Shown: positions 1 through 19,823 of the stretch, piece after piece
How the letters are laid out: the number at the start of each line of letters is the position of its first letter
How positions within the stretch are numbered: position 1 is the stretch's first letter
IMG/VR virus record: IMGVR_UViG_2585427795_000005
Direction: 5' to 3' (one strand)
Source: a virus
Taxonomy: Duplodnaviria > Heunggongvirae > Uroviricota > Caudoviricetes
Length of the DNA: 19,823 nucleotides
Notes under the pieces: generated by a model
Told to the model about the DNA's origin: nothing
The model's input: only the letters and a program-made list of their open reading frames with translations
The model's database searches: none
Translations under genes and position numbers: made by a program

Positions 1-104
1 ATTTAGCACCGACGTAGCCCCACTGTTCGTCCATTTCAGCGCAGACAATCACATCACTGCCCGGTTGTATGCGCGAGGTTACCGACTGCGGCCTGAGTTT
101 TTTA
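1..104 (-). CDS. insB: IS1 insB, 5' portion only (rest lies outside the window), reached by -1 frameshift from insA
   Basis: Minus-strand frame downstream of the A6C slippery site translates [34 protein letters not shown], the InsB N-terminal region; boundaries approximate. Confidence 0.6.
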
Positions 105-354
105 AGTGACGTAAAACCGTGTTGAGGCCAACGCCCATAATGCGGGCAGTTGCCCGGCATCCAACGCCATTCATGGCCATATCAATGATTTTCTGGTGCG
201 TACCGGGTTGAGAAGCGGTGTAAGTGAACTGCAGTTGCCATGTTTTACGGCAGTGAGAGCAGAGATAGCGCTGATGTCCGGCGGTGCTTTTGCCGTTACG
301 CACCACCCCGTCAGTAGCTGAACAGGAGGGACAGCTGATAGAAACAGAAGCCAC
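79..354 (-). CDS. insA: IS1 InsA, transposition inhibitor / N-terminal part of the InsAB' transposase
   Basis: 91-aa translation [18 protein letters not shown]...LKNSGRSR matches the IS1 InsA sequence as I recall it; zinc-finger CxxC...CxxC plus HTH. Confidence 0.93.
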
Positions 355-382
355 TGGAGCACCTCAAAAACACCATCATACA

Positions 383-980
383 CTAAATCAGTAAGTTGGC
401 AGCATCACCGATGATGTTTATATATGACGCTATCAGCGATGAGTCATCACGACTATCCACTTCACAAGCCATTGCCCTGATGTAGTCGGCGCTGGCAACG
501 TTGTTGTATTCCGTCGCAAAGCAACAGAGTAACGTCAGAACATGCTCTGTCGTTATTTCGCTCCAATTGATGTTGAAAAATTCATCGCCTTTTTTATCGT
601 GTTCGGAATCGAAGATGCTTTGGTGGAGGATGTATTTGCCGGATTCCTTGCGCGGTAACTTGATTGCTTTCTGGCGTTCCAGCTCCTTATAAATCTGCAT
701 TGCCTCAATTAGTACCGGCCTGCCGTTCATGAAGGGATCGCGCAACCTTACACGCTGGCCAACTCGACCAGTAATAAAGCTGTTTTCCTCTTCCACCAGC
801 ACGATAAAACCCTTTTCCTCTTTTTCTCGCAATTCGCGCAGCAGCTGGAGTTCCATGTCGCGGCGGCGTTCAGGGTAGCTGGTCCGCTCAGCCATTATCA
901 GCTCGTTATTGATCCATGCAGCAGTCATTGACGCCGGTTTGCCGACGCTCATCGAAACAACGCATATTTTCTTATCCATA
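383..980 (-). CDS. Hypothetical backbone protein, 3' end truncated by the IS1 insertion; occupies the position I recall for P1 mat, downstream of ref
   Basis: ORF with ATG at 980 preceded by AGGGG (the track start at 1006 is GTG). The last eight codons (GDAANLLI, then stop at 383..385) are encoded by the IS1 terminal repeat, so the native C-terminus is lost. Confidence 0.5.
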
Positions 981-1167
981 GCGCCCCTACAAAAAAGAAA
1001 AGCCACCAGCGGCGGCTTAGCAATACAACTGAAGGTAGCGCCCGGTACTCAGACTGTGCCGTCCATGGAATATTTGAAAAGGGATCCATCCGTACCGGGC
1101 GTGTGATGATTCTGACTGAAGTCACTTGTCAGTTGTCAATCATTTATCATTAAAAATAATATATTTA

Positions 1168-1728
1168 TTAGTGCATGATGTTTGCCATCTCATAGGCGTC
1201 AGCCAGTAACTCCATCTCTGACTTGTTCAGCAGGGTGAATTCTTTCTTGCCTCCAACCACACCATCGGCATGAACAGGGACCAGCCAGGGGTATTTTGCT
1301 CTTACTTCAGCCGGTGCTGCATGCTGGTGGTGCCATCTACAAAGTGGCAATTGCTTTTTATGACAACCCGGCGCGGTACGACCAGCGATATGGTGCAGAG
1401 ACACCTCATTAGATATTACTCCATGCATATAGCAGGCAATGCAGGGGAGAGCGCCAAGAGCATTGGCGATGCGCCGTTCCTCCGCCGTTGGTGTTCTCCC
1501 CTTCAAGCCACGAGATTTTATTTTTACAGCGCTTTTCCGCGTTTTGCTGGCTGGTGGGCGCTCTTTCTGTTTAGCGATACGGCGGTCGATAGTATCTCGC
1601 ATTTTCTGATATTGAGATTCTCGCCAGACCGGATCAGCCAACTTCTCCCGTTGCCGAGCGATCGCTCGTTCTCTGGCTGCCTTCTGCCACTTGCGGCACT
1701 GTTCAATTTTTTGTTCGATTGTTTTCAT
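1168..1728 (-). CDS. ref: Ref, recombination enhancement function (HNH-type endonuclease)
   Basis: 186-aa translation MKTIEQKIEQCRKWQ...; Cys/His HNH-like motifs (CIACYMHG...HHIAG...CHKKQLPLCRWHH); size and position downstream of cre as in P1; C1 operator upstream. Confidence 0.85.
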   Translation of the reverse strand: MKTIEQKIEQCRKWQKAARERAIARQREKLADPVWRESQYQKMRDTIDRRIAKQKERPPASKTRKSAVKIKSRGLKGRTPTAEERRIANALGALPCIACYMHGVISNEVSLHHIAGRTAPGCHKKQLPLCRWHHQHAAPAEVRAKYPWLVPVHADGVVGGKKEFTLLNKSEMELLADAYEMANIMH

Positions 1729-1734
1729 ATGGTC

Positions 1735-1761
1735 AAAAAAAAGGCGGCCTAATGGCCGCCT
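1735..1761 (-). terminator. Intrinsic terminator-like hairpin plus T-run immediately upstream of the ref start codon
   Basis: Minus strand reads AGGCGGCC-ATTA-GGCCGCCT followed by TTTTTTTT, then GACCAT and the ATG of ref; 8-bp GC-rich stem. Confidence 0.5.
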
Positions 1762-1813
1762 ATGATGTCAAGGAGTTAAGTAATGGCACGTCTTCGTAGT
1801 TGACAAAAACTGC

Positions 1814-1843
1814 GGCTCAATTATAGCAATCAATTAGAGCAAT
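1814..1843 (-). promoter_or_regulatory. C1 repressor operator upstream of ref, with a weaker overlapping tandem site, and a -10 TATAAT
   Basis: Minus strand ATTGCTCTAATTGATTG (1827..1843, 14/17 to consensus) and ATTGCTATAATTGAGCC (1814..1830); minus-strand TATAAT at 1820..1825. Confidence 0.65.
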
Positions 1844-1909
1844 GGTAGATATTTTGTTTATCGCGAATCACATTTTTTCACTTCAGTACCTGTGTGCTAT
1901 ACTCCTTCT

Positions 1910-1920
1910 TGATTGATTGG
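1910..1920 (-). repeat. Copy 1 of a recurring 11-mer (minus strand CCAATCAATCA), followed by AAGGAG
   Basis: Exact 11-mer also at 3609..3619 and 16947..16957; here followed by AAGGAG ... GTGAAAAAATG, but the ATG is immediately followed by TGA. Confidence 0.6.
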
Positions 1921-1949
1921 ATGCGGAATACAAACCCGCTCTTTTGTGC

Positions 1950-1979
1950 AGCCTGGCTCCTTGCCAGGCTTTTTTTTAT
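1950..1979 (+). terminator. Rho-independent terminator on the plus strand, convergent with the cra-position ORF
   Basis: Plus strand AGCCTGGC-TCCTT-GCCAGGCT followed by TTTTTTTTAT. Confidence 0.45.
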
Positions 1980-2287
1980 TTCATCATGGAAGCTGTTAAC
2001 GCTTTGGACCTTGCTGAACTGATTGTGAGGGCTTTGTTAACGAGCCCCAGAAATTCGACAAACTCAGACATCACTTTACCAAGACCGCGCCGTGCTTCTT
2101 CCTCGGTGGCATTCATTACGAAATGTTCAGCACTACGCATACTTTTGACAGGAAACGCAACGGATATTGAGTCAATATCAGGCATTCTATCGCTCAGCTT
2201 TACAGTGACAATGACGGCTGGCGACTGAATATTAGTGCTTACAGACAGCACTACATATTTTCCGTCGATGTTGAAATCCTTTCTCAT
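1976..2287 (-). CDS. Hypothetical 103-aa protein at the position of P1 cra (cre-associated), directly downstream of cre
   Basis: ORF with GGTGG just upstream of the ATG; preferred over the overlapping plus-strand ORF 1917..2228, which starts at TTG and reads through the terminator hairpin. Identity with Cra is positional only. Confidence 0.5.
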   Translation of the reverse strand: MRKDFNIDGKYVVLSVSTNIQSPAVIVTVKLSDRMPDIDSISVAFPVKSMRSAEHFVMNATEEEARRGLGKVMSEFVEFLGLVNKALTISSARSKALTASMMK

Positions 2288-2303
2288 ATGCCACCATAAA
2301 TAT

Positions 2304-2320
2304 CAAATAATTAGAGCAAT
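2304..2320 (-). promoter_or_regulatory. C1 operator between the cre stop and the downstream ORF
   Basis: Minus strand ATTGCTCTAATTATTTG (14/17); minus-strand CATAAT -10-like hexamer directly upstream at 2323..2328. Confidence 0.6.
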
Positions 2321-2337
2321 TTATTATGCGTTGACGG

Positions 2338-3369
2338 CTAATCACCATCTTCCAGCAGGCGCACCATTGCCCCCGTTTCACTATCCAGATTACGGATATA
2401 GTTCATGACAATATTTACGTTGGTCCAGCCACCAGCTTGCATGATCTCCGGTATTGAAACTCCGGCGCGGGCCATATCTCGCGCGGCTCCGACACGGGCA
2501 CTGTGTCCAGACCAGGCCAGGTACCTCTGACCAGAGTCATCCTTAGCCCCGTAAATCAATCGGTGAGTTGCTTCAAAAATCCCTTCCAGGGCGCGAGTTG
2601 ATAGCTGGCTGGTGGATGATGGCGAGGCAACACCATTTTTTCTGACCCGGCAAAACAAGTAGTTATTCGGATCATCAGCCACACCAGAGACAGAAATCCA
2701 TCGCTCGACCAGTTTAGTTACCCCCAGGCTAAGTGCCTTCTCTACACCTGCGGTGCTAACCAGCGTTTTCGTTCTGCCAATATGGATTAACATTCTCCCA
2801 CCGTCAGTACGTGAGATATCTTTAACCCTGATCCTGGCAATTTCGGCTATACGTAACAGGGTGTTATAAGCAATCCCCAGAAATGCCAGATTACGTATAT
2901 CCTGGCAGCGATCGCTATTTTCCATGAGTGAACGAACCTGGTCGAAATCAGTGCGTTCGAACGCTAGTGCCTGTTTTGCACGTTCACCGGCATCAACGTT
3001 TTCTTTTCGGATCCGCCGCATGACCAGTGAAACAGCGTTGCTGTCACTTGGTCGTGGCAGCCCGGACCGACGATGAAGCATGTTTAGCTGGCCCAAATGT
3101 TGCTGGATAGTTTTTACTGCCAGACCGCGCGCCTGAAGATATAGAAGATAATCGCGAACATCTTCAGGTTCTGCGGGAAACCATTTCCGGTTATTCAACT
3201 TGCACCATGCCGCCCACGACCGGCAAACGGACAGAAGCATTTTCCAGGTATGCTCAGAAAACGCCTGGCGATCCCTGAACATGTCCATCAGGTTCTTGCG
3301 AACCTCATCACTCGTTGCATCGACCGGTAATGCAGGCAAATTTTGGTGTACGGTCAGTAAATTGGACAT
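2338..3369 (-). CDS. cre: Cre site-specific tyrosine recombinase
   Basis: 343-aa translation MSNLLTVHQNLPALPVDATSDEVRKNLMDMFRDRQAFSEHTWK...MVRLLEDGD is recognisably P1 Cre with a few substitutions; loxP lies about 410 bp upstream. Confidence 0.97.
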   Translation of the reverse strand: MSNLLTVHQNLPALPVDATSDEVRKNLMDMFRDRQAFSEHTWKMLLSVCRSWAAWCKLNNRKWFPAEPEDVRDYLLYLQARGLAVKTIQQHLGQLNMLHRRSGLPRPSDSNAVSLVMRRIRKENVDAGERAKQALAFERTDFDQVRSLMENSDRCQDIRNLAFLGIAYNTLLRIAEIARIRVKDISRTDGGRMLIHIGRTKTLVSTAGVEKALSLGVTKLVERWISVSGVADDPNNYLFCRVRKNGVASPSSTSQLSTRALEGIFEATHRLIYGAKDDSGQRYLAWSGHSARVGAARDMARAGVSIPEIMQAGGWTNVNIVMNYIRNLDSETGAMVRLLEDGD

Positions 3370-3376
3370 TTAACAC

Positions 3377-3598
3377 TCAGATAATGGTTTTAAGTAAAGT
3401 GTACAGGATCGGCTCTGCCTTTACCTGTTTATGGTTCTCGTCATAGAAACGCCAGCGACCGCGCGTGCGTTCTATTTTCTCTTCACCGCGCGATAATGAC
3501 AGTTGACAACTATCACAATCAAACCCTTTTGCCCGCCAGTAACCACGGTTTTTCTCAAGCTCAATATGAGTGGACACTTTAGCAGCTGAATATCCCAT
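3377..3598 (-). CDS. Possible small ORF (73 aa) in the cre upstream region
   Basis: ATG preceded by AGAGGTG and by the conserved CCAATCAATCA element; ends 8 bp before the cre start. I do not recall an annotated P1 gene here, so it may be regulatory sequence. Confidence 0.25.
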   Translation of the reverse strand: MGYSAAKVSTHIELEKNRGYWRAKGFDCDSCQLSLSRGEEKIERTRGRWRFYDENHKQVKAEPILYTLLKTII

Positions 3599-3608
3599 TT
3601 TTCACCTC

Positions 3609-3619
3609 TGATTGATTGG
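3609..3619 (-). repeat. Copy 2 of the recurring 11-mer (minus strand CCAATCAATCA-GAGGTGAAAAATG)
   Basis: Exact 11-mer; followed by an SD and the ATG of the 73-aa ORF. Confidence 0.6.
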
Positions 3620-3779
3620 TGGTGCTAAGTGCGCTACGCGAAATCTGGAGCACTAACACTGCCAACATTTCGCAGATTTTACGTAGCGCAACCTTGATCA
3701 AATGATCACTATTTGACCTGATAAGGTATTGAACTGTATGGATTTACAGGTAAATTGATCATGTTCAATAACCCTTAAG

Positions 3780-3813
3780 ATAACTTCGTATAATGTATGC
3801 TATACGAAGTTAT
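3780..3813. other. loxP: loxP recombination site
   Basis: Exact ATAACTTCGTATA-ATGTATGC-TATACGAAGTTAT (13-bp inverted repeats around an 8-bp spacer). Confidence 0.98.
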
Positions 3814-3856
3814 TAGGTCCGAAGAGGAGTTTACGTCCAGCTGCGCACAAAAATCA

Positions 3857-3873
3857 AGAATTATTAGAGCAAT
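3857..3873 (-). promoter_or_regulatory. C1 operator in the immC region between loxP and coi
   Basis: Minus strand ATTGCTCTAATAATTCT (14/17). Confidence 0.65.
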
Positions 3874-3939
3874 AAATTTTGAGAGAAAAATCCCACTCCA
3901 CCAGCTAAAAACTGGATTGTTTTTCATAGTTGTTTGACA

Positions 3940-3956
3940 ATTGCTCTAATAAATTA
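3940..3956 (+). promoter_or_regulatory. C1 operator in immC, overlapping a TTGACA -35-like hexamer
   Basis: Plus strand ATTGCTCTAATAAATTA (16/17); TTGACA at 3935..3940; divergent with the 3857..3873 site. Confidence 0.7.
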
Positions 3957-4194
3957 TAGTTTTGCCGACGTTACGTAATACGACTTTGGATTCACTATTT
4001 AATGTGTCTTCAGCGTTGTAGAGCGGCTCAGAAGGAAATGAGCAAACAGGGAAACCTTATACAACGGCATTACAGCTATGCATTGCTCATCTTACACACA
4101 GCGCAATGTTGTTAGATTACCCCAGCATGGATCATGGGTGAAACAGTAGGTCAGAGCTTCAGGCTCTGTGTTGTCAATACAGTGAGGCATAATT

Positions 4195-4404
4195 ATGGCT
4201 TTCATTCAACCAACCATCGACGACGTTAGACATTGCTCTAACGCTTTATCTGTAGACCCTGCCGAAACCGACGCTGCCCGCGCCATTGCTGAACACTACT
4301 CAAAGATATCCAATCAGGAGTACCGCATCACCCAAGACGACCTGGATGACCTCACTGACACAATCGAATATCTCATGGCAACTAACCAGTTAGACTCACA
4401 ATAA
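4195..4404 (+). CDS. coi: Coi-like C1 inactivator
   Basis: 69-aa ORF directly upstream of c1, with TGAGG 8 nt before the ATG; size and position match P1 Coi. The sequence itself is not independently recognised. Confidence 0.65.
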   Translation: MAFIQPTIDDVRHCSNALSVDPAETDAARAIAEHYSKISNQEYRITQDDLDDLTDTIEYLMATNQLDSQ

Positions 4405-4420
4405 ATGCACTAATAAATCT
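4404..4420 (+). promoter_or_regulatory. Weak C1-operator-like site between coi and c1
   Basis: AATGCACTAATAAATCT (14/17 by my count); a TATAAT hexamer lies downstream at 4442..4447. Confidence 0.35.
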
Positions 4421-4514
4421 ATTATTTTTGTTTGATCCCTCTATAATATAGGTCAGTAATGACCGGTTTTCTCAGCCGGGCGTTATTGACCATGTCAATT
4501 CTGGAGGAGGATCA

Positions 4515-5366
4515 ATGATAAATTATGTCTACGGCGAACAACTGTACCAGGAGTTCGTCAGCTTCAGGGATCTCTTTCTAAAAAAAGCTGTTGCACGCGC
4601 CCAACACGTTGATACAGCCAGCGACGGTCGTCCTGTACGCCCGGTTGTCGTTCTACCGTTCAAAGAAACTGACAGCATTCAGGCTGAAATTGATAAATGG
4701 ACTTTAATGGCGCGGGAACTGGAACAGTACCCAGACCTCAATATCCCAAAGACTATTTTATATCCAGTGCCTAACATCCTTCGCGGTGTGCGTAAGGTTA
4801 CAACTTATCAGACAGAGGCTGTGAACAGCGTCAACATGACCGCTGGCCGCATTATTCATCTGATTGATAAGGACATTCGCATCCAGAAAAGCGCGGGGAT
4901 CAATGAGCACAGTGCGAAATACATAGAGAACCTGGAAGCAACAAAAGAGCTAATGAAGCAGTACCCGGAGGATGAAAAATTCCGTATGCGTGTACACGGC
5001 TTTAGCGAAACAATGTTGCGCGTCCATTACATTTCCAGTAGCCCTAACTACAATGATGGTAAATCAGTTAGTTACCATGTGCCGCTGTGTGGTGTGTTTA
5101 TCTGCGATGAAACTCTCCGTGATGGAATCATCATCAACGGTGAATTCGAGAAAGCAAAATTTAGCCTTTATGACTCTATAGAACCGATCATCTGCGACCG
5201 CTGGCCGCAGGCAAAAATATATCGCCTGGCAGATATTGAAAATGTAAAAAAACAAATTGCCATCACTCGCGAAGAGAAAAAGGTCAAATCAGCCGCATCA
5301 GTTACGCGCAGCCGTAAAACTAAGAAGGGGCAGCCAGTAAACGACAACCCCGAAAGCGCGCAATAG
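4515..5366 (+). CDS. c1: C1 repressor of lysis (primary immunity repressor)
   Basis: 283-aa translation MINYVYGEQLYQEFVSFRDLFLKKAVARAQHVD...; strong GGAGGAGG SD; its cognate operator consensus recurs through the window. Confidence 0.9.
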   Translation: MINYVYGEQLYQEFVSFRDLFLKKAVARAQHVDTASDGRPVRPVVVLPFKETDSIQAEIDKWTLMARELEQYPDLNIPKTILYPVPNILRGVRKVTTYQTEAVNSVNMTAGRIIHLIDKDIRIQKSAGINEHSAKYIENLEATKELMKQYPEDEKFRMRVHGFSETMLRVHYISSSPNYNDGKSVSYHVPLCGVFICDETLRDGIIINGEFEKAKFSLYDSIEPIICDRWPQAKIYRLADIENVKKQIAITREEKKVKSAASVTRSRKTKKGQPVNDNPESAQ

Positions 5367-5390
5367 TTTCTATCCGGCATGGTCAATGAG

Positions 5391-6875
5391 TTATTCATTA
5401 AGCCATGCCAGAGCTTCATCAACCTGCGCTTCGTCTTCGACGCTAAGCACTTCATCCTGGGGAACATAATCCGCCAGCATAGCGAAACAATATGTATCCC
5501 AATGGTCTGGTGAGTGCAGGTTGAGTTTTTTCTTCATATCCTCCTTACTCATCACCTTCCATTGACCTGCGGAGTTAATCCCTACAGGGATTTTCGACGC
5601 TTCCTCAATAGTTTCATTACCCTTATCCAGTCTCATACGACCAGATTTTACGGCCTCTGCGGCTTGAACGTTGGCATAAGCACGTTTATCAAAGTACAGG
5701 CTCTTATCCTCACGGCTATGCATCTTTTTACCCCAGCGTATACGCTGTACGGTAATACCATAATACTCGTACATCAGATCCGCTGTTGCTTTACCCAGGC
5801 CATCGCCGTCTATCGCTATGGTGATATTTGGGAATCGCTCAGGATTACATTCTGCGAAAATTTTGGCGGCAAGCTGCGTTTCTGTAACGTCTGTGTATTC
5901 CAGCATTCGATAGTTGATTACACGGCGTTTGTTTCGCTGGCCGGACACCATCATGATATTGATAACGGACTTATCCCTTCCCGTACCACCAGCAACGTCT
6001 ACACATGCAAGCCAGCCCCATCCTTTGGCAATCTTGACTTTCCGCCGCGTTGCACGTTCAACCTCATCACGTCCAAGAAGGAAGCCATCCTGTGATTTAG
6101 GGAATAGGCCGCGTACCTTAATCATGTACATAGGGTTATCGCGCCCGCCGTACTCCGCCAGCTTCATTTTGATAAATGCTGGCGTTACCAGCGGTGATTC
6201 CTCACTGTTAAGCGTGATCGCCGTATAAACGCCATCAGGGTTACCAGGACGCTTGGCCAGTTTATGGTGAGTATCGTAGAAATAGCCGCTTGGGCGTGTA
6301 GGCTGTGACAGTAATAAGATGCGGTTATCCTGTCCGGTAAGAGCACCGGTGATGATACCGAAAGCTCTATCACTGACACCGGAGGCTTCATCGATAATAT
6401 ACAGAAGATGATCTGCGTGTTCACCGGCGAGAGCTTCTTCACTTCCCAGACGAAAGCCCTTCGGCACTACAGTCCATACACCTTTACCAGTAACCTCATA
6501 GAAAGCGGTTTCTGTCAGAACAAAATAATCAGCAAGCCATGGAAAACGGCTGGTGGCAGTAGCCCAGTTTATCTTGATGTACTTGAAAATACCGGTCATT
6601 ACCTGCTGAATTTTGTTCGCAACGATAATGGCGCGGGCACCGGGATACATGATTATGAACAACATGATCATGATAGAAGTCATGTCTGATTTTCCGGTAC
6701 CGTGACCAGACGAAACAGATGTCTTGCTACCCTGTTCCTGCACAGACTCAATAATCAGATCCTGCTGCCAGGTAGGTGTTTTGCCGAACAAAACATCAGC
6801 GGCCGCAATCCAGTCATAACGATATAGCGCCACCAGCTCGCGCCAACGTGGATCCGTTACGCAACTTCTGGCCAT
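5391..6875 (-). CDS. pacB: PacB, terminase large subunit
   Basis: 494-aa ORF translationally coupled to pacA (TAATG overlap at 6875); convergent with c1 as in P1. Confidence 0.88.
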
Positions 6876-8068
6876 TAATCATCATCCCCGTATAGCTTGC
6901 GGGTAACTTCTTCGTCTTCCTCCTCGTCTTCGTCCAGGTCTTGTTCCAGCCATGGGTCGTTTGATACACCTTCAGTATCAACATCTCCATAACCGCCTGT
7001 ATCAACGATATCGGCGATTTCTTCCCTACGCTGCTCAATCCACAATGCGGCATCGGCGCGGCGGTTGGCGGCCCGTTCTCGCGCAACTTTGTCCAGATCT
7101 TCAAGAGAAGGGCCACCGACGGCTGTTTGCCTTTCCTCATCATCGGTATTGGTCTTAGGAGCACGCAGATCGGCTTTGATTTGCTCCAGCATCAGGGGCG
7201 GCACTTTCCCGCCATGCGCCTCGATGAATTCAGCTGCTTCCAGCACTGACCAGTTATTTTCACGCTTTCGTTCGTATGCCAGCTTAACAATGCCAGCTTG
7301 CCCCATAGACAAAGCGTGCTTTTCCGCCTCCCGGCTTTCTTTTCGATAGTTATTCCGGATGCTGTAAATGGTGTTGATCAGGCTGCTTATCTGCGCGGAA
7401 CAGCTGTTTAGCATGCTCGCGATACGGTATTCAGGCGGAGTACCTTCATCATCGTCTTTTTGCTGATCGCGCATTTCCTGCACCAGGCGAATACACGTAT
7501 CCCTGGCGTTCTCCAGCATAAGGAGATGAGAAAGAGACTTTTCAAGAAGAGTGGTTTCCAGAACATCGGCCCCGGACCGACGCAACATAGCGCGCGCGGC
7601 CTTCCGCGCTTCAACGTTATCTATCAGGTAATCGCCAGCTTCGAATTCAAAGCGTTCACCATCATCATCCAGGGTGTCGCGTTCCAGGCGATCACGTAAG
7701 GTCCGGTGGGCGCGGGTGATCACGTCATGATCATCTGAACGATCATTTATGCGCTTATTTTGGCGCTTCGCATTCTCGACTGCGGCACTGATAACGGCAT
7801 TAACTCTCTGTTTTTCCGCTATTTCAGCCGCAATATGATCACCTGCATGTTGATCATTAGAGTGATCAATGATCATGCTTTTTAGTGGCTTCCTGACTGG
7901 CTTATTTGGCTTGCGGCTGTCCGCAGTCCTGGTGTCTTCTTTGAAGGCACGGAGATAACGACGTGCGGTATTAGGGTTAAGATTAAACTCGGCGGCATAC
8001 TGTGCGATGGTGTAACCACCATCTCGCGCCAGGCGAGCAAAATTCTTCTTGTGATCGTCCCAGGTCAC
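6875..8068 (-). CDS. pacA: PacA, terminase small subunit / pac recognition protein
   Basis: 397-aa ORF with GTG start preceded by AGGAAG; N-terminal HTH-like region; acidic C-terminal tail; the pac site lies inside the coding sequence. Confidence 0.88.
7717..7875. other. pac: pac packaging site: seven TGATCA/G hexamers (three plus four) in about 160 bp, each carrying a Dam GATC
   Basis: Hexamers at 7717, 7728, 7740 (CGATCA) and 7826, 7851, 7863, 7870; an additional CGATCA at 7689 lies outside. Confidence 0.85.
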
Positions 8069-8153
8069 TTATGCTTCCTTTCGTAAAAACTCTTTTTGAC
8101 GCGAGGGTAACGAAAGTCACATGTCAAAAGGCCCGGAACGGGCAAGCAATCAA

Positions 8154-8606
8154 TCAGATACGTGCGGATGTGGCATTACCGTAATGACGGTGCTGACGGG
8201 CCACCCTATTGAAAAGTTGACGCGCCATTACCCAAGGCTGGTGCTCCCGGCGTTCCTTTTCGTCCTGCGTCATATAGAGTTCGTTCTGGAGTTTTTCATC
8301 AAACCGGCGCGGAGCGCGGCTACGGCGAAAGAATTCAGGATTCAGAGAGTGGATCTGAAATCTACGTGGGCGTGTACTGTCATCAATCAAAACAGACGAA
8401 TACTTAGACACAGCGATAGCCTTTAAGCGCAGATAAACATCGCGCTTATCGACATCCAGATGCGGGTATTCCTTTTCAAGAATTGCTGCGAGTTCTTTCG
8501 CTGATAGAAGAGATTTAGTGCGGATCATGTAATCCGCAATCTCGTACGATGTTATTCGTGAGTGATTTATTTCCATGAAGTGGCGTCCCTGCCAGTTAAG
8601 TAACAT
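8154..8606 (-). CDS. lpa: Lpa-like late promoter activator (P1 gene 10 position)
   Basis: 150-aa ORF immediately upstream of pacA; AGGTGA SD; minus-strand TTGACA at 8630..8635 and a C1 operator at 8677..8693 upstream. Identification is positional. Confidence 0.65.
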   Translation of the reverse strand: MLLNWQGRHFMEINHSRITSYEIADYMIRTKSLLSAKELAAILEKEYPHLDVDKRDVYLRLKAIAVSKYSSVLIDDSTRPRRFQIHSLNPEFFRRSRAPRRFDEKLQNELYMTQDEKERREHQPWVMARQLFNRVARQHRHYGNATSARI

Positions 8607-8676
8607 CCTGTCACCTACTGATTAGCCCATGTCAACTAATCAACGTCGAATATAATACCCTCGATTAAAGAAATAG

Positions 8677-8693
8677 CAATACATTAGAGCAAT
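8677..8693 (-). promoter_or_regulatory. C1 operator upstream of lpa
   Basis: Minus strand ATTGCTCTAATGTATTG (14/17), with an adjacent TAGCAAT partial site as at the ref operator. Confidence 0.6.
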
Positions 8694-8694
8694 T

Positions 8695-9738
8695 TTATCT
8701 AACACTCGACGAATGACTTGTGATAGCGCCGACTCCAAGCGCGTAATCAAAGAACAATCGTTGATGCATCGCCAGCCTACCGTGCGTCTTCTCCCAATTA
8801 TCGCGGTCACGCTCAATATCACGCTGGCATGACTGGCACAGAGGAATAGCATAAATGTCATGCGCGCATAATCGACTATGACGAACGATATAAGGCGTAA
8901 TGTGAGCGCCAGCTCCCGCAGCTCCACAGCCACAGCATGGACGGGAAGCCACAAAGTCCATGTACTCGGGCAATTTTAGCGATTGAAGTTTTGGTATCTT
9001 GAAATGCGCCATACCTGGGTCGGAGTCAACATCCACAGGGCATACTTTTGCACGCATCGGCGCGGCGCGTTCTTCCATCATCTGAACATATGCTGTAGCG
9101 CGATCGTCATACGGGCGAATATCCGCCTCTTTCAGAGGTCCGCTATCCTGCGGAGTAGCCTTCATCTTATTTATTGATATGCGGCAGACTTCTTCCGGCA
9201 TCAGGTGCATCATGTTGCGCATGAAAGCCCACCAGCACAGCTCCTGAATACTTAAATCATGGCTATTTGAAAGGCCCATTTCCTGACGGGCGACATCCAG
9301 TATCCAGTTAACGCGATTATTGTGCAGCGTTTCTTTCAGCTCATTAAAACCACGCATCCGGTAATGGTTATCGTGATGCCAGCACAACAACACCGCGCTA
9401 TTGTCTCGTTCAGCGTGGACAATATGGTTGTCACACCAACTACGATCTGCGGCCTGGCATTGACCCTCTTTCCTACGCAACCACGCCACCAGCGCGTCAA
9501 TTCCACCAATACGGCGAAACAGTTCATCGCTGTTAAAAAACGGCTGCAACGCCTCATTTGTTGCCATGGTTTGCTCGGTAACAACGAGGCCGTCTTCCAT
9601 GTGCTCGATTAACTCACGCGGCACCGGCTCCATAATAAATTTACGGCCAGCCTCCACCAGCTTTCTGACCTCCTGATCCACTTTGAACGTGGCGAGGCCA
9701 AGCTCTTTCTGTACAAAGGGAGTAATTACGGCTTTCAC
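8695..9738 (-). CDS. Hypothetical Cys/His-rich protein (347 aa) between doc and lpa; possible metal-binding or HNH-like nuclease motifs
   Basis: Long ORF with GTG start preceded by AAGGTG; motifs [10 protein letters not shown]...CWHHDNH and RPCCGCG...H...LCAHD...LCQSCQ. Confidence 0.6.
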
Positions 9739-9765
9739 ATCACACCTTTAATCACTGATTGGGCT

Positions 9766-9945
9766 TTATCTGCTGCCCGGCATTCTCTGTTTAAGCACAA
9801 CCATTTCCTGACGGCATAACACAGCAATAGCTGTCCTGGCACCAATTTGCTTACCAACCAGGTATTGCTTTACCTCGCGGCGACTCACGCCATCAAGAAG
9901 CATCTTTAACGCTTCACGGGACAATTTGTTGTATTTACGTGCCAT
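9766..9945 (-). CDS. Possible small HTH-like protein (59 aa from the ATG at 9945)
   Basis: MARKYNKLSREALKMLLDGVSRREVKQYLVGKQIGARTAIA... resembles a helix-turn-helix domain; starts 5 nt after the doc stop; no clear SD. Confidence 0.3.
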   Translation of the reverse strand: MARKYNKLSREALKMLLDGVSRREVKQYLVGKQIGARTAIAVLCRQEMVVLKQRMPGSR

Positions 9946-9949
9946 TAAT

Positions 9950-10330
9950 CTACTCCGCGGAACCATACAATCTACGTAACGTGTCGGCGACAGAAGATAC
10001 AGATATCTCTCCGGTCGCAGCCCCTACGGTAAGGTCTGCCAGTTCAGGTGAATCAAATACCTGCACCCCGTTACGGCGTAGAAATAACAGCGCACTGTTT
10101 AGCGCGGTACGCTTATTGGCATCATTGAATATATGCCCTCTCGCTGTAGCCACCAGGTAGGTGGCGGAGACTTCGAAAAGGTCGGTGATCTCTTCGTAGG
10201 CAACTCTGGCCTGAACTCTCCCGATAATGGCCTCTGCCCTACCTGGATCTGACATTCCCGGCAGGCCGCCGTAGCGGTTTATATTCGCATCATGAAGCGC
10301 AATAAGTTCTTCCGGTGATATATGCCTCAT
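9950..10330 (-). CDS. doc: Doc toxin (death on curing), Fic-fold kinase
   Basis: 126-aa translation [33 protein letters not shown]...; overlaps the phd stop by 1 nt. Confidence 0.92.
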
Positions 10331-10551
10331 TATCGGTTAACCAGTTCCTTGTTGGTGGAGTCCAGGGTGTCAAACAGGGATGCAAATTCAGCATCCAGCG
10401 CCGCTTTTTTGTAGGCTTCGAAAGTAGCCTTGCTGACAATTACTGCTGGCTCACGGCCTCTGCGGGTGATTTCAACCTCTTCCCCGGCCTCAACATTGTT
10501 GAGCACTTCAGAAAGGTTGCCGCGCGCGGTACGGAAGTTAATGGATTGCAT
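10330..10551 (-). CDS. phd: Phd antitoxin (prevents host death)
   Basis: 73-aa translation [39 protein letters not shown]...; GAGGT SD. Confidence 0.92.
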
Positions 10552-10558
10552 AAATACC

Positions 10559-10588
10559 TCGTGTACTCGTTATGTGTACACAATTATA
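10559..10588 (-). promoter_or_regulatory. phd/doc promoter-operator: two GTGTAC-containing palindromic Phd binding sites downstream of a -10 TATAAT
   Basis: Minus strand TTTATAATTGTGTACACATAACGAGTACACGAGG followed by the phd ATG; matches the phd operator sequence as I recall it. Confidence 0.75.
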
Positions 10589-10727
10589 AACTTCACAGGC
10601 ATAAAGCACCAGCACTTTGCGGCTTAACAAACCTCTAGGCAGGTCATTCGTAGCCTAATGTCCGAACTGCTAAAGCATCCAAGTTGCTGTAGAATCACAT
10701 CCAATTACATAAGCCTGAAATAAGTGG

Positions 10728-12286
10728 ATGAAAATGACAAGTATTCAACAACGTGCAGAGCTTCATCGTCAAATCTGGCAAATTGCTAACGATGTCAGAG
10801 GTTCGGTCGATGGATGGGATTTTAAGCAATACGTTCTGGGCGCGCTTTTCTACCGTTTTATCAGCGAAAATTTTTCCAGCTATATTGAAGCCGGTGATGA
10901 CAGCATCTGTTATGCGAAACTGGATGACAGCGTAATTACTGATGACATTAAAGACGATGCCATCAAAACCAAAGGCTACTTCATCTACCCAAGTCAGCTT
11001 TTCTGCAACGTAGCTGCGAAAGCAAATACCAATGACAGACTGAATGCAGATTTAAACAGCATCTTCGTTGCTATCGAAAGTTCTGCTTACGGTTACCCTT
11101 CAGAAGCTGACATCAAAGGTTTGTTTGCTGATTTCGATACCACCAGTAACCGCCTGGGTAACACCGTTAAGGATAAAAATACCCGCCTGGCCGCGGTTCT
11201 GAAAGGGGTTGAAGGATTAAAACTTGGCGACTTCAACGAACATCAGATTGACCTGTTCGGCGATGCCTATGAGTTCCTGATTTCTAACTATGCGGCGAAT
11301 GCCGGTAAGTCCGGCGGCGAGTTCTTTACACCGCAGCACGTCTCTAAGCTGATTGCACAACTGGCAATGCACGGCCAGACCCACGTTAACAAAATCTACG
11401 ACCCGGCAGCAGGTTCCGGTTCGCTGTTGTTGCAGGCTAAAAAACAGTTTGATGACCATATCATCGAAGAAGGCTTTTTTGGTCAGGAGATCAACCATAC
11501 GACCTATAACCTGGCGCGTATGAACATGTTTTTGCACAACATCAACTACGACAAGTTTGATATCAAGTTGGGCAATACGCTGACTGAGCCGCACTTCAGA
11601 GATGAAAAACCGTTTGATGCCATCGTTTCTAACCCGCCGTATTCGGTGAAATGGATTGGCAGCGATGACCCGACGCTGATTAACGATGAACGTTTTGCCC
11701 CGGCTGGCGTTCTGGCCCCCAAATCCAAAGCTGACTTTGCGTTTGTATTACATGCGCTGAACTATCTTTCTGCCAAAGGTCGTGCTGCGATTGTCTGCTT
11801 CCCGGGCATTTTTTACCGTGGCGGCGCGGAGCAGAAAATCCGTCAGTATCTGGTTGACAATAACTATGTCGAAACCGTGATTTCACTGGCACCGAACCTG
11901 TTCTTTGGCACCACCATTGCCGTAAATATTCTGGTGCTGTCTAAACATAAAACGGATACCAAAGTTCAGTTTATTGACGCCAGCGAACTGTTCAAAAAAG
12001 AGACTAACAACAACATCCTGACCGATGCCCATATCGAAAAAATTATGCAGGTATTTTCCAGCAAAGAAGATGTTGCCCATCTGGCAAAATCTGTCGCGTT
12101 TGAGGCCGTTGTCGCGAATGACTATAACCTGTCAGTGAGCAGCTATGTAGAAGTGAAAGATAACCGCGAAACTATCGATATTGCTGAGCTAAATGCTGAG
12201 CTGAAAACCACGGTCAGCAAAATCGACCAGTTGCGTAAAGATATTGATGCGATTGTGGCTGAAATTGAAGGCTGCGAGGTGCAGAA

Positions 12287-12290
<4 letters not shown>
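10728..12290 (+). CDS. hsdM: Type I restriction-modification methyltransferase subunit HsdM (type IC, EcoR124-like)
   Basis: 520-aa ORF with AdoMet motif DPAAGSG and catalytic NPPY; overlaps hsdS by ATGA. The true start may be the second ATG at 10734. Confidence 0.93.
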
Positions 12291-13528
<1,238 letters not shown>

Positions 13529-13649
13529 TTGACCATTATTACAGACCGAACCATCGTAACATCCGGTCTGTATATAGACTATTTTTTACGCGCCGGAAGT
13601 CACTCTTAACGCCTTTCCGGCCCTTGCCAGGCGGCACAAAGGATGCGCT

Positions 13650-16600
13650 ATGACTCATCAAACACACACCATTGCTGAATCCAATAACTTTATCGTCCTT
13701 GATAAGTACATCAAAGCTGAGCAAACAAGCGACAGCTACCAGAGCGAATCGGACCTGGAACGTGAACTGATTCAGGACCTGCGGAATCAGGGTTATGAAT
13801 TTATTTCCGTAAAATCACAGTCGGCAATGCTGTCTAATGTTCGGGAACAGCTTCAGAGCCTCAATGGTGTGATGTTTAATGACAGCGAGTGGCGGCGCTT
13901 CACGGAGCAGTATCTGGACAACCCCAGCGATGGTATTCTGGATAAAACCCGTAAAATCCATATCGACTATATCTGCGACTTTATTTTTGACGACGGGCGA
14001 CTTGAGAACATCTATTTGATAGATAAAAAGAATCTCATGCGCAATAAGGTGCAGATTATCCAGCAGTTTGAACAGACGGGTTCTCATGCTAACCGTTATG
14101 ACGTCACGATCCTGGTTAATGGTTTACCGCTGGTGCAAATCGAACTAAAAAAACGCGGGGTGGCGATTCGTGAGGCTTTCAACCAGATACATCGTTACAG
14201 TAAAGAGAGTTTTAACAACGAAAATTCCCTGTTTAAGTATCTGCAACTGTTTGTCATTTCTAACGGCACCGATACCCGTTATTTTGCCAACACGACAAAG
14301 CGCGATAAAAACAGTTTTGACTTCACCATGAATTGGGCGAAATCAGACAATACGCTGATTAAAGACCTCAAAGACTTTACCGCTACCTTTTTCCAGAAAC
14401 ATACTCTGCTGAATGTTCTGGTGAACTACAGCGTTTTTGACAGTAGTCAGACGCTACTGGTGATGCGACCGTACCAGATTGCCGCCACCGAGCGCATTCT
14501 GTGGAAAATTAAGAGTTCCTTTACAGCGAAGAACTGGTCAAAACCGGAAAGCGGTGGGTATATCTGGCACACTACCGGTTCTGGTAAAACCCTCACCAGC
14601 TTTAAAGCCGCGCGTCTGGCAACAGAGCTGGACTTTATTGATAAAGTCTTCTTTGTGGTCGACAGGAAAGACCTCGATTACCAGACCATGAAGGAATATC
14701 AGCGTTTTTCGCCAGACAGCGTCAACGGCTCGGAAAATACCGCAGGCCTTAAACGAAATCTGGATAAGGACGATAACAAAATTATCGTCACTACTATTCA
14801 GAAACTCAATAACCTGATGAAAGCAGAAAGCGACCTGCCTGTATACAATCAGCAAGTGGTGTTTATATTTGATGAATGTCACCGCAGCCAGTTTGGAGAA
14901 GCGCAGAAAAACCTGAAGAAGAAATTCAAACGCTATTATCAGTTTGGTTTTACCGGCACCCCTATTTTCCCGGAAAATGCCTTAGGCTCAGAAACGACCG
15001 CCAGCGTATTTGGTCGTGAATTGCATTCGTATGTAATTACCGATGCGATTCGTGATGAAAAAGTGCTCAAATTCAAGGTGGACTACAACGATGTGCGGCC
15101 ACAGTTTAAGTCTTTAGAGACAGAAACTGACGAGAAAAAACTAAGTGCGGCTGAAAATCAGCAGGCGTTTCTTCATCCCATGCGTATACAGGAAATCACG
15201 CAATATATTCTGAATAATTTCCGCCAGAAAACCCACCGCACCTTCCCTGGCTCAAAAGGTTTTAATGCTATGTTGGCAGTGAGCAGCGTGGATGCTGCAA
15301 AAGCCTATTACGCGGCGTTTAAACGGTTACAAGAGGAAGCAGCTAATAAATCGGCTACCTATAAACCGCTGCGTGTTGCGACAATCTTCTCCTTTGCTGC
15401 CAATGAAGAACAAAATGCCATTGGTGAAATTTCCGATGAAACTTTTGATACCAGCGCAATGGACAGCAGTGCTAAAGAGTTTCTTGACGCTGCAATTCGT
15501 GAGTATAACAGCTATTTTAAAACTAACTTCAGCACCGACGGTAACGGTTTTCAGAACTACTATCGCGATTTAGCCCAACGGGTTAAAAATCAGGATATCG
15601 ATCTGTTAATTGTCGTGGGGATGTTTTTAACTGGCTTCGATGCTCCAACATTGAACACGCTATTCGTCGATAAAAACCTGCGTTTTCACGGCTTGATGCA
15701 GGCATTTTCCCGCACCAACCGTATTTATGATGCAACTAAAACCTTCGGTAATATCGTCACTTTCCGGGATCTGGAACGCTCAACTATTGATGCCATAACG
15801 CTGTTTGGTGACAAAAACACCAAAAATGTGGTTTTAGAAAAGAGTTATGCAGAGTATATGGAAGGCTTTACTGATGCTGCCACTGGTGAAGCTAAGCGCG
15901 GCTTTATGGCAGTAGTTTCAGAACTGGAACAACGGTTCCCTGACCCTGCCAGTATTGAAAGTGAAAAAGAGAAGAAAGACTTCGTTAAACTGTTTGGTGA
16001 ATACCTGCGTGCCGAGAACATCCTGCAAAACTATGATGAATTTGCCACGCTGAAAGCCCTGCAACAAATCGATCTTAGCGATCCTGTTGCAGTAGAAAAA
16101 TTCAAAGCAGAACATTATGTGGATGATGAAAAGCTCGCTGAATTGCAAACAATTCGTCTCCCTGCTGATCGCAAGATTCAGGATTATCGTTCTGCCTATA
16201 ACGATATTCGCGACTGGCAGCGCCGTGAGAAAGAAGCTGAGAAAAAAGAGAAATCAACCACTGACTGGGATGACGTAGTTTTTGAGGTCGATTTGCTGAA
16301 GTCTCAGGAAATAAACCTGGATTATATCCTTGGACTGATTTTCGAACACAACAGACAAAATAAAGGCAAGGGCGAAATGATCGAAGAGGTTAAACGCTTA
16401 ATTCGTTCAAGCCTAGGGAACCGTGCTAAAGAGGGCCTGGTGGTCGATTTTATTCAGCAAACGAACCTGGATGATTTACCGGACAAAGCCAGCATCATTG
16501 ACGCATTCTTTACGTTTGCTCAACGCGAACAGCAACGTGAAGCAGAAGCATTGATAAAAGAAGAAAATCTCAATGAAGATGCAGCAAAACGCTATATTCG

Positions 16601-16766
16601 CACGTCTTTAAAACGCGAATATGCCACAGAAAATGGCACAGAATTAAACGAAACATTACCAAAACTTAGTCCGTTGAATCCGCAATATAAAACGAAAAAA
16701 CAGGCAGTTTTCCAGAAAATCGTCTCGTTTATTGAGAAGTTTAAAGGCGTAGGCGGAAAAATATAG
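13650..16766 (+). CDS. hsdR: Type I R-M restriction subunit HsdR (type IC)
   Basis: 1038 aa; nuclease motif region (D...IELK), Walker A TGSGKT, DECH box; AAAGGA SD; separated from hsdS by a 121-bp gap consistent with its own promoter. Confidence 0.93.
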
Positions 16767-16785
16767 CCCAATTCGTGTTTTTCTT

Positions 16786-16813
16786 GCGGGTTCTTAATTA
16801 AACCCGCAAGAGA
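16786..16813. other. 10-bp-stem hairpin just downstream of hsdR
   Basis: CTTGCGGGTT-CTTAATTA-AACCCGCAAG, T-run on the 5' side only. A terminator role is uncertain. Confidence 0.3.
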
Positions 16814-16845
16814 CCGTGGGGTTTCAAATGGCTAATATACTCCCC

Positions 16846-16932
16846 TTACCCATGCGCGACGATGCCGCCAAAAGTGATAGAGAACAGCCAGAAATAGATC
16901 GCGGCCATAATGATTTTGAATGCCGTGTTCAT
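16846..16932 (-). CDS. Candidate small hydrophobic protein (28 aa, single predicted transmembrane helix)
   Basis: Hand-read ORF MNTAFKIIMAAIYFWLFSITFGGIVAHG, below the track's size cutoff; AGGAG SD 8 nt upstream; conserved CCAATCAATCA leader; C1 operator upstream at 17015..17031. Confidence 0.35.
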   Translation of the reverse strand: MNTAFKIIMAAIYFWLFSITFGGIVAHG

Positions 16933-16946
16933 ATTTTCAGCTCCTG

Positions 16947-16957
16947 TGATTGATTGG
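16947..16957 (-). repeat. Copy 3 of the recurring 11-mer (minus strand CCAATCAATCA-C-AGGAG-CTGAAAATATG)
   Basis: Exact 11-mer immediately upstream of the SD of the 28-aa ORF. Confidence 0.6.
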
Positions 16958-16959
16958 AT

Positions 16960-16990
16960 ACATGCCGCGCCTTGCGGCATGTTTTTATTT
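16960..16990 (+). terminator. Rho-independent terminator on the plus strand (9-bp stem, then TTTTTATTT)
   Basis: ACATGCCGC-GCCTT-GCGGCATGT followed by a T-run; lies in the 5' leader of the minus-strand small ORF and is convergent with it. Confidence 0.55.
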
Positions 16991-17014
16991 TCACTTTCCC
17001 TGTTTTAAAAATCA

Positions 17015-17031
17015 TGATTTATTAGAGCAAT
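17015..17031 (-). promoter_or_regulatory. C1 operator upstream of the 28-aa ORF
   Basis: Minus strand ATTGCTCTAATAAATCA (15/17), followed by TTTAAAAC; overlaps the stop codon of the upstream ORF. Confidence 0.65.
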
Positions 17032-17537
17032 TATTGTTGATGAAGAAGCGCATTTTCATACTCCCTGACCATTAACGTAAGCACGCCGTGCCTCCTGAAA
17101 ACACGCGCCACTTCAATCTTATCTTCCAGCGCGAACGCAATTTTGCTTATACCAATTTTCTTAAGGAGATCAATCTTTGCTGGGCCGTCATTTCTGTCAT
17201 CGGTGGCAGGACGCATAGATAGCAAAGGCTCAGCCCCGTTTGTTACGTACTTCCGCAGCCAGGCTCGTGTTTTATCCCTTGCGATCTCACAGCGCCCGGT
17301 TACAAACCAGACCGTGTAAACGTTAAATAACTGGCGCACCATATCAATAACTGGAGTGATTGGAGTATCGGTGTCACAGGCGAGATTAAACTCGTTCCAG
17401 TCCTTTGTTAATGCACCTTTACCTGGTGGCGGAAGCAAATGCAGTCTGTCTTCAGTTGCCTCTGATATTGTTCCATCAATATCGACTATGACGATATACG
17501 GACGTTCCTGGTGTGCATGTTTATTGAAAATACTCAA
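17031..17537 (-). CDS. HAD-superfamily phosphatase-like protein (168 aa), possibly a polynucleotide 3'-phosphatase or acid phosphatase
   Basis: HAD motif I IVIVDIDGT (DxDGT), motif II VWFVTGR, lysine and DD motifs (ARDKTRAW, ATDDRND); TTG start 4 nt after a strong AGGAGG SD. Confidence 0.6.
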   Translation of the reverse strand: MSIFNKHAHQERPYIVIVDIDGTISEATEDRLHLLPPPGKGALTKDWNEFNLACDTDTPITPVIDMVRQLFNVYTVWFVTGRCEIARDKTRAWLRKYVTNGAEPLLSMRPATDDRNDGPAKIDLLKKIGISKIAFALEDKIEVARVFRRHGVLTLMVREYENALLHQQ

Positions 17538-17554
17538 ATGCCCTCCTCATTGGA

Positions 17555-17590
17555 CGAAAAAAATGCTGGTGGGCGCACTCCACCAGCATT
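17555..17590 (-). terminator. Intrinsic terminator on the minus strand between the 371-aa ORF and the HAD-like gene
   Basis: Minus strand AATGCTGGTGG-AGTGCGC-CCACCAGCATT followed by TTTTTTT. Confidence 0.5.
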
Positions 17591-17609
17591 AAAAGTGACA
17601 CTGTAACTA

Positions 17610-18725
17610 TCAGCGGACGTAAATAGTGCCGCCGTTCTCTTTTTCCCATGCATCGCTACGTGCATAGCAAACATCGAGAAGTCTTCTTGCCGCTGTTTCC
17701 TCTAAACCCAATTCGACAACCAACTGCTCATGACGGCGGGTAACCACATCAAACAGAGTATGCAACCCTTTAGTTGCCAGATCATCAATGAATTCCGGTT
17801 CGAACGGCAGCTCTGCATCTGCCAACATAACCTCTTGCGCCCACTCAACTCGACGGACCAATTCCGGGCGGCGGCTTTCCATCTCTTTACAGATCAATTC
17901 ATGGAAGAACTCTACCCAACCTTCCGGCTGGAACTCGCGGAAAATGGCCAACGGCTGGAAGTTTGGCATCAACCATTCGTTGATTCGGATATCAATGGCA
18001 TAGCCCATGTCGCAGCAGAACTGATAAGCAAAGTCCAGCTTAGAAACGATATAAGGACGCTCGTTATTGAACTCTTTAGGCGATGAGATCCCATAAGCCA
18101 GGAGGCGCGGGAAGAAGGAGATTTGCCCTAACGTCGGATGAAGTTTGCTTGCAGGGAAACGGCGCTCAGTAATGCCATACATTTCCTTCTTGAGCGTCGC
18201 AAATTTGGCATTCTCATTAACCAGCGCGGTAACCTCTGCTTTTTTATTAGCAAATGCCACGCGCGCTTCGCTTGCATCTTTAATAGTTTTTTTGAGCTGT
18301 TGGTTAAGGTCGGCGACCTGCTTACGCAGTTCCTGTCGCTCGCTTTTAGCTTTGTTATAGCGTTTCTCAAGGTTAAAAGGATCAAGTTTCATGATCTCTT
18401 TATATTGAGATTTTAGCGTTGAAATCTGTGAGTTCCGCAGTTCAACCATCGCGGTCATTTCATTGAGTTTTGTTTCCAGCTCAATGCTTATACGTTCGGC
18501 ATTATCAGCACGCTGGTTGGCGTCATGCGTCGCATCGTCGATCGCGTCCTGTTGCTGGCGTTTCAAATGTTCAATTTGCAGCTGAAGCTCTTCAATTTCT
18601 TTACCCTTCAGACCGAGATCCAACTGCATATTTTCAGCTGCATCTACCAGGGAGTTATGGCTATCAGCTTCTGCGTTATAAACATCAATAAGCTGTGCGT
18701 GAAGCATCTCCGCTGACTGAACCAC
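17610..18725 (-). CDS. Hypothetical protein (371 aa): N-terminal coiled-coil region and an uncharacterised C-terminal domain
   Basis: Long ORF; N-terminal half rich in heptad-like E/K/Q/L segments. Start uncertain (GTG at 18725 or ATG at 18707, neither with a good SD). Confidence 0.6.
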   Translation of the reverse strand: MVQSAEMLHAQLIDVYNAEADSHNSLVDAAENMQLDLGLKGKEIEELQLQIEHLKRQQQDAIDDATHDANQRADNAERISIELETKLNEMTAMVELRNSQISTLKSQYKEIMKLDPFNLEKRYNKAKSERQELRKQVADLNQQLKKTIKDASEARVAFANKKAEVTALVNENAKFATLKKEMYGITERRFPASKLHPTLGQISFFPRLLAYGISSPKEFNNERPYIVSKLDFAYQFCCDMGYAIDIRINEWLMPNFQPLAIFREFQPEGWVEFFHELICKEMESRRPELVRRVEWAQEVMLADAELPFEPEFIDDLATKGLHTLFDVVTRRHEQLVVELGLEETAARRLLDVCYARSDAWEKENGGTIYVR

Positions 18726-18873
18726 ATTATCAAAAAAACGTGCTGTGAGGTCATCACAACTAACGCGGCGTTGCGCGGCCCGGATGTTCTGGATAATGGC
18801 CGGGATACCGGCATTCAGGACATCAGGGATAGATACATTTTCGATTGATTGCTTTTATGCTGAAGTGCTCATT

Positions 18874-19092
18874 TCAAAGTTCCGTATTAGCTTGTGCTTC
18901 GGTCATTTTTCCTAAGTATGAAGGAGGAAGGACTACGCAATTTGTATCCAGTCCCTCACCTATGGCAGCCTGTAAAATTCTGGCTAAGGTGAGTCTCTTG
19001 TTGCGATACCTGGTGATGACATGCCTGATACCGCCGGTCGGTGTAACAAAGGCGATCAGCCAGTAGTGATATTTCCGTCGGAATGGCCACAT
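18874..19092 (-). CDS. Hypothetical small protein (72 aa), first gene downstream of a paired C1 operator
   Basis: ATG preceded by AAGGTG; no alternative upstream start in frame. Confidence 0.35.
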   Translation of the reverse strand: MWPFRRKYHYWLIAFVTPTGGIRHVITRYRNKRLTLARILQAAIGEGLDTNCVVLPPSYLGKMTEAQANTEL

Positions 19093-19106
19093 AGTGCACC
19101 TTGTAA

Positions 19107-19123
19107 ATTGCTCTAATAAAAAA
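19107..19123 (+). promoter_or_regulatory. C1 operator
   Basis: Plus strand ATTGCTCTAATAAAAAA (14/17); 15 bp upstream of the 72-aa ORF start. Confidence 0.6.
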
Positions 19124-19147
19124 CGTGATGAGTGTACATCACGTTTT
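19120..19147. other. Perfect 11-bp inverted repeat with a 6-nt loop between the two operators
   Basis: AAAACGTGATG-AGTGTA-CATCACGTTTT. Confidence 0.5.
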
Positions 19148-19155
19148 AAAAATAT

Positions 19156-19172
19156 GGAATTATTAGAGCAAT
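19156..19172 (-). promoter_or_regulatory. C1 operator, divergent partner of 19107..19123
   Basis: Minus strand ATTGCTCTAATAATTCC (14/17), followed on the minus strand by TTTTTAAAAC as at 17015..17031. Confidence 0.65.
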
Positions 19173-19383
19173 ATTATTCTGATTCTTGCTCAAAAAACGC
19201 GCTAATGAGAGGAAGCCAATCCTCTGACACTTCACGCGGTCGCGGTTTGCCATGGAAGAAGATTATTCGGCAGTCTTTTGGTAATGCCCCATTCCCCCTG
19301 GAGTAGCGCGCACTTGCATATTTCGAACCAGGTTCCACAACATCGGCCTTGTAACTTACAAACCATCCCGGATACAGATCCTG

Positions 19384-19823
19384 GGTAATGACTCCAACTT
19401 ATTGATAGTGTTTTATGTTCAGATAATGCCCGATGACTTTGTCATGCAGCTCCACCGATTTTGAGAACGACAGCGACTTCCGTCCCAGCCGTGCCAGGTG
19501 CTGCCTCAGATTCAGGTTATGCCGCTCAATTCGCTGCGTATATCGCTTGCTGATTACGTGCAGCTTTCCCTTCAGGCGGGATTCATACAGCGGCCAGCCA
19601 TCCGTCATCCATATCACCACGTCAAAGGGTGACAGCAGGCTCATAAGACGCCCCAGCGTCGCCATAGTGCGTTCACCGAATACGTGCGCAACAACCGTCT
19701 TCCGGAGCCTGTCATACGCGTAAAACAGCCAGCGCTGGCGCGATTTAGCCCCGACGTATCCCCACTGTTCGTCCATTTCCGCGCAGACGATGACGTCACT
19801 GCCCGGCTGTATGCGCGAGGTTA
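19384..19823 (-). mobile_element. IS1 insertion sequence, second partial copy (continues right of the window), a divergent isoform
   Basis: Terminal repeat GGTAATGACTCCAACTTATTGATAGTG from 19384; InsB ORF on the minus strand; same orientation as the left copy. Confidence 0.93.
19399..19823 (-). CDS. insB: IS1 InsB (transposase catalytic part), 5' end outside the window
   Basis: Translation ...[125 protein letters not shown]. Confidence 0.9.

Follow-up and report, generated by a model that had tools for sequence, protein, structure and literature searches.

Some large IS1-flanked units, such as the ~23-kb r-determinant of R100, are known to move by transposition or to be excised. Among P1-like phage-plasmids, IS1 is a long-known resident of P1 (PMC9603915; PMC10999674), and isaA-IS1-isaB is a recognized variable region (PMC9603915). 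In P1Cm/Tn9, the phage gained the cat marker by recombination between IS1 copies (PMC10999674). Recombination between the IS1 copies of the R100/NR1 r-determinant yields a non-replicating circle with one IS1, and a recA-dependent circle has been described (PMC7986276). IS1X2 is documented as a cause of adjacent deletions in E. coli, which begin at an IS1 end and have variable endpoints (PMC10569738).

Here, we analyzed a 19,823-nt stretch of DNA (the window) that begins and ends in IS1. Like the resident IS1 of P1 and the P1Cm/Tn9 derivatives, this is a case of IS1 in a P1-family phage-plasmid. However, the copies of the window lie in mat and pmgQ, unlike the isaA/isaB site of P1, which has no IS1 in pmgQ, and they flank backbone genes and no resistance gene, unlike P1Cm/Tn9. 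As in the R100/NR1 r-determinant, a segment of ~20 kb is found between direct IS1 repeats. Loss or amplification of the r-determinant, which consists of accessory resistance cargo, does no harm, whereas the segment in the window carries the element's own repressor, addiction, and packaging genes, and neither its excision nor its amplification was seen. The IS1X2-deletion system shares its isoform with the left copy of the window, and its pattern is present in relatives of the window's plasmid, but no deletion is evident in the window itself, whose interior, except for the absence of variable modules carried by relatives, is colinear with those that are intact.

Our preferred reading, to which we assign a probability of about three in four, is that the window, a 19-kb draft contig, comes from a P1-like phage-plasmid with a type IC hsdMSR that underwent two separate IS1 events, and that no block movement took place. 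An IS1X2-type copy adjoins mat by its IRL, with the last 23 mat codons removed, and an IS1A/B-type copy adjoins pmgQ by its IRR, with only the last 69 pmgQ codons left. Each event may have been a simple insertion or an IS1-adjacent deletion, the two were presumably independent, and the remaining P1-like backbone would lie beyond both copies. The features are collected in Table 1.

Table 1. Annotated features of the window, with the grounds for each assignment.
Feature	Position	Strand	Basis or remark
Left IS1 (IS1X2-type)	1..409	-	IS1 positions 409..1; contig ends inside element
insA of left IS1	79..354	-	Intact, 91 aa; matches both InsA Pfam domains
mat (maturation control), truncated	383..979	-	Translation; 190 native codons + 8 codons from IS1 IRL
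Left IRL GGTGATGCTGCCAACTTACTGAT	387..409	-	Intact; other end of this copy outside contig
ref (RecA-dependent nuclease)	1168..1728	-	PF16786, E=3e-51
c8 homologue (lysogeny establishment)	1976..2287	-	Position as P1 c8; CP098997.1 'lysogeny establishment protein'
cre recombinase	2338..3369	-	Phage_integrase domain; 96.8% identity to P1 cre record X03453
cra homologue, 73 aa	3377..3598	-	ORF; position as P1 cra
loxP, 34-bp site	3780..3813	-	Exact, 0 mismatches; 0 expected by chance
coi (c1 inactivator), 69 aa	4195..4404	+	Gene call; CP098997.1 'c1 repressor inactivator'
c1 repressor	4515..5366	+	PF27008 Phage_P7_repressor_C1
pacB (large terminase)	5391..6875	-	Matches pacB of P1, P7, SJ46
pacA	6875..8068	-	TGATCR hexamers, pac-like cluster, at 7689..7745 and 7836..7875
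lpa (late promoter activator)	8154..8606	-	PF25716, E=7e-57
pdcB (DUF968)	8695..9738	-	PF06147
pdcA, 59 aa	9766..9945	-	Gene call in L012 (source contig); CP098997.1 'PdcA protein'
doc toxin	9950..10330	-	Fic/DOC domain
phd antitoxin	10330..10551	-	PF02604
hsdM (type I methylase)	10734..12290	+	N6_Mtase, E=2e-121; HsdM_N
hsdS	12287..13528	+	Methylase_S in two stretches
hsdR, EcoR124-like (type IC)	13650..16766	+	HSDR_N, SWI2_SNF2, T1R_D3-like, EcoR124_C
pap (phosphatase)	17031..17537	-	HAD_PNKP; P1 pap
pmgS homologue	17610..18872	-	P1 pmgS; ochre stop at codon 6
pmgR homologue, 72 aa	18874..19092	-	Gene call in identical contig L013; P1 pmgR
pmgQ 3' fragment	19174..19383	-	Last 69 codons; cut by right IS1; P1 pmgQ homology
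Right IS1 (IS1A/IS1B-type)	19384..19823	-	IS1 positions 768..329; contig ends inside element
Right IRR GGTAATGACTCCAACTTATTGAT	19384..19406	-	Intact; other end of this copy outside contig
insB part, right IS1	19399..19776	-	DDE_Tnp_IS1, E=3e-74

The first consideration is what the window is. By sequence identity, its whole length is the complete NCBI contig JORJ01000069.1 of the draft E. coli assembly GCA_000713115.1, an identification based on a sequence (L012) that equals window 2287..19823 exactly. A sibling assembly, GCA_000713095.1 (JORH01), has the same contig at 19,832 bp, likewise ending inside IS1 at different depths: 526 bases into the left copy versus 409 in the window and, by arithmetic, ~332 bases into the right copy versus 440. 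Across the 10,979 bases compared, the two contigs differ at only 2 positions, both in IS1. A literature search for the assembly accessions returned no match. IS1 lies at both edges because the assembler stopped at the repeat, and since the window is a whole draft contig, its IS1 edges are no evidence of a bounded unit. The bracketing of the segment by IS1 is a product of assembly; the observation is real but ordinary.

The first-pass annotation had placed both edges inside IS1, with insA/insB on the minus strand, and this reading of the ends was borne out by exact matches. The left piece has 0 mismatches over 409 bases to the IS1X2 copy of E. coli ECCHD184, and IS1X2 copies in many complete E. 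coli genomes are 100% identical to it. The right piece has none over 440 bases to common IS1A/IS1B-type copies, versus 41 of 440 to IS1X2. Assignment to IS1 relied on ~23-bp terminal inverted repeats (IRL/IRR) and on insA and insB' frames with an A6C motif; both were found, each copy being partial, with the A6C frameshift motif TTAAAAAAC in the partial left copy. Since each copy reads on the minus strand, the two form a direct repeat. Over the 81 bases that they share (1..81 versus 19743..19823; IS1 329..409), we counted exactly 7 mismatches, as had been reported. Six of these (IS1 positions 345, 357, 360, 363, 372, and 402) distinguish IS1X2 from IS1A, and the seventh, at position 393, is specific to the right copy.

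One caveat applies to how the left copy was typed. All 44 of the 768 positions at which IS1X2 and IS1A differ lie beyond position 261, so only the final 148 contig bases give the type of this copy. The sibling contig disagrees with the window at diagnostic positions 357 and 372 and is A-type from position 462; this reliance on 148 bases at a contig end, with a sibling assembly differing at 2 positions, counts against our preferred reading. At both contig ends, the interior of IS1 may in part represent a consensus drawn from more than one copy. It is conceivable that the DNA is a 19.7-kb circle or tandem array in which a single IS1 connects 19383 with 410, the 7 differences being consensus noise from collapsed IS1 reads. 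The overlap of the contig ends in IS1 coordinates 329..409 would fit this, as would the unstable consensus of the sibling assembly at IS1 positions 357, 372, and from 462. However, over their 409 and 440 bases, the two ends are exact matches to real isoforms that are widespread, and at least 5 diagnostic overlap differences remain in both assemblies. Further, neither the plasmid replicon nor the lytic replicon of P1 is present in the segment, in which every ORF of at least 80 aa is assigned to a P1 gene with no replication role, so it could not persist as a free circle. We consider a single copy extremely improbable. The comparisons instead support two different isoforms, as the first-pass annotation had argued, each of a known type, and not one copy seen twice through a circular assembly.

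Between the IS1 ends, 18,974 bases are P1-like backbone, in the order mat'-ref-c8-cre-cra-loxP-coi-c1-pacBA-lpa-pdcBA-doc-phd-hsdMSR-pap-pmgS-pmgR-'pmgQ. P1 and P7 are 95% identical to the window over shared parts, and the P1 gene order at loxP-cre, c1, pacAB, lpa, and phd/doc identifies it as Punavirus-type (P1-like) backbone, of which the replicons and structural genes would lie outside the contig. The contents listed at first pass (cre/loxP, immC, pac, phd/doc, and a complete type I restriction–modification system) were all recovered through the exact loxP, domain matches, and gene calls. The hsdM, hsdS, and hsdR genes are present and uninterrupted, and they are predicted to form an EcoR124-like (type IC) system. 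The hsdS target-recognition domains are unlike those of relatives; window 12341..13393 was matched only partly in one relative (L003).

Intact relatives show what this region looks like when free of IS1. Plasmid unnamed4 of E. coli AR_0372 (NZ_CP027133.1) is colinear with window 456..19383 at 97–98% identity, and the exceptions to colinearity with IS1-free relatives are two variable patches. This plasmid and vB_EcoM-673R5 keep the mat-to-pmgQ order at ~97.5% identity, and, as in the window, hsdMSR adjoins phd/doc in place of the P1 pmgT-to-humD region. Unlike the window, these P1-like relatives have no IS1 at either site and differ in their hsdS recognition domains, and in several of them an ant/icd/ash module, missing from the window, separates c1 from pacB. 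Beyond the left site, NZ_CP027133.1 continues into the mat 3' end, lxc, ulx, and darB, and beyond the right site into the pmgQ 5' part, ppp, and further genes. Empty sites are common: many plasmids without IS1 at the site are 100% identical to the 100 bases adjoining each IS1. A metagenome scaffold (L011) is 99.99% identical to the window; its remaining 17 kb were sought via the Ref and PacB proteins, but both are much too widespread for this, and none of the locations recovered was on this scaffold.

The first-pass annotation had gone further and viewed the segment as set up for IS1-mediated deletion, cointegration, or composite-transposon-like movement. Part of this stands: the IS1 ends are direct, recombination or transposition is possible in principle, and IS1 erosion is seen in relatives. 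The bounded unit does not, as the window is a whole draft contig in native P1-like order. The proposal to look for the same segment in other replicons led nowhere; plasmids, complete E. coli genomes, and phages gave no instance of the IS1-bounded unit, and its only further occurrences are on draft contigs from this lineage. In our judgment, it is very unlikely that the array is a working composite transposon or translocatable unit of ~20.5 kb, moving the cre/lox-immC-pac-phd/doc-hsd block between replicons. Direct IS1 copies do flank the segment, their inner terminal repeats and insA are intact, and large IS1-flanked units can transpose or excise. However, the segment keeps its backbone order, the unit was in no other context across all collections searched, and the copies are of different isoforms and so are not duplicates from one event. 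The inner flanks, GATGATGTT at the left IS1 and CAGATCCTG at the right, are unrelated, and two backbone genes are truncated with no discrete cargo. It is just as doubtful that the 19-kb block (c1/coi, cre-lox, pacAB, phd/doc, and type I restriction) is an IS1-bounded mobile unit that left the P1 backbone and now sits in another replicon; if it were, a phage immunity and defense package would be movable without the phage. Chromosomal copies were also considered as the block moving alone, which was rejected for NZ_CP007393.1, as it holds a whole P1-like prophage.

Both junctions damage backbone genes. The reading frame of mat runs into the IS1 IRL and ends in GDAANLLI and a stop, with the native last 23 codons lost. 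In NZ_CP086223.1, the identical mat allele is intact at 213 aa, with window 410 corresponding to locus 3001; the same allele is found in a 24.7-kb plasmid riddled with frameshifts (NZ_CP019263.1). The mat-IRL fusion protein (KEM33527.1/WP_072005723.1) was found on only 4 contigs. The left copy was also considered as the ancestral IS1 of P1, which was rejected because P1 has no IS1 between mat and res. At the right junction, intact pmgQ of NZ_CP027133.1 encodes 233 aa, and its homology to the window ends exactly at 19383 in the alignment. In pmgS, codon 6 has changed from CAA to TAA (18855..18857).

These junctions are rare. Neither had a full-length match in 72,556 plasmids, 5,426 complete E. 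coli genomes, or 50,697 phage records. Exact scans of both inner junctions gave 0 matches each in viral, genome, and metagenome contig collections, which are without the source assembly, so the zeros show rarity only. As a precedent for the preferred reading, the IS1 copies of a related plasmid, CP098997.1, entered by simple insertion, with target duplications of 9 bp and 8 bp. A predicted fusion of PmgQ(1-167) to the IS1 IRL tail was absent from a 15-billion-protein collection when sought as 20 guessed allele and duplication-length variants, truncated proteins being hidden in large clusters, and a homology search for it returned only full-length, frameshifted, or contig-cut forms.

The absence of that fusion would fit a rival reading in which IS1 is not followed directly by P1 backbone. 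One or both junctions may be IS1-adjacent deletion endpoints or products of IS1–IS1 recombination, and the window a 19-kb P1 remnant joined via IS1 to foreign DNA, such as a hybrid or IncF-type plasmid. We regard this as unlikely, though far from negligible. The window includes only the inner flanks of both IS1 copies and hence shows no target duplication, and the IS1 junctions of relatives in the same region resemble deletion endpoints; both points weigh against our preferred reading. IS1-bounded P1 remnants are present in pPK5074-91kb (IncFIB-typed), pL73-2, and p1 of strain A65EC, in which pap'-pmgS-pmgQ and phd/doc-pdcAB pieces of the same backbone as that of the window adjoin IS1. In pL73-2 and pPK5074-91kb, IS1 replaces the equivalent of window 10761..17209. 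All three have an IS1 in ppp, oriented as the right copy of the window, with another endpoint, and the IRL-side flank is common to two of the three, as expected of nested deletions. The ppp IS1 of pPK5074-91kb equals the right IS1 of the window over positions 329..768, and many of the top plasmid matches are 112–192 kb versus ~95 kb for the P1-like plasmids among the matches. The IS1X2 precedent described above points the same way. However, these three plasmids, unlike the window, are without hsdMSR and pacAB, and their IS1 junction positions differ; they are eroded, whereas the immunity, packaging, and addiction block of the window is complete. Because A/B-type 3' halves are very common, the one that the window and pPK5074-91kb share is not diagnostic. 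The fusion look-up used guessed alleles; it is therefore weak evidence against the preferred reading and uninformative for this one.

If the preferred reading of two IS1 events in a P1-like phage-plasmid is correct, direct copies would still allow recombination. Judging from established P1 biology, loss of the segment by deletion between the copies should be selected against, because c1, phd/doc, pacAB, and lpa would go with it and the excised circle would have no replicon. As a discovery, the locus carries little weight: both IS1 in P1-family elements and contig breaks at IS copies are routine. It serves as a caution: when both edges of a window fall in a repeat, they may be no more than the ends of a draft contig. 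For the biology of P1-like phage-plasmids, it adds a small data point on their erosion by IS1. Some other plasmids lack the entire hsd locus beside an IS1. In the lineage of the window, both mat and pmgQ are truncated and pmgS has an early stop, and later relatives carry an additional IS1 junction in hsdM.

Both edges of the window lie within IS1, on the minus strand in each case. A reading of both ends against IS1A and IS1F from E. coli K-12 sets the IS1 geometry: window 409..1 corresponds to IS1 positions 1..409, with the left inverted repeat (IRL) ending at 409, and window 19823..19384 corresponds to positions 329..768, with the right inverted repeat (IRR) starting at 19384. The insA gene and the partial insB gene match IS1 Pfam families. 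The 81 bases covered by both ends (IS1 positions 329..409) carry exactly 7 mismatches, as the first-pass annotation had read, and its view that the copies are distinct isoforms was also borne out. IS1X2 is equal to IS1A over positions 1..261 and mostly IS1F-like thereafter, with 44 of 768 positions differing from IS1A overall. Against an IS1X2 copy the left piece has 0/409 mismatches, and many complete E. coli genomes contain IS1X2 copies that match it at 100% identity; this typing comes solely from the terminal 148 bases of the contig. IS1A/IS1B-type copies, which are very common, match the right piece at 100% identity, and IS1X2 departs from it at 41 of 440 positions; its typing is secure, as there are diagnostic positions only a few bases from IRR. 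Since six of the seven overlap differences are positions separating IS1X2 from IS1A, both end sequences are real, known isoforms.

Between the IS1 ends, window 410..19383 comprises 18,974 bases of P1-like phage-plasmid backbone in native order: mat' (lacking its 3' end), ref, c8, cre, cra, loxP, coi, c1, pacB, pacA, lpa, pdcB, pdcA, doc, phd, hsdM, hsdS, hsdR, pap, pmgS, pmgR and 'pmgQ (lacking its 5' part). The cargo named in the first pass is all there: loxP, cre, ref, lpa, doc, c1, coi, phd and pdcA are present, as are a complete type I hsdM/hsdS/hsdR set and, for pac, a pac-like hexamer cluster inside pacA. The IS1-free P1-like plasmid NZ_CP027133.1 of E. coli AR_0372 is 97-98% identical to window 456..19383 and colinear with it, and there ordinary backbone runs on past both ends of the segment. 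The sole gaps are an ant/icd/ash module, which the window is without, and the variable hsdS recognition domains. At window 5366..5392, c1 directly adjoins pacB, where several close relatives have this antirepressor module of about 1.7 kb. The recognition domains (window 12341..13393) find only a partial match in the closest plasmids, and just 13 contigs carry the exact 413-aa HsdS, which makes this an uncommon specificity allele. Upstream of several genes lies a repeat family sharing ATTAGAGCAAT (complement of ATTGCTCTAAT); judged by the P1 operator consensus, these sites look like C1 repressor operators. At least the last two coincide with the P1-annotated OpmgT and OpmgR.

Coordinates of IS1 genes, loxP and repeat sites in the window
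Feature	Coordinates	Strand	Remark
insA	79..354	minus	
insB part	19399..19776	minus	
loxP	3780..3813		exact site
ATTAGAGCAAT repeat	1821..1845		
ATTAGAGCAAT repeat	2298..2322		
ATTAGAGCAAT repeat	3851..3875		
ATTAGAGCAAT repeat	8671..8695		
ATTAGAGCAAT repeat	17009..17033		
ATTAGAGCAAT repeat	19150..19174		

The best-supported reading is that two separate IS1 events hit one P1-like phage-plasmid, and that a fragmented assembly would then show both copies as contig ends. That the two copies are different isoforms speaks against their duplication in a single replicative event; transposition of the 19-kb block itself is argued against by its native gene order. The inner flanks beside the copies, GATGATGTT and CAGATCCTG, are unrelated. 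Junction-spanning queries gave 0 full-length matches for either junction in 72,556 plasmids, 5,426 complete E. coli genomes and 50,697 phage records, and exact junction patterns were absent from three contig collections. Of the composite-transposon-like arrangement proposed earlier, the direct IS1 ends are real, but the block sits in native P1 order between differing isoforms and the unit was not found in these other replicons. In NZ_CP007393.1, what had looked like a "chromosomal" copy of the block is an entire P1-like prophage.

Only 4 contigs, each 10-20 kb long, carry the Mat'::IS1 fusion. The right junction is found again in two data sets of later date, Logan SRR32364845 (locus L013) and GCA_050537485.1 (L014), with 100% identity over 7.2 kb. 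Both junctions are thus specific to a lineage, and they are always in the same P1 context. L013 (SRR32364845_142) and L014, equivalent to window 12183..19411, keep the pmgQ::IS1 junction. In L013 a further IRR end is joined to hsdM at window 12182|12183, so that the 7.2-kb piece is flanked by inward-facing IRR ends on both sides, which fits a new inverted insertion, or an IS1-mediated inversion/deletion, inactivating the methylase; L014 simply begins at window 12185. A 37,170-bp ENA metagenome scaffold is 99.987% identical to the window over the equivalent of 2287..18028. It departs from the P1 backbone inside pmgS (window 18028), with no IS called there, into unrelated lipocalin, MlrA-like and transthyretin-like genes. 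Either this is a recombinant or the scaffold is chimeric.

The truncated Mat protein and HsdS, looked up in public assemblies, trace the window to E. coli draft assembly GCA_000713115.1, in which it makes up one whole contig, JORJ01000069.1 (19,823 bp); locus L012 from there matches window 2287..19823 at every base. In the sibling assembly GCA_000713095.1 this contig (JORH01000161.1) is 19,832 bp long, reaching IS1 position 526 on the left rather than 409 and, by arithmetic, correspondingly less far into IS1 on the right. Since the window is a whole draft contig and its sibling stops at other IS1 depths, the edges mark where assembly broke off within a repeat. Among 10,979 bases compared, IS1 positions 357 and 372 are the only differences between the two contigs, and past position 462 in the sibling X2-type bases give way to A-type. 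Both are signs of a consensus mixture, and in part the IS1 interiors at these ends may blend the sequences of several copies.

At the left IS1, mat breaks off 72 bases short of its end, giving a 198-aa Mat'::IRL fusion protein, and the right IS1 cuts pmgQ, of which the last 69 codons remain. Empty sites exist for both: many plasmids match the 100 bases next to each IS1 at 100% identity and lack the element at that point. Each junction could have arisen by simple insertion or could be where an IS1-adjacent deletion ended, and relatives offer precedents for both. For example, both IS1 copies in CP098997.1 are simple insertions, since they have target duplications (9-bp and 8-bp). In pL73-2 and pPK5074-91kb, IS1 replaces the equivalent of window 10761..17209, removing hsdMSR plus part of pap. 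These two plasmids and p1 of strain A65EC carry IS1 in ppp with a different endpoint in each, and A65EC p1 and pPK5074-91kb share the outer flank, the pattern expected of nested deletions. All three are P1 remnants inside other plasmids (pPK5074-91kb is typed IncFIB); pacAB is also lost from pL73-2 and pPK5074-91kb. The reciprocal PmgQ-N::IS1 fusion protein that simple insertion predicts was absent in all 20 guessed variants; because the true allele may be a different one, this counts only weakly against simple insertion at pmgQ. In P1-like relatives (loci L003, L004 and L016-L035) the mat-lxc slot, whose place would be just outside the left IS1, varies in content: type III res/mod, RelA/SpoT, PIN, SIR2, DUF2971, acetyltransferase or nothing, depending on the plasmid. 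It looks like a defence-gene hot spot. Codon 6 of the minus-strand pmgS homologue is an ochre stop (TAA where relatives have CAA; window 18855..18857), which is not a read error, as L013 and L014 have the same sequence. Together with truncated mat and pmgQ, it suggests a P1-like element losing virion functions.

In principle the two copies could recombine. IS1X2 and IS1A are equal over positions 1..261, with the right copy seen only from 329. Recombination would yield a 19.7-kb circle without a replicon and a plasmid that lacks c1, coi, phd/doc, pacAB and lpa. By established P1 biology such a plasmid should be derepressed and exposed to Doc and should fail to package, so such deletions should be selected against. 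The R100 r-determinant, in contrast, excises between direct IS1 repeats (PMC7986276) and is dispensable, unlike a segment carrying c1, phd/doc, pacAB and lpa. IS1 is a classical P1 resident, and P1Cm arose by IS1-IS1 recombination (PMC10999674); P1-like phage-plasmids have recognised variable regions, an IS1 site among them (PMC9603915), and adjacent deletions caused by IS1X2 are documented (PMC10569738). The arrangement departs in nothing from these patterns. The bracketing reported in the first-pass annotation is real and its sequence was read accurately, and the structural significance given to it is an assembly artefact over ordinary IS1 activity.

Follow-up and report, generated by a model that had tools for sequence, protein, structure and literature searches.

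In phage P1, the gene mat, annotated as maturation control, ends at position 3468 and is followed by the convergent gene res (3544..6456) and then by mod. This res-mod pair is a published variable region (RD-1, or region A) that is missing from many P1-like plasmids and is often replaced by other open reading frames (Venturini et al. 2019, PMC6906374; PMC9603915). In the P1-like elements pEcoUTI1e (NZ_CP049847.1), pSCKLB684-mcr (NZ_MH781719.1), and Punavirus P1 MH422554.1, a DUF2971 gene, lxc, and ulx come after mat, and neither IS1 nor res/mod is found there. P1 itself carries a resident IS1 (isaA-IS1-isaB, P1 22626..23393). The hsd loci of EcoR124I and EcoDXXI are flanked by P1 DNA, and the P1 GenBank record notes that exactly the flanks of the site between pap and phd are homologous to DNA around EcoDXXI and R124/3 hsd.

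We analyzed a 19,823-nt stretch of P1-like DNA, referred to below as the window, in which an IS1 copy adjoins the open reading frame (ORF) downstream of ref. An earlier note on this DNA had taken the arrangement to fit the loss of an ancestral type III restriction-modification system through an adjacent deletion caused by IS1. Our comparison indicates instead that it is probably a strain-specific simple insertion of IS1 into the mat gene of a phage-plasmid from the DUF2971-carrying P1-like lineage.

The P1-like segment and its two IS1 copies

The window is a segment of a P1-like phage-plasmid, and the positions of cre and c8 fix its orientation as reversed relative to the P1 map. It corresponds to essentially one whole draft contig from Escherichia coli (GCA_000713095.1), with both ends inside IS1. 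The NCBI contig, JORH01000161.1 (19,832 nt), differs from it by 2 nt in 10,979 and extends 117 nt deeper into the left IS1. The following features were assigned.

1..409, minus strand: partial IS1, left copy (IS1 nt 1-409; IRL terminus 387..409)
383..979, minus strand: fusion ORF of truncated mat and IS1, 198 aa (translation; alignment with intact Mat)
1168..1728, minus strand: ref, RecA-dependent nuclease (Pfam PF16786 RecA_dep_nuc, E 3e-51; P1 synteny)
1976..2287, minus strand: c8 (P1 comparison)
2338..3369, minus strand: cre (Pfam Phage_integrase; P1 annotation)
4515..5366, plus strand: c1 (P1 comparison)
5391..8068, minus strand: pacB and pacA (P1 comparison)
8154..8606, minus strand: lpa (P1 comparison)
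8695..9738, minus strand: pdcB (P1 comparison)
9950..10551, minus strand: doc and phd (P1 comparison)
10728..12290, plus strand: hsdM (Pfam domains)
12287..13528, plus strand: hsdS, 413 aa (EcoR124 S subunit match; Pfam)
13650..16766, plus strand: hsdR (EcoR124I HsdR match; Pfam)
17031..17537, minus strand: pap (P1 comparison)
17610..18872, minus strand: pmgS (P1 comparison)
18874..19092, minus strand: pmgR (P1 comparison)
19174..19383, minus strand: 3' remnant of pmgQ, last 69 codons and stop (matches P1 PmgQ from Q165)
19384..19823, minus strand: partial IS1, right copy (IRR terminus 19384; 3' part of insB; Pfam DDE_Tnp_IS1)

The left IS1 ends at position 409, with its terminal repeat GGTGATGCTGCCAACTTACTGAT on the minus strand at 409..387. 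It contains a complete insA (79..354) encoding a 91-aa InsA with PF03811 and PF12759, and the start of insB, which runs into the window edge. Over 409 nt it is 97 to 98% identical to known IS1 copies; compared with IS1A copies and the IS1 of P1 it has 12 to 13 mismatches, and it is a divergent isoform. This divergence may be the reason that the draft assembly read 409 to 526 nt into the left copy. The right IS1, which begins at 19384 and had been missed by the earlier note, is the common IS1A: its 440 nt are the same as in copies from CP098997.1 and pYLPD4b (100% identity). The two copies share the same orientation and differ at 7 of the 81 nt that they have in common. Given these mismatches, and the 100% identity of the right copy to IS1A compared with 97% for the left, we conclude that they are independent insertions. 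The same mismatches in the 81-nt overlap rule out that the two ends belong to a single IS1 on a circular 19-kb contig.

P1's resident IS1 belongs to the same insertion sequence family as the left copy, and the two differ in site, in orientation relative to mat, which is opposite, and in sequence (97% rather than approximately 100% identity). An adjacent deletion starting from the resident IS1 is rejected, since the IRL of the left copy faces mat, in the opposite orientation, and the sequence is different. The window stops inside IS1 at both ends because the draft assembly broke within both copies. The view is therefore limited by the edge of the window rather than by a deletion, and the lack of res/mod in the window is uninformative about the far side of the left IS1.

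The junction between mat and IS1

The minus-strand ORF at 383..1006 reads through SYINII directly into GDAANLLI and a stop, with the C-terminal translation SYINIIGDAANLLI*. Its GTG at 1006 is only a mechanical ORF start; the likely start of mat is the ATG at 979 (MDKKICVV), which is the one annotated in most relatives. Counted from there, mat codons 1 to 190 occupy 979..410, and IS1 contributes codons 191 to 198 (409..386) and the stop (385..383). Thus, as had been noticed earlier, the terminal repeat ending at 409 supplies GDAANLLI and the stop codon to an ORF that has ref upstream of it. That a P1 backbone gene is truncated also holds, and alignment to P1, which the earlier note had proposed for locating the breakpoint, identifies the gene as mat itself, which the note had missed. 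The ORF is not intact relative to its P1 homologue, and IS1 does sit where P1 has res.

The breakpoint at 409..410 lies between nt 570 and 571 of a 642-nt mat allele. The flank adjoining the IRL is the 9-bp GATGATGTT, and IS1-free relatives all align from window position 410 on, with up to 100% identity. With IS1 placed between codons 190 and 191 of an allele whose intact copies encode 213 aa, 23 C-terminal codons have been lost. Residues 1 to approximately 161 of Mat are identical in all six aligned Mat sequences, that of P1 included, and the truncated protein is 87 to 96% identical overall to intact Mat proteins. The motif VPxGxLTGKxNxF/L, found at the C-terminal end of each of the four intact Mat alleles aligned, is absent from the truncated protein.

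The fusion protein is recorded at NCBI as KEM33527.1/WP_072005723.1 (annotated as "maturation control protein"), and it is present both there and in an independent Logan assembly, on 2 to 4 contigs, all of 10 to 20 kb. The exact IS1-mat junction had no match in phages, PLSDB plasmids, or 5,426 complete E. coli genomes, nor in IMG/VR, GTDB genome, or JGI metagenome contigs. Because no other record in the searched collections shows the junction, the insertion event is strain specific.

Mat function has likely been lost through the truncation, and Mat is probably impaired because the conserved C-terminal 23 residues are gone. mat was listed as essential from earlier genetics, and CRISPRi knock-down of P1 mat brought plating down only to 0.28 and was scored as nonessential (PMC10695390); the consequence of the truncation for the phage is therefore uncertain.

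Two more lesions were observed in genes annotated in P1 with a putative morphogenetic function, pmgS and pmgQ. Where P1, pSCKLB684-mcr, and CP027133.1 have CAA at codon 6 of pmgS (18855..18857), the window has TAA, a nonsense codon; the longest ORF left in the gene restarts at a GTG and encodes 371 aa. The right IS1 cuts pmgQ in frame at codon 164/165, and relatives align up to 19383. This junction is absent from PLSDB, where there was no plasmid match in a single piece; in several P1-like plasmids an IS1 lies ∼540 bp further into pmgQ/ppp. The three lesions together (mat cut, pmgS nonsense, pmgQ cut) suggest a decaying prophage, one that may be unable to make infectious particles. phd-doc and the type IC restriction-modification genes are still kept in the element.

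Ancestral cargo beside mat

Megablast homology to P1 ends at window position 459, and DUF2971-type relatives continue to 410. The 3' segment of mat at 410..458 (49 nt) is identical to the allele in pEcoUTI1e, pSCKLB684-mcr, and MH422554, and in a DNA alignment it differs at many positions from the res-linked allele of P1. In PLSDB, the 3' end of DUF2971, the intergenic spacer, and the mat tail are contiguous in 85 of approximately 88 records with this mat allele, and 3 of the approximately 88 plasmids do not show a contiguous DUF2971 end; all other matches to the DUF2971-mat tail probe cover at most 13% of it. The allele is thus linked to DUF2971. The P1-type mat-res junction was found in only 56 of approximately 560 plasmids with a mat match, and other relatives carry a gene with a RelA/SpoT domain or an EAL domain in the mat-lxc slot. 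Since the mat tail is of the DUF2971-linked allele and unlike the res-linked one, the ancestor most likely carried DUF2971, not res-mod, between mat and lxc.

The reading we favor, that of a simple IS1 insertion into mat in this DUF2971 lineage, runs as follows. The host element belongs to the P1-like lineage that has DUF2971, and no res-mod, in the mat-lxc slot and whose EcoR124-like hsd genes lie between phd and pap. A divergent IS1 isoform transposed into mat at codon 190/191, and translation of mat now continues for 8 codons in the left inverted repeat of IS1 before it stops. A second and unrelated IS1 copy interrupts pmgQ at a distance of 19 kb. If a simple insertion is assumed from its prior frequency, DUF2971 and the tail of mat would still lie on the far side of IS1. 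Such an insertion would show ...TTGAGTTTTCTTGATGATGTT preceding the IS1 IRR GGTAATGACTCCAAC, the GATGATGTT repeat, the 72-nt mat tail, and DUF2971.

IS1 generates adjacent deletions, and its insertion could have been accompanied by loss of the mat tail and of neighbors other than a type III system (DUF2971, possibly lxc, ulx, darB, and more). We consider this possible, though clearly less likely than an insertion alone. The far side of the left IS1 lies beyond the end of the contig, and the element shows other decay in the pmgS nonsense codon and the cut in pmgQ. In addition, a search for the predicted reciprocal fusion, PmgQ(1-167) followed by GDAANLLI, returned nothing that had the predicted length and coverage, and so gave no positive sign of an intact remainder; neither this search nor one with the DUF2971 protein led to contigs of GCA_000713095.1. 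However, nothing observed speaks positively for such a deletion, simple insertions are commoner, and the obvious donor is a misfit, as the orientation of the left IS1 is opposite to that of P1's resident IS1.

Very improbable is the deletion proposed in the earlier note, in which an EcoP1I-type res-mod would have lain beside mat and been removed by IS1. In its favor, res immediately follows mat in P1, the plasmid CP098997.1 combines a type IC locus with an IS1 that separates mat from a res truncated at its 3' end, and it is correct that type III res/mod is absent from the window: tblastn for remnants of res, mod, and DUF2971 gave only E values of at least 0.2 (best, 0.23), and blastn, including with P1 3469..9750, gave no match. 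Nevertheless, mat 410..458 belongs to the allele that goes with DUF2971 in 85 of approximately 88 records and is unlike the res-linked allele; in CP098997.1 the end of mat is P1-type and IS1 occupies another site, within res; and the slot is variable, with res-mod absent from most P1-like plasmids (PMC6906374, PMC9603915; mat-res junction in 56 of the approximately 560 plasmids noted above). We therefore do not retain the proposed loss of a type III system. The least probable explanation, a chimeric join at a repeat during assembly, would suit a short-read draft contig with both ends in IS1, but the contig reads 409 to 526 nt into an IS1 isoform distinct from the common IS1A, the same fusion protein occurs in NCBI and in the independent Logan assembly, the 2-nt difference in 10,979 between window and NCBI contig fits separate assemblies, and the junction coincides precisely with the end of IS1.

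Comparison with known systems

The type IC system that had been noted elsewhere in the element is an EcoR124-type hsdMSR locus on the plus strand at 10728..16766, between phd and pap, where it replaces pmgT-humD of P1. HsdR matches EcoR124I HsdR over its full length (1-1038; 2273 bits). HsdS matches the EcoR124 specificity subunit with 286 bits in three conserved stretches only; as just these conserved parts match, the target recognition domains presumably differ, and with them the specificity. As the P1 GenBank record notes, this site has flanks homologous to those of the EcoDXXI and R124/3 hsd loci, and pSCKLB684-mcr has a type IC hsd locus at the same place. At least 80% of the window, type IC locus included, is covered in 153 plasmids. 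The locus co-occurs with DUF2971, with the RelA/SpoT gene, and with res-mod (CP098997.1), and since it is present with any content of the mat-lxc slot, it is independent of that slot. We reject a replacement of type III by type IC, as the loci lie in different hot spots, that of the type IC genes having long been known, and both are present in CP098997.1.

The last ∼50 codons of mat (window 410..∼540) vary among P1-like plasmids and covary with the cargo between mat and lxc, as compared in loci L001, L003, L005, L010, and L011 with the cargos res-mod, DUF2971, RelA/SpoT, and EAL. This covariation places the recombination boundary of RD-1 inside mat and not after it. That the exchanged mat-lxc cassettes include the last ∼50 mat codons is the only mildly new detail here. 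The DUF2971 protein (L003:7821-8831) matches the PADLOC candidate defense family PDC-S31 (E 2.7e-16), and the RelA/SpoT-domain protein (L005:7653-8780) matches PDC-S33 (E 8e-86); with res-mod as a further cargo, these matches make the slot look like a defense hot spot. One could go further and suppose that the slot is an exchange site for defense genes whose cassettes always carry their own last ∼50 mat codons, and that the Mat C terminus is functionally matched to the cargo, beyond hitchhiking at a recombination boundary. We regard this as improbable; if it were true, the IS1 cut would uncouple maturation control from the cargo.

Taken as a whole, the event is an ordinary strain-specific IS1 insertion, in a gene already known from a well-described family of phage-plasmids and beside a known variable region, and beyond correct annotation it has little significance. 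The case does illustrate that a P1 gene set missing from a P1-like plasmid is not to be read as a deletion, that a draft-contig window ending inside an insertion sequence gives no basis for claims about the DNA beyond, and that in the res-mod exchange hot spot the allele of the neighboring mat end indicates the cargo of the ancestor.

The nearest real example of the IS1/type III arrangement imagined in the earlier note is CP098997.1 (region 110109..113223), a plasmid of E. coli RHB46-C05, which encodes a type III mod-res pair, with res annotated as 2424 nt compared with 2913 nt in P1. Its backbone is P1-like, as in the window; it too carries the type IC hsd genes, and an IS1 copy lies within its mat-lxc slot. 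It differs from the window in having res-mod, in the position of IS1 (the 3' end of res), and in an uninterrupted mat with the P1-type allele.

P1 Mat (AAQ13981.1 in AF234172) has the same position downstream of ref and the same first ∼161 residues as the protein described here. The two differ in the last ∼50 codons, which here are those of another allele, and in the final 23, which 8 IS1-encoded codons replace. The slot concerned is the one directly downstream of mat that was described as RD-1, for which the boundary was set after the mat stop (P1 3,469) (PMC6906374, PMC9603915); here, by contrast, the exchange includes the last ∼50 codons of mat. The three elements with which we began have the same mat allele in its intact 213-aa form, followed by DUF2971, lxc, and ulx: pSCKLB684-mcr is 97.5% identical to the window, MH422554.1 is 97.4% (over 410..2001), and pEcoUTI1e is 100% identical to it over 410..3400.

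Follow-up and report, generated by a model that had tools for sequence, protein, structure and literature searches.

A strong terminator-like hairpin lying directly before the start codon of a gene raises the question of how that gene is expressed, and this is the arrangement found upstream of ref in the viral DNA analyzed here, a stretch of 19,823 nt (19.8 kb) hereafter called the window. The original prediction considered that ref is attenuated at transcription and also weakly initiated, or else that its annotated start is wrong. The gene occupies 1168..1728 on the minus strand, with its ATG at 1728..1726, and its 186-aa product falls in the Ref family of RecA-dependent HNH nucleases (Pfam PF16786). 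The ORFs of IS1 insA, mat, ref, c8 and cre are found at 79..3369, all on the minus strand and with the P1 map direction reversed relative to the window. By megablast the segment 1100..2300 is 97.6% identical to phage P1 over its full length, and it also matches P7, RCS47, SJ46 and other P1-like phages. Based on this gene order and on these matches, the window therefore represents a P1-type phage or phage-plasmid. In the neighboring mat region (383..1125, minus strand) a run of five G in P1 is reduced to four near position ~990, and the 250-aa mat ORF of P1 is split into ORFs of 58 aa (949..1125) and 207 aa (383..1006), which may reflect a real frameshift, a shorter Mat starting at an internal ATG (MDKKICVV...) or a homopolymer sequencing error.

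An attenuator of ref is already known in P1, attenuator-antiterminator control of this gene having been published, to judge from the title, by Windle, Laufer and Hays (1988, J Bacteriol 170:4881-4889) for the same gene and control region as those of the window. Ronayne et al. (2016, PMC4713147) reported that the ref transcript increases 73-fold on induction by C1 inactivation, that C1 occludes 'one of the ref promoters', that H-NS binds the ref 5' region, that Ref expression is toxic to the host and that Ref sensitizes lysogens to ciprofloxacin. How tightly Ref is repressed is relevant to phage-antibiotic synergy and to the use of Ref as a programmable nuclease.

Read on the minus strand, the region runs ...CCTTGACATCAT-AGGCGGCC-ATTA-GGCCGCCT-TTTTTTT-GACCAT-ATG. 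The 5' arm AGGCGGCC (1754..1761), identified by sequence, terminator scan and folding, and the 3' arm GGCCGCCT (1742..1749), identified by sequence and scan, enclose the tetraloop ATTA (1750..1753), which in relatives is replaced by ATCA, TAAA, TTCG or TCCG. An uninterrupted T8 (1735..1742; 7-10 T in relatives), within or just after which termination is predicted, is followed by the 6-nt spacer GACCAT (1729..1734), which holds no Shine-Dalgarno (SD) sequence and corresponds to GCCAT in P1 and ACCTT in other relatives. The stem consists of seven GC pairs and one A-U pair, and both the sequence and the scan agree with the description first given of a GC-rich 8-bp stem and an 8-T run ending 6 nt before the ref ATG, with the qualification that the optional eighth pair, A1761-U1742, takes its U from the start of the T-run, so that the element may be read as an 8-bp stem followed by T7 or as a 7-bp all-GC stem followed by T8. 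The hairpin by itself folds at -16.6 kcal/mol, and the fold of the 116-nt leader is 3.7 sd better than those of dinucleotide shuffles. That the hairpin is a strong one is equally upheld, as it ranks first among the 31 terminator-like matches obtained in a scan of the whole window, and sites comparable to it, defined by 7 or more Watson-Crick pairs, of which 6 or more are GC, with 7 or more T among the 8 bases that follow, were absent from all 300 first-order-Markov, composition-matched simulated windows. The real window holds two, the ref-leader hairpin and a plus-strand site at 1950..1970. The opposite strand shows no T-run at the ref-leader hairpin, the T8 being present on the ref strand only. 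A GC-rich stem, a short loop, a U-tract directly 3' and covariation, all features of an intrinsic (Rho-independent) terminator, are thus found together in this element.

The position of the hairpin relative to the promoters was established from the P1 GenBank record AF234172, which carries a predicted promoter P2ref at 1957..1985, a C1 operator Oref at 1962..1978 and a second predicted promoter P1ref at 2017..2044 of that record. Once mapped onto the window, Oref corresponds to ATTGCTCTAATTGATTG at 1827..1843 on the minus strand, where it also matches the C1 operator consensus, of which nine matches occur in the window against 0.17 expected by chance; the extended -10 of P2ref, supported by both sequence and mapped annotation, is TGCTATAAT at 1820..1828 on the same strand. 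The order is consequently P2ref/Oref (1820..1848), hairpin (1742..1761) and ATG (1728), with the hairpin ~52 nt downstream of the -10 element of the C1-controlled P2ref, in accordance with the earlier placement of the hairpin between a C1-controlled promoter/operator and ref. Since it lies downstream of P2ref/Oref, the hairpin is inside the ref leader and is therefore a leader terminator. The leader RNA that precedes it would run from a predicted P2ref transcription start at ~1813, placed from the position of the -10, to 1762 (minus strand); its 5' end is predicted to fold into a hairpin (1813..1786), and it also contains a single-stranded stretch rich in C and U, ACUCCUUGAC. This 5' hairpin was considered as a conserved element and discarded, its inner pairs being broken, by inspection, in two other loci (L064 and L019). 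In the ~21 kb examined the P1 record bears no terminator annotation of any kind, so its silence at the ref hairpin is uninformative, and a literature search returned nothing relevant on a P1 transcriptome, on start sites or on the names P1ref, P2ref and Oref.

In order to evaluate conservation, 83 usable P1-type loci, with Ref 93-100% identical, were collected from Ref protein scans, to which a scan of genome contigs for Ref contributed two further P1-type loci and one short fragment only. P1 itself reads GGCGGCC-ATTA-GGCCGCC-T8-GCCAT-ATG, placing the element 5 nt from the ATG, and the window departs from it by a T-to-A change that gives the stem its A-U pair, a spacer longer by one base, one C-to-A change in the leader and a 1-nt deletion that turns TTGCCA into GTGCCA. 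Among the 83 loci the seven GC pairs are essentially invariant, while the loop (ATTA, ATCA or TAAA), the T-run (7-10) and the spacer (GCCAT, GACCAT or ACCTT) vary; a few loci carry C-to-T changes in the 3' arm (GGCCGCT, GGCCGTT) that retain G·U pairs. More distant Ref proteins, 45-68% identical, exist on ~90 kb contigs of genera that include Klebsiella, Salmonella and Pantoea, and their loci were recovered by profile-based scans. Loci L085-L088, of the Klebsiella/Salmonella type, encode Ref proteins 64-68% identical, and their upstream order is ATTGCTCTAATA, TATAAT, a ~50-nt leader ending in GACGGTC-TTCG-GACCGTC, T8-10, a 10-15 nt spacer and ATG or GTG, and in the Pantoea alvi-type locus (L185) TTTGCTCTAATAAATTT is followed by a short leader ending in GCCGCC-TCCG-GGCGGC, T7 and then ~95 nt to the ATG. 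Three Ref lineages accordingly share one layout, C1 operator, promoter, leader, GC hairpin, T-run and ref, with stems that differ by lineage: GGCGGCC/GGCCGCC in the P1 type, GACGGTC/GACCGTC in L085-L088 and GCCGCC/GGCGGC in L185. In an alignment of 11 distinct hairpin versions, 88.6% of the cells are paired, a proportion of only 15-64% once the 3' partners are displaced by 1-3 columns, compensatory changes affect three of the eight pairs (G-C to A-U, C-G to U-A and G-C to C-G), and the covariation score was reached by none of 500 shuffles. The G·U variants pair only in the sense-strand RNA of ref and the T-run is always 3', which together with the compensatory changes indicates selection on an RNA hairpin and U-tract in the ref sense strand, i.e. 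on a terminator. In L185 the hairpin stands ~95 nt from the start and therefore the conserved property is a terminator in the leader, not a hairpin touching the AUG; among the lineages compared, closeness to the AUG is specific to that of P1. The C1 operator and the GC hairpin are both missing from the Pantoea agglomerans-type loci (L165-L181). What is conserved there is an inverted repeat rich in A and T, CTAAAA-AATA-TTTTAG, ~12-35 nt upstream of an SD-less ref ATG, which suggests a different regulator for ref.

Taken together, these observations make it quite probable that the hairpin and T8 are an intrinsic terminator in the ref 5' leader and act as the attenuator of the P1-type ref control region. 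From the title of the 1988 paper, and given that this is the sole terminator-like element in the leader, we infer that the attenuator described at that time is exactly this hairpin. The suggestion that ref is attenuated at transcription is thus supported by the location downstream of P2ref/Oref, by the compensatory changes across three lineages and by the attenuator of the 1988 title. According to the mechanism that we propose, RNA polymerase starting at P2ref after C1 inactivation would mostly terminate at ~1737-1734 and release a leader RNA of ~77 nt, read-through from cre/c8 in the lysogen would also mostly end at ~1737-1734, and ref mRNA would arise from the read-through fraction only. The AUG at 1728 would be translated without SD pairing, likely in an S1-type, SD-independent manner through the single-stranded U8 and the A-rich region, and the terminator, added to repression by C1 and H-NS, would hold down the level of a RecA-dependent nuclease that is toxic to the host. 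Since induction clearly leads to Ref expression, termination must be incomplete. To what was already known, the present analysis adds the comparative conservation of the structure, the restriction of its AUG proximity to the P1 lineage and the finding that an RNA antiterminator is unsupported in this variant. It presents the leader terminator as a selected part of a portable cassette composed of C1 operator, promoter, terminator and ref, which strengthens the 1988 model.

A different role for the same terminator is suggested by what lies upstream of the cassette, c8 in the window, where cre and c8 are co-directional with ref, and ORFs unrelated to these in L085 and in L185. The upstream genes of every one of these lineages run in the same direction as ref and extend as far as the operator, with no sense terminator belonging to them. 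The T-run of the hairpin past the c8 stop (1950..1970) is carried by the opposite strand, which leaves the ref-leader hairpin as the first sense-strand terminator downstream of cre/c8. The hairpin might then be mainly a 3' terminator of the cre-c8 unit, insulating ref from lysogenic read-through, with the attenuation of P2ref transcripts as a side-effect. We regard this as unlikely to be its main role, given that the hairpin always accompanies the operator-promoter-ref cassette whatever the upstream gene, and that it is located downstream of the ref promoter; a pure insulator would be equally effective upstream of it. Insulation is nevertheless compatible with a leader attenuator and not exclusive of it.

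The start codon requires separate consideration. Within the 18 nt upstream of the ref ATG the best anti-SD duplex reaches +0.7 kcal/mol, which amounts to no pairing, when random positions in the window have a median of -1.7 kcal/mol and the neighboring genes and most long ORFs of the window range from -5 to -12 kcal/mol; the lack of an SD before ref, as initially noted, is therefore real. The accompanying proposal that the annotated start may be wrong did not hold. The first 42 residues of Ref are conserved in the homologues of 45-68% identity, for instance in the block AIARQREKLADPxWRxxQY, these homologues start with ATG or GTG at the homologous position, and no in-frame ATG, GTG or TTG exists between codon 1 and Met43 of ref. 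Family-wide conservation of the N-terminal part before Met43 shows that the start is correctly annotated; according to published work, the N-terminal 76 residues make up the region of Ref that binds DNA (PMC4330346). A longer ORF is likewise ruled out, because relatives differ by single-base indels in the T-run and the spacer, which shows that no coding sequence lies directly before the ATG. In P1 the frame is open from a TTG 60 nt upstream, but the window has a TAG and frameshifting indels and the T-run varies from 7 to 10, which eliminated both an in-frame extension and a leader peptide, and no conserved leader ORF was found. A leaderless ref mRNA was also discarded, no -10-like element being present at the right distance from the ATG.

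Could the hairpin and U8 then be chiefly a translation-initiation element of this SD-less gene, an S1-binding or standby site with little termination? Between the hairpin and the AUG there are 14 single-stranded nt (U8 and GACCAU), the U8 covers -14 to -7, the usual place of an SD, and the T-run is separated from the ATG by a fixed 5-6 nt in 83/83 P1-type loci. The start lies in an A/U-rich stretch predicted to be only partly structured, AAA is the second codon, and in the A-rich first codons the paired probability averages 0.36 from +4 to +29. Start contexts of this kind can support SD-independent, S1-assisted initiation. A precedent may be found in the rnd gene (RNase D) of E. coli, in whose leader a hairpin followed by U8 was reportedly needed for translation (work attributed to Zhang and Deutscher, 1992). 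The likeness extends to a terminator-like GC hairpin with eight U just upstream of the start, and rnd is weakly expressed; unlike ref, however, rnd is said to keep an SD and a UUG start, with the U-tract acting in translation. Against a predominant role of this kind, the closeness of the U-tract to the start, as expected for a rnd-type U-rich enhancer, is not conserved in the Ref family (5-6 nt in the P1 type, 10-15 nt in L085-L088 and ~95 nt in L185), and ref of L088 has its own GGAG. In addition, a perfect GC stem with U8 is the product expected of selection for termination, and it is an attenuator that the title of the 1988 paper names. We consider it improbable that the element serves mainly in translation. 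Because the adjacency of hairpin and start is not maintained outside the P1 type and L088 has a GGAG, a translational role of the hairpin and U8 would be at most a lineage-specific addition to the leader attenuator.

A further candidate function concerns the terminated leader itself. The ~77-nt RNA (~1813 to 1735) would have the build of a small RNA, with a 5' hairpin, a single-stranded CU-rich stretch containing CUCC, a terminator hairpin and a U-tail of at least 7, and CUCC is found just upstream of the terminator in both P1-type and Klebsiella/Salmonella-type leaders, the remaining leader having diverged. If this RNA were to act as a small RNA of the Hfq type under C1 control, the ref mRNA being what results from read-through, its CU-rich stretch could base-pair with ribosome-binding sites rich in purines on mRNAs of the phage or the host. 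We give this possibility only a slight chance.

The counterpoint to attenuation that can be raised from the P1 record is P1ref. This predicted promoter (TTGCCA-16-CATCAT) ends at the first base of the hairpin, so that its transcripts, beginning within the 5' arm, would escape the terminator; ref might then be expressed mainly from P1ref, and the hairpin would only silence transcription arriving from upstream. The statement that C1 occludes 'one of the ref promoters' (Ronayne et al., PMC4713147) is in line with a second promoter. Nevertheless, P1ref is a prediction only, with 9/12 consensus matches in P1, and its counterpart in the window (1762..1789, minus strand), with -35 GTGCCA (1789..1784; TTGCCA in P1) and -10 CATCAT (1767..1762) abutting the hairpin, retains 8/12, below the scan threshold. 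Promoter matches of this quality are no more frequent in the window than expected by chance (27 found, 31 expected), and P1ref has no counterpart in the Klebsiella/Salmonella-type leaders, which keep the terminator. Moreover, the strong C1 dependence of ref, with its 73-fold induction (PMC4713147), is left unexplained by an unrepressed promoter. That ref is expressed mainly from P1ref is accordingly more doubtful still. Finally, it is hardly credible that the inverted repeat is a protein-binding palindrome at the DNA level or a product of chance, even if GGCGGCC/GGCCGCC makes a perfect arm pair, given that pairing is kept while the stem sequence differs wholly between lineages, that the G·U variants pair only in the ref sense-strand RNA, that, read in the direction of ref, the T-run invariably follows the stem and that 0/300 simulated windows had such a site.

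If the hairpin is the leader attenuator of ref, the means by which polymerase passes it deserves attention. An alternative RNA helix was sought by barring the 3' arm from pairing and comparing the energy gained when the 5' arm pairs with the leader to that obtained with shuffled leaders. In P1 the 5' arm finds a partner ~30 nt upstream, GUUGCCA (GUUGCCA:UGGCGGC), within the TTGCCA segment, with a gain of -7.7 kcal/mol that a fraction of 0.11 of the shuffles equaled or exceeded, and in the Klebsiella/Salmonella-type leaders the partner is ACUGUCA, with gains of -7.0 to -7.8 kcal/mol and fractions of 0.02-0.05. The gain in the window leader is -2.1 kcal/mol (0.82 of the shuffles as good or better) and that of L185 is 0 (1.00), and the partners occupy non-homologous alignment positions in the different lineages. 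Because of the low gain in the window and of this lack of homology, the folding model does not support an RNA-only antiterminator in the window and supports it weakly elsewhere. No known RNA family was recognized either: in an Rfam scan the best overlapping matches, suhB/mmgR at 20 bits and STnc50 at 25 bits, stayed below their gathering thresholds of 41 and 55 bits, and their E-values exceeded 0.3. In the window variant the extra A-U pair would slightly strengthen the terminator, and the competing upstream partner seen in P1 would be weakened; read-through is therefore more likely to be a basal leak or factor-dependent than the outcome of an RNA switch.

Attenuators of the trp/pyrBI type likewise have a terminator hairpin and a U-tract between the promoter and the first structural codon, but ref differs from them by having no conserved leader ORF and, in the window, no significant alternative antiterminator helix. 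A second resemblance is with the PR'-tR' region of phage lambda, which controls its late genes and is the source of 6S RNA, and in which a strong intrinsic terminator shortly after the promoter results mostly in short leader RNAs and expression of the downstream genes needs read-through. What lambda and ref share is the short distance between a promoter and the strong intrinsic terminator after it; lambda, however, uses the Q antiterminator, loaded at the promoter, whereas in ref the promoter itself is repressor-controlled. We know of no Q-like factor or qut-like site for ref.

Other elements were observed around the locus and elsewhere in the window. On the plus strand, GCCTGGC-TCCTT-GCCAGGC followed by T8 (1950..1978), also very strong as a terminator, is located directly past the c8 stop and oriented against c8, and it would stop plus-strand transcription running antisense through ref. 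Two promoter-like sites exist on that strand, TTGTCA-16-AATAAT (1133..1160; 10/12), between mat and ref at the position of P1 Omat and directed antisense into ref, and TTTTCA-17-TATACT with a TG (1875..1903), ~50-70 nt before the terminator, and a weak SorX-like Rfam match covers 1902..1976. Either site could give rise to an antisense or small RNA ending at 1970-1978; matches like these two are no more frequent than chance in the window. Upstream of c8, a C1-operator-like site, ATTGCTCTAATTATTTG, is present at 2304..2320 (minus strand), 17 nt before the c8 ATG. At the same place laboratory P1 has ATTGCTATAAT, with no operator annotated in its record, and the CTCTAAT form is found in 70/82 P1-type loci, so that C1 may control c8 in the majority of natural relatives. 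A further hairpin followed by T7 (GTTGTGATGACCTCACAGC ACG TTTTTTT; 18726..18760, minus strand) stands directly upstream of a GTG at 18725, the first in-frame start of a 371-aa ORF without an SD, and overlaps a promoter-like ATGACC-17-GATAAT; the true start of this ORF may be elsewhere.

Follow-up and report, generated by a model that had tools for sequence, protein, structure and literature searches.

A repeated 11-mer in a P1-family phage-plasmid as a predicted small RNA gene and its pairing sites at translation starts

The sequence studied here, called the window below, is a stretch of 19,823 nucleotides from a P1-family phage-plasmid (IMG/VR record IMGVR_UViG_2585427795_000005). Its gene order is mat-ref-c8-cre-cra-lox-c1-pacBA-lpa-doc/phd-type IC hsd-pap-pmgS, and its minus strand corresponds to the plus strand of P1. 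The 11-mer CCAATCAATCA occurs three times in the window, and on the basis of the sequence comparisons reported here the most likely interpretation is that it represents one small-RNA gene (copy 1) and two pairing sites near ribosome-binding sites (copies 2 and 3). We consider it probable, with some room for other readings, that copy 1 is the 5' end of a gene for a novel phage small RNA that acts in trans by occluding ribosome-binding sites.

P1 is among the best-studied phages and is the source of Cre-lox, and in the part of its record examined here no small regulatory RNA other than c4 is annotated. If the proposed RNA is real, it would add a post-transcriptional layer before the cra-cre operon and would give a function to the leader of an unannotated 28-aa ORF. 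It would also define a small regulon, consisting of an RNA and a 9-nt address label, that is re-targeted by lineage, for example to ref or to a ParM-like gene. Enterobacteriaceae commonly carry P1-like phage-plasmids, the two regions tested here being matched by 700–870 plasmid records, and these elements have been reported in published work as vehicles of resistance genes.

Results and Discussion

The repeated 11-mer

A sequence-only reading of the window had described the 11-mer as a leader element present three times in one orientation, and the three copies are indeed found without mismatch, all on the minus strand (Table 1). A match with one mismatch is located at 8146–8156 on the plus strand. 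The P1 genome (AF234172, 88 kb) has all three copies, at 186–196, 1885–1895 and ca 84367–84377; these are its only exact occurrences and they share one orientation. Four or more matches with at most one mismatch were obtained in 0 of 200 dinucleotide shuffles. The excess of the 8-mer core CAATCAAT, put earlier at about six copies where fewer than one would be expected, also holds, with 6 copies against 1.47 expected (0/200 shuffles), the last of them (18844–18851) being one base off the position first given.

It is important to point out that some exact 11-mer is present three times on one strand in 40 of 300 shuffles of the window (13%), and the count by itself is therefore weak evidence. The case is instead carried by context and conservation. 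The CAATCAAT at 1827–1834, previously counted with the same element, lies within the annotated C1 operator Oref and is unrelated. None of the three 11-mer copies contains ATTGCTCTAAT, and a 17-bp C1 operator with this sequence is not found at any of them.

As had been proposed, two of the copies head ORFs, namely the 73-aa cra (copy 2) and the 28-aa ORF (copy 3), and hairpins lie beside the copies, the plus-strand terminators at copies 1 and 3 and the inverted repeat near copy 2. The motif is thus non-random and conserved, and does adjoin translation starts and hairpins. The idea of three equivalent leaders could not be upheld, since copy 1 heads no ORF and its opposite strand is the predicted 5' end of a regulator. 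The suggested Shine–Dalgarno (SD) sequence after each copy is borne out by GAGGTG at copy 2 and CAGGAG at copy 3, while the AAGGAG of copy 1 is not kept in other lineages. The tail TGAAAA(A/T)ATG is lost in divergent lineages and is not part of the element, and the TGAAAAATG part is without conservation. Comparison with P1 relatives, which had been suggested as a check, hence supports the core, which is kept across lineages, and neither the tail nor the SD of copy 1.

Table 1. Positions of the predicted RNA gene, its putative pairing sites and neighbouring features in the window
Feature	Position	Strand	Description and basis
Putative sigma-70 promoter	1875..1903	+	TTTTCA, 17 nt, TGcTATACT (extended -10); scan, 9/12 matches, TG before -10
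Copy 1, predicted single-stranded 5' seed	1910..1920	+	TGATTGATTGG; position; unpaired in folds
Stem-loop 1	1919..1942	+	GCGG/CCGC core, then U-rich linker CUCUUUUGUGC; fold, z = -3.1
Intrinsic terminator	1950..1978	+	AGCCTGGC-tcctt-GCCAGGCT + T8, stem 1950-1970; hairpin scans
cra, first gene of cra-cre operon	3377..3598	-	73 aa; P1 annotation, ORF list
Copy 2, predicted pairing site in cra leader	3609..3619	-	11-nt perfect complement of the RNA 5' end
Imperfect inverted repeat, cre-operon leader	3630..3690	-	18 nt, 89% complementary, 3630-3647/3673-3690
28-aa hydrophobic ORF	16846..16932	-	MNTAFKIIMAAIYFWLFSITFGGIVAHG; ORF list; unannotated in P1
Copy 3, predicted pairing site in leader of 28-aa ORF	16947..16957	-	13 nt perfect complementarity (ATCCAATCAATCA) to the RNA
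9-bp hairpin, 2 nt upstream of copy 3	16960..16982	-	On plus strand, terminator after hsdR, T5
Possible extra pairing site in pmgS	18843..18851	-	CAATCAATC, ~20 nt inside the frame, codons NQSI in P1

The predicted small RNA gene

Copy 1 is located 6–7 nt past an extended -10 sequence and ca 40 nt before an intrinsic terminator, on the plus strand of the window (the minus strand of P1), in the c8-ref spacer and convergent with c8. Transcription from this promoter would start at about T1910 or G1911 and the predicted RNA, ca 68 nt long, would end near 1978, which corresponds to about 1895 to 1828 on the minus strand of AF234172. It would consist of a free (U)GAUUGAUUGG, a small stem-loop, a short linker and the terminator. 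On the minus strand, AAGGAG follows copy 1, and GAAGTGAAAAAATGTGA comes 25 nt further on. The sequence-only reading had also considered that the element could be the 3' end of a family of plus-strand small RNAs; the arrangement here is the opposite, with copy 1 at the predicted 5' end of an RNA that has a conserved extended -10 and a terminator of its own.

Promoter-like sites are not in excess in the window (27 by scan, compared to 31 in shuffles), and for this reason the promoter assignment is based solely on the conservation of the -10. The promoter overlaps no C1 operator, and the RNA is therefore probably made in the lysogen. It may depend on a chaperone; an Hfq class I-like U-rich stretch is clear in the P1 version only.

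The small RNA was not found in Rfam, in the annotations of P1, P7 and 673R5, or in the searchable literature, and the P1 record has no annotated feature in the c8-ref spacer. When the whole window was scanned against Rfam with cmscan (E ≤ 1), the sole hit was SorX, at 1902–1976, with 22.6 bits compared to a gathering score of 46.6. OmrA-B and the other curated RNA families were accordingly discarded, as no covariance model matches near its gathering score.

Conservation across lineages

Four lineages, in which Cre is 64–80% identical, were compared: P1 with the window, L101 (Salmonella pCFSAN058588) with L243 (p21-SA00706), the metagenomic L105 with L242, and L093 (Pantoea PSNIH6). In all of them the unit is found just downstream of cre on the opposite strand, and consists of TGnTATA(C/G)T, 6–7 nt, GATTGATTG, 27–31 unrelated nt, a GCAG-stem-loop and a U-tract. 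As expected for a trans-encoded sRNA, it has by prediction its own promoter and terminator, and this orientation is kept in the four lineages. The sequence around the -10 differs between lineages while TGnTATA(C/G)T is kept; P1 and the Pantoea element also retain the -35, which is not kept in the two other lineages.

The four RNAs share a common fold, with 8–9 free nucleotides at the 5' end in both MFE and centroid structures, stem-loop 1, a linker and the terminator (z between -3.1 and -3.9). Stem-loop 1 is at the same position in every lineage and has an unrelated sequence in each. The terminator stem is 100% paired among 12 variants, with compensatory double changes at 2 of its 8 pairs, a covariation score that none of 500 shuffles reached, and its U-tract is always on the side equivalent to the window plus strand. 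The seed GAUUGAUUG is invariant in every lineage and unpaired in the four predicted folds. Among the anchored P1-type loci, this seed and GATTGATTG are unchanged in 78 of 78, the flanking base alone being variable. The AAGGAG that follows copy 1 on the minus strand is, in contrast, replaced by GCGAATG, GCGAACG or GAAGTC in the other lineages.

Pairing sites at translation starts

The proposed mode of action is that the 5' 9–13 nt of the RNA would pair with CCAAUCAAUCA, 0–2 nt upstream of the SDs of cra and the 28-aa ORF. Pairing so near the SD would block 30S binding and thereby lower translation. For copies 2 and 3 the evidence thus favours one of the earlier suggestions, that the element is a target of an antisense RNA at translation initiation.

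Copy 2 abuts the SD GAGGTG (3603–3608), which is followed by AAAA and the ATG of cra at 3598. It is invariant in 80 of 80 P1-type loci, whereas position 11 of the RNA varies within the P1 clade (G to A or T), a point against the proposed reading. In the aligned cre-operon leaders of the four lineages CAATCAATCA forms an island of identity. The cra product belongs to PHROG 804, of unknown function, and cra is predicted to be regulated by the RNA. The inverted repeat precedes copy 2 by 11 nt. The -10 of P3cre, an annotated promoter, overlaps with the left arm of the repeat, and the right arm, CAGA(A/T)TTC(A/G)CG(T/C)AGCGC, is kept in all four lineages.

Copy 3 is 1 nt before the SD AGGAG (16941–16945; CAGGAG-N9-ATG), with the ATG of the ORF at 16932, and its core is kept in L101 and L243 despite a different hairpin and different flanks. 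The 28-aa ORF, a conserved membrane ORF just upstream of pmgT in P1, adjoins the type IC hsd cassette in the window. No Pfam or PHROG family matches were obtained for it, and L101 has an ORF in the equivalent position, with 58% identity over 24 aa. The hairpin next to copy 3 is at once the terminator of hsdR and a 5'-UTR hairpin of the ORF; a role as a conserved sRNA terminator on the plus strand was rejected, since the T-run is absent in L101.

At the four loci, 10 of 16 copies of CAATCAATC lie within 16 nt upstream of an ATG-started ORF of at least 28 codons (13% under the null, P = 5e-6), and of the other six, four belong to the RNA genes. The perfect matches to the RNA are 9–13 nt long and 0–16 nt before start codons, and in the predicted leader folds the motif is in an unpaired 11-nt loop. 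The genes concerned differ by lineage: in the cre operon it is the first or the second one, and elsewhere ref, a ParM-like gene and one for a small membrane protein. In the case of Ref (PF16786, E = 4.5e-41) the motif abuts the ATG. The RNA-motif pair would thus be applied to other genes in other lineages.

The complementarity of the targets co-varies with the flank of the seed. Beyond the 9-mer it extends on average 3.0 nt with the cognate RNA, compared to 0.76 nt with RNAs of other lineages, so that the target flanks fit nt 10–14 of their own RNA better. Among 24 permutations of the assignments the cognate one ranks first, 1/24 being the lowest value that four lineages allow. In the Pantoea RNA, U10 replaces G10, and both targets carry A or G in place of C.

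The additional CAATCAATC inside pmgS has an identical counterpart with the same codons in L101, where the complementarity to the L101 RNA is 13 nt; this retention could be explained equally well by conservation of the amino acids.

Alternative explanations

All copies, copy 1 included, might instead be leader sites for a factor acting in trans, either a sequence-specific RNA-binding translational repressor encoded elsewhere in the phage or the host sRNA OmrA, which we regard as unlikely. All copies are on the sense strand of rightward transcripts with hairpins alongside, as such a factor would have it, and in the three non-P1 lineages copy 1 is also 37–45 nt upstream of a sense-strand ORF, and could there be read as one more leader site. 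For OmrA, the conserved 5' domain contains AUUGAUUGG, and perfect complementarity extends over 11 nt in the cra leader (CACCAAUCAAU) and 9 nt in that of the 28-aa ORF. Targets moreover persist in the Salmonella plasmid NZ_CP077708, where c8 and the RNA gene are deleted and both target sites are unchanged, as a trans factor would allow; we take this case to be neutral, because apart from this the plasmid hardly differs from P1. However, a trans factor leaves unexplained why AsTATAnCA, the antisense of TGnTATAsT, is 6–7 nt from copy 1 in all lineages and why the terminator U-tract is always on the antisense side. The target flanks, furthermore, track nt 10–14 of the local RNA and not a fixed host sequence: the Pantoea targets are without the C that the G of OmrA needs. 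The paralogue OmrB matches over only 6 nt, and there is no known candidate protein.

Somewhat less probable still is a real RNA that acts only in cis, as an antisense to c8-ref read-through or by blocking convergent transcription, the other copies being A/C-rich standby or enhancer sequences near SDs. In its favour, any transcript reading through from c8 would be fully complementary to the RNA, the predicted folds leave the motif unpaired, and CA-rich unstructured leaders favour ribosome loading. A generic enhancer, on the other hand, needs no exact 9-mer amid diverged surroundings, would not recur at new genes in each lineage, and its flanks would not change together with the RNA. We give very little credence to the remaining option, that the repeats are non-regulatory by-products of mosaic evolution, that is, microhomology or slippage-prone (CAAT)n at module junctions. 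The copies do lie near boundaries, P1 homology resuming at 16842 of the window and that to plasmids of conjugative or mobilizable type, probably R124-like ones, stopping at about 16925; the module of c8 and copy 1 is the one deleted in NZ_CP077708; CCAATCAATCAATCA is found in one S. flexneri plasmid; and the frequency of triple 11-mers in shuffles was noted above. The breakpoints are nevertheless 22–105 nt away from the motif, and this option accounts neither for the orientation and SD adjacency nor for the conservation at 64% Cre identity or the antisense promoter and terminator.

Relation to known systems

We now compare the small RNA proposed here with known regulators. It would resemble P1 c4 in being a short structured P1 RNA with a short pairing over a ribosome-binding site that blocks translation (icd-ant in the case of c4). 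The c4 RNA is cut out of the icd-ant transcript and has its a2 and b2 targets on that same mRNA, at immI (c4 with the a2 and b2 sites at 48255–48459 of AF234172, ~48.3 kb), while the proposed RNA would be transcribed in the c8-ref spacer from a promoter of its own to its own terminator, and would reach dispersed targets through one 5'-terminal seed. The P1 genome scan gave no motif copy near c4, and no sequence similarity to c4 was seen. Neither the immI location nor the a1/b1 and a2/b2 pairing is found, and a c4-type antisense RNA was therefore rejected. In a preprint on P1vir in an hfq mutant, c4 is the sole P1 RNA regulator mentioned.

A type I toxin-antitoxin pair is suggested at copy 3 by the hydrophobic ORF with an opposite-facing terminator hairpin alongside. 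An antisense gene is not found there: the scan gives no plus-strand promoter-like site at 16800–16960, in or beyond the ORF, the opposite-strand U-tract is missing in L101, and the hairpin is that of hsdR.

DicF of Qin is a prophage-encoded regulatory sRNA. IsrK of Gifsy-1 (PMC4825925) and 24B_1 of an Stx phage (PMC10732415) are others, and like the proposed RNA all three are small RNA genes of temperate phages with base-pairing regulation. They act mainly on the host or on one neighbouring phage gene, whereas the predicted targets of the proposed RNA are several phage-plasmid genes, of recombination (the cra-cre operon and ref), partition and small membrane proteins, and the RNA-motif pair is kept across the phage-plasmid family.

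Finally, OmrA and OmrB share with the predicted RNA a free 5' seed, an internal hairpin, a U-tailed terminator and, by the mode of action proposed here, pairing at or near the SD. The gene of the predicted RNA is carried by the phage, and the body of the RNA has no relation to that of OmrA; the 9 nt of the seed that the two have in common start at nt 10 of OmrA and not at its 5' end. OmrA is a host envelope-stress sRNA. One can speculate, at rather long odds, that the phage RNA and OmrA converge on the same motif before the Cre operon, Ref, the partition ATPase and small membrane proteins. The result would be a mobile post-transcriptional regulon, in which site-specific and homologous recombination and the maintenance of the phage-plasmid are tied to host signalling, and the phage RNA might in turn reach the host targets of OmrA.

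Results and Discussion

The repeated 11-mer and its setting

By Megablast the window belongs to the P1 family, with Escherichia phage vB_EcoM-673R5 as the best match (97.5%) and P1 and P7 at ~95% over the shared parts. Its minus strand is the plus strand of P1. The gene order, drawn from the P1 annotation and the ORF list, is collected in the following table.

Annotated features of the window
Feature	Position	Strand
mat	383-1006	-
ref	1168-1728	-
C1 operator Oref	~1822-1840	
c8	1976-2287	-
cre	2338-3369	-
cra	3377-3598	-
loxP	~3780-3815	
c1	4515-5366	+
pacB	5391-6875	-
pacA	6875-8068	-
lpa	8154-8606	-
doc	9950-10330	-
phd	10330-10551	-
type I hsdM/S/R cassette	10728-16766	+
pap	17031-17537	-
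pmgS	17610-18725	-

The sequence CCAATCAATCA is found exactly at 1910-1920, 3609-3619 and 16947-16957 (copies 1, 2 and 3), on the minus strand each time, with one further site at one mismatch; four matches were reached in 0 of 200 shuffles. The observation is real, and the flanks, ORFs and hairpins of the three copies match what the sequence-only reading had described. The six copies of the 8-mer core counted there are also present, with 1.47 expected. It is important to point out that the copy count was rejected as sufficient evidence, since 40 of 300 dinucleotide shuffles of the window (13%) contain some exact 11-mer in three same-strand copies. It is the context that is unusual. The same three copies are the only exact ones in an 88-kb P1 genome, and they carry no annotation in the P1, P7 and 673R5 records. 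A reading of the 11-mer as a C1 operator was rejected.

A putative RNA gene at copy 1

Copy 1 heads no gene, as a TGA directly follows the nearest ATG. Read on the plus strand it is TGATTGATTGG, located six bases 3' of an extended -10 (TGcTATACT) that has TTTTCA 17 nt upstream of it, and 30 nt downstream of the copy there is an 8-bp GC-rich hairpin followed by eight T's. This terminator has the wrong orientation for c8, and there is no plus-strand gene for it to serve. The simplest reading of the region is that it encodes an RNA of ~68 nt starting at the motif and spanning 1910/1911-1978 on the plus strand (AF234172 ~1894/1895 to ~1828, minus strand); with this start, the eleven 5' bases would be complementary to copies 2 and 3 without a mismatch. 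Promoter-like sites are not commoner in the window than in shuffles, and the -35 of the predicted promoter is not kept in two lineages.

Cre-based searches for further P1-like lineages gave three (see the second table), and a wider search, consisting of viral scans and a metagenome pattern scan, yielded only the metagenomic pair L105 and L242. Plasmids with a Cre of ~40% identity are not P1-like, the one inspected being an IncFIB plasmid. In all four lineages the unit is found on the strand opposite cre and a few hundred bases downstream of it, with the layout TGnTATA(C/G)T, 6-7 nt, GATTGATTG, 27-31 nt, GCAG with a GC-rich stem-loop, and a U-tract. The 27-31 nt between GATTGATTG and GCAG are wholly different from lineage to lineage. 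The four predicted RNAs have a common fold, namely 8-9 free 5' nt, then a stem-loop 1 whose sequence is particular to the lineage, a short linker and finally the terminator, with z-scores of -3.1 to -3.9 against shuffles. MAFFT did not bring the unrelated stem-loop 1 sequences into register. Across twelve sequence variants the terminator stem stays fully paired. Double changes occur in two of its eight pairs, C-G becoming G-C in one and U-A becoming C-G in the other, and its covariation score was reached by no shuffle.

Conservation of the motif was also looked for among P1 relatives and was found, the 9-mer being kept in four lineages. Within the P1 clade, where 78 loci were recovered by anchoring on neighbouring sequence and not on the motif, CAATCAATCA and the -10 are present in all 78, and the only variable base lies beside the 9-mer. 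In one locus (S. flexneri NZ_CP055201) the seed has undergone a (CAAT)3 expansion, CCAATCAATCAATCA.

Predicted target sites and pairing

We now turn to copies 2 and 3, each of which is followed by an SD after 0-2 nt and by an ATG after 11-15 nt. Copy 2 precedes cra, and copy 3 a 28-aa hydrophobic ORF (16846-16932). The 80 IMG/VR loci found with Cra are too alike to inform on the cra site. The cre operon opens with a different gene in each lineage, and CAATCAATCA is always located 10-16 nt before the start codon of that gene. When the leaders of the operon are aligned, the sole conserved islands are the motif and one arm of an upstream inverted repeat.

Lineages compared, with the first gene of the cre operon, nt 10-14 of the predicted RNA and the bases upstream of CAAUCAAUC
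Lineage	Source	First gene	RNA nt 10-14	Upstream bases
P1/window		cra	GGAUG	AUCC, UUCC, CACC
L101 with L243	Salmonella plasmids pCFSAN058588 and p21-SA00706	68-aa PHROG 19934 protein	GGUUU (L101)	AAACC (twice), GAACC (once), AUAU (once) (L101)
L105 with L242	metagenomic pair	353-aa PHROG 7674 protein (L105)	GGCUC (L105)	AGCC, GGCC (L105)
L093	Pantoea contig, Cre 64% identical	188-aa protein	UGUGG	A or G where other lineages have C

The motif also precedes other genes. A second copy stands before the second gene of the cre operon in L243, and in L101 and L243 the 28-aa ORF is kept (58% identity over 24 aa) with the motif before it, the hairpin and spacer being different. In L105 and L242 the motif directly abuts the ATG of ref (PF16786, E = 4.5e-41), in L101 it precedes a 50-aa membrane ORF, and in L093 a ParM-like ORF (a weak Pfam hit below threshold, E = 0.001). 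Altogether, 10 of the 16 9-mer copies in the four loci are followed within 16 nt by the ATG of a frame of 28 codons or more, compared to 13% of all positions (P = 5e-6). Of the other six copies, four belong to the RNA genes.

Past the common 9-mer, the RNAs differ by lineage at nt 10-14, and the target bases upstream of the motif follow the RNA of their own lineage. The mean pairing extension is 3.0 nt with the cognate RNA, compared to 0.76 nt with non-cognate ones, and the true assignment of RNAs to lineages is at the top of the 24 permutations, 1/24 being the best attainable with four lineages. RNAduplex energies allow long internal loops and were left out of the evidence. Within the P1 clade, RNA position 11 varies and the cra site has no matching change.

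On these comparisons, we consider it fairly probable that the element encodes a phage-borne trans-acting RNA that has its pairing seed at the 5' end and an intrinsic terminator at the 3' end. The RNA would pair with 9-13 nt touching the SD of the target mRNA, such that the 30S binding site is expected to be occluded and translation repressed. In the predicted leader folds the motif is part of an 11-nt loop whose closing pairs are formed by CC or CACC with the GG of the SD, which would make the site accessible. Oref, as annotated in P1, is separated from the -35 of the predicted RNA promoter by more than 30 nt, so the RNA is likely made in the lysogen. Pairing, repression and lysogen expression are steps that we infer. 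An antisense RNA target, one of the options of the sequence-only reading, is supported for two of the copies; the third, copy 1, is most likely the regulator gene.

Several observations concern the same loci. In a Salmonella plasmid (NZ_CP077708) c8 and the RNA gene are cleanly lost and both target sites retained; this case is neutral, because the plasmid is nearly identical to P1 elsewhere. In E. coli JAATUR010000062 the cra site has a C-to-T change, CCAATCAATTA, by which a G-C pair would become G-U. The 18-nt inverted repeat of the cre-operon leader is at 3630-3690 in the window, ~13375-13433 in L101, ~8607-8663 in L105 and ~7629-7648 in L093 (right arm only). The left arm shares bases with the -10 of P3cre as annotated, and the right arm, CAGA(A/T)TTC(A/G)CG(T/C)AGCGC, is kept in four lineages together with nearby GATC sites; an attenuator, a processing site or a protein site are candidate roles. 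A type I toxin-antitoxin interpretation of copy 3 was rejected, as the antisense promoter is absent and the terminator is not conserved.

Alternative explanations and relation to known RNAs

A factor encoded elsewhere could in principle recognise all motif copies, copy 1 included, which is conceivable since copy 1 of the non-P1 lineages, too, is followed by a sense ORF at a distance of 37-45 nt. A concrete candidate is the host RNA OmrA (E. coli K-12 NC_000913.3 2976102-2976189), whose 5' domain has AUUGAUUGG in common with the predicted seed. Compared with window 3609-3622 and 16947-16955, OmrA is perfectly complementary to 11 nt of the cra leader, CACCAAUCAAU, and to 9 nt of the leader that precedes the 28-aa ORF; OmrB matches only 6 nt. 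However, OmrA as the partner would leave both the conserved antisense -10 with its terminator and the lineage-specific target flanks unexplained. The shared seed sequence could reflect host-phage cross-regulation or seed mimicry, and the 9-nt overlap may also be chance. Two further readings of the copies, as enhancers acting purely in cis or as recombination scars, both explain less than OmrA does; for the scars, the mosaic breakpoints are 22-105 nt off the motif.

Seed-pairing RNAs of the kind predicted here form a well-known class; OmrA/B are host examples, and P1 itself has c4, in a different form. An Rfam scan of the whole window gave no family above threshold. The searchable literature holds no P1 sRNA beyond c4 (an earlier mention in the P1 genome paper is possible), no matching phage-plasmid sRNA and no phage paper with the 11-mer. 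Two traits of the predicted RNA would be unusual: it would be directed at recombination and maintenance genes of the element that carries it, and the 9-nt label appears to have been placed before different genes from one lineage to the next.

Other observations in the window

At 8146-8156, the sense (minus) strand carries TGATTGATTGC, which has the same polarity as the RNA seed and overlaps the lpa stop codon. The hairpin GCCCGttcCGGGC and CTTTT come next, an arrangement that resembles a seed with its terminator placed at the 3' end of an mRNA. This copy is kept in close P1 relatives, and a 3'-UTR sRNA was set aside here; only TGATTGA matches in L101.

At 10552-16842 the window has a type IC hsd cassette where P1 has humD-lxr-hot-upfMNO-pmgTUV. 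The P1 record (AF234172) itself remarks that the flanks of the humD-to-pmgT segment match DNA beside the EcoDXXI and R124/3 hsd loci. One conjugative/mobilizable plasmid class, probably R124-like, has only 16800-16925 in common with the window, and the homology therefore stops within the 28-aa ORF, 22 nt before the motif. In hsdS (12287-13528), ACCGCTGAGCTT, encoding TAEL, forms three tandem repeats at 12848-12883 (+). In type IC HsdS proteins the length of the spacer within the recognition sequence depends on the number of such repeats, and three TAEL repeats would resemble the EcoR124II/EcoDXXI state, not that of EcoR124I.

The pmgS start at 18855-18872 (-) reads ATG AGC ACT TCA GCA TAA, with a stop at codon 6, compared to ATG ATC ACT TCA GCA CAA AAC... 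in P1. The longest frame left in the window runs from the GTG at 18725 and has 371 aa (420 aa for the P1 CDS), and the stop is 3 nt upstream of a CAATCAATC copy at 18843-18851. Finally, a second exact 11-mer, AATGGCGCGGG, is present at 4277-4287 (-), 4706-4716 (+) and 6627-6637 (+), that is, in the coi/imc region, c1 and pacB; 0.01 is expected, and 0 of 200 shuffles had three.

Follow-up and report, generated by a model that had tools for sequence, protein, structure and literature searches.

The gene cra and its promoter region upstream of cre in a P1-like phage-plasmid, with a conserved inverted repeat over pR1

Introduction

The small gene cra has been on record as ORF1 since 1986, directly upstream of cre, one half of the widely used Cre-loxP tool. 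In the 1986 P1 cre sequence (X03453), it appears as a CDS at 256..477, 'pot. ORF1 (aa 1-73)', together with a ribosome-binding site and the promoters pR1, pR2 and pR3. The P1 genome record (AF234172) places cra at 207..428, with the product AAQ13977 and the description 'putative cre associated function', and cre at 436..1467. Its further features are three Dam sites 'within the regulatory region of cre', a leftward promoter, P2coi, and a site for LexA, and it equates P3cre, P2cre and P1cre with pR1, pR2 and pR3. The P7 record gives the same gene as upf0.2. In the literature, cra has been drawn between loxP and cre (PMC2409434), and a 2025 RNA-seq preprint on P1vir lists both cra and cre among under-induced genes (10.64898/2025.12.28.696737).

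Here, we describe the corresponding region of a tailed-phage sequence of 19,823 nt (IMG/VR record IMGVR_UViG_2585427795_000005), the whole of which is referred to below as the window. A megablast search with 3300..3850 returns 24 phage records. The names that these give to the ORF are cra, 'Cre-associated protein', 'Cra' or 'pot. ORF1'. The region is additionally matched by 708 plasmids, where the ORF goes by the names 'hypothetical protein', cra or 'creatininase'. The last of these names does not suit a protein of only 73 aa with no match in Pfam or NCBIfam at E ≤ 1, and it most likely arose through wrong expansion of the symbol 'cra'.

Layout of the locus

The window is a P1-like phage-plasmid in reversed orientation, with cre and cra on the minus strand (Table 1). 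The order loxP, cra, 7 nt, cre is shared with P1 and P7, as are the Shine-Dalgarno (SD) sequence and the promoters. Cra has 73 aa in all three, and the protein of the window is 95-96% identical to those of P1 and P7; it departs from P1 Cra at three amino acids, including a rare R28C found in 4 of 81 loci. It matches phrog_804 with E = 6.5e-34 over profile positions 1-72 of 72. Translation of cra would be set by the SD, followed by AAAA (3599..3602) and the ATG (3596..3598), a spacing of 4 nt. On the plus strand, beyond loxP, lie a 69-aa coi-like ORF and a 283-aa c1-like ORF.

Table 1. Coordinates of cre, cra and the control elements up to loxP in the window
Feature	Position	Strand	Remarks
cre (343 aa), downstream cistron	2338..3369	-	99.4% identical to P1 Cre
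cra (ORF1 of Sternberg 1986; upf0.2 in P7)	3377..3598	-	73 aa, ATG start, PHROG 804
pR3 / P1cre, inside cra 3' end	3381..3405	-	corresponds to AF234172 400..424
pR2 / P2cre, inside cra	3493..3522	-	corresponds to AF234172 283..312; P1-type lineage only
cra Shine-Dalgarno AGAGGTG	3603..3609	-	sequence read; X03453 ribosome-binding site 245..252 corresponds
Leader box CCAATCAATCA	3609..3619	-	conserved; CCAATCA invariant, 10 lineages
Inverted-repeat arm, cra side	3630..3647	.	sense CAGATTTCGCGTAGCGCA; kept in 10 lineages
Inverted-repeat arm, loxP side	3673..3690	.	sense TGCGCTACGTAAAATCTG; holds pR1 -10
pR1 / P3cre -10 TAAAAT	3676..3681	-	annotated -10 in AF234172 124..129 and X03453 175..180
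pR1 / P3cre -35 TTGATC, Dam site GATC 3696-3699	3696..3701	-	corresponds to AF234172 104..109 (Dam site 3)
Second GATC octamer unit GTGATC (GATC 3704-3707), alternative pR1 -35	3704..3709	-	X03453: two -35s, 8 bp apart
LexA box	3732..3751 (CTGTAAATCCATACAG at 3734..3749)	.	corresponds to AF234172 46..65, annotated LexA site
Dam site 1, cre regulatory region	3757..3760	.	corresponds to AF234172 37..40
loxP (13-8-13)	3780..3813	.	sequence and repeat search

An earlier note on the window had described several of these elements, and its account of the 73-aa ORF with an ATG start, of the SD 4 nt ahead of it and of the two GATC sites within 3695..3711 is borne out. The 17-bp inverted repeat that it described (3631..3647 against 3673..3689) is likewise exact in its arms, with 15/17 positions complementary and a 25-nt spacer. 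The ORF does end close to the cre start, as was said, but the '8 bp' quoted is a difference of coordinates, the real gap being 7 nt (GTGTTAA). The assumption that P1 records show no gene at this place was mistaken, since AF234172, X03453 and the P7 record all annotate one and the published drawing shows cra there. The idea of an overlooked small protein therefore survives in its second half: purifying selection, diverged lineages and a wider family speak for a protein, but an annotated gene has not been overlooked. The feature is a rediscovery of annotated P1 elements, in that the ORF, SD, promoters and Dam sites are already known in P1. Two things alone go further than the three records: where the inverted repeat lies and how well it is conserved, and how widely Cra-like proteins are distributed.

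More diverged P1-like elements have the same general plan. They encode a 71-aa Cra homologue, 7 nt upstream of a Cre homologue that is ~80% identical to Cre, and share with the window a loxP-type site, the LexA box, TGATCA sites and the inverted repeat. The LexA box, which overlaps the leftward promoter P2coi, is conserved in all lineages compared. Unlike the window, the diverged elements have additional coding sequence between the inverted repeat and cra: a gene of 356 aa (phrog_7674), which overlaps the cra start by ATGA, often accompanied by one of 68 aa (phrog_19934). The window lacks both. A second copy of the CCAATCAATCA-type leader box precedes the 356-aa gene in one such locus (L088).

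Selection on the cra reading frame

The ORF is intact in 92/92 complete related loci (73 aa in the P1 type, 71 aa in the diverged lineages), a count biased towards intact copies because the viral loci are the best-scoring 80 of 115; a scan of genome contigs yielded 3 loci. Among the 81 P1-type loci, 30 variants divide into 17 synonymous and 13 non-synonymous changes and are distributed 6:7:17 over the three codon positions; the same variants read in either alternative frame give 6-7 synonymous changes. With ~48 synonymous and 171 non-synonymous sites in cra, our own arithmetic yields a pN/pS of ~0.2 within the P1 type.

Over longer distances, the constraint is visible against near-saturated synonymous sites. 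In the diverged lineages, from Salmonella, Klebsiella, Cronobacter and other Enterobacteriaceae, Cra is 56-65% identical, and comparisons between lineages give pS of 0.42-0.80 versus pN of 0.06-0.29. Where it is computable, dN/dS is 0.07-0.34 for cra and 0.05-0.09 for cre, such that cra is the looser of the two while still constrained. The window-P1 and window-P7 pairs hold few changes, 1 synonymous versus 3-4 non-synonymous, and their dN/dS is near 1. On the strength of these sequence comparisons, cra is a genuine protein-coding gene under purifying selection. Its translation has indirect support from this selection, from the confident fold model described below and from the transcription reported in the P1vir RNA-seq preprint. 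The ORF is at the same time regulatory, because the annotated cre promoters pR2 and pR3 sit inside it.

These results bear on the other possibility raised in the earlier note, of regulatory DNA that happens to be open. The regulatory part is right, given pR2/P2cre and pR3/P1cre within the ORF; the frame is selected, however, and not merely open. The comparison of reading-frame conservation with third-codon drift that the note had proposed comes out in favour of a gene, the variants being rich in third positions and mostly synonymous in the cra frame only. Frame-breaking indels in close relatives, which it had named as the mark of regulatory DNA, do occur but are uncommon: of 60 plasmids sampled, about 4 are affected, and in two of these the change falls in an A5 homopolymer.

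The broken alleles come from a 60-row spread of the plasmid matches, in which eight plasmids with odd lengths or no annotated gene were inspected. Four of the eight have a broken cra. Two of these differ in the length of the homopolymer (A5 to A4 and A5 to A6), which could reflect errors in sequencing; the third has a stop in place of W49, and the fourth has an insertion of the Tn3 family. Among the same eight, two carry a 1-bp deletion in non-coding DNA and one an extra 8-bp unit upstream of cra; locus L111 retains an intact cra, and no frame-breaking change was found in it. In protein clusters, several cra alleles with in-frame deletions are seen in addition, and one with a nonsense change at codon 58. 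The broken copies in some natural plasmids, a minority, mean that cra is dispensable for plasmid survival.

The pR1 promoter and its Dam sites

The cra-cre unit would be read from pR1 (P3cre), with cra as its first cistron. Sternberg et al. 1986 (J Mol Biol) reportedly linked pR1 to Dam regulation. The window retains the relevant parts of the P1 promoter, with an identical -10 (TAAAAT) and an identical GATC-bearing -35 (TTGATC), and the link to Dam regulation is stated in the feature notes of AF234172 and X03453. As judged from this match, which is the comparison with the P1 cre promoter region that the note had suggested, the GATC pair of the window is the pair of annotated Dam methylation sites in the pR1/P3cre -35.

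The pair consists of two 8-bp units, with sense sequences GTGATCAT and TTGATCAA, which provide the two alternative -35 hexamers of pR1. The number of units varies: the window and its nearest relatives have two, P1 and P7 three and NZ_AP027874 four; the first unit of P1 is mutated to GACC. The region is 8 bp shorter in the window than in P1 because it has one unit fewer there, a difference in unit number that also separates the window from P7. The spacing of the pR1 hexamers is poor, at 14 or 22 nt, and a sigma-70 consensus scan of 3300..3900 reports no promoter. The transcription start used below for the geometry of the repeat is accordingly derived from the annotated -10. A resemblance of the GATC octamers to an FNR-type site was considered and rejected by eye, as they do not fit TTGAT-N4-ATCAA.

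A conserved inverted repeat over pR1

A repeat search extends the inverted repeat to 18 nt per arm (3630-3647 and 3673-3690), with 16/18 positions complementary across the 25-nt spacer. An 18-mer with at least 16 matches arises in 0/300 dinucleotide-preserving shuffles of 3370..3775, the best shuffle reaching 14, and the repeat is therefore not a product of chance. It is not among the features of the AF234172, X03453 and P7 records. The repeat is kept in 10 lineages with nearly invariant arms (GCTACG, CAGA-TT-CGT-GCGCA); across these lineages 87% of cells are paired and 9/18 pairs never vary. The spacer is held in length (23-25 nt) and not in sequence, and it has no conserved loop sequence. 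The gene that comes next varies (that of 68 aa, that of 356 aa, or cra), and the repeat stands at the head of the operon in every case.

A search of the 19.8-kb window for further half-sites finds the two arms and one weak match with 2 mismatches only. Near the distant Cra homologues described below, a search for a matching inverted repeat yields only unrelated repeats and Rep3 iterons. The arms agree with 8/13 positions of a lox arm by eye, but they have the wrong orientation and lie 25 bp apart, so that they are not taken as degenerate Cre half-sites.

The repeat is probably an operator of pR1 for a putative dimeric or bivalent regulator, as its position and conservation lead us to infer. 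If transcription from pR1 starts ~7 nt past the annotated -10, the start would fall just inside the spacer and the repeat would span ~-21 to +40. The half-sites are 43 bp apart, centre to centre, or about four helical turns. Cra itself is one candidate for the regulator that would act there.

The main rival to an operator is a role in RNA: the repeat would form a hairpin in the cra-cre 5' leader and act on stability, processing or translation of transcripts starting upstream of it. We consider it rather unlikely. The sense RNA does fold, at -32.4 kcal/mol (z = -2.1), and some changes between lineages keep pairing: a mismatch is replaced by G-U, and two pairs are altered on both sides. A possible unannotated rightward promoter, TTGAAC-16-TAAATC on the sense strand over the LexA box, could supply a transcript that includes both arms. 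Transcripts from pR1 would not serve, however: the annotated -10 lies within the loxP-side (5') arm and, with a start ~7 nt on, the pR1 mRNA would lack that arm. Covariation is not above the level of shuffles (0.090 versus 0.086, with 210/500 shuffles reaching the observed value), a measure that cannot separate a DNA from an RNA role because the arms vary too little. Two central pairs are persistently mismatched, in most lineages, and the spacer lacks a conserved loop sequence. The sole Rfam match, to a eukaryotic snoRNA model, scores 19.4 bits where the gathering score is 35 (E = 0.88), and is rejected as due to chance. An intrinsic terminator is excluded as well: 3300..3900 contains 0 terminator-like sites, the loop would be 25 nt, and neither strand has a T-run after it. 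The operator assignment thus stays the preferred one for the repeat.

The junction between cra and cre

The distance from the cra stop to the cre ATG is 7 nt in 11/11 lineages, while the sequence of the gap differs and the SD for cre is weak or absent. The last cra codons also make up both hexamers of pR3, whose -35 (TGTACA) is invariant and whose -10 is TATAAT-like in every lineage. The sequence of pR2, by comparison, is not kept in the diverged lineages. The fixed gap may tie Cre synthesis to the junction in either of two ways, by hand-over of ribosomes from cra or through the geometry of pR3, which would produce a very short leader. We infer that the junction fits translational coupling and pR3 geometry alike.

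In an extreme form of coupling, cra would act only in cis, handing ribosomes to the SD-poor cre start, and its peptide would have no role. The constancy of the gap in the face of an unconserved sequence and little or no SD is what such a mechanism would leave behind, and the ATGA overlap of the upstream 356-aa gene with cra, along with several natural in-frame deletion alleles that retain the C-terminus and the position of the stop, is in keeping with it. It is nonetheless very unlikely. Residues are conserved and not length alone, as dN/dS values of 0.07-0.34 demonstrate, and the motifs of the protein persist in relatives that have no downstream cre. Moreover, pR3 within cra would yield a cre mRNA that is uncoupled from cra translation.

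The Cra family, its predicted fold and its function

Two profile searches define the wider family. An exhaustive HMMER search of 1.84 billion representatives gives 15 matches, with distant relatives of 65-79 aa among them, and a word-indexed search gives 130, including Cra-like proteins of 65-81 aa. Throughout the distant relatives the motif E-[IL]-E-K-x-x-G-Y-W-R-A-K-G-F recurs, as do a Trp that never varies and, at the C-terminus, L-x-x-L-L-K-x-I. Those encoded by SSU5-like phage-plasmids and by Kuttervirus phages share this motif, the Trp and the C-terminal pattern with Cra at 26-47% identity.

An AlphaFold model built with 54 sequences has a pLDDT of 88 and a pTM of 0.73, the pLDDT of an earlier model being 70. 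The predicted fold opens with two helices at the N-terminus, continues with a sheet of five strands and closes with a helix at the C-terminus. Cra is small and basic, and the compact fold is predicted with confidence. Sequence searches of Pfam, NCBIfam, PADLOC and the sequences in the PDB return no match to Cra, and neither model finds a PDB structure with E < 0.001 by Foldseek, the best E values being 0.33-0.63. The structural neighbours in BFVD are all uncharacterised phage proteins, and the PHROGs matches are to families of unknown function only.

The genomic settings of the distant relatives are varied. In SSU5-like phage-plasmids, the Cra-like gene ends an operon just before iterons and a Rep3 initiator. 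In another phage-plasmid, it has umuDC-like genes on one side and a Rep3 region on the other. In the Salmonella phage ST-W77 (Kuttervirus), it adjoins a pyrimidine-dimer glycosylase gene. A search for an adjacent recombinase beside four distant relatives finds none; with these relatives away from recombinases, the label 'Cre-associated' fits only the P1-like neighbourhood. The 356-aa gene found near one homologue (L097) has no relation to the gene of equal length in the P1-like lineages.

The label nevertheless invites the proposal that Cra assists Cre at loxP, as an accessory or directionality factor in the manner of Xis-type proteins. Like these factors, Cra is small, basic and encoded beside a tyrosine recombinase, directly upstream of it in every P1-like lineage, and annotations use the term 'Cre-associated'; similarity in sequence or fold between the two was not found. 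Cre is known to recombine loxP without accessory proteins, both in vitro and in heterologous cells, and this general knowledge counts against a need for such a factor. The family-wide neighbours point away from it too, being Rep3 origins, umuDC-like genes or a pyrimidine-dimer glycosylase gene and not recombinases. With no winged-helix or Xis-like neighbour in the Foldseek search and no Pfam match, we hold the proposal to be highly improbable.

Weakest of all is the view that the ORF is non-coding, a stretch of cre regulatory DNA (pR2, pR3) that lacks stop codons by chance: the two annotated promoters inside it, the near-neutral pairwise ratios of the window with P1 and P7 and the frameshift or nonsense alleles of some natural plasmids are set against a third-position and synonymous bias confined to the cra frame in 81 loci, diverged lineages that retain the protein despite near-saturated synonymous sites and keep Cra without a conserved pR2, distant homologues in phages with no adjoining cre and a confident fold model, leaving a view that is scarcely credible and that the variant and dN/dS analyses have already largely refuted.

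Conclusions

The combined reading is, in our estimation, highly probable: the ORF is cra, a real gene and the first cistron read from pR1, the GATC sites are Dam sites, the inverted repeat is likely an operator, and the 7-nt gap would tie Cre synthesis to the end of cra. What is gained over the existing records is a selected gene with a confident and unmatched predicted fold, a name, 'Cre-associated', that fails family-wide, and a conserved inverted repeat over pR1.

A bolder proposal, which must count as unlikely, is that the candidate new operator allows a phage factor, possibly Cra, to autoregulate cra-cre on top of Dam and LexA, with Cra founding a family of regulators with its own fold. 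If this were true, the dosage of Cre would be set by three inputs within a single 200-bp region, and the Cra family would be one of small phage-plasmid regulators located beside maintenance loci such as lox sites and Rep3 origins.

A conserved gene upstream of cra in diverged lineages

The interval between the inverted repeat and cra is occupied in every diverged P1-like lineage by a conserved gene of phrog_7674, invariably 356 aa long and 71-88% identical, which overlaps the start of cra via an ATGA. Several of the same lineages additionally carry a 68-aa gene (phrog_19934), and both genes are absent from the window and from the P1-type relatives examined. A leader box is kept in all lineages 12-25 nt upstream of the start codon of the first gene of the operon, and in L088, a diverged P1-like locus, it precedes the second gene as well. 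In other lineages the leader of the 356-aa gene contains a match to the box that precedes cra in P1, suggestive of a deletion in the P1 lineage.

Features of the cra-cre region in the window and in related loci
Feature	Sequence	Location	Remark
cre		window 2338..3369 (-)	
cra		window 3377..3598 (-)	73 aa
cra codon 28		window 3515..3517	
Direct repeat D1	CGCCAGCGACCGCG / CGCCAGTAACCACG	window 3450..3463 and 3534..3547	inside cra
Leader box	CCAATCAATCA	window 3609..3619; L088 about 1668..1678 and 1907..1917	conserved leader sequence
8-bp GATC unit	TTGATCAN	window 3694..3709; L001/L003 90..113; L110 (NZ_AP027874)	pR1 -35 region
Repeat I2		window 3727..3770	imperfect palindrome
68-aa gene		L088 1688..1894	several diverged lineages
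356-aa gene		L088 1934..3004	likewise L087, L089-L093, L099-L103
Cra-like gene / iteron region		L094 4214..4822; L098 4220..4573	SSU5-like phage-plasmids
lox spacer	ACACACAT	L088 (lox site 1467..1500)	Salmonella lineage
lox spacer	GCGTACAT	L103	
lox spacer	GCGTTCAT	one locus among L004-L093	
lox arm variant	TTAACTTCGTATA	L092 (lox site about 1693..1726)	at first base

Natural alleles and database names of cra

Several natural cra alleles have in-frame internal deletions that retain the C-terminus and the position of the stop (proteins P0005-P0007, P0014 and P0034). In P0034, RGYW is fused to RFY; each of these two peptide segments is encoded at one copy of D1. Null alleles are found in some complete plasmids (L107, L108, L109 and L112) and comprise frameshifts, both -1 and +1, at an A5 run in codons 15-17, a nonsense change at W49, and an insertion of a Tn3-family element accompanied by removal of cre. 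Residue 28 is Cys in the window versus Arg in almost all relatives, the underlying CGT-to-TGT change being present in 4 of 81 P1-type loci. Many copies of the 73-aa Cra are labelled 'creatininase' at NCBI, and neither Pfam nor NCBIfam returned an enzyme family match for it; this label and a name given to cre look like propagated annotation errors.

Neighboring maintenance loci

Natural lox variants combine the loxP arms with 8-bp spacers other than the GCATACAT of the window, and the Cre homologues at such loci are ~80% identical to Cre. In SSU5-like phage-plasmids, a Cra-like gene ends directly before a field of CCACTGTAGTGAGTA-type iterons, followed by a divergent Rep3 initiator gene. Phage-plasmid Cra-like genes thus lie beside maintenance loci: lox for the P1-likes, origins for the SSU5-likes.

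Promoter elements upstream of cra-cre

The GATC-bearing unit in the -35 region of pR1, an annotated cre promoter, varies in copy number, with two copies in the window, three in P1 and P7, and four in one plasmid (L110); in P1, the first of the three is mutated to GACC. With every unit gained or lost, the pR1 -35 is displaced by 8 bp and the number of Dam sites rises or falls by one. The LexA box lies within an extended imperfect palindrome (I2; 21-nt arms, 76%) that presents TTGAAC on each strand. The leftward copy is the annotated -35 of P2coi, and the rightward copy is followed 16 nt downstream by TAAATC, an arrangement that, as read from the sequence, looks like a candidate unannotated LexA-covered promoter directed at cra-cre. 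A transcript from this putative promoter would include the entire inverted repeat.

Follow-up and report, generated by a model that had tools for sequence, protein, structure and literature searches.

Which genes occupy the interval between the addiction module phd-doc and the late promoter activator lpa of P1-like phages, do they form one unit, and does the larger of them encode a nuclease? Bacterial genetics relies heavily on phage P1, and resistance genes are widely carried by P1-like phage-plasmids. In this study, the interval was analyzed in a window of 19,823 nucleotides, the whole stretch of DNA considered here, from a virus of the class Caudoviricetes (IMG/VR record IMGVR_UViG_2585427795_000005).

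Identity and setting of pdcA and pdcB

The initial annotation described two open reading frames of 347 and 59 amino acids between doc and lpa, in the setting of an addiction module, the late activator and an adjacent C1 operator. Both frames are present on the minus strand (Table 1), and the Pfam matches of phd and doc, the PF25716 match of lpa and the mapping of Olpa agree on the setting. Its view that neither frame matches a family that can be named has to be given up: the frames are pdcA and pdcB of P1, and pdcB is a known gene of a known family, with PdcB a clear member of Pfam DUF968. What stands at this place in P1 is not a characterised housekeeping protein devoid of a nuclease or zinc fold; both genes were annotated there long ago, as non-essential and of "unknown function".

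The phd-lpa interval aligns with P1 (AF234172) in a single ungapped piece at 98.8% nucleotide identity and 100% coverage, and 98.8% identity across 2.5 kb was also observed to SJ46 and P7, in which pdcA and pdcB are annotated as well. The differences from P1 are point substitutions only, 14 nt in pdcB and 3 nt in pdcA, and the order phd-doc-pdcA-pdcB-Olpa/Plpa-lpa-pacA, the gene lengths, the start codons and the Olpa/Plpa junction are the same. The P1 counterparts are AAQ14077 (PdcB) and AAQ14076 (PdcA), and Upf95.7 of P7 is a counterpart likewise. Upstream of phd, the window carries a type I hsd cassette where P1 has humD; at the other end, 1 nt separates the pdcB stop codon from Olpa, which overlaps Plpa (8652..8693, minus strand). 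A 14-nt direct repeat at 9276 and 9801 was treated as chance, and an Rfam search of the window returned no match.

Table 1. Positions of the genes, control sites and PdcB segments in the window
Feature	Position	Strand	Remarks
phd	10330-10551	-	Pfam PhdYeFM_antitox; P1 annotation
doc	9950-10330	-	Pfam Fic/DOC; P1 annotation
pdcA Shine-Dalgarno GGAG	9953..9956	-	inside last doc codons; read from sequence CGGAGTAGATTAATG
pdcA CDS	9766..9945	-	59 aa; PHROG 3345 (59-position profile)
pdcB CDS	8695..9738	-	347 aa; GTG start, TAA stop abutting Olpa
PdcB residues 1-90, N-terminal beta/alpha domain	9469..9738	-	phrog_11007 "unknown function"; conserved family-wide
PdcB residues 91-160, putative structural zinc module C94/C102/C119/H122, CWHHDN	9259..9468	-	beta-beta-alpha
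PdcB residues 161-255, helical middle, N-terminal half of DUF968 profile	8974..9258	-	AF2 helices
PdcB residues 256-340, C-terminal His-Me (HNH) finger	8719..8973	-	putative zinc ligands C268/C271/C301/C304
C1 operator Olpa	8677-8693	-	transferred from P1 annotation without indels
sigma-70 promoter Plpa	-35 8674-8679, -10 8652-8657	-	TTGCTA, TATTAT; hexamers found independently
lpa (late promoter activator)	8154..8606	-	PF25716, E 7e-57

Predicted zinc-stabilised fold and active-site residues of PdcB

PdcB scored 170.4 bits against DUF968 (PF06147; gathering threshold 27.8, E 4.6e-50), with profile positions 1-171 of 171 covering residues 161-337, and PHROG 96 matches the protein over its full length (E 2e-128). 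Both RefSeq and PHROGs label it "HNH endonuclease". Together with DUF1364/YbcO, DUF968 makes up group 7 of the His-Me fingers (PMC5714182). The model of PdcB (AF2, pLDDT 87.7) contains two beta-beta-alpha units and displays the beta-hairpin followed by an alpha-helix that marks the His-Me (HNH) finger fold. Alignment by hhalign to YbcO gave E 1e-5 and a probability of 82%; Foldseek of the model against the PDB found nothing significant (best E 0.19), and sequence and family-profile searches of PdcB against all PDB chains gave no match. No meaningful match was obtained in NCBIfam or PADLOC either, and the PADLOC defence models matched neither PdcA nor PdcB at E <= 0.1.

The Cys/His motifs pointed out earlier are all present, at residues 101-110, 119-125 (CWHHDNH), 268-272 (CCGCG), 290-294 (LCAHD) and 300-305 (LCQSCQ). 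Cys accounts for 12 and His for 16 of the 347 residues, roughly 2-3 times the content of a typical E. coli protein, and judged by the alignment of 36 homologues (21-69% identity) the clusters are not chance. C94 (34/36), C119 (35/36), W120 (34/36), C268 (36/36), D294 and P299 show little or no variation. Positions 102 (C22/H12), 122 (H28/C7) and 304 (C16/H11) exchange only between Cys and His and are therefore read as metal ligands. The zinc knuckle of the HNH finger, CxxC...CxxC/H, further comprises C271 (27/36) and C301 (29/36), and all four putative zinc ligands in it, C268, C271, C301 and C304, are Cys throughout the P1 clade. We infer the geometry of the zinc sites and the placement of residues 283 and 284 from the alignment and the secondary structure, and zinc would presumably occupy these sites. 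In the first module, the model has strands at 106-111 and 114-119 and a helix at 120-129; the N-terminal domain has strands at 2-4, 7-10, 15-18 and 50-52 and helices at 22-29 and 57-90. In the helical middle, a K-E-[AS]-D-I motif at 203-207 is conserved, with E204, D206 and I207 invariant in the P1 clade.

Three further ideas on the architecture were set aside. An internal duplication of the two Cys/His modules is suggested by the in-register LCWHHD and LCQSCQ, but hhalign gave it a probability of 1% and E 0.048. Sequences in which the PdcB N-terminus seems to be joined to tail-tip, portal or collar domains (P0136, P0148, P0178, P0179) were judged assembly chimeras and left unused. An Orf-like N-terminal domain has been proposed in DUF968 (Curtis et al., 2014); residues 161-255 were modelled as all-helical instead.

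The fold is accompanied by a set of substitutions that is specific to P1 and its close relatives. Outside the P1 clade, all relatives but one carry the signature D-P-H-H...C-x-x-C/H-H...H, whereas the P1-clade signature is T/S-P-Y/F-[ILM]...C-x-x-C-Q followed by a variable residue. His occupies positions 283, 284, 305 and 309 in 31-32 of the 36 full-length homologues, and the four exceptions are the P1 clade. The general-base His at the end of strand 1, within the family's D-P-H-H, is missing from every P1-clade member, and PdcB reads T281-P-Y283-I284 there; of the metal ligands on the helix, H305 and H309 (31/36 each), it has Q305 and E309. Among 81 C-terminal domains, the HH..H..H pattern was absent in every member of the P1 clade and kept elsewhere, with P0168 as a partial exception. 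Other histidines (279, 287) vary within the clade; H293, D294, H122 and D123 are invariant in it, and P299 is retained. The roles of the strand-1 and helix positions were taken from PMC5714182, so that the catalytic function of the replaced residues is assigned by analogy within the superfamily and by the YbcO alignment quoted above (82% probability).

These results divide the earlier suggestion of zinc binding or an HNH-like nuclease: the predicted fold and its putative zinc ligands agree with it, and the nuclease reading is weakened, as the P1 clade has other residues in place of the catalytic pair of His, the Asp before it and both His of the helix. The PdcB of the P1 clade is most plausibly interpreted as an HNH domain that has lost catalysis. 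Since every catalytic histidine is replaced in the P1 lineage, PdcB is probably a non-cutting, DNA-binding accessory protein.

The gene is nevertheless maintained. In pdcB, dN was 0.15-0.25 with dS saturated, and the ratio was about 0.08-0.14 where computable; in the HNH segment dN/dS was no higher than in the whole gene (0.07 where computable). Among close relatives, pN/pS was 0.15 for pdcB and 0.11-0.12 for phd and doc. The gene is under strong purifying selection and still functional. At the same time, CRISPRi against pdcB gave an efficiency of plating of 0.68 (PMC10695390), pdcB::kan yields viable, stable lysogens (PMC10067587, PMC10999674), and plaque formation requires neither pdcA nor pdcB, with which the CRISPRi result agrees for pdcB.

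The most serious competitor is that PdcB is an active HNH endonuclease, which cuts, for example, recombination intermediates by means of non-canonical residues. We consider this unlikely, though by no means absurd. The HNH fold and zinc scaffold are intact and under the purifying selection described above, relatives with the intact motif lie beside RusA and are plausibly nucleases, and candidate catalysts can be named: the clade-invariant H293/D294, Y283, E309, or H121, H122, D123, N124 and H125 of the first module, two of which (H122 and D123) likewise do not vary within the clade. In one HNH enzyme, PacI, Tyr stands in for the catalytic His. However, five conserved active-site positions (T281, Y283, I284, Q305 and E309 in PdcB) have been lost together across the clade, P0007 and P0121 have Phe in place of Y283, and close relatives show A, V, S or R at position 309. 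A conserved His at the end of strand 1 is absent from the first module throughout the 36-homologue alignment, and this module does not resemble the HNH module significantly.

Two genes from two modules

The genomic neighborhoods bear on whether the two genes act together, and they separate them. First, divergent P1-like plasmids carry X-pdcB-lpa-pacA-pacB-c1 without phd, doc or pdcA. In 7 of 7 P1-like loci with a pdcB of the clade (L004, L013-L018), lpa follows directly, and an Lpa homologue is also preceded by a PdcB homologue of 39% identity; in L002/L003 lpa is not next to pdcB. Second, D6 and hundreds of IncF plasmids have phd-doc-pdcA with pdcB absent or truncated, the IncF copies retaining just about 91 codons of it, and the homology between P1 and D6 ends at the pdcA stop codon. 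Although phd-doc is also found without pdcA, pdcA was seen solely downstream of doc and moves together with phd-doc. Accordingly, pdcB belongs to a conserved pdcB-lpa-pacAB block and pdcA to a mobile phd-doc cassette, and treating the pair as one unit is not tenable. The name "post-doc" joins two genes from different mobile modules.

The start of pdcA was placed correctly before: its ATG at 9945 is the fifth base after the doc stop codon (TAG 9952-9950). The GGAG has the right spacing and is kept in P1, D6 and two further loci (L011, L012). The list of open reading frames offers an alternative start at 9966, giving 66 aa and overlapping doc; 59 aa is the length of most database homologues, many of them named PdcA by NCBI, and PHROG 3345 fits the 59-aa version. 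Searches of Pfam, NCBIfam and the PDB gave no match for PdcA, and an HTH family match was likewise absent. A DNA-binding or regulatory role, which might be read from the modelled three helices, is only a guess.

It has to be asked whether pdcA is a gene at all or a spurious conserved frame in the untranslated region at the 3' end of the phd-doc cassette, a reading that we judge distinctly unlikely. Besides the want of a match in those three databases, its distribution could speak for it: the named or placed ones among the 99 homologues in the protein database come from Escherichia or Salmonella, few enterobacterial genera in all and on P1-like or P1-derived DNA, and a scan of genome contigs returned two loci only. 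Frameshifted variants are common in the databases, broken at different points, and pN/pS is 0.39 against 0.11-0.15 in the neighboring genes. That value still marks a weak constraint with a synonymous excess (P = 0.04, n = 19 changes), the 59/65-aa frame is retained in most of the 99 sequences, the Shine-Dalgarno sequence is good, well spaced and conserved, and AF2 gives a confident three-helix fold (pLDDT 82) from a shallow alignment.

On balance, and with moderate confidence, we favor two unrelated accessory genes: PdcB as a nuclease-dead, zinc-folded binder of nucleic acid or of a partner, and PdcA as a small protein of the cassette. The mechanism proposed runs as follows. PdcB consists of four parts, an N-terminal beta/alpha domain, a structural zinc module, a helical linker and a C-terminal zinc-stabilised HNH finger. 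In the lambdoid YdfU/DUF968 proteins, an intact HNH site probably serves a nuclease acting on recombination or replication intermediates, a role suggested by their place as the last gene of an early nin-type operon, beside RusA and before the Q antiterminator. In the P1 lineage, with pdcB just before lpa, other residues stand in for the acidic residue and His pair of strand 1 and for both helix His; H293-D294, P299 and the four putative zinc cysteines are kept under strong purifying selection. The protein may then bind without cutting, its target being either a partner protein or nucleic acid, the latter probably DNA in branched or single-stranded form, and it would be a non-essential accessory early in infection or in the lysogen. 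DNA binding would be the likely activity; the pI of the HNH segment (about 7.1) and of whole PdcB (6.5) lends no support either way. PdcA, in turn, would be a small protein of three helices with a Shine-Dalgarno sequence of its own, translated from a start 5 nt past doc.

A bolder version of the same loss holds that P1 exapted an HNH nuclease into a dead, double-zinc DNA-binder at the early-to-late transition. We find this improbable. If it were true, PdcB might bind branched replication or recombination intermediates or the adjacent Olpa/Plpa, and functional coupling rather than module order would explain why DUF968 genes stand directly before late regulators of five unrelated kinds, Lpa and four Q families.

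Still more doubtful is the view that pdcA and pdcB extend the phd-doc operon, with PdcA as an HTH regulator and PdcB as an effector on toxin-antitoxin expression or killing. All four genes share one orientation with short gaps (4 nt from doc to pdcA, 27 nt from pdcA to pdcB), no terminator-like site was found in the stretch from the end of doc to lpa, and pdcA stays with phd-doc in D6 and the IncF plasmids. The sole minus-strand terminator-like match, a hairpin inside doc, was treated as chance. The opposing facts are those given above, namely pdcB without phd, doc or pdcA in divergent plasmids, the remnant of about 91 codons in IncF, phd-doc without pdcA and a PdcA that matches no HTH family, together with the location of the pdcB relatives in the nin region of lambdoid phages. 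Addiction itself reportedly arises from phd and doc alone. Least probable of all is a part of PdcB and YdfU-like proteins in the early-to-late switch through DNA or RNA near the promoter of the late regulator, for which synteny across Lpa and the four Q families, that single nucleotide before Olpa and the Smad MH1 precedent of an inactive, DNA-binding His-Me finger could be cited, but lpa is essential and has its own C1-controlled promoter, knock-down or insertion in pdcB leaves plating and lysogeny without defect, and RusA and NinG-type recombination genes are found at the nin end as well, RusA often standing before Q, so that modular gene order is the simpler account of the DUF968 position.

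The gene and its family were known already, and no major concept is altered by these findings; the new point, a modest one drawn from alignments, is the loss of the presumed catalytic residues across the P1 clade. The automatic label "HNH endonuclease" is probably misleading for PdcB, in which the fold is present and the catalytic residues are not. Furthermore, DUF968/YdfU provides a version that looks active and one that looks dead, a pair made by nature and under purifying selection, and so a convenient system for the role of nuclease-dead HNH domains in phages.

Comparison with known systems

The closest parallel is YdfU of the Qin prophage and its lambdoid relatives, which share the four-part architecture with PdcB over the full length at 21-33% identity, a comparison made through P0134 and P0123-type homologues and not the YdfU protein itself. 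Both zinc modules, the K-E-x-D motif and a W-E-x-x-H-G motif are common to them, and so is the place directly upstream of a late-gene regulator. Unlike the P1 clade, the YdfU-like proteins keep D-P-H-H...H...H, and instead of Lpa their genes precede Q, from which RusA often separates them. In 69 of 78 IMG/VR loci the next gene is a Q from one of four families, with RusA between in 51 of 78; these loci are close relatives of one lambdoid subtype, and the count reflects redundant sampling since the alignment used returned just such relatives.

YbcO of DLP12 (DUF1364, PDB 3g27) is a single domain of 96 aa, whereas PdcB has three extra domains; YbcO retains A-H in strand 1 and C-H-D-E-I-D in the helix, and PdcB is without those His and Asp. 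The Ref protein of P1 (PDB 3plw), a RecA-dependent HNH nuclease encoded in the same window (1168-1728, minus strand), has 9% identity to PdcB, keeps its His residues and differs in N-terminal region and genomic position. Ref is said to be an active nuclease. A precedent for loss comes from the Smad MH1 domain (His-Me finger group 16), which lost the catalytic His and kept the structural zinc and DNA binding (PMC5714182). It is eukaryotic, has no sequence relation to PdcB and carries other decorations, so the analogy is one of principle only. Finally, lambda Rap/NinG and RusA are branch-specific phage nucleases in the same place at the nin end before Q as the YdfU-like genes. They have no detectable sequence homology to PdcB, and the RusA fold is different; their relation to DUF968 is positional and, for the canonical DUF968 proteins, presumably functional as well.

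The interval between doc and lpa

The two minus-strand ORFs between doc and lpa are the already known pdcA (59 aa) and pdcB (347 aa) genes of phage P1. This was settled by the comparison with P1 and P7 that the initial annotation had recommended: the lpa-phd stretch of 2.5 kb aligns to P1 without a gap at 98.8% identity and is 98.6-98.8% identical to P7 and SJ46, and the reference P1 record names both genes, each with "unknown protein function". The short ORF starts, as initially read, at the fifth base past the doc stop codon. In the P1 record, the 17-bp C1 operator Olpa and the promoter Plpa start 1 base past the pdcB stop, and the Plpa hexamers were independently located at 8679-8652.

Features of the window and predicted parts of PdcB
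Feature	Position	Strand	Remarks
pacA	8068-6875	minus	
lpa	8606-8154	minus	
Regulatory stretch, 42 bp	between pdcB and lpa	minus	
pdcB, 347 aa	9738-8695	minus	GTG start, TAA stop
pdcA, 59 aa	9945-9766	minus	ATG start; 66-aa alternative from upstream ATG 9966
doc	10330-9950	minus	
phd	10551-10330	minus	
Type I hsd cassette	10728-16766	plus	
pap	17031-17537		PNKP phosphatase-like; precedes IS1 ORF
pmgS	17610-18725		precedes IS1 ORF
IS1 transposase ORF	19399-19776	minus	PF03400, E 3e-74; right-hand window end
PdcB beta/alpha N-terminal domain	residues 1-90		AlphaFold model
PdcB beta-beta-alpha unit, first Cys/His cluster	strands 106-111 and 114-119, helix 120-129		AlphaFold model
PdcB helical region	residues 161-255		AlphaFold model
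PdcB second beta-beta-alpha unit, second cluster	strands 280-284 and 297-301, helix 302-319		AlphaFold model

The restriction-modification cassette is complete (hsdM, 520 aa; hsdS, 413 aa; hsdR, 1038 aa, with an EcoR124_C domain), adjoins phd and is divergent from it. P1 carries humD-lxr-hot at this place, whereas phages phi456 and vB_EcoM-673R5 share the hsd arrangement, and IncF conjugative plasmids also carry an hsdMS-phd-doc-pdcA-'pdcB fragment. A perfect 14-nt direct repeat, CCATTTCCTGACGG, at 9276-9289 in pdcB and 9801-9814 in pdcA, and a terminator-like hairpin with a T-run within the doc coding sequence (10091-10106, minus) are both probably due to chance.

Fold, active site and constraint of PdcB

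PdcB, at first assigned to no nameable family, belongs to Pfam DUF968, which its residues 161-337 cover end to end (E 4.6e-50); residues 1-134 match a PHROG without annotation. When 1.8 billion representative proteins were scanned in full, 133 relatives emerged, many of them full-length with 21-39% identity. An AlphaFold model built from an alignment with 36 of these (mean pLDDT 87.7) consisted of four parts. All Cys/His strings noticed initially were found, at residues 101-125 and 268-305, and the fold suggested from them was a good prediction. In five database proteins (P0136, P0148, P0178, P0179, P0231), an N-terminus like that of PdcB is joined to a portal, tail-tip (GpJ) or tail-collar domain; these were rejected, since they are most likely chimeras produced by assembly in prophage regions and not genuine fusions.

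The first cluster appears to be a conserved zinc-knuckle-like module, with C94 a Cys in 34 and C119 a Cys in 35 of the 36 aligned sequences, C or H at position 102 and H or C at position 122. A conserved His at the would-be catalytic-base site was absent from these 36 sequences, and similarity between the two modules was without statistical significance.

Within the superfamily of His-Me fingers, the general base is the His ending strand 1, often after D/E/H, and the metal is held by an N or H of the first helical turn and a polar residue at +4 (PMC5714182). The canonical DUF968 motif is C-x-x-C-G ... D-D-P-H-H-x-I-G-H-G ... K-A-H-D ... P-L-C-R-x-[CH]-H-x-E-L-H, and its PdcB counterpart begins C-C-G-C-G ... 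I-T-P-Y-I-V-R-H-S ... C-A-H-D. In 31-32 of the 36 aligned sequences, a His stands at each of positions 283, 284, 305 and 309; those without it are precisely P1 PdcB and the three relatives closest to it. Re-alignment of all 81 retrievable C-terminal domains to a profile showed HH..H..H missing from every member of the P1 clade and kept by all others but one, the protein P0168, a partial exception.

The loss was not accompanied by decay of the gene. Against homologues of 65-71% identity, dN was 0.2-0.25 with dS saturated, and dN/dS was 0.08-0.14 where computable; the HNH segment was under no less constraint where a ratio could be computed (0.07 against locus L013). Among close relatives, pN/pS of pdcB (0.15) resembled the values for phd (0.11) and doc (0.12). 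A new result here is a P1 clade of DUF968 that, judged from sequence, lacks the HNH active site yet remains under selection. Because of this loss, the label "HNH endonuclease" given to PdcB by RefSeq and PHROG 96 is doubtful.

The simplest reading is that PdcB would be a conserved, functional, nuclease-dead His-Me finger. Its most likely mechanism, which we favor with some reserve, would be that of a zinc-folded accessory protein binding nucleic acid or a partner without cutting. The 16 clade sequences, 38-99% identical, all kept C268, C271, C301 and C304, the zinc ligands, as well as H293-D294 and P299. The main rival, an active non-canonical nuclease using substitute residues, seems rather unlikely. 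Variation within the same sequences at H279 (H/R/N/Q or deleted), H287 (H/N/S), E309 (E/A/V/S/R) and Y283 (Phe in two of 16) speaks against a replacement base and against a tyrosine nucleophile of the PacI type. The experimental literature on pdcB shows dispensability only: CRISPRi knock-down gave an EOP of 0.68 (PMC10695390), pdcB::kan phage formed stable lysogens (PMC10067587, PMC10999674), and a deletion survey, as cited in a table of PMC10695390, lists pdcA and pdcB as non-essential. Our literature search turned up no article describing what PdcB, YdfU or DUF968 does.

PdcA and the membership of the two genes in different modules

PdcA probably exists as a genuine small protein; the HTH character initially read from it, and any binding to DNA, are hypothetical. 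GGAG lies seven bases before the 59-aa start, within the last doc codons, and the upstream ATG has no comparable signal. PHROG 3345 models the 59-aa form, and most database homologues, many of them NCBI-named PdcA, have that length. The 99 homologues were each at least 75% identical over the aligned region, those with a source name or organism came from Escherichia or Salmonella P1-like DNA, and only two pdcA loci occurred among 185,579 species-representative genomes. Searches with PdcA matched nothing in Pfam, even at E 10, and nothing meaningful in the PDB, and its sole NCBIfam match, to a transposase N-terminal domain, was sub-threshold (E 0.033). The 8 synonymous and 11 non-synonymous changes (pN/pS 0.39; synonymous excess, binomial P = 0.04) suggest weak constraint. 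An alternative frame (9735-9857, minus) is open for 40 codons and ends in ...KGVM and a stop, overlapping the pdcB GTG start (GTGATGTGA). In at least 15 database clusters (among P0075-P0119), most of 69 aa, PdcA N-termini are frameshifted into it at differing positions; these may stem from errors in sequencing, from decay or from a coupling variant. In P0112 and P0113, natural in-frame deletions leave the first 29 residues of PdcA fused to PdcB starting at its residue 56.

Our analysis adds that the two genes belong to different modules: pdcA is an add-on to the addiction cassette, and a conserved lpa-pac block has pdcB as its first gene. Divergent P1-like phage-plasmids with PdcB of 65-71% identity keep the order pdcB-lpa-pacA-pacB-c1, with unrelated genes upstream and phd, doc and pdcA absent; on a metagenomic contig, a homologue of 39% identity also has an Lpa homologue next downstream. 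In phage D6, phd-doc-pdcA is present at 97% identity and pdcB is absent, the homology to P1 stopping at the pdcA stop codon. About half of the 1246 matching plasmid records hold only phd-doc-pdcA and the first ~91 pdcB codons; examples are IncF conjugative plasmids with a type I hsdM beside phd, like the window. "Post-doc" therefore names genes of two modules. The pdcB break in these plasmids lies at a fixed point (window ~9461-9464) with pdcA intact (matches H55-H67; e.g. locus L023, 2501-3677), and one D6-like plasmid has phd-doc without pdcA. A 38%-identical, motif-degenerate homologue, P0121, lies in another phage-plasmid away from lpa (L002: 3886-5671; L003: 904-1482), after a NinI-like metallophosphatase gene inside an array of Ead/Ea22 and DUF551 genes, with a RecA_dep_nuc (Ref-like) gene nearby.

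Intact-motif relatives in lambdoid prophages

In lambdoid prophages, full-length homologues close the early nin-type operon at its 3' end and come directly before the Q antiterminator, in some cases separated from it by RusA. In a redundant sample of 80 IMG/VR loci (L029-L108), all close relatives of one subtype, RusA was the next ORF in 51 of the 78 loci with downstream sequence and a Q gene came next in 69 of the 78, the Q genes representing four different families (PF03589, PF06323, PF06530 and DUF1133). Across these loci the YdfU-like gene, in many cases together with rusA, varies little (82-97% identity) beside a Q gene from any of four unrelated families, which marks a sharp mosaic boundary directly 3' of the DUF968/rusA genes.

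The slot before a late regulator may reflect function or mere conserved module order; pdcB mutants are viable and lpa is essential, which argues against a required role of PdcB in late activation. Group 7 His-Me fingers, which include DUF968, have been suggested to act in recombination (PMC5714182), and the nin-region slot of the relatives agrees with such a role. In other lambdoid phages the same slot is occupied by Rap/NinG and RusA, and in P1 it precedes the late activator Lpa, which is unrelated to Q.

Follow-up and report, generated by a model that had tools for sequence, protein, structure and literature searches.

The window analysed here, the whole stretch of 19,823 nucleotides, belongs to a P1-like phage-plasmid and is 97% identical to P1 from position 16842 onward. 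Statements on P1 features are taken from the GenBank annotation of record AF234172, where promoters are predictions; OpmgT lies at 2674-2690 in our P1 sequence (L001), and L001 positions correspond to the window coordinate minus 14341. Downstream of pap, on the same strand, the window contains an operator, a leader and a small ORF:

17031..17537, minus strand: pap, HAD-type polynucleotide 3'-phosphatase, the upstream same-strand neighbour of the small ORF
17015..17031, minus strand: C1 repressor operator Op88/OpmgT, ATTGCTCTAATAAATCA, assigned by consensus match and P1 annotation
17030-17025 (-35 TTGCTC) and 17007-17002 (-10 TAAAAC), minus strand: second predicted promoter, P2pmgT, as annotated in the P1 record
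16987..17015, minus strand: predicted sigma-70 promoter P1pmgT, from P1 annotation (itself a prediction) and conservation
16983..16992, plus strand: T-tract completing a plus-strand terminator, TTTTTATTTT
16960..16982, both strands: GC-rich palindrome, ACATGCCGC-AAGGC-GCGGCATGT, with a stem of 9-10 bp
16941..16957, minus strand: unpaired linker CCAATCAATCAC (16957-16946) and Shine-Dalgarno (SD) sequence AGGAG (16945-16941)
16846..16932, minus strand: ORF of 28 codons plus stop, MNTAFKIIMAAIYFWLFSITFGGIVAHG, for a single-TM peptide; it is the first cistron downstream of Op88

The small ORF, originally read by hand, is present on the minus strand as described, and the strong SD attributed to it is found 8 nt before the ATG. 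The predicted transmembrane (TM) helix is likewise evident: the 28-aa peptide has a GRAVY of 1.3, a single charged residue and a best 19-residue Kyte-Doolittle window of 2.1 at residues 7-25. In the frame listing, the 28-codon ORF is the SD-proximal part of a 44-aa ORF; the reference P1 annotation lacks it, and other records call the 44-aa form a hypothetical or membrane protein. We rejected the 44-aa gene model because its ATG (16980) falls inside the hairpin stem and lacks an SD, and because the relatives begin at the SD-proximal ATG, which in these genomes is preceded by an in-frame stop with no other start in between. This corrects the RefSeq and phage annotations, in which the 44-codon model starts upstream, inside the hairpin, at a non-conserved position, the conserved start being the ATG at 16932. 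Searches of Pfam, NCBIfam, PHROGs and PADLOC with the 28-, 44- and 53-aa forms (the last from relatives, see below) gave nothing significant; the best family match, phrog_27041 (E = 0.16), was in the wrong register and was discarded.

The C1 operator that the original prediction placed about 85 bp upstream of the ORF lies 83-99 nt from the ATG and matches the 17-bp asymmetric C1 consensus ATTGCTCTAATAAATTT at 15 of 17 positions (two mismatches). The homologous position in AF234172 is annotated as 'OpmgT, former Op88', and the P1 operator differs from that of the window by one base. Nine C1-operator-like sites are found in the window against 0.17 expected. The Op88 unit is located directly downstream of pap/pmgS, as in a P1-like genome, the pap stop codon and the operator sharing one base, the last of the former and the first of the latter. 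Promoter P1pmgT consists of the -35 hexamer ATGATT (17015-17010), a 17-nt spacer and the -10 hexamer GAAAAT (16992-16987). In most relatives the -35 is TTGATT, of which ATGATT is a weak variant, and the window promoter falls below the promoter-scan threshold (9 of 12). P2pmgT was rejected as a conserved promoter because its -10 is lost in two relatives, L169 and L171, where the position reads TTATTA or TTGTTG. The terminator scan detected no minus-strand terminator between pap and the small ORF (16846-17031); read-through from pap into the small-ORF unit is possible, in which case the leader hairpin would be internal rather than 5'-terminal. A literature search found no strand-specific P1 transcriptome covering the Op88 site.

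The first protein search, with the 44-aa form, was of no use for selection tests because all relatives it returned were at least 93% identical. Diverged loci were gathered through Pap homologs (59-92% identity) in a large protein collection and the contigs that carry them, and additionally by an exhaustive profile search. A Pap-anchored search of genome contigs yielded two near-identical loci, almost all tblastn matches of Pap to plasmids were at least 90% identical, and IMG/VR returned only P1-group elements, with no diverged lineages. The complete module, that is, operator, -35, 17 nt, -10, hairpin, CAATCA..GGAG, ATG and small ORF, occurs in phage JK004 and on eight P1-like contigs of metagenomic or run-assembled origin, where the neighbouring genes are only 59-92% identical. 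The operator is present in every diverged relative, a TTGATT/TTGTTT-like -35 followed by 17 nt and a weak -10 is present in all 10 lineages, and the leader columns CAATCA..C.GGAG are invariant or nearly so across 8 lineages.

At the position of the small ORF, the diverged P1-like elements encode proteins of 53 or 48 aa that overlap the start of the next gene. In the 53-aa group, the length is exactly conserved, and pairwise dN/dS values are 0.09-0.42, compared with 0.16-0.32 for the adjacent 104-aa gene. Between the window ORF and the 48-aa homolog (L179), 17 of 25 residues are identical over codons 1-25, first, second and third codon positions differ at 7, 3 and 14 nucleotides (Sd 12.5 over 15.7 synonymous sites, Nd 11.5 over 59.3), and stops interrupt both other frames. 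The low dN/dS in the 53-aa group and this codon-position bias against the 48-aa form argue that the frame is under protein-level selection. A search for the peptide in other P1-like elements, suggested together with the original prediction, returned in-frame homologs with third-position-biased divergence. An hhalign comparison of the window peptide with the 53-aa profile gave E = 4.5e-5 over residues 1-21, and the window peptide, encoded by the first ORF after the operator and leader, carries the family pattern M-x4-K-[LI]-x-[MVI]-[AT]-A-[FI]-[YF]-x-W. The profile search recovered both groups and P0048; among 1.84 billion representative proteins, this small-TM family (53, 48 and 28 aa) was found only in P1-like phage-plasmids. 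To judge from these comparisons, it is a very narrow, not yet described family of predicted small single-pass membrane proteins.

The hydrophilic C-terminal tail of the relatives (23-29 residues) is absent from the window peptide, which ends three residues past the helix. The alignments identify the window peptide as a truncated member of the family: the P1 group has lost the tail, and the conserved core is the predicted TM helix. Loss of the tail, together with the end of detectable similarity to the 53-aa group near codon 20, also fits a reading in which the P1-group ORF is a decayed, functionless remnant of the 48/53-aa gene, kept since its first ~60 nt lie in the conserved promoter-leader block next to a recombination hot spot. 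C-terminal chimeras and fusions are common, and the 3' third of the ORF is replaced in 2 of 84 P1-group loci; IS1 cuts the ORF at codon 3 in IncF plasmids; the lineage L170 carries the leader but lacks the small ORF; and within the young P1 group, about 10 nonsynonymous and 6-7 synonymous variants give a dN/dS of ~0.5, which is not significant and amounts to weak constraint. However, the ORF is intact in 82 of the 84 loci, with start, SD and frame preserved in all 53 haplotypes, and polymorphic sites are sparser in the ORF (density 0.17) than in the leader (0.30). Moreover, the 48-aa homolog matches the P1-type TM segment as far as residue 25, and in this stretch replacements are few and synonymous sites almost saturated, which argues that the whole helix has been under selection. 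Decay to a functionless remnant is thus an unlikely reading, at perhaps one chance in several. The comparisons show purifying selection on the predicted TM helix of a small membrane protein, and the 28-codon ORF emerges from them as a real, conserved gene for a predicted small membrane peptide, more than a chance frame.

Wherever a gene follows the small ORF in a lineage, the stop codon of the ORF overlaps or adjoins the start of that gene. In the relatives, the overlap is ATGA, GTGA or TGATG, and in P1 the stop lies inside the pmgT SD, 9 nt before the ATG (TAAGGGGGATGCATG). In this respect the gene resembles coupling upstream ORFs of the ATGA type, but the purifying selection on its TM-helix sequence is not required of a pure coupling device.

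The palindrome in the leader can be read on either strand. On minus-strand RNA, it folds at the 5' end of the sense transcript, as the 5'-proximal stem-loop of the ORF mRNA, and on plus-strand RNA, the same pairing gives an intrinsic terminator its stem. Such a terminator had been proposed at 16960..16990, pointing opposite to the ORF, and it is indeed the only plus-strand terminator-like site within 16400-17700: a GC-rich stem-loop (16960-16982; 10 pairs, 6 of them G-C; loop of 3; dG -15.3 kcal/mol) directly before the U-tract encoded by the T-tract. The T-tract is the complement of the promoter -10 GAAAAT and the A-rich discriminator. The same leader sequence, with its terminator, occurs in P1, a phage that lacks hsdR.

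In 9 of 10 lineages a hairpin occupies this position, starting 3-7 nt past the predicted -10, with dG of -9 to -19 kcal/mol. At least five unrelated stem sequences occupy this position, so that structure is conserved while sequence varies, and between close relatives (L169/L174 and JK004/L176) stem pairs differ by G-C to A-U double changes. Stem variants that preserve pairing through wobbles favour the sense RNA by only 4:2 (read by eye), which counts against the sense-strand explanation preferred below. The number of T residues in the first 10 nt after the stem is 8 in the P1 group versus 3-5 in the nine other lineages, and the scan called no terminator-like site in JK004 or L169; by this comparison, the T-tract of the plus-strand terminator is limited to the P1 group.

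These data bear on the resemblance to type I toxin-antitoxin loci that the original prediction had noted. In such a locus, the peptide would be a membrane toxin, and a plus-strand antisense sRNA would start within the ORF, for instance at CATAAT (16906-16911), end at 16960-16990 and block the SD and start. The peptide is small and hydrophobic with a single TM helix, as in hok/sok, ldr/rdl, tisB/istR, ibs/sib and zor/orz, where peptides of fewer than 60 aa face an opposite-strand hairpin and U-tract over the 5' UTR; a strong plus-strand terminator is located just beyond the SD and start, and the plus-strand RNA 16905-17000 folds with z = -3.0. Sub-threshold matches to Rfam sRNAs occur at 16901-16988 on the plus strand (GcvB at 20 bits, where the gathering score is 42; isrK at 12 bits), but nothing reached a curated threshold when 16500-17300 was searched at E <= 10 and the whole window at the gathering score. 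As the original prediction itself had stated, no convincing plus-strand promoter is present: none reaches 9 of 12 in 16400-17700. CATAAT lacks a -35 and is not conserved, aligning to TATGGC in JK004 (read by eye); JK004 has a single antisense promoter-like site, at another position, and in L169 no such site occurs. All nine lineages outside the P1 group lack the opposite-strand T-tract, and searches with the peptide retrieved no toxin family from Pfam or NCBIfam and nothing from PADLOC. Furthermore, the gene is probably already under the protein repressor C1 rather than an RNA, and it is the first cistron of an operon, overlapping the next start, an arrangement atypical of type I toxins. With neither an antisense promoter nor a conserved antisense terminator nor an Rfam or toxin-family match, the resemblance did not hold up, and we regard a type I locus as extremely improbable.

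The opposite strand of the window carries a restriction-modification cassette that converges on the small ORF:

10728-12290: hsdM, of the same hsdMSR cassette as hsdR
12287-13528: hsdS, of the same cassette
13650..16766, plus strand: hsdR of the EcoR124-type (type IC) restriction-modification cassette, convergent with the small ORF
16786..16845, minus strand: right end of the hsd cassette, with the 3' remnant of an Ea22-like gene (ending in GEYISHLKPHGLLRV and a stop) and a 12-bp hairpin
16842..16853, minus strand: recombination junction with the 12-nt microhomology ATGGG(T/G)AAGGGG

In the window, this cassette replaces the P1 cargo from pmgT to humD (variable region 8). The P1 backbone, where the ORF ends and the pmgT SD lies, shares the junction microhomology with the right-hand terminus of the hsd cassette; similarity to P1 begins at 16842, and the match to the cassette of a second element, L005, extends to 16859. 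In L005, an intact 127-aa ORF ends at the site of the Ea22-like remnant. The hairpin at 16786-16812 (12 bp) folds but was rejected as a terminator for both strands because neither has a U-tract. No convincing minus-strand intrinsic terminator follows the small ORF; the sites inside hsdR are weak and at chance level. The same hsd/P1 junction is found in at least 258 plasmid records.

Because the cassette has replaced the operon cargo, the leader palindrome is now, in addition, the nearest canonical terminator downstream of the hsdR stop (16766), which is why hsdR transcripts most likely end there, at 16960-16990, with a ~220-nt 3' UTR antisense to the ORF. The suggestion that a small membrane protein is guarded by an hsdR read-through terminator roughly fits the window but leaves out that the ORF opens the Op88/PpmgT operon as its first cistron, that the palindrome is conserved as the predicted 5' stem-loop of the operon's mRNA, and that hsdR-less P1 has the terminator as well.

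The convergence itself might be regulatory, with the hsdR 3' UTR silencing the peptide in lysogens or antisense transcription from PpmgT lowering restriction during lytic growth. Given the position of that first terminator, the hsdR 3' UTR would cover the whole ORF, its SD and its start, and both the lack of a convincing minus-strand terminator and the spread of the junction through the plasmid records speak for such regulation. The module is, however, 97% identical in P1 without hsdR, so it did not evolve for hsdR regulation, and the junction looks like a single microhomology accident. Untranslated antisense RNA is, in addition, probably halted by Rho, which also weighs against this reading, and we consider it quite improbable. 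Rated lower still, and very doubtful, is the variant in which the accidental junction created a type-I-like or convergent switch, with the hsdR 3' UTR as the antisense partner of a membrane-active peptide and PpmgT colliding with hsdR; if true, the accident would tie a small membrane peptide to both the immunity repressor and restriction activity.

The locus is best explained, and with reasonable probability, as the conserved control and leader module of the C1-repressed early operon Op88/OpmgT-PpmgT, bordering P1 variable region 8. The leader palindrome is probably in the main the conserved 5' hairpin of the mRNA, which in the window probably also ends the hsdR transcript. In a lysogen, C1 bound to the operator, which overlaps or abuts the -35 hexamers, would keep the promoter off, the identity of the site following from sequence and annotation. 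Upon induction, transcription is predicted to start at about 16980, and the first ~20 nt of the RNA would fold into a stable stem-loop close to the 5' end. Comparison with 5' stem-loops of the ompA type suggests that this structure may shield the mRNA from 5'-end-dependent decay. The unpaired linker and strong SD would then direct translation of the 28-aa single-TM peptide, the tail-less version of the 53/48-aa protein. The overlap with the next start in relatives, or the stop inside the pmgT SD in P1, suggests that this translation probably also feeds ribosomes into the variable downstream cargo; coupling is irrelevant in the window because nothing follows the small ORF. Here, the hsdMSR genes appear to have been joined through the microhomology at the ORF stop, leaving the small ORF as the sole cistron of its unit. 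The conserved operator-leader-ORF block forms a constant left boundary of variable region 8, into which defence genes and other cargo are exchanged, and the small-TM gene would always be the first to be released when C1 is inactivated. Overall, nothing in this arrangement is surprising for a temperate phage.

The closest known counterpart is the P1 unit Op88/OpmgT-P1pmgT/P2pmgT (pmgT-pmgU-pmgV), which occupies the same place after pap and has the same predicted promoters, hairpin and small ORF. In the P1 record the small ORF is unannotated, whereas the window unit encodes only the peptide, with pmgT through humD replaced, and has the weaker -35 ATGATT.

A 5'-terminal stem-loop of the kind found in the E. 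coli ompA 5' UTR reportedly stabilises mRNA, a finding that is said to go back to Emory, Bouvet and Belasco in 1992. The leader resembles this type: a stable hairpin lies at most a few nucleotides from the predicted 5' end, an unpaired stretch and the SD come next, and position is conserved while sequence is free. It differs in that its 5' end is a predicted one and in that the P1-group element can also be read, on the opposite strand, as a terminator.

The cassette resembles the type IC hsd loci EcoR124I and EcoDXXI, the window HsdR being essentially EcoR124I HsdR (2273 bits over residues 1-1038 against PDB 2w00). According to the P1 record AF234172, the segment P1 84263-84482 shares 96-98% identity with the sequences that follow hsdR in EcoDXXI and R124/3. 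This old observation is now explained: the shared 3' flank is P1 backbone comprising the operator, leader and ORF, and the IncF copies differ from the window in stopping at codon 3, at the IS1.

The 1-kb stretch around the predicted small open reading frame (ORF) is 95-98% identical to P1, P7, SJ46, RCS47 and other Punavirus genomes. The 17-bp consensus of the C1 operator matches nine sites within the window, compared to 0.17 expected by chance, and the operator originally proposed upstream of the ORF is one of them. At the homologous position, P1 is annotated with the 'monovalent C1-controlled operator OpmgT, former Op88' (window position = L001, the annotated P1 record, + 14341) and with two predicted sigma-70 promoters, P1pmgT and P2pmgT; in P1, pmgT-pmgU-pmgV lie ~190 bp beyond this operator and these promoters. 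The eight further operator-like sites map to 1827-4420, 8677-8693 and 19107-19172; the pair near 19107-19172 is the counterpart of P1 Op86a/b ahead of pmgR, and the group at 3857-4420 presumably represents the c1/coi-region operators.

Small ORF and its leader in the window
16932..16846, minus strand: 28-codon ORF encoding MNTAFKIIMAAIYFWLFSITFGGIVAHG
16945-16941, minus strand: Shine-Dalgarno sequence (SD) AGGAG, 8 nt ahead of the ATG
16960-16982 (stem), plus strand: terminator-like site, a 10-pair stem followed by TTTTTATTTT
17015-17031, minus strand: C1 operator, consensus match

The ORF, its SD and the hydrophobic helix were each found where predicted, the peptide having a GRAVY of 1.3 and a 19-residue window that scores 2.1. 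Database records already contain a predicted ORF here, annotated with 44 aa and as encoding a 'hypothetical' or 'membrane' protein (SJ46 J46_0098, phi456 Orf75, RefSeq WP_001312275.1); its start is an ATG within the leader hairpin. The correct gene model is new. The 44-codon model was rejected: in relatives, no start lies between an in-frame stop and the SD-proximal ATG, and the 28-codon model is, by this comparison, the right one.

Within the P1 group (the window and close P1 relatives), the ORF is intact in 82 of the 84 loci from IMG/VR and GenBank. These loci contain ~10 nonsynonymous and 6-7 synonymous variants (dN/dS ~0.5, not significant), with a density of polymorphic sites of 0.17 in the ORF versus 0.30 in the leader, and a search of 5.8 billion proteins yielded no relatives below 93% identity. 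This set is too young to settle whether the ORF is a gene, and therefore Pap, the polynucleotide 3'-phosphatase encoded by the upstream neighbour, was taken as the anchor for diverged relatives.

Cronobacter phage JK004 (Pap 72% identical) shares the layout of the window, as do P1-like contigs with Pap 79-92% identical to that of JK004: operator, promoter-like hexamers, GC hairpin, CAATCA..C.GGAG, ATG and a 53-codon ORF, joined to the next gene by an ATGA or GTGA overlap. The next gene encodes a winged-helix-like protein of ~104 aa, which weakly matches the Ren-like exclusion and MarR families in PHROG. All members of the 53-aa group have exactly this length and conserve an acidic tail motif, YDCDQQGD; their pairwise dN/dS is 0.09-0.42, similar to that of the adjacent 104-aa gene (0.16-0.32). 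The first ~21 residues of the window peptide align with this group, with M, K6, A11 and W15 invariant (hhalign E = 4.5e-5). When 1.84 billion representative proteins were searched exhaustively with this joint profile in HMMER, only the P1 group, the 53-aa group and one 48-aa form (P0048) were recovered; P0048 begins MNTAFKLAMAAFYFWIFCIAFNGLV and occupies the same position in the P1-like contig L179. One additional match, P0049 (171 aa), appears spurious, as it covers profile positions 28-45 only, in three stretches.

Homologs of the small ORF in diverged P1-like elements (single-pass membrane proteins)
L008 3587-3748; L169 2607-2768; L171-L173; L174/L176 2501-2662: 53 aa
L179 3001-3147: 48 aa

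Across codons 1-25, the window and L179 share 17 identical residues and differ at 24 nucleotides, distributed 7/3/14 by codon position, with synonymous changes near saturation (12.5/15.7, against 11.5/59.3 nonsynonymous) and stops in both other frames. Given the dN/dS, the codon-position bias and these stops, the frame is, on sequence evidence, read as a protein, with its predicted transmembrane helix under purifying selection. Hydrophilic tails, dissimilar to each other, follow the helix in the 53- and 48-aa forms and are lacking in the P1 group. The originally suggested search for the peptide in other P1-like elements found homologs at the same position in JK004, diverged contigs and L179, and the comparison demonstrates a selected, P1-restricted and previously undescribed family of predicted small transmembrane proteins (53, 48 and 28 aa) that always opens this operon.

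Among the P1-like contigs, L170 is the most distant (59% Pap identity to JK004). There, the operator-like site, -35/-10 and CAATCAATCAATCAGAGG leader are kept (2480-2600), but the small ORF is absent and the leader runs directly into a 156-aa winged-helix gene; the GC palindrome overlaps the -10 rather than following it. In L174, L176, L177 and L179, pap is missing and the operator-leader-ORF module lies directly behind pmgS, so that pap itself is an optional insert at this site.

Leaders were compared relative to the conserved -35 (TTGATT or TTGTTT, beside the operator) and a weak -10 spaced 17 nt from it. In nine of ten lineages, a GC hairpin (-9 to -19 kcal/mol) begins 3-7 nt past the -10, and its inner hairpin ends 24-32 nt ahead of the ATG. 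At least five of the stem sequences are mutually unrelated, and close relatives show pairing-preserving double changes (GGCGGTC/GACCGCC versus GGCAGTC/GGCTGCC; GGCCGC/GCGGCC versus AGCCGC/GCGGCT). Hairpin variation in the P1 group is limited to the loop or to single stem changes; of the latter, three yield a G-U pair and one abolishes pairing. Opposite-strand T counts in the 10 nt past the hairpin are 8 for the window and 3-5 for every other lineage, and a terminator scan of JK004 and L169 called none; the T-tract of the window is the complement of the -10 GAAAAT and the discriminator AAAAAC. Because hairpin position is conserved and the T-tract is confined to the P1 group, the conserved object is, as far as sequence comparison goes, a stem-loop of the sense mRNA, situated at its predicted 5' end. 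The convergent terminator originally described at 16960-16990 is indeed present, and is the only plus-strand terminator-like site in 16400-17700, but its terminator reading is peculiar to the P1 group; P1 itself has this form without any nearby convergent gene. This conserved 5' hairpin, and with it the explanation of the 'convergent terminator', is new. The transcription start upstream of the hairpin is predicted, and any transcript reading through from pap would carry the hairpin internally. In contig L173 (2545-2605), the SD CCGGAG has a potential pairing partner in a CTCCGG immediately 5' of the hairpin, and the minimum-free-energy fold contains this pairing as an alternative long-range helix.

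The locus had been likened to type I toxin-antitoxin systems, in which a cis-antisense RNA accompanies a small membrane toxin. The small hydrophobic peptide is the sole defining feature of such systems present here. As the original prediction had noted, a convincing plus-strand promoter is lacking: none reaches the scan threshold in 16400-17700, and the candidate is not conserved. The antisense terminator is not conserved with the locus either, the peptide matches no family in Pfam, NCBIfam or PADLOC, and nothing reaches the Rfam gathering score, which makes this explanation very improbable. The locus is instead a real but ordinary regulatory/leader module that encodes a predicted small membrane protein.

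P1 homology begins at 16842, four bases beyond the ORF stop codon. In the window and phi456, the P1 stretch pmgT-humD (up to phd/doc) is replaced by opposite-strand hsdM, hsdS and hsdR; HsdR is essentially that of EcoR124I (2273 bits, all 1038 residues of PDB 2w00). What is replaced is 'variable region 8', as published for P1-like phage-plasmids (PMC9603915); its genes are non-essential by CRISPRi screen (PMC10695390), and operator, promoters and variable region (PMC9603915) were already known. The same cassette occurs in L005, a different phage-plasmid, and continues there on the right into the 3' end of an Ea22-like gene, which is intact (127 aa, ending ...GEGEYISYLESHDLLRV*; L005 5032-5415).

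Right end of the hsd cassette in the window
16786-16812: 12-bp hairpin of the Ea22-like gene, no U-tract on either strand
16798-16845: last ~16 codons of the Ea22-like gene, match to L005

At the junction, P1 reads CATGGGTAAGGGGGATGCATG, the ORF stop followed by the pmgT SD and start, and L005 reads GATGGGGAAGGGGAGTAT; the window is a recombinant across their 12-nt microhomology ATGGG(T/G)AAGGGG (16842-16853). The ORF stop codon is thus located exactly at a recombination junction, and this accounts for the many C-terminal chimeras in the 5.8-billion-protein search, such as those reading ...VAHG, then Y, then an unrelated tail. In two IMG/VR P1-group loci (L059 and L064; ORF ~2105-2250), the 3' third after codon 19 is AT-rich foreign DNA (MNTAFKIIMAAIYFWLFSINKKTLIV...). 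Similarity to the 53-aa family also stops at about codon 19, near this replacement point, and L059 and L064 suggest a recurrent second recombination point at codon 19-20.

IncFIA/IncR-type and similar plasmids carry the same EcoR124-type hsdMSR with 159 bp of P1-backbone DNA (window 16767-16925; L004 6001-6930), with an IS1 end interrupting the small ORF at codon 3 (GGTGATGCTGCC...). Of the 869 plasmid matches, taken over all classes, about 350 are conjugative or mobilizable. The shared backbone suggests that the R124-type cassette reached these plasmids from a P1-like phage-plasmid; its arrival with P1-backbone DNA would account for the identity, already known from the P1 GenBank record, of P1 84263-84482 to DNA downstream of hsdR in EcoDXXI and R124/3.

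In the window, the Op88 unit would encode the peptide alone. Minus-strand terminator matches inside hsdR are weak and at chance level, with no convincing intrinsic terminator downstream of the ORF, and the Op88 transcript would extend antisense into hsdR unless stopped by Rho. For hsdR transcripts, the first canonical terminator would be the leader site, giving a 3' UTR of ~220 nt antisense to the ORF and probably keeping convergent transcription out of the operator, pap and pmgS. The -35 of the window and phi456 (17010-17015) is ATGATT, a rarer, weaker variant of the TTGATT found in nearly all other P1-group haplotypes; the changed base starts the conserved -35 and ends the operator, and PpmgT of the window element may be weaker through this variant.

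Follow-up and report, generated by a model that had tools for sequence, protein, structure and literature searches.

The window, the whole 19,823-nucleotide stretch of DNA analyzed here, is, judged by its sequence, a P1-like phage-plasmid. In sequence comparison, P1, P7, RCS47, SJ46, and others share 97% identity with it over 18600-19383, and the 66 bp at 19107-19172 that form the subject of this report are 100% identical to P1 and P7. The P1 plus strand corresponds to the minus strand of the window, which is the sense strand from pmgQ to pmgR, and the genes flanking the 66-bp element (pmgQ, pmgR, and pmgS) all lie on it. Upstream is a 3' remnant of pmgQ (hdmD; 19174-19383, minus strand), cut by an IS1 element that begins at 19384; P1-like resistance phage-plasmids commonly carry insertions in this region, which in the window holds IS1. 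Downstream, with the element 27 nt upstream of its start codon, is pmgR (18874-19092, minus strand; 72 aa), the gene under the element's control, preceded by the Shine-Dalgarno sequence AAGGTG at approximately 19103-19098. pmgR is essential for P1, and its deletion leaves unjoined heads and tails (PMC9024508). The downstream pmgS contains a nonsense codon in the window, and a canonical terminator at 17590-17562 on the minus strand, between pmgS and pap, closes the pmgR-pmgS unit; this terminator is missing from the P1 GenBank record.

The element is the Op86a/Op86b control region of the pmgR-pmgS operon, transcribed on the minus strand. Its two ends were matched against the P1 C1 consensus ATTGCTCTAATAAATTT, a 17-bp asymmetric site with the conserved core ATTGCTCTAATA. 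Op86b (OpmgRb; ATTGCTCTAATAAAAAA), at 19107-19123 on the plus strand, and Op86a (OpmgRa; ATTGCTCTAATAATTCC), at 19156-19172 on the minus strand, each agree with the consensus at 14 of 17 positions (three mismatches) with a perfect 13-nt core, and their arms form a perfect 13-nt inverted repeat (19107-19119/19160-19172). Matches of this quality occur nine times in the window against 0.17 expected from dinucleotide-preserving shuffles. The first-pass annotation had read two C1 operators in opposite orientation here, and these are exactly the sites, identical in sequence, annotated in the P1 and P7 records: the P1 record (AF234172) lists both as protein_bind features for "phage repressor C1" under the names OpmgRa and OpmgRb (formerly Op86a/b), controlling pmgR-pmgS, and in the P7 record (AF503408) the same two protein_bind features bear the names Op(sht[a]) and Op(sht[b]), of the sht operon. 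We are thus almost certain, from sequence identity, that the two sites are the P1 Op86a/b pair and predict that both bind C1. The pair is already known from those records, and the comparison with documented P1 operator pairs that had been proposed as a check leads directly to OpmgRa/OpmgRb. GenBank classes both operators as monovalent. The gap between them, previously given as 33 bp, measures 32 bp (19124-19155), with a centre-to-centre distance of 49 bp.

Between the operators, a repeat finder confirmed the perfect 11-bp palindrome described earlier, with arms AAAACGTGATG and CATCACGTTTT at 19120-19130 and 19137-19147 around the 6-nt spacer AGTGTA; its partial overlap with the left operator also held and amounts to 4 bp (19120-19123). 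Neither the P1 nor the P7 GenBank record marks the palindrome as a feature. A count of inverted repeats with no mismatch, arms no shorter than 11 bp, and loops of 3-10 nt gave four loci in the window, compared with 0.07 on average over 200 dinucleotide shuffles; besides this palindrome they are loxP (3781-3814) and two terminator-like sites. A chance origin of the operators and the palindrome is ruled out by these shuffle expectations (0.17 and 0.07).

Read on the minus strand, the palindrome would give an RNA hairpin at 19120-19147, which we propose as the stem-loop of a Rho-independent terminator, with AAAACGTGATG as the 5' arm (19147-19137), TACACT as the loop (19136-19131), and CATCACGTTTT as the 3' arm (19130-19120). 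The 11-bp hairpin has a predicted energy of -13.4 kcal/mol and its 7-bp core (CGUGAUG/CAUCACG) one of -8.5 kcal/mol; four of the seven core pairs are G-C, and four A-U pairs can lengthen the stem. The fold energy of the 81-nt context is -26.9 kcal/mol (z = -8.4). The distal A6 of Op86b reads as a T6 (U6) tract on this strand (19118-19123), followed by ATT, and stands directly 3' of the 7-bp core as the proposed termination point. No Rfam family reached its gathering threshold anywhere in the window, and around the site, with E values up to 10, the search returned chance matches only (hveRNA and LhrC, far under threshold).

To follow the element across relatives, we collected homologous intergenic regions from approximately 120 IMG/VR contigs and two genome contigs by scanning for the pattern of both operator cores, and further regions from Cronobacter phage JK004 and from contigs encoding PmgR homologs at 72-84% identity; loci with a 100% identical PmgR, recovered in a profile search with the PmgR alignment, were uninformative for covariation. 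The collection holds 34 distinct variants of a 62-64-nt core, 25 of which aligned without gaps (alignment A3). All homologs keep the same order on the sense strand: the pmgQ TAA, Op86a, approximately 12 AT-rich nt, the hairpin, a run of five to seven T's, the Shine-Dalgarno sequence, and the pmgR ATG. The pmgQ stop precedes Op86a by 2 nt in all lineages, the hairpin starts approximately 20 nt 3' of that stop, and the T-run is the distal end of Op86b in all homologs. The distance between operators is likewise constant at 63 nt from TTGCTC to its mirror in every lineage, with exceptions of +/-1 nt only, in homopolymer runs. The operators also co-vary between lineages at columns 4 and 61 (CG in 18, UA in 6, and UG in 1 of the 25 variants).

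Within this fixed frame the palindrome changes in sequence and keeps its pairing. Where P1 has arms AAAACGTGATG/CATCACGTTTT, variants L063 and L211 have AAAACATGGTG/CACCATGTTTT, variant L225 has AAGCGTGGTG/CACCACGCTT, and JK004 has GAAGCATGGTG/CGCCATGTTTT, all with complementarity kept. Nine of the 11 pair positions vary in A3, and standard pairs fill 95.3% of its cells versus 36-71% with the partner column shifted. Double-sided changes occur at three of the 11 pairs: G-C to A-U, A-U to G-C, and A-U to G-C by way of G·U. Read as sense RNA (minus strand), the cells comprise 232 Watson-Crick, 30 G·U, and 13 mismatched pairs, and read as antisense RNA (plus strand) they comprise 232 Watson-Crick, 5 G·U, and 38 mismatched pairs, though the variants are related and these cells are not independent events. 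Counted by distinct pair positions, the wobble asymmetry is approximately 9 versus 3-4, which alone is non-significant.

Folding gives the same direction. Among the 34 variants folded individually, the sense hairpin was the more stable in 16, the antisense in 4, and the two were equal in 14; all deeply diverged lineages favored the sense strand, by 4-8 kcal/mol, and changes favoring the antisense strand were seen in L004, L091, L074, and L118. RNAalifold predicted the inner hairpin from the sense alignment (-15.76 kcal/mol), and from the antisense alignment (-4.96 kcal/mol) it predicted the operator arms only, with no inner hairpin. In variant L218 the hairpin and T-run are kept in a shifted register, and a simple terminator scan classes this homolog as terminator-like. 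By these patterns of substitution, what is conserved of the palindrome is its structure, and on the sense strand alone. Pairing that is kept amid sequence drift, G·U pairs on one strand, and the register shift in L218 are together the signature of an RNA structure and not of a sequence-specific dimer site.

A Rho-independent terminator on the sense strand is probably what this structure is, as read from its sequence features. A stem-loop is followed by a U-tract on the transcribed strand, 3' of the end of pmgQ and in sense orientation, and the 7-bp core with its tail has a d'Aubenton-Carafa-type score of +10.7. The T-run is T5-T7 in all homologs, and at columns 50-54 of A3 it is T in 25 of 25 variants, whereas the equivalent positions of Op86a vary (TTCC, TTTC, TTTT, or ATTT). 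Because five T positions are invariant where their counterparts in the other operator are not, the alignment suggests that the run is under constraint beyond C1 binding. The simple terminator scan passed over the window copy, since it extended the stem through four of the T's and left the tail with too few. The core is short, with four G-C pairs in seven and -8.5 kcal/mol, so termination here may be partial. The P1 record has no terminator feature at the Op86 site; since the pmgS-pap terminator is unannotated too, this absence carries little weight. Looking on the plus strand for a promoter or terminator, we found nothing plausible: there is no plus-strand gene, the antisense hairpin lacks conservation, and no T-run comes after it. 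A DNA cruciform or hairpin promoter was also considered and is disfavored, as the one-sided wobbles would put A·C mismatches into one of the two DNA hairpins.

The loop of the hairpin has its own pattern of conservation. Its variants are TACACT, TACGCT, TATCAT, and TATTAT, with T36, A37, and T41 of A3 invariant and the middle three positions variable; invariant ends around a variable middle are the conservation pattern of a -10 hexamer. We consider it somewhat better than an even chance, on alignment and position weight matrix (PWM) evidence, that the loop (TACACT in the window, 19131-19136, minus strand) serves as the -10 of the pmgR promoter. The hexamer has A at -11 and T at -7. A weak candidate -35 lies 16-17 nt upstream at 19153-19159 on the minus strand, overlapping the final 3-4 bp of Op86a; its sequence in P1 and the window, TTCCAT/TCCATA, matches the consensus at 2-3 of 6 positions, relatives have TTTACT there, and T14 is invariant and A17 nearly so in A3. 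The distance from the start of Op86a to the start of the loop -10 is 36 nt. A promoter with the loop as -10 was the top PWM match in 10 of 10 lineages tested, relatives with TTTACT-16-TATTAT match 9 of 12 consensus positions, and a promoter scan found TTTACT-16-TATTAT or the TATCAT form in variants L222, L213, and L218. In the window, that scan found neither the loop promoter nor the one annotated in GenBank. With the loop as -10, transcription would start near G19124, giving a pmgR transcript without either hairpin arm, and Op86b would cover approximately +2 to +18.

Taken together, we favor a model, at a probability of roughly 0.6, in which the element combines a terminator hairpin, a pmgR promoter nested in it with its -10 in the loop, and control of that promoter from Op86a and Op86b. 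The palindrome would be transcribed within read-through RNA from the upstream pmgN-pmgQ operon (in the window, the IS1/pmgQ remnant); this RNA would fold into a hairpin of 7-11 bp followed by U6, and the upstream transcripts would end there. With upstream transcripts terminated, pmgR-pmgS expression would rest only on the C1-controlled promoter. That promoter would be nested in the same DNA, with its -35 over the last 3-4 bp of Op86a and its -10 (TAnnnT) in the loop at 19136-19131, and with a start near G19124 the pmgR transcripts would lie wholly 3' of the hairpin and so not be terminated by it. Repressor bound at Op86a would block the -35, and at Op86b it would cover the start site. That the operators face each other at a fixed spacing would then follow from their bracketing one core promoter, with looping unneeded. 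More tentatively, and at somewhat less than even odds, the element may be a three-in-one composite kept throughout P1-like phage-plasmids, in which a terminator supplies the next -10 from its loop and its U-tract is the distal half of an operator. If that is true, the GenBank PpmgR hexamers are wrong, and a start at G followed by U6 could add UTP-sensitive reiterative transcription, as at codBA and upp.

Published expression data bear on the promoter. In RNA-seq of P1vir infection at 10 min, log fold changes (wild type/dksA host) were 7.39/6.63 for pmgO, 6.99/6.52 for pmgP, 6.95/6.09 for ppp, and 7.05/6.23 for pmgQ, and then 9.02/9.00 for pmgR, 9.99/9.09 for pmgS, 8.45/7.78 for pap, and 9.72/9.05 for pmgT (PMC8201110 Table S1). 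The step from pmgQ to pmgR is approximately 2 to 2.8 log2 units in the two hosts (PMC8201110 Table S1), and this rise reveals promoter activity in the pmgQ-pmgR interval at an early stage of infection; RNA-seq does not identify the hexamers used. These values are per-gene log fold changes rather than coverage, and those at 30 min speak neither for nor against termination. At 10 min the values fall from pmgS to pap, as the terminator at 17590-17562 would lead one to expect. In CRISPRi, pmgQ knockdown had no effect despite the essential pmgR lying downstream, which fits an independent pmgR promoter, but pmgR knockdown also had none (PMC10695390), so these data carry no weight.

Four other accounts of the element have to be weighed against this model, two of which place the pmgR promoter elsewhere. 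The P1 record marks a "predicted sigma 70 promoter PpmgR" with its -35 (TTGCTC, 19166-19171, minus strand) inside Op86a and its -10 (TAAAAC, 19143-19148, minus strand) in the 5' arm and A-tract of the hairpin. Were that promoter the real one (-35 at 19171-19166, -10 at 19148-19143), transcription would start in the loop at approximately 19136 and the palindrome would have no promoter role. TTGCTC-17-TAAAAC agrees with the consensus at 8 of 12 positions in both P1 and the window and ranks third among the PWM matches in P1, and the same ATTGCTC...TTTTTAAAAC arrangement follows Op88; with the proposed -35 so poor in P1 and the window, this promoter is still a live alternative for P1. Its -10, however, lacks the critical final T, with an invariant C at column 29 (25 of 25 variants), and the hexamer (A3 columns 24-29) is not conserved: relatives have TGAAGC, TAAAGC, TGAGGC, TTAAGC, or TGCGGC, with G at the second position in 8 of 25 variants. 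In the TGAAGC, TGAGGC, and TGCGGC lineages the annotated promoter falls to approximately 5 of 12 consensus positions, and there TTTACT-16-TATTAT reaches 9 of 12. It also leaves the TAnnnT conservation of the loop unexplained, and we regard it as unlikely. Slightly less likely still is a pmgR mRNA that starts at a promoter upstream of 19147 and so carries the hairpin as a leader or attenuator, acting by premature termination or stabilization. A sense-strand RNA structure with a U-tract, 27 nt upstream of the pmgR start codon, would also fit such a role. Yet the PWM scan found no conserved promoter-like site upstream of the hairpin in the lineages tested, where AT-rich hexamers occur only inside Op86a or in the coding end of pmgQ; an unconditional strong U6 terminator before an essential gene would need an antitermination factor; and early pmgR expression is above that of pmgQ. 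The first-pass annotation had offered a leader hairpin as one possibility, and this is half borne out: an RNA hairpin is what the alignment supports, but from both candidate promoters transcription would start inside or after it, which would place it in upstream read-through transcripts and not in a pmgR leader.

The remaining two accounts turn on protein binding. The suggestion that the palindrome is the site of a dimeric DNA-binding protein (a second regulator, corepressor, or antirepressor) draws on a perfect 11-bp dyad centred between two operators, and symmetric changes in both half-sites would also look compensatory. Protein sites conserve sequence, though, and here nine of 11 pair positions vary, many of the changes are one-sided, giving G·U in the sense strand but A·C in the other so that the DNA dyad symmetry is broken, and L218 shifts the register of the dyad. 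Nor does the palindrome match the annotated Lpa -22 boxes: by eye we saw no convincing match to the P1 late-promoter box, AAGTTACTT or ATGTGACTT, and the closest stretch, ATGTACACT, agrees at 6 of 9 positions when these two reference boxes are compared, with its loop part changing in relatives. Bof/Lxc and Coi, moreover, act on the C1 protein and not on DNA; Bof/Lxc, the known C1 corepressor, works by way of C1 and requires no separate DNA site. A second protein's site, as proposed earlier, is not supported, given the drift with pairing kept, and we consider it very improbable. We also doubt that repressor bound at Op86a touches that at Op86b or loops out the 32-bp spacer, as the earlier comparison with looping or cooperative immC pairs would suggest, with the palindrome mainly setting spacing or flexibility. 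The constant 63-nt spacing, varying by +/-1 nt in homopolymer runs, and the co-variation of the two sites at columns 4 and 61 would agree with cooperative operators, but promoter spacing and the hairpin fully explain the former, and the latter is expected if both sites track the same C1 specificity. Both sites are monovalent in GenBank, and for a protein-mediated loop 49 bp centre-to-centre is a very small distance. C1 cooperativity or looping would nonetheless be compatible with the preferred model of a terminator hairpin with a promoter nested in it.

Overall, the Op86 element is ordinary, and what is offered here is a small refinement of its annotation. The operator pair itself adds nothing new, being annotated in AF234172 and AF503408. 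Apparently new to the annotation are an ordinary, probable terminator at the palindrome, which would separate the pmgN-pmgQ and pmgR-pmgS units, and a probable move of the PpmgR -10 into its loop. A different -10 for PpmgR would matter for deleting, recoding, or inserting cargo in this region, and a terminator, a promoter, and two operators in 66 bp would make a neat example of tight packing.

Set beside known systems, the element is the same as P1 OpmgRa/OpmgRb and P7 Op(sht[a])/Op(sht[b]) in sequence, in orientation, and in position between pmgQ (hdmD) and pmgR (shtA). Nothing differs inside it; only the flanks of the window differ, with pmgQ cut by IS1 and a nonsense codon in pmgS. Bivalent P1 C1 operators such as Oc1ab (formerly Op99a/b; 94166-94193) likewise set two opposed C1 sites on one promoter, but their 17-mers overlap within approximately 28 bp, whereas the Op86 sites are 32 bp apart and annotated as monovalent, and a reading of the pair as a bivalent overlapping operator was rejected on those grounds. 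The C1-controlled lpa promoter of P1 (Olpa/Plpa, formerly Op94/P94), entered in GenBank as a sigma-70 promoter with no "predicted" attached, has an operator that points toward the promoter, as Op86a would with the loop as -10. There the -35 covers the operator's final 3 bp, and after a 16-nt spacer comes the -10, TATTAT, which starts 36 nt from the operator start, the same geometry as proposed for Op86a; unlike the Op86 element, Plpa has one operator, no inverted repeat around its -10, and no second operator at +2. Enterobacterial and phage intrinsic terminators similarly consist of a stem-loop and then a U-tract, with a 5' A-tract, shortly after a stop codon, and their structure is likewise kept through compensatory and wobble changes. 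Unlike the usual members of that class, the Op86 hairpin has a short, moderately G+C-rich core and sits inside a promoter-operator region, and specific to it are a U-tract that is part of a repressor operator and a loop that resembles a -10 hexamer.

The two C1 repressor operators that precede pmgR, Op86a and Op86b, vary jointly among lineages in an ungapped alignment of 25 distinct variants of this region from P1-like relatives (columns 4-5 and 60-61, corresponding to window positions 19168-19167 and 19112-19111). Most carry TTGCTC together with GAGCAA, and contigs resembling Cronobacter phage JK004 or of Salmonella-like type carry TTGTTC or TTGTAC with GAACAA. Joint change is as expected if both sites follow a diverged C1 specificity, and such co-variation could be used for predicting immunity groups.

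A further operator, Op88/OpmgT (17031-17015), is followed by sequence nearly identical to that found 3' of Op86a (ATTGCTCTAATAAATCATGATTTTTAAAAC at 16996-17031 vs ATTGCTCTAATAATTCCATATTTTTAAAAC at 19137-19172, both on the - strand), with TAAAAC as the predicted -10 in GenBank for both regions. Such similarity suggests a duplication relating the two operator regions. Beyond Op88/OpmgT, P1 runs into pmgT, whereas the window diverges (16780-17031) and has three features in place of that continuation: a GC-rich hairpin lacking a T-run (~16960-16982), a 28-aa ORF and, converging on it from the + strand, an ORF of 1038 aa (13650-16766). The two converging reading frames are separated by an inverted repeat with perfect 11-bp arms at 16782. 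An HsdR-family type I restriction enzyme is named among plasmid matches over the whole window, and the 1038-aa ORF may encode this enzyme.

On the other side of Op86a, pmgQ (hdmD) is cut by an IS1 copy (19384-19823 in the window), whose terminal repeat GGTAATGACTCCAACTTATTGATAGTG marks its beginning at 19384 and whose insB ORF lies on the - strand (19776-19399); only the last ~70 codons of pmgQ are left (19383-19174). Given this IS1 orientation, transcription from IS1 runs toward the hairpin between Op86a and Op86b.

The pmgS coding region carries a nonsense codon at position 6 (18855-18857, - strand; TAA in the window vs CAA in P1), and the longest ORF (18725-17610) is therefore shortened from 420 to 371 aa, using an internal GTG start. 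Apart from this codon, pmgS differs from P1 at only 10 other nucleotides. Within its 5' part, consensus matches alone mark a terminator-like hairpin with a T7 run (GTTGTGATGACCTCACAGC then ACGTTTTTTT; 18742-18760, - strand) and an overlapping promoter-like site (18754-18726). In the gap that separates the end of pmgS from the start of pap, a terminator scan detected a canonical intrinsic terminator on the - strand (AATGCTGGTGG-AGTGCGC-CCACCAGCATT then TTTTT; 17562-17590, T-run to ~17555), which carries no annotation in the P1 GenBank record. In published RNA-seq of P1vir infection (PMC8201110 Table S1), the 10-min signal falls from pmgS to pap, consistent with a terminator at 17562-17590.

Elsewhere in the window, loxP (ATAACTTCGTATA-ATGTATGC-TATACGAAGTTAT; 3781-3814) is followed by C1 operator matches at 3857-3873 (- strand) and 3940-3956 (+ strand); the window therefore crosses the lox junction present when the plasmid is circular, and the two matches are probably the immC/cre operators of P1 (Op99 series).
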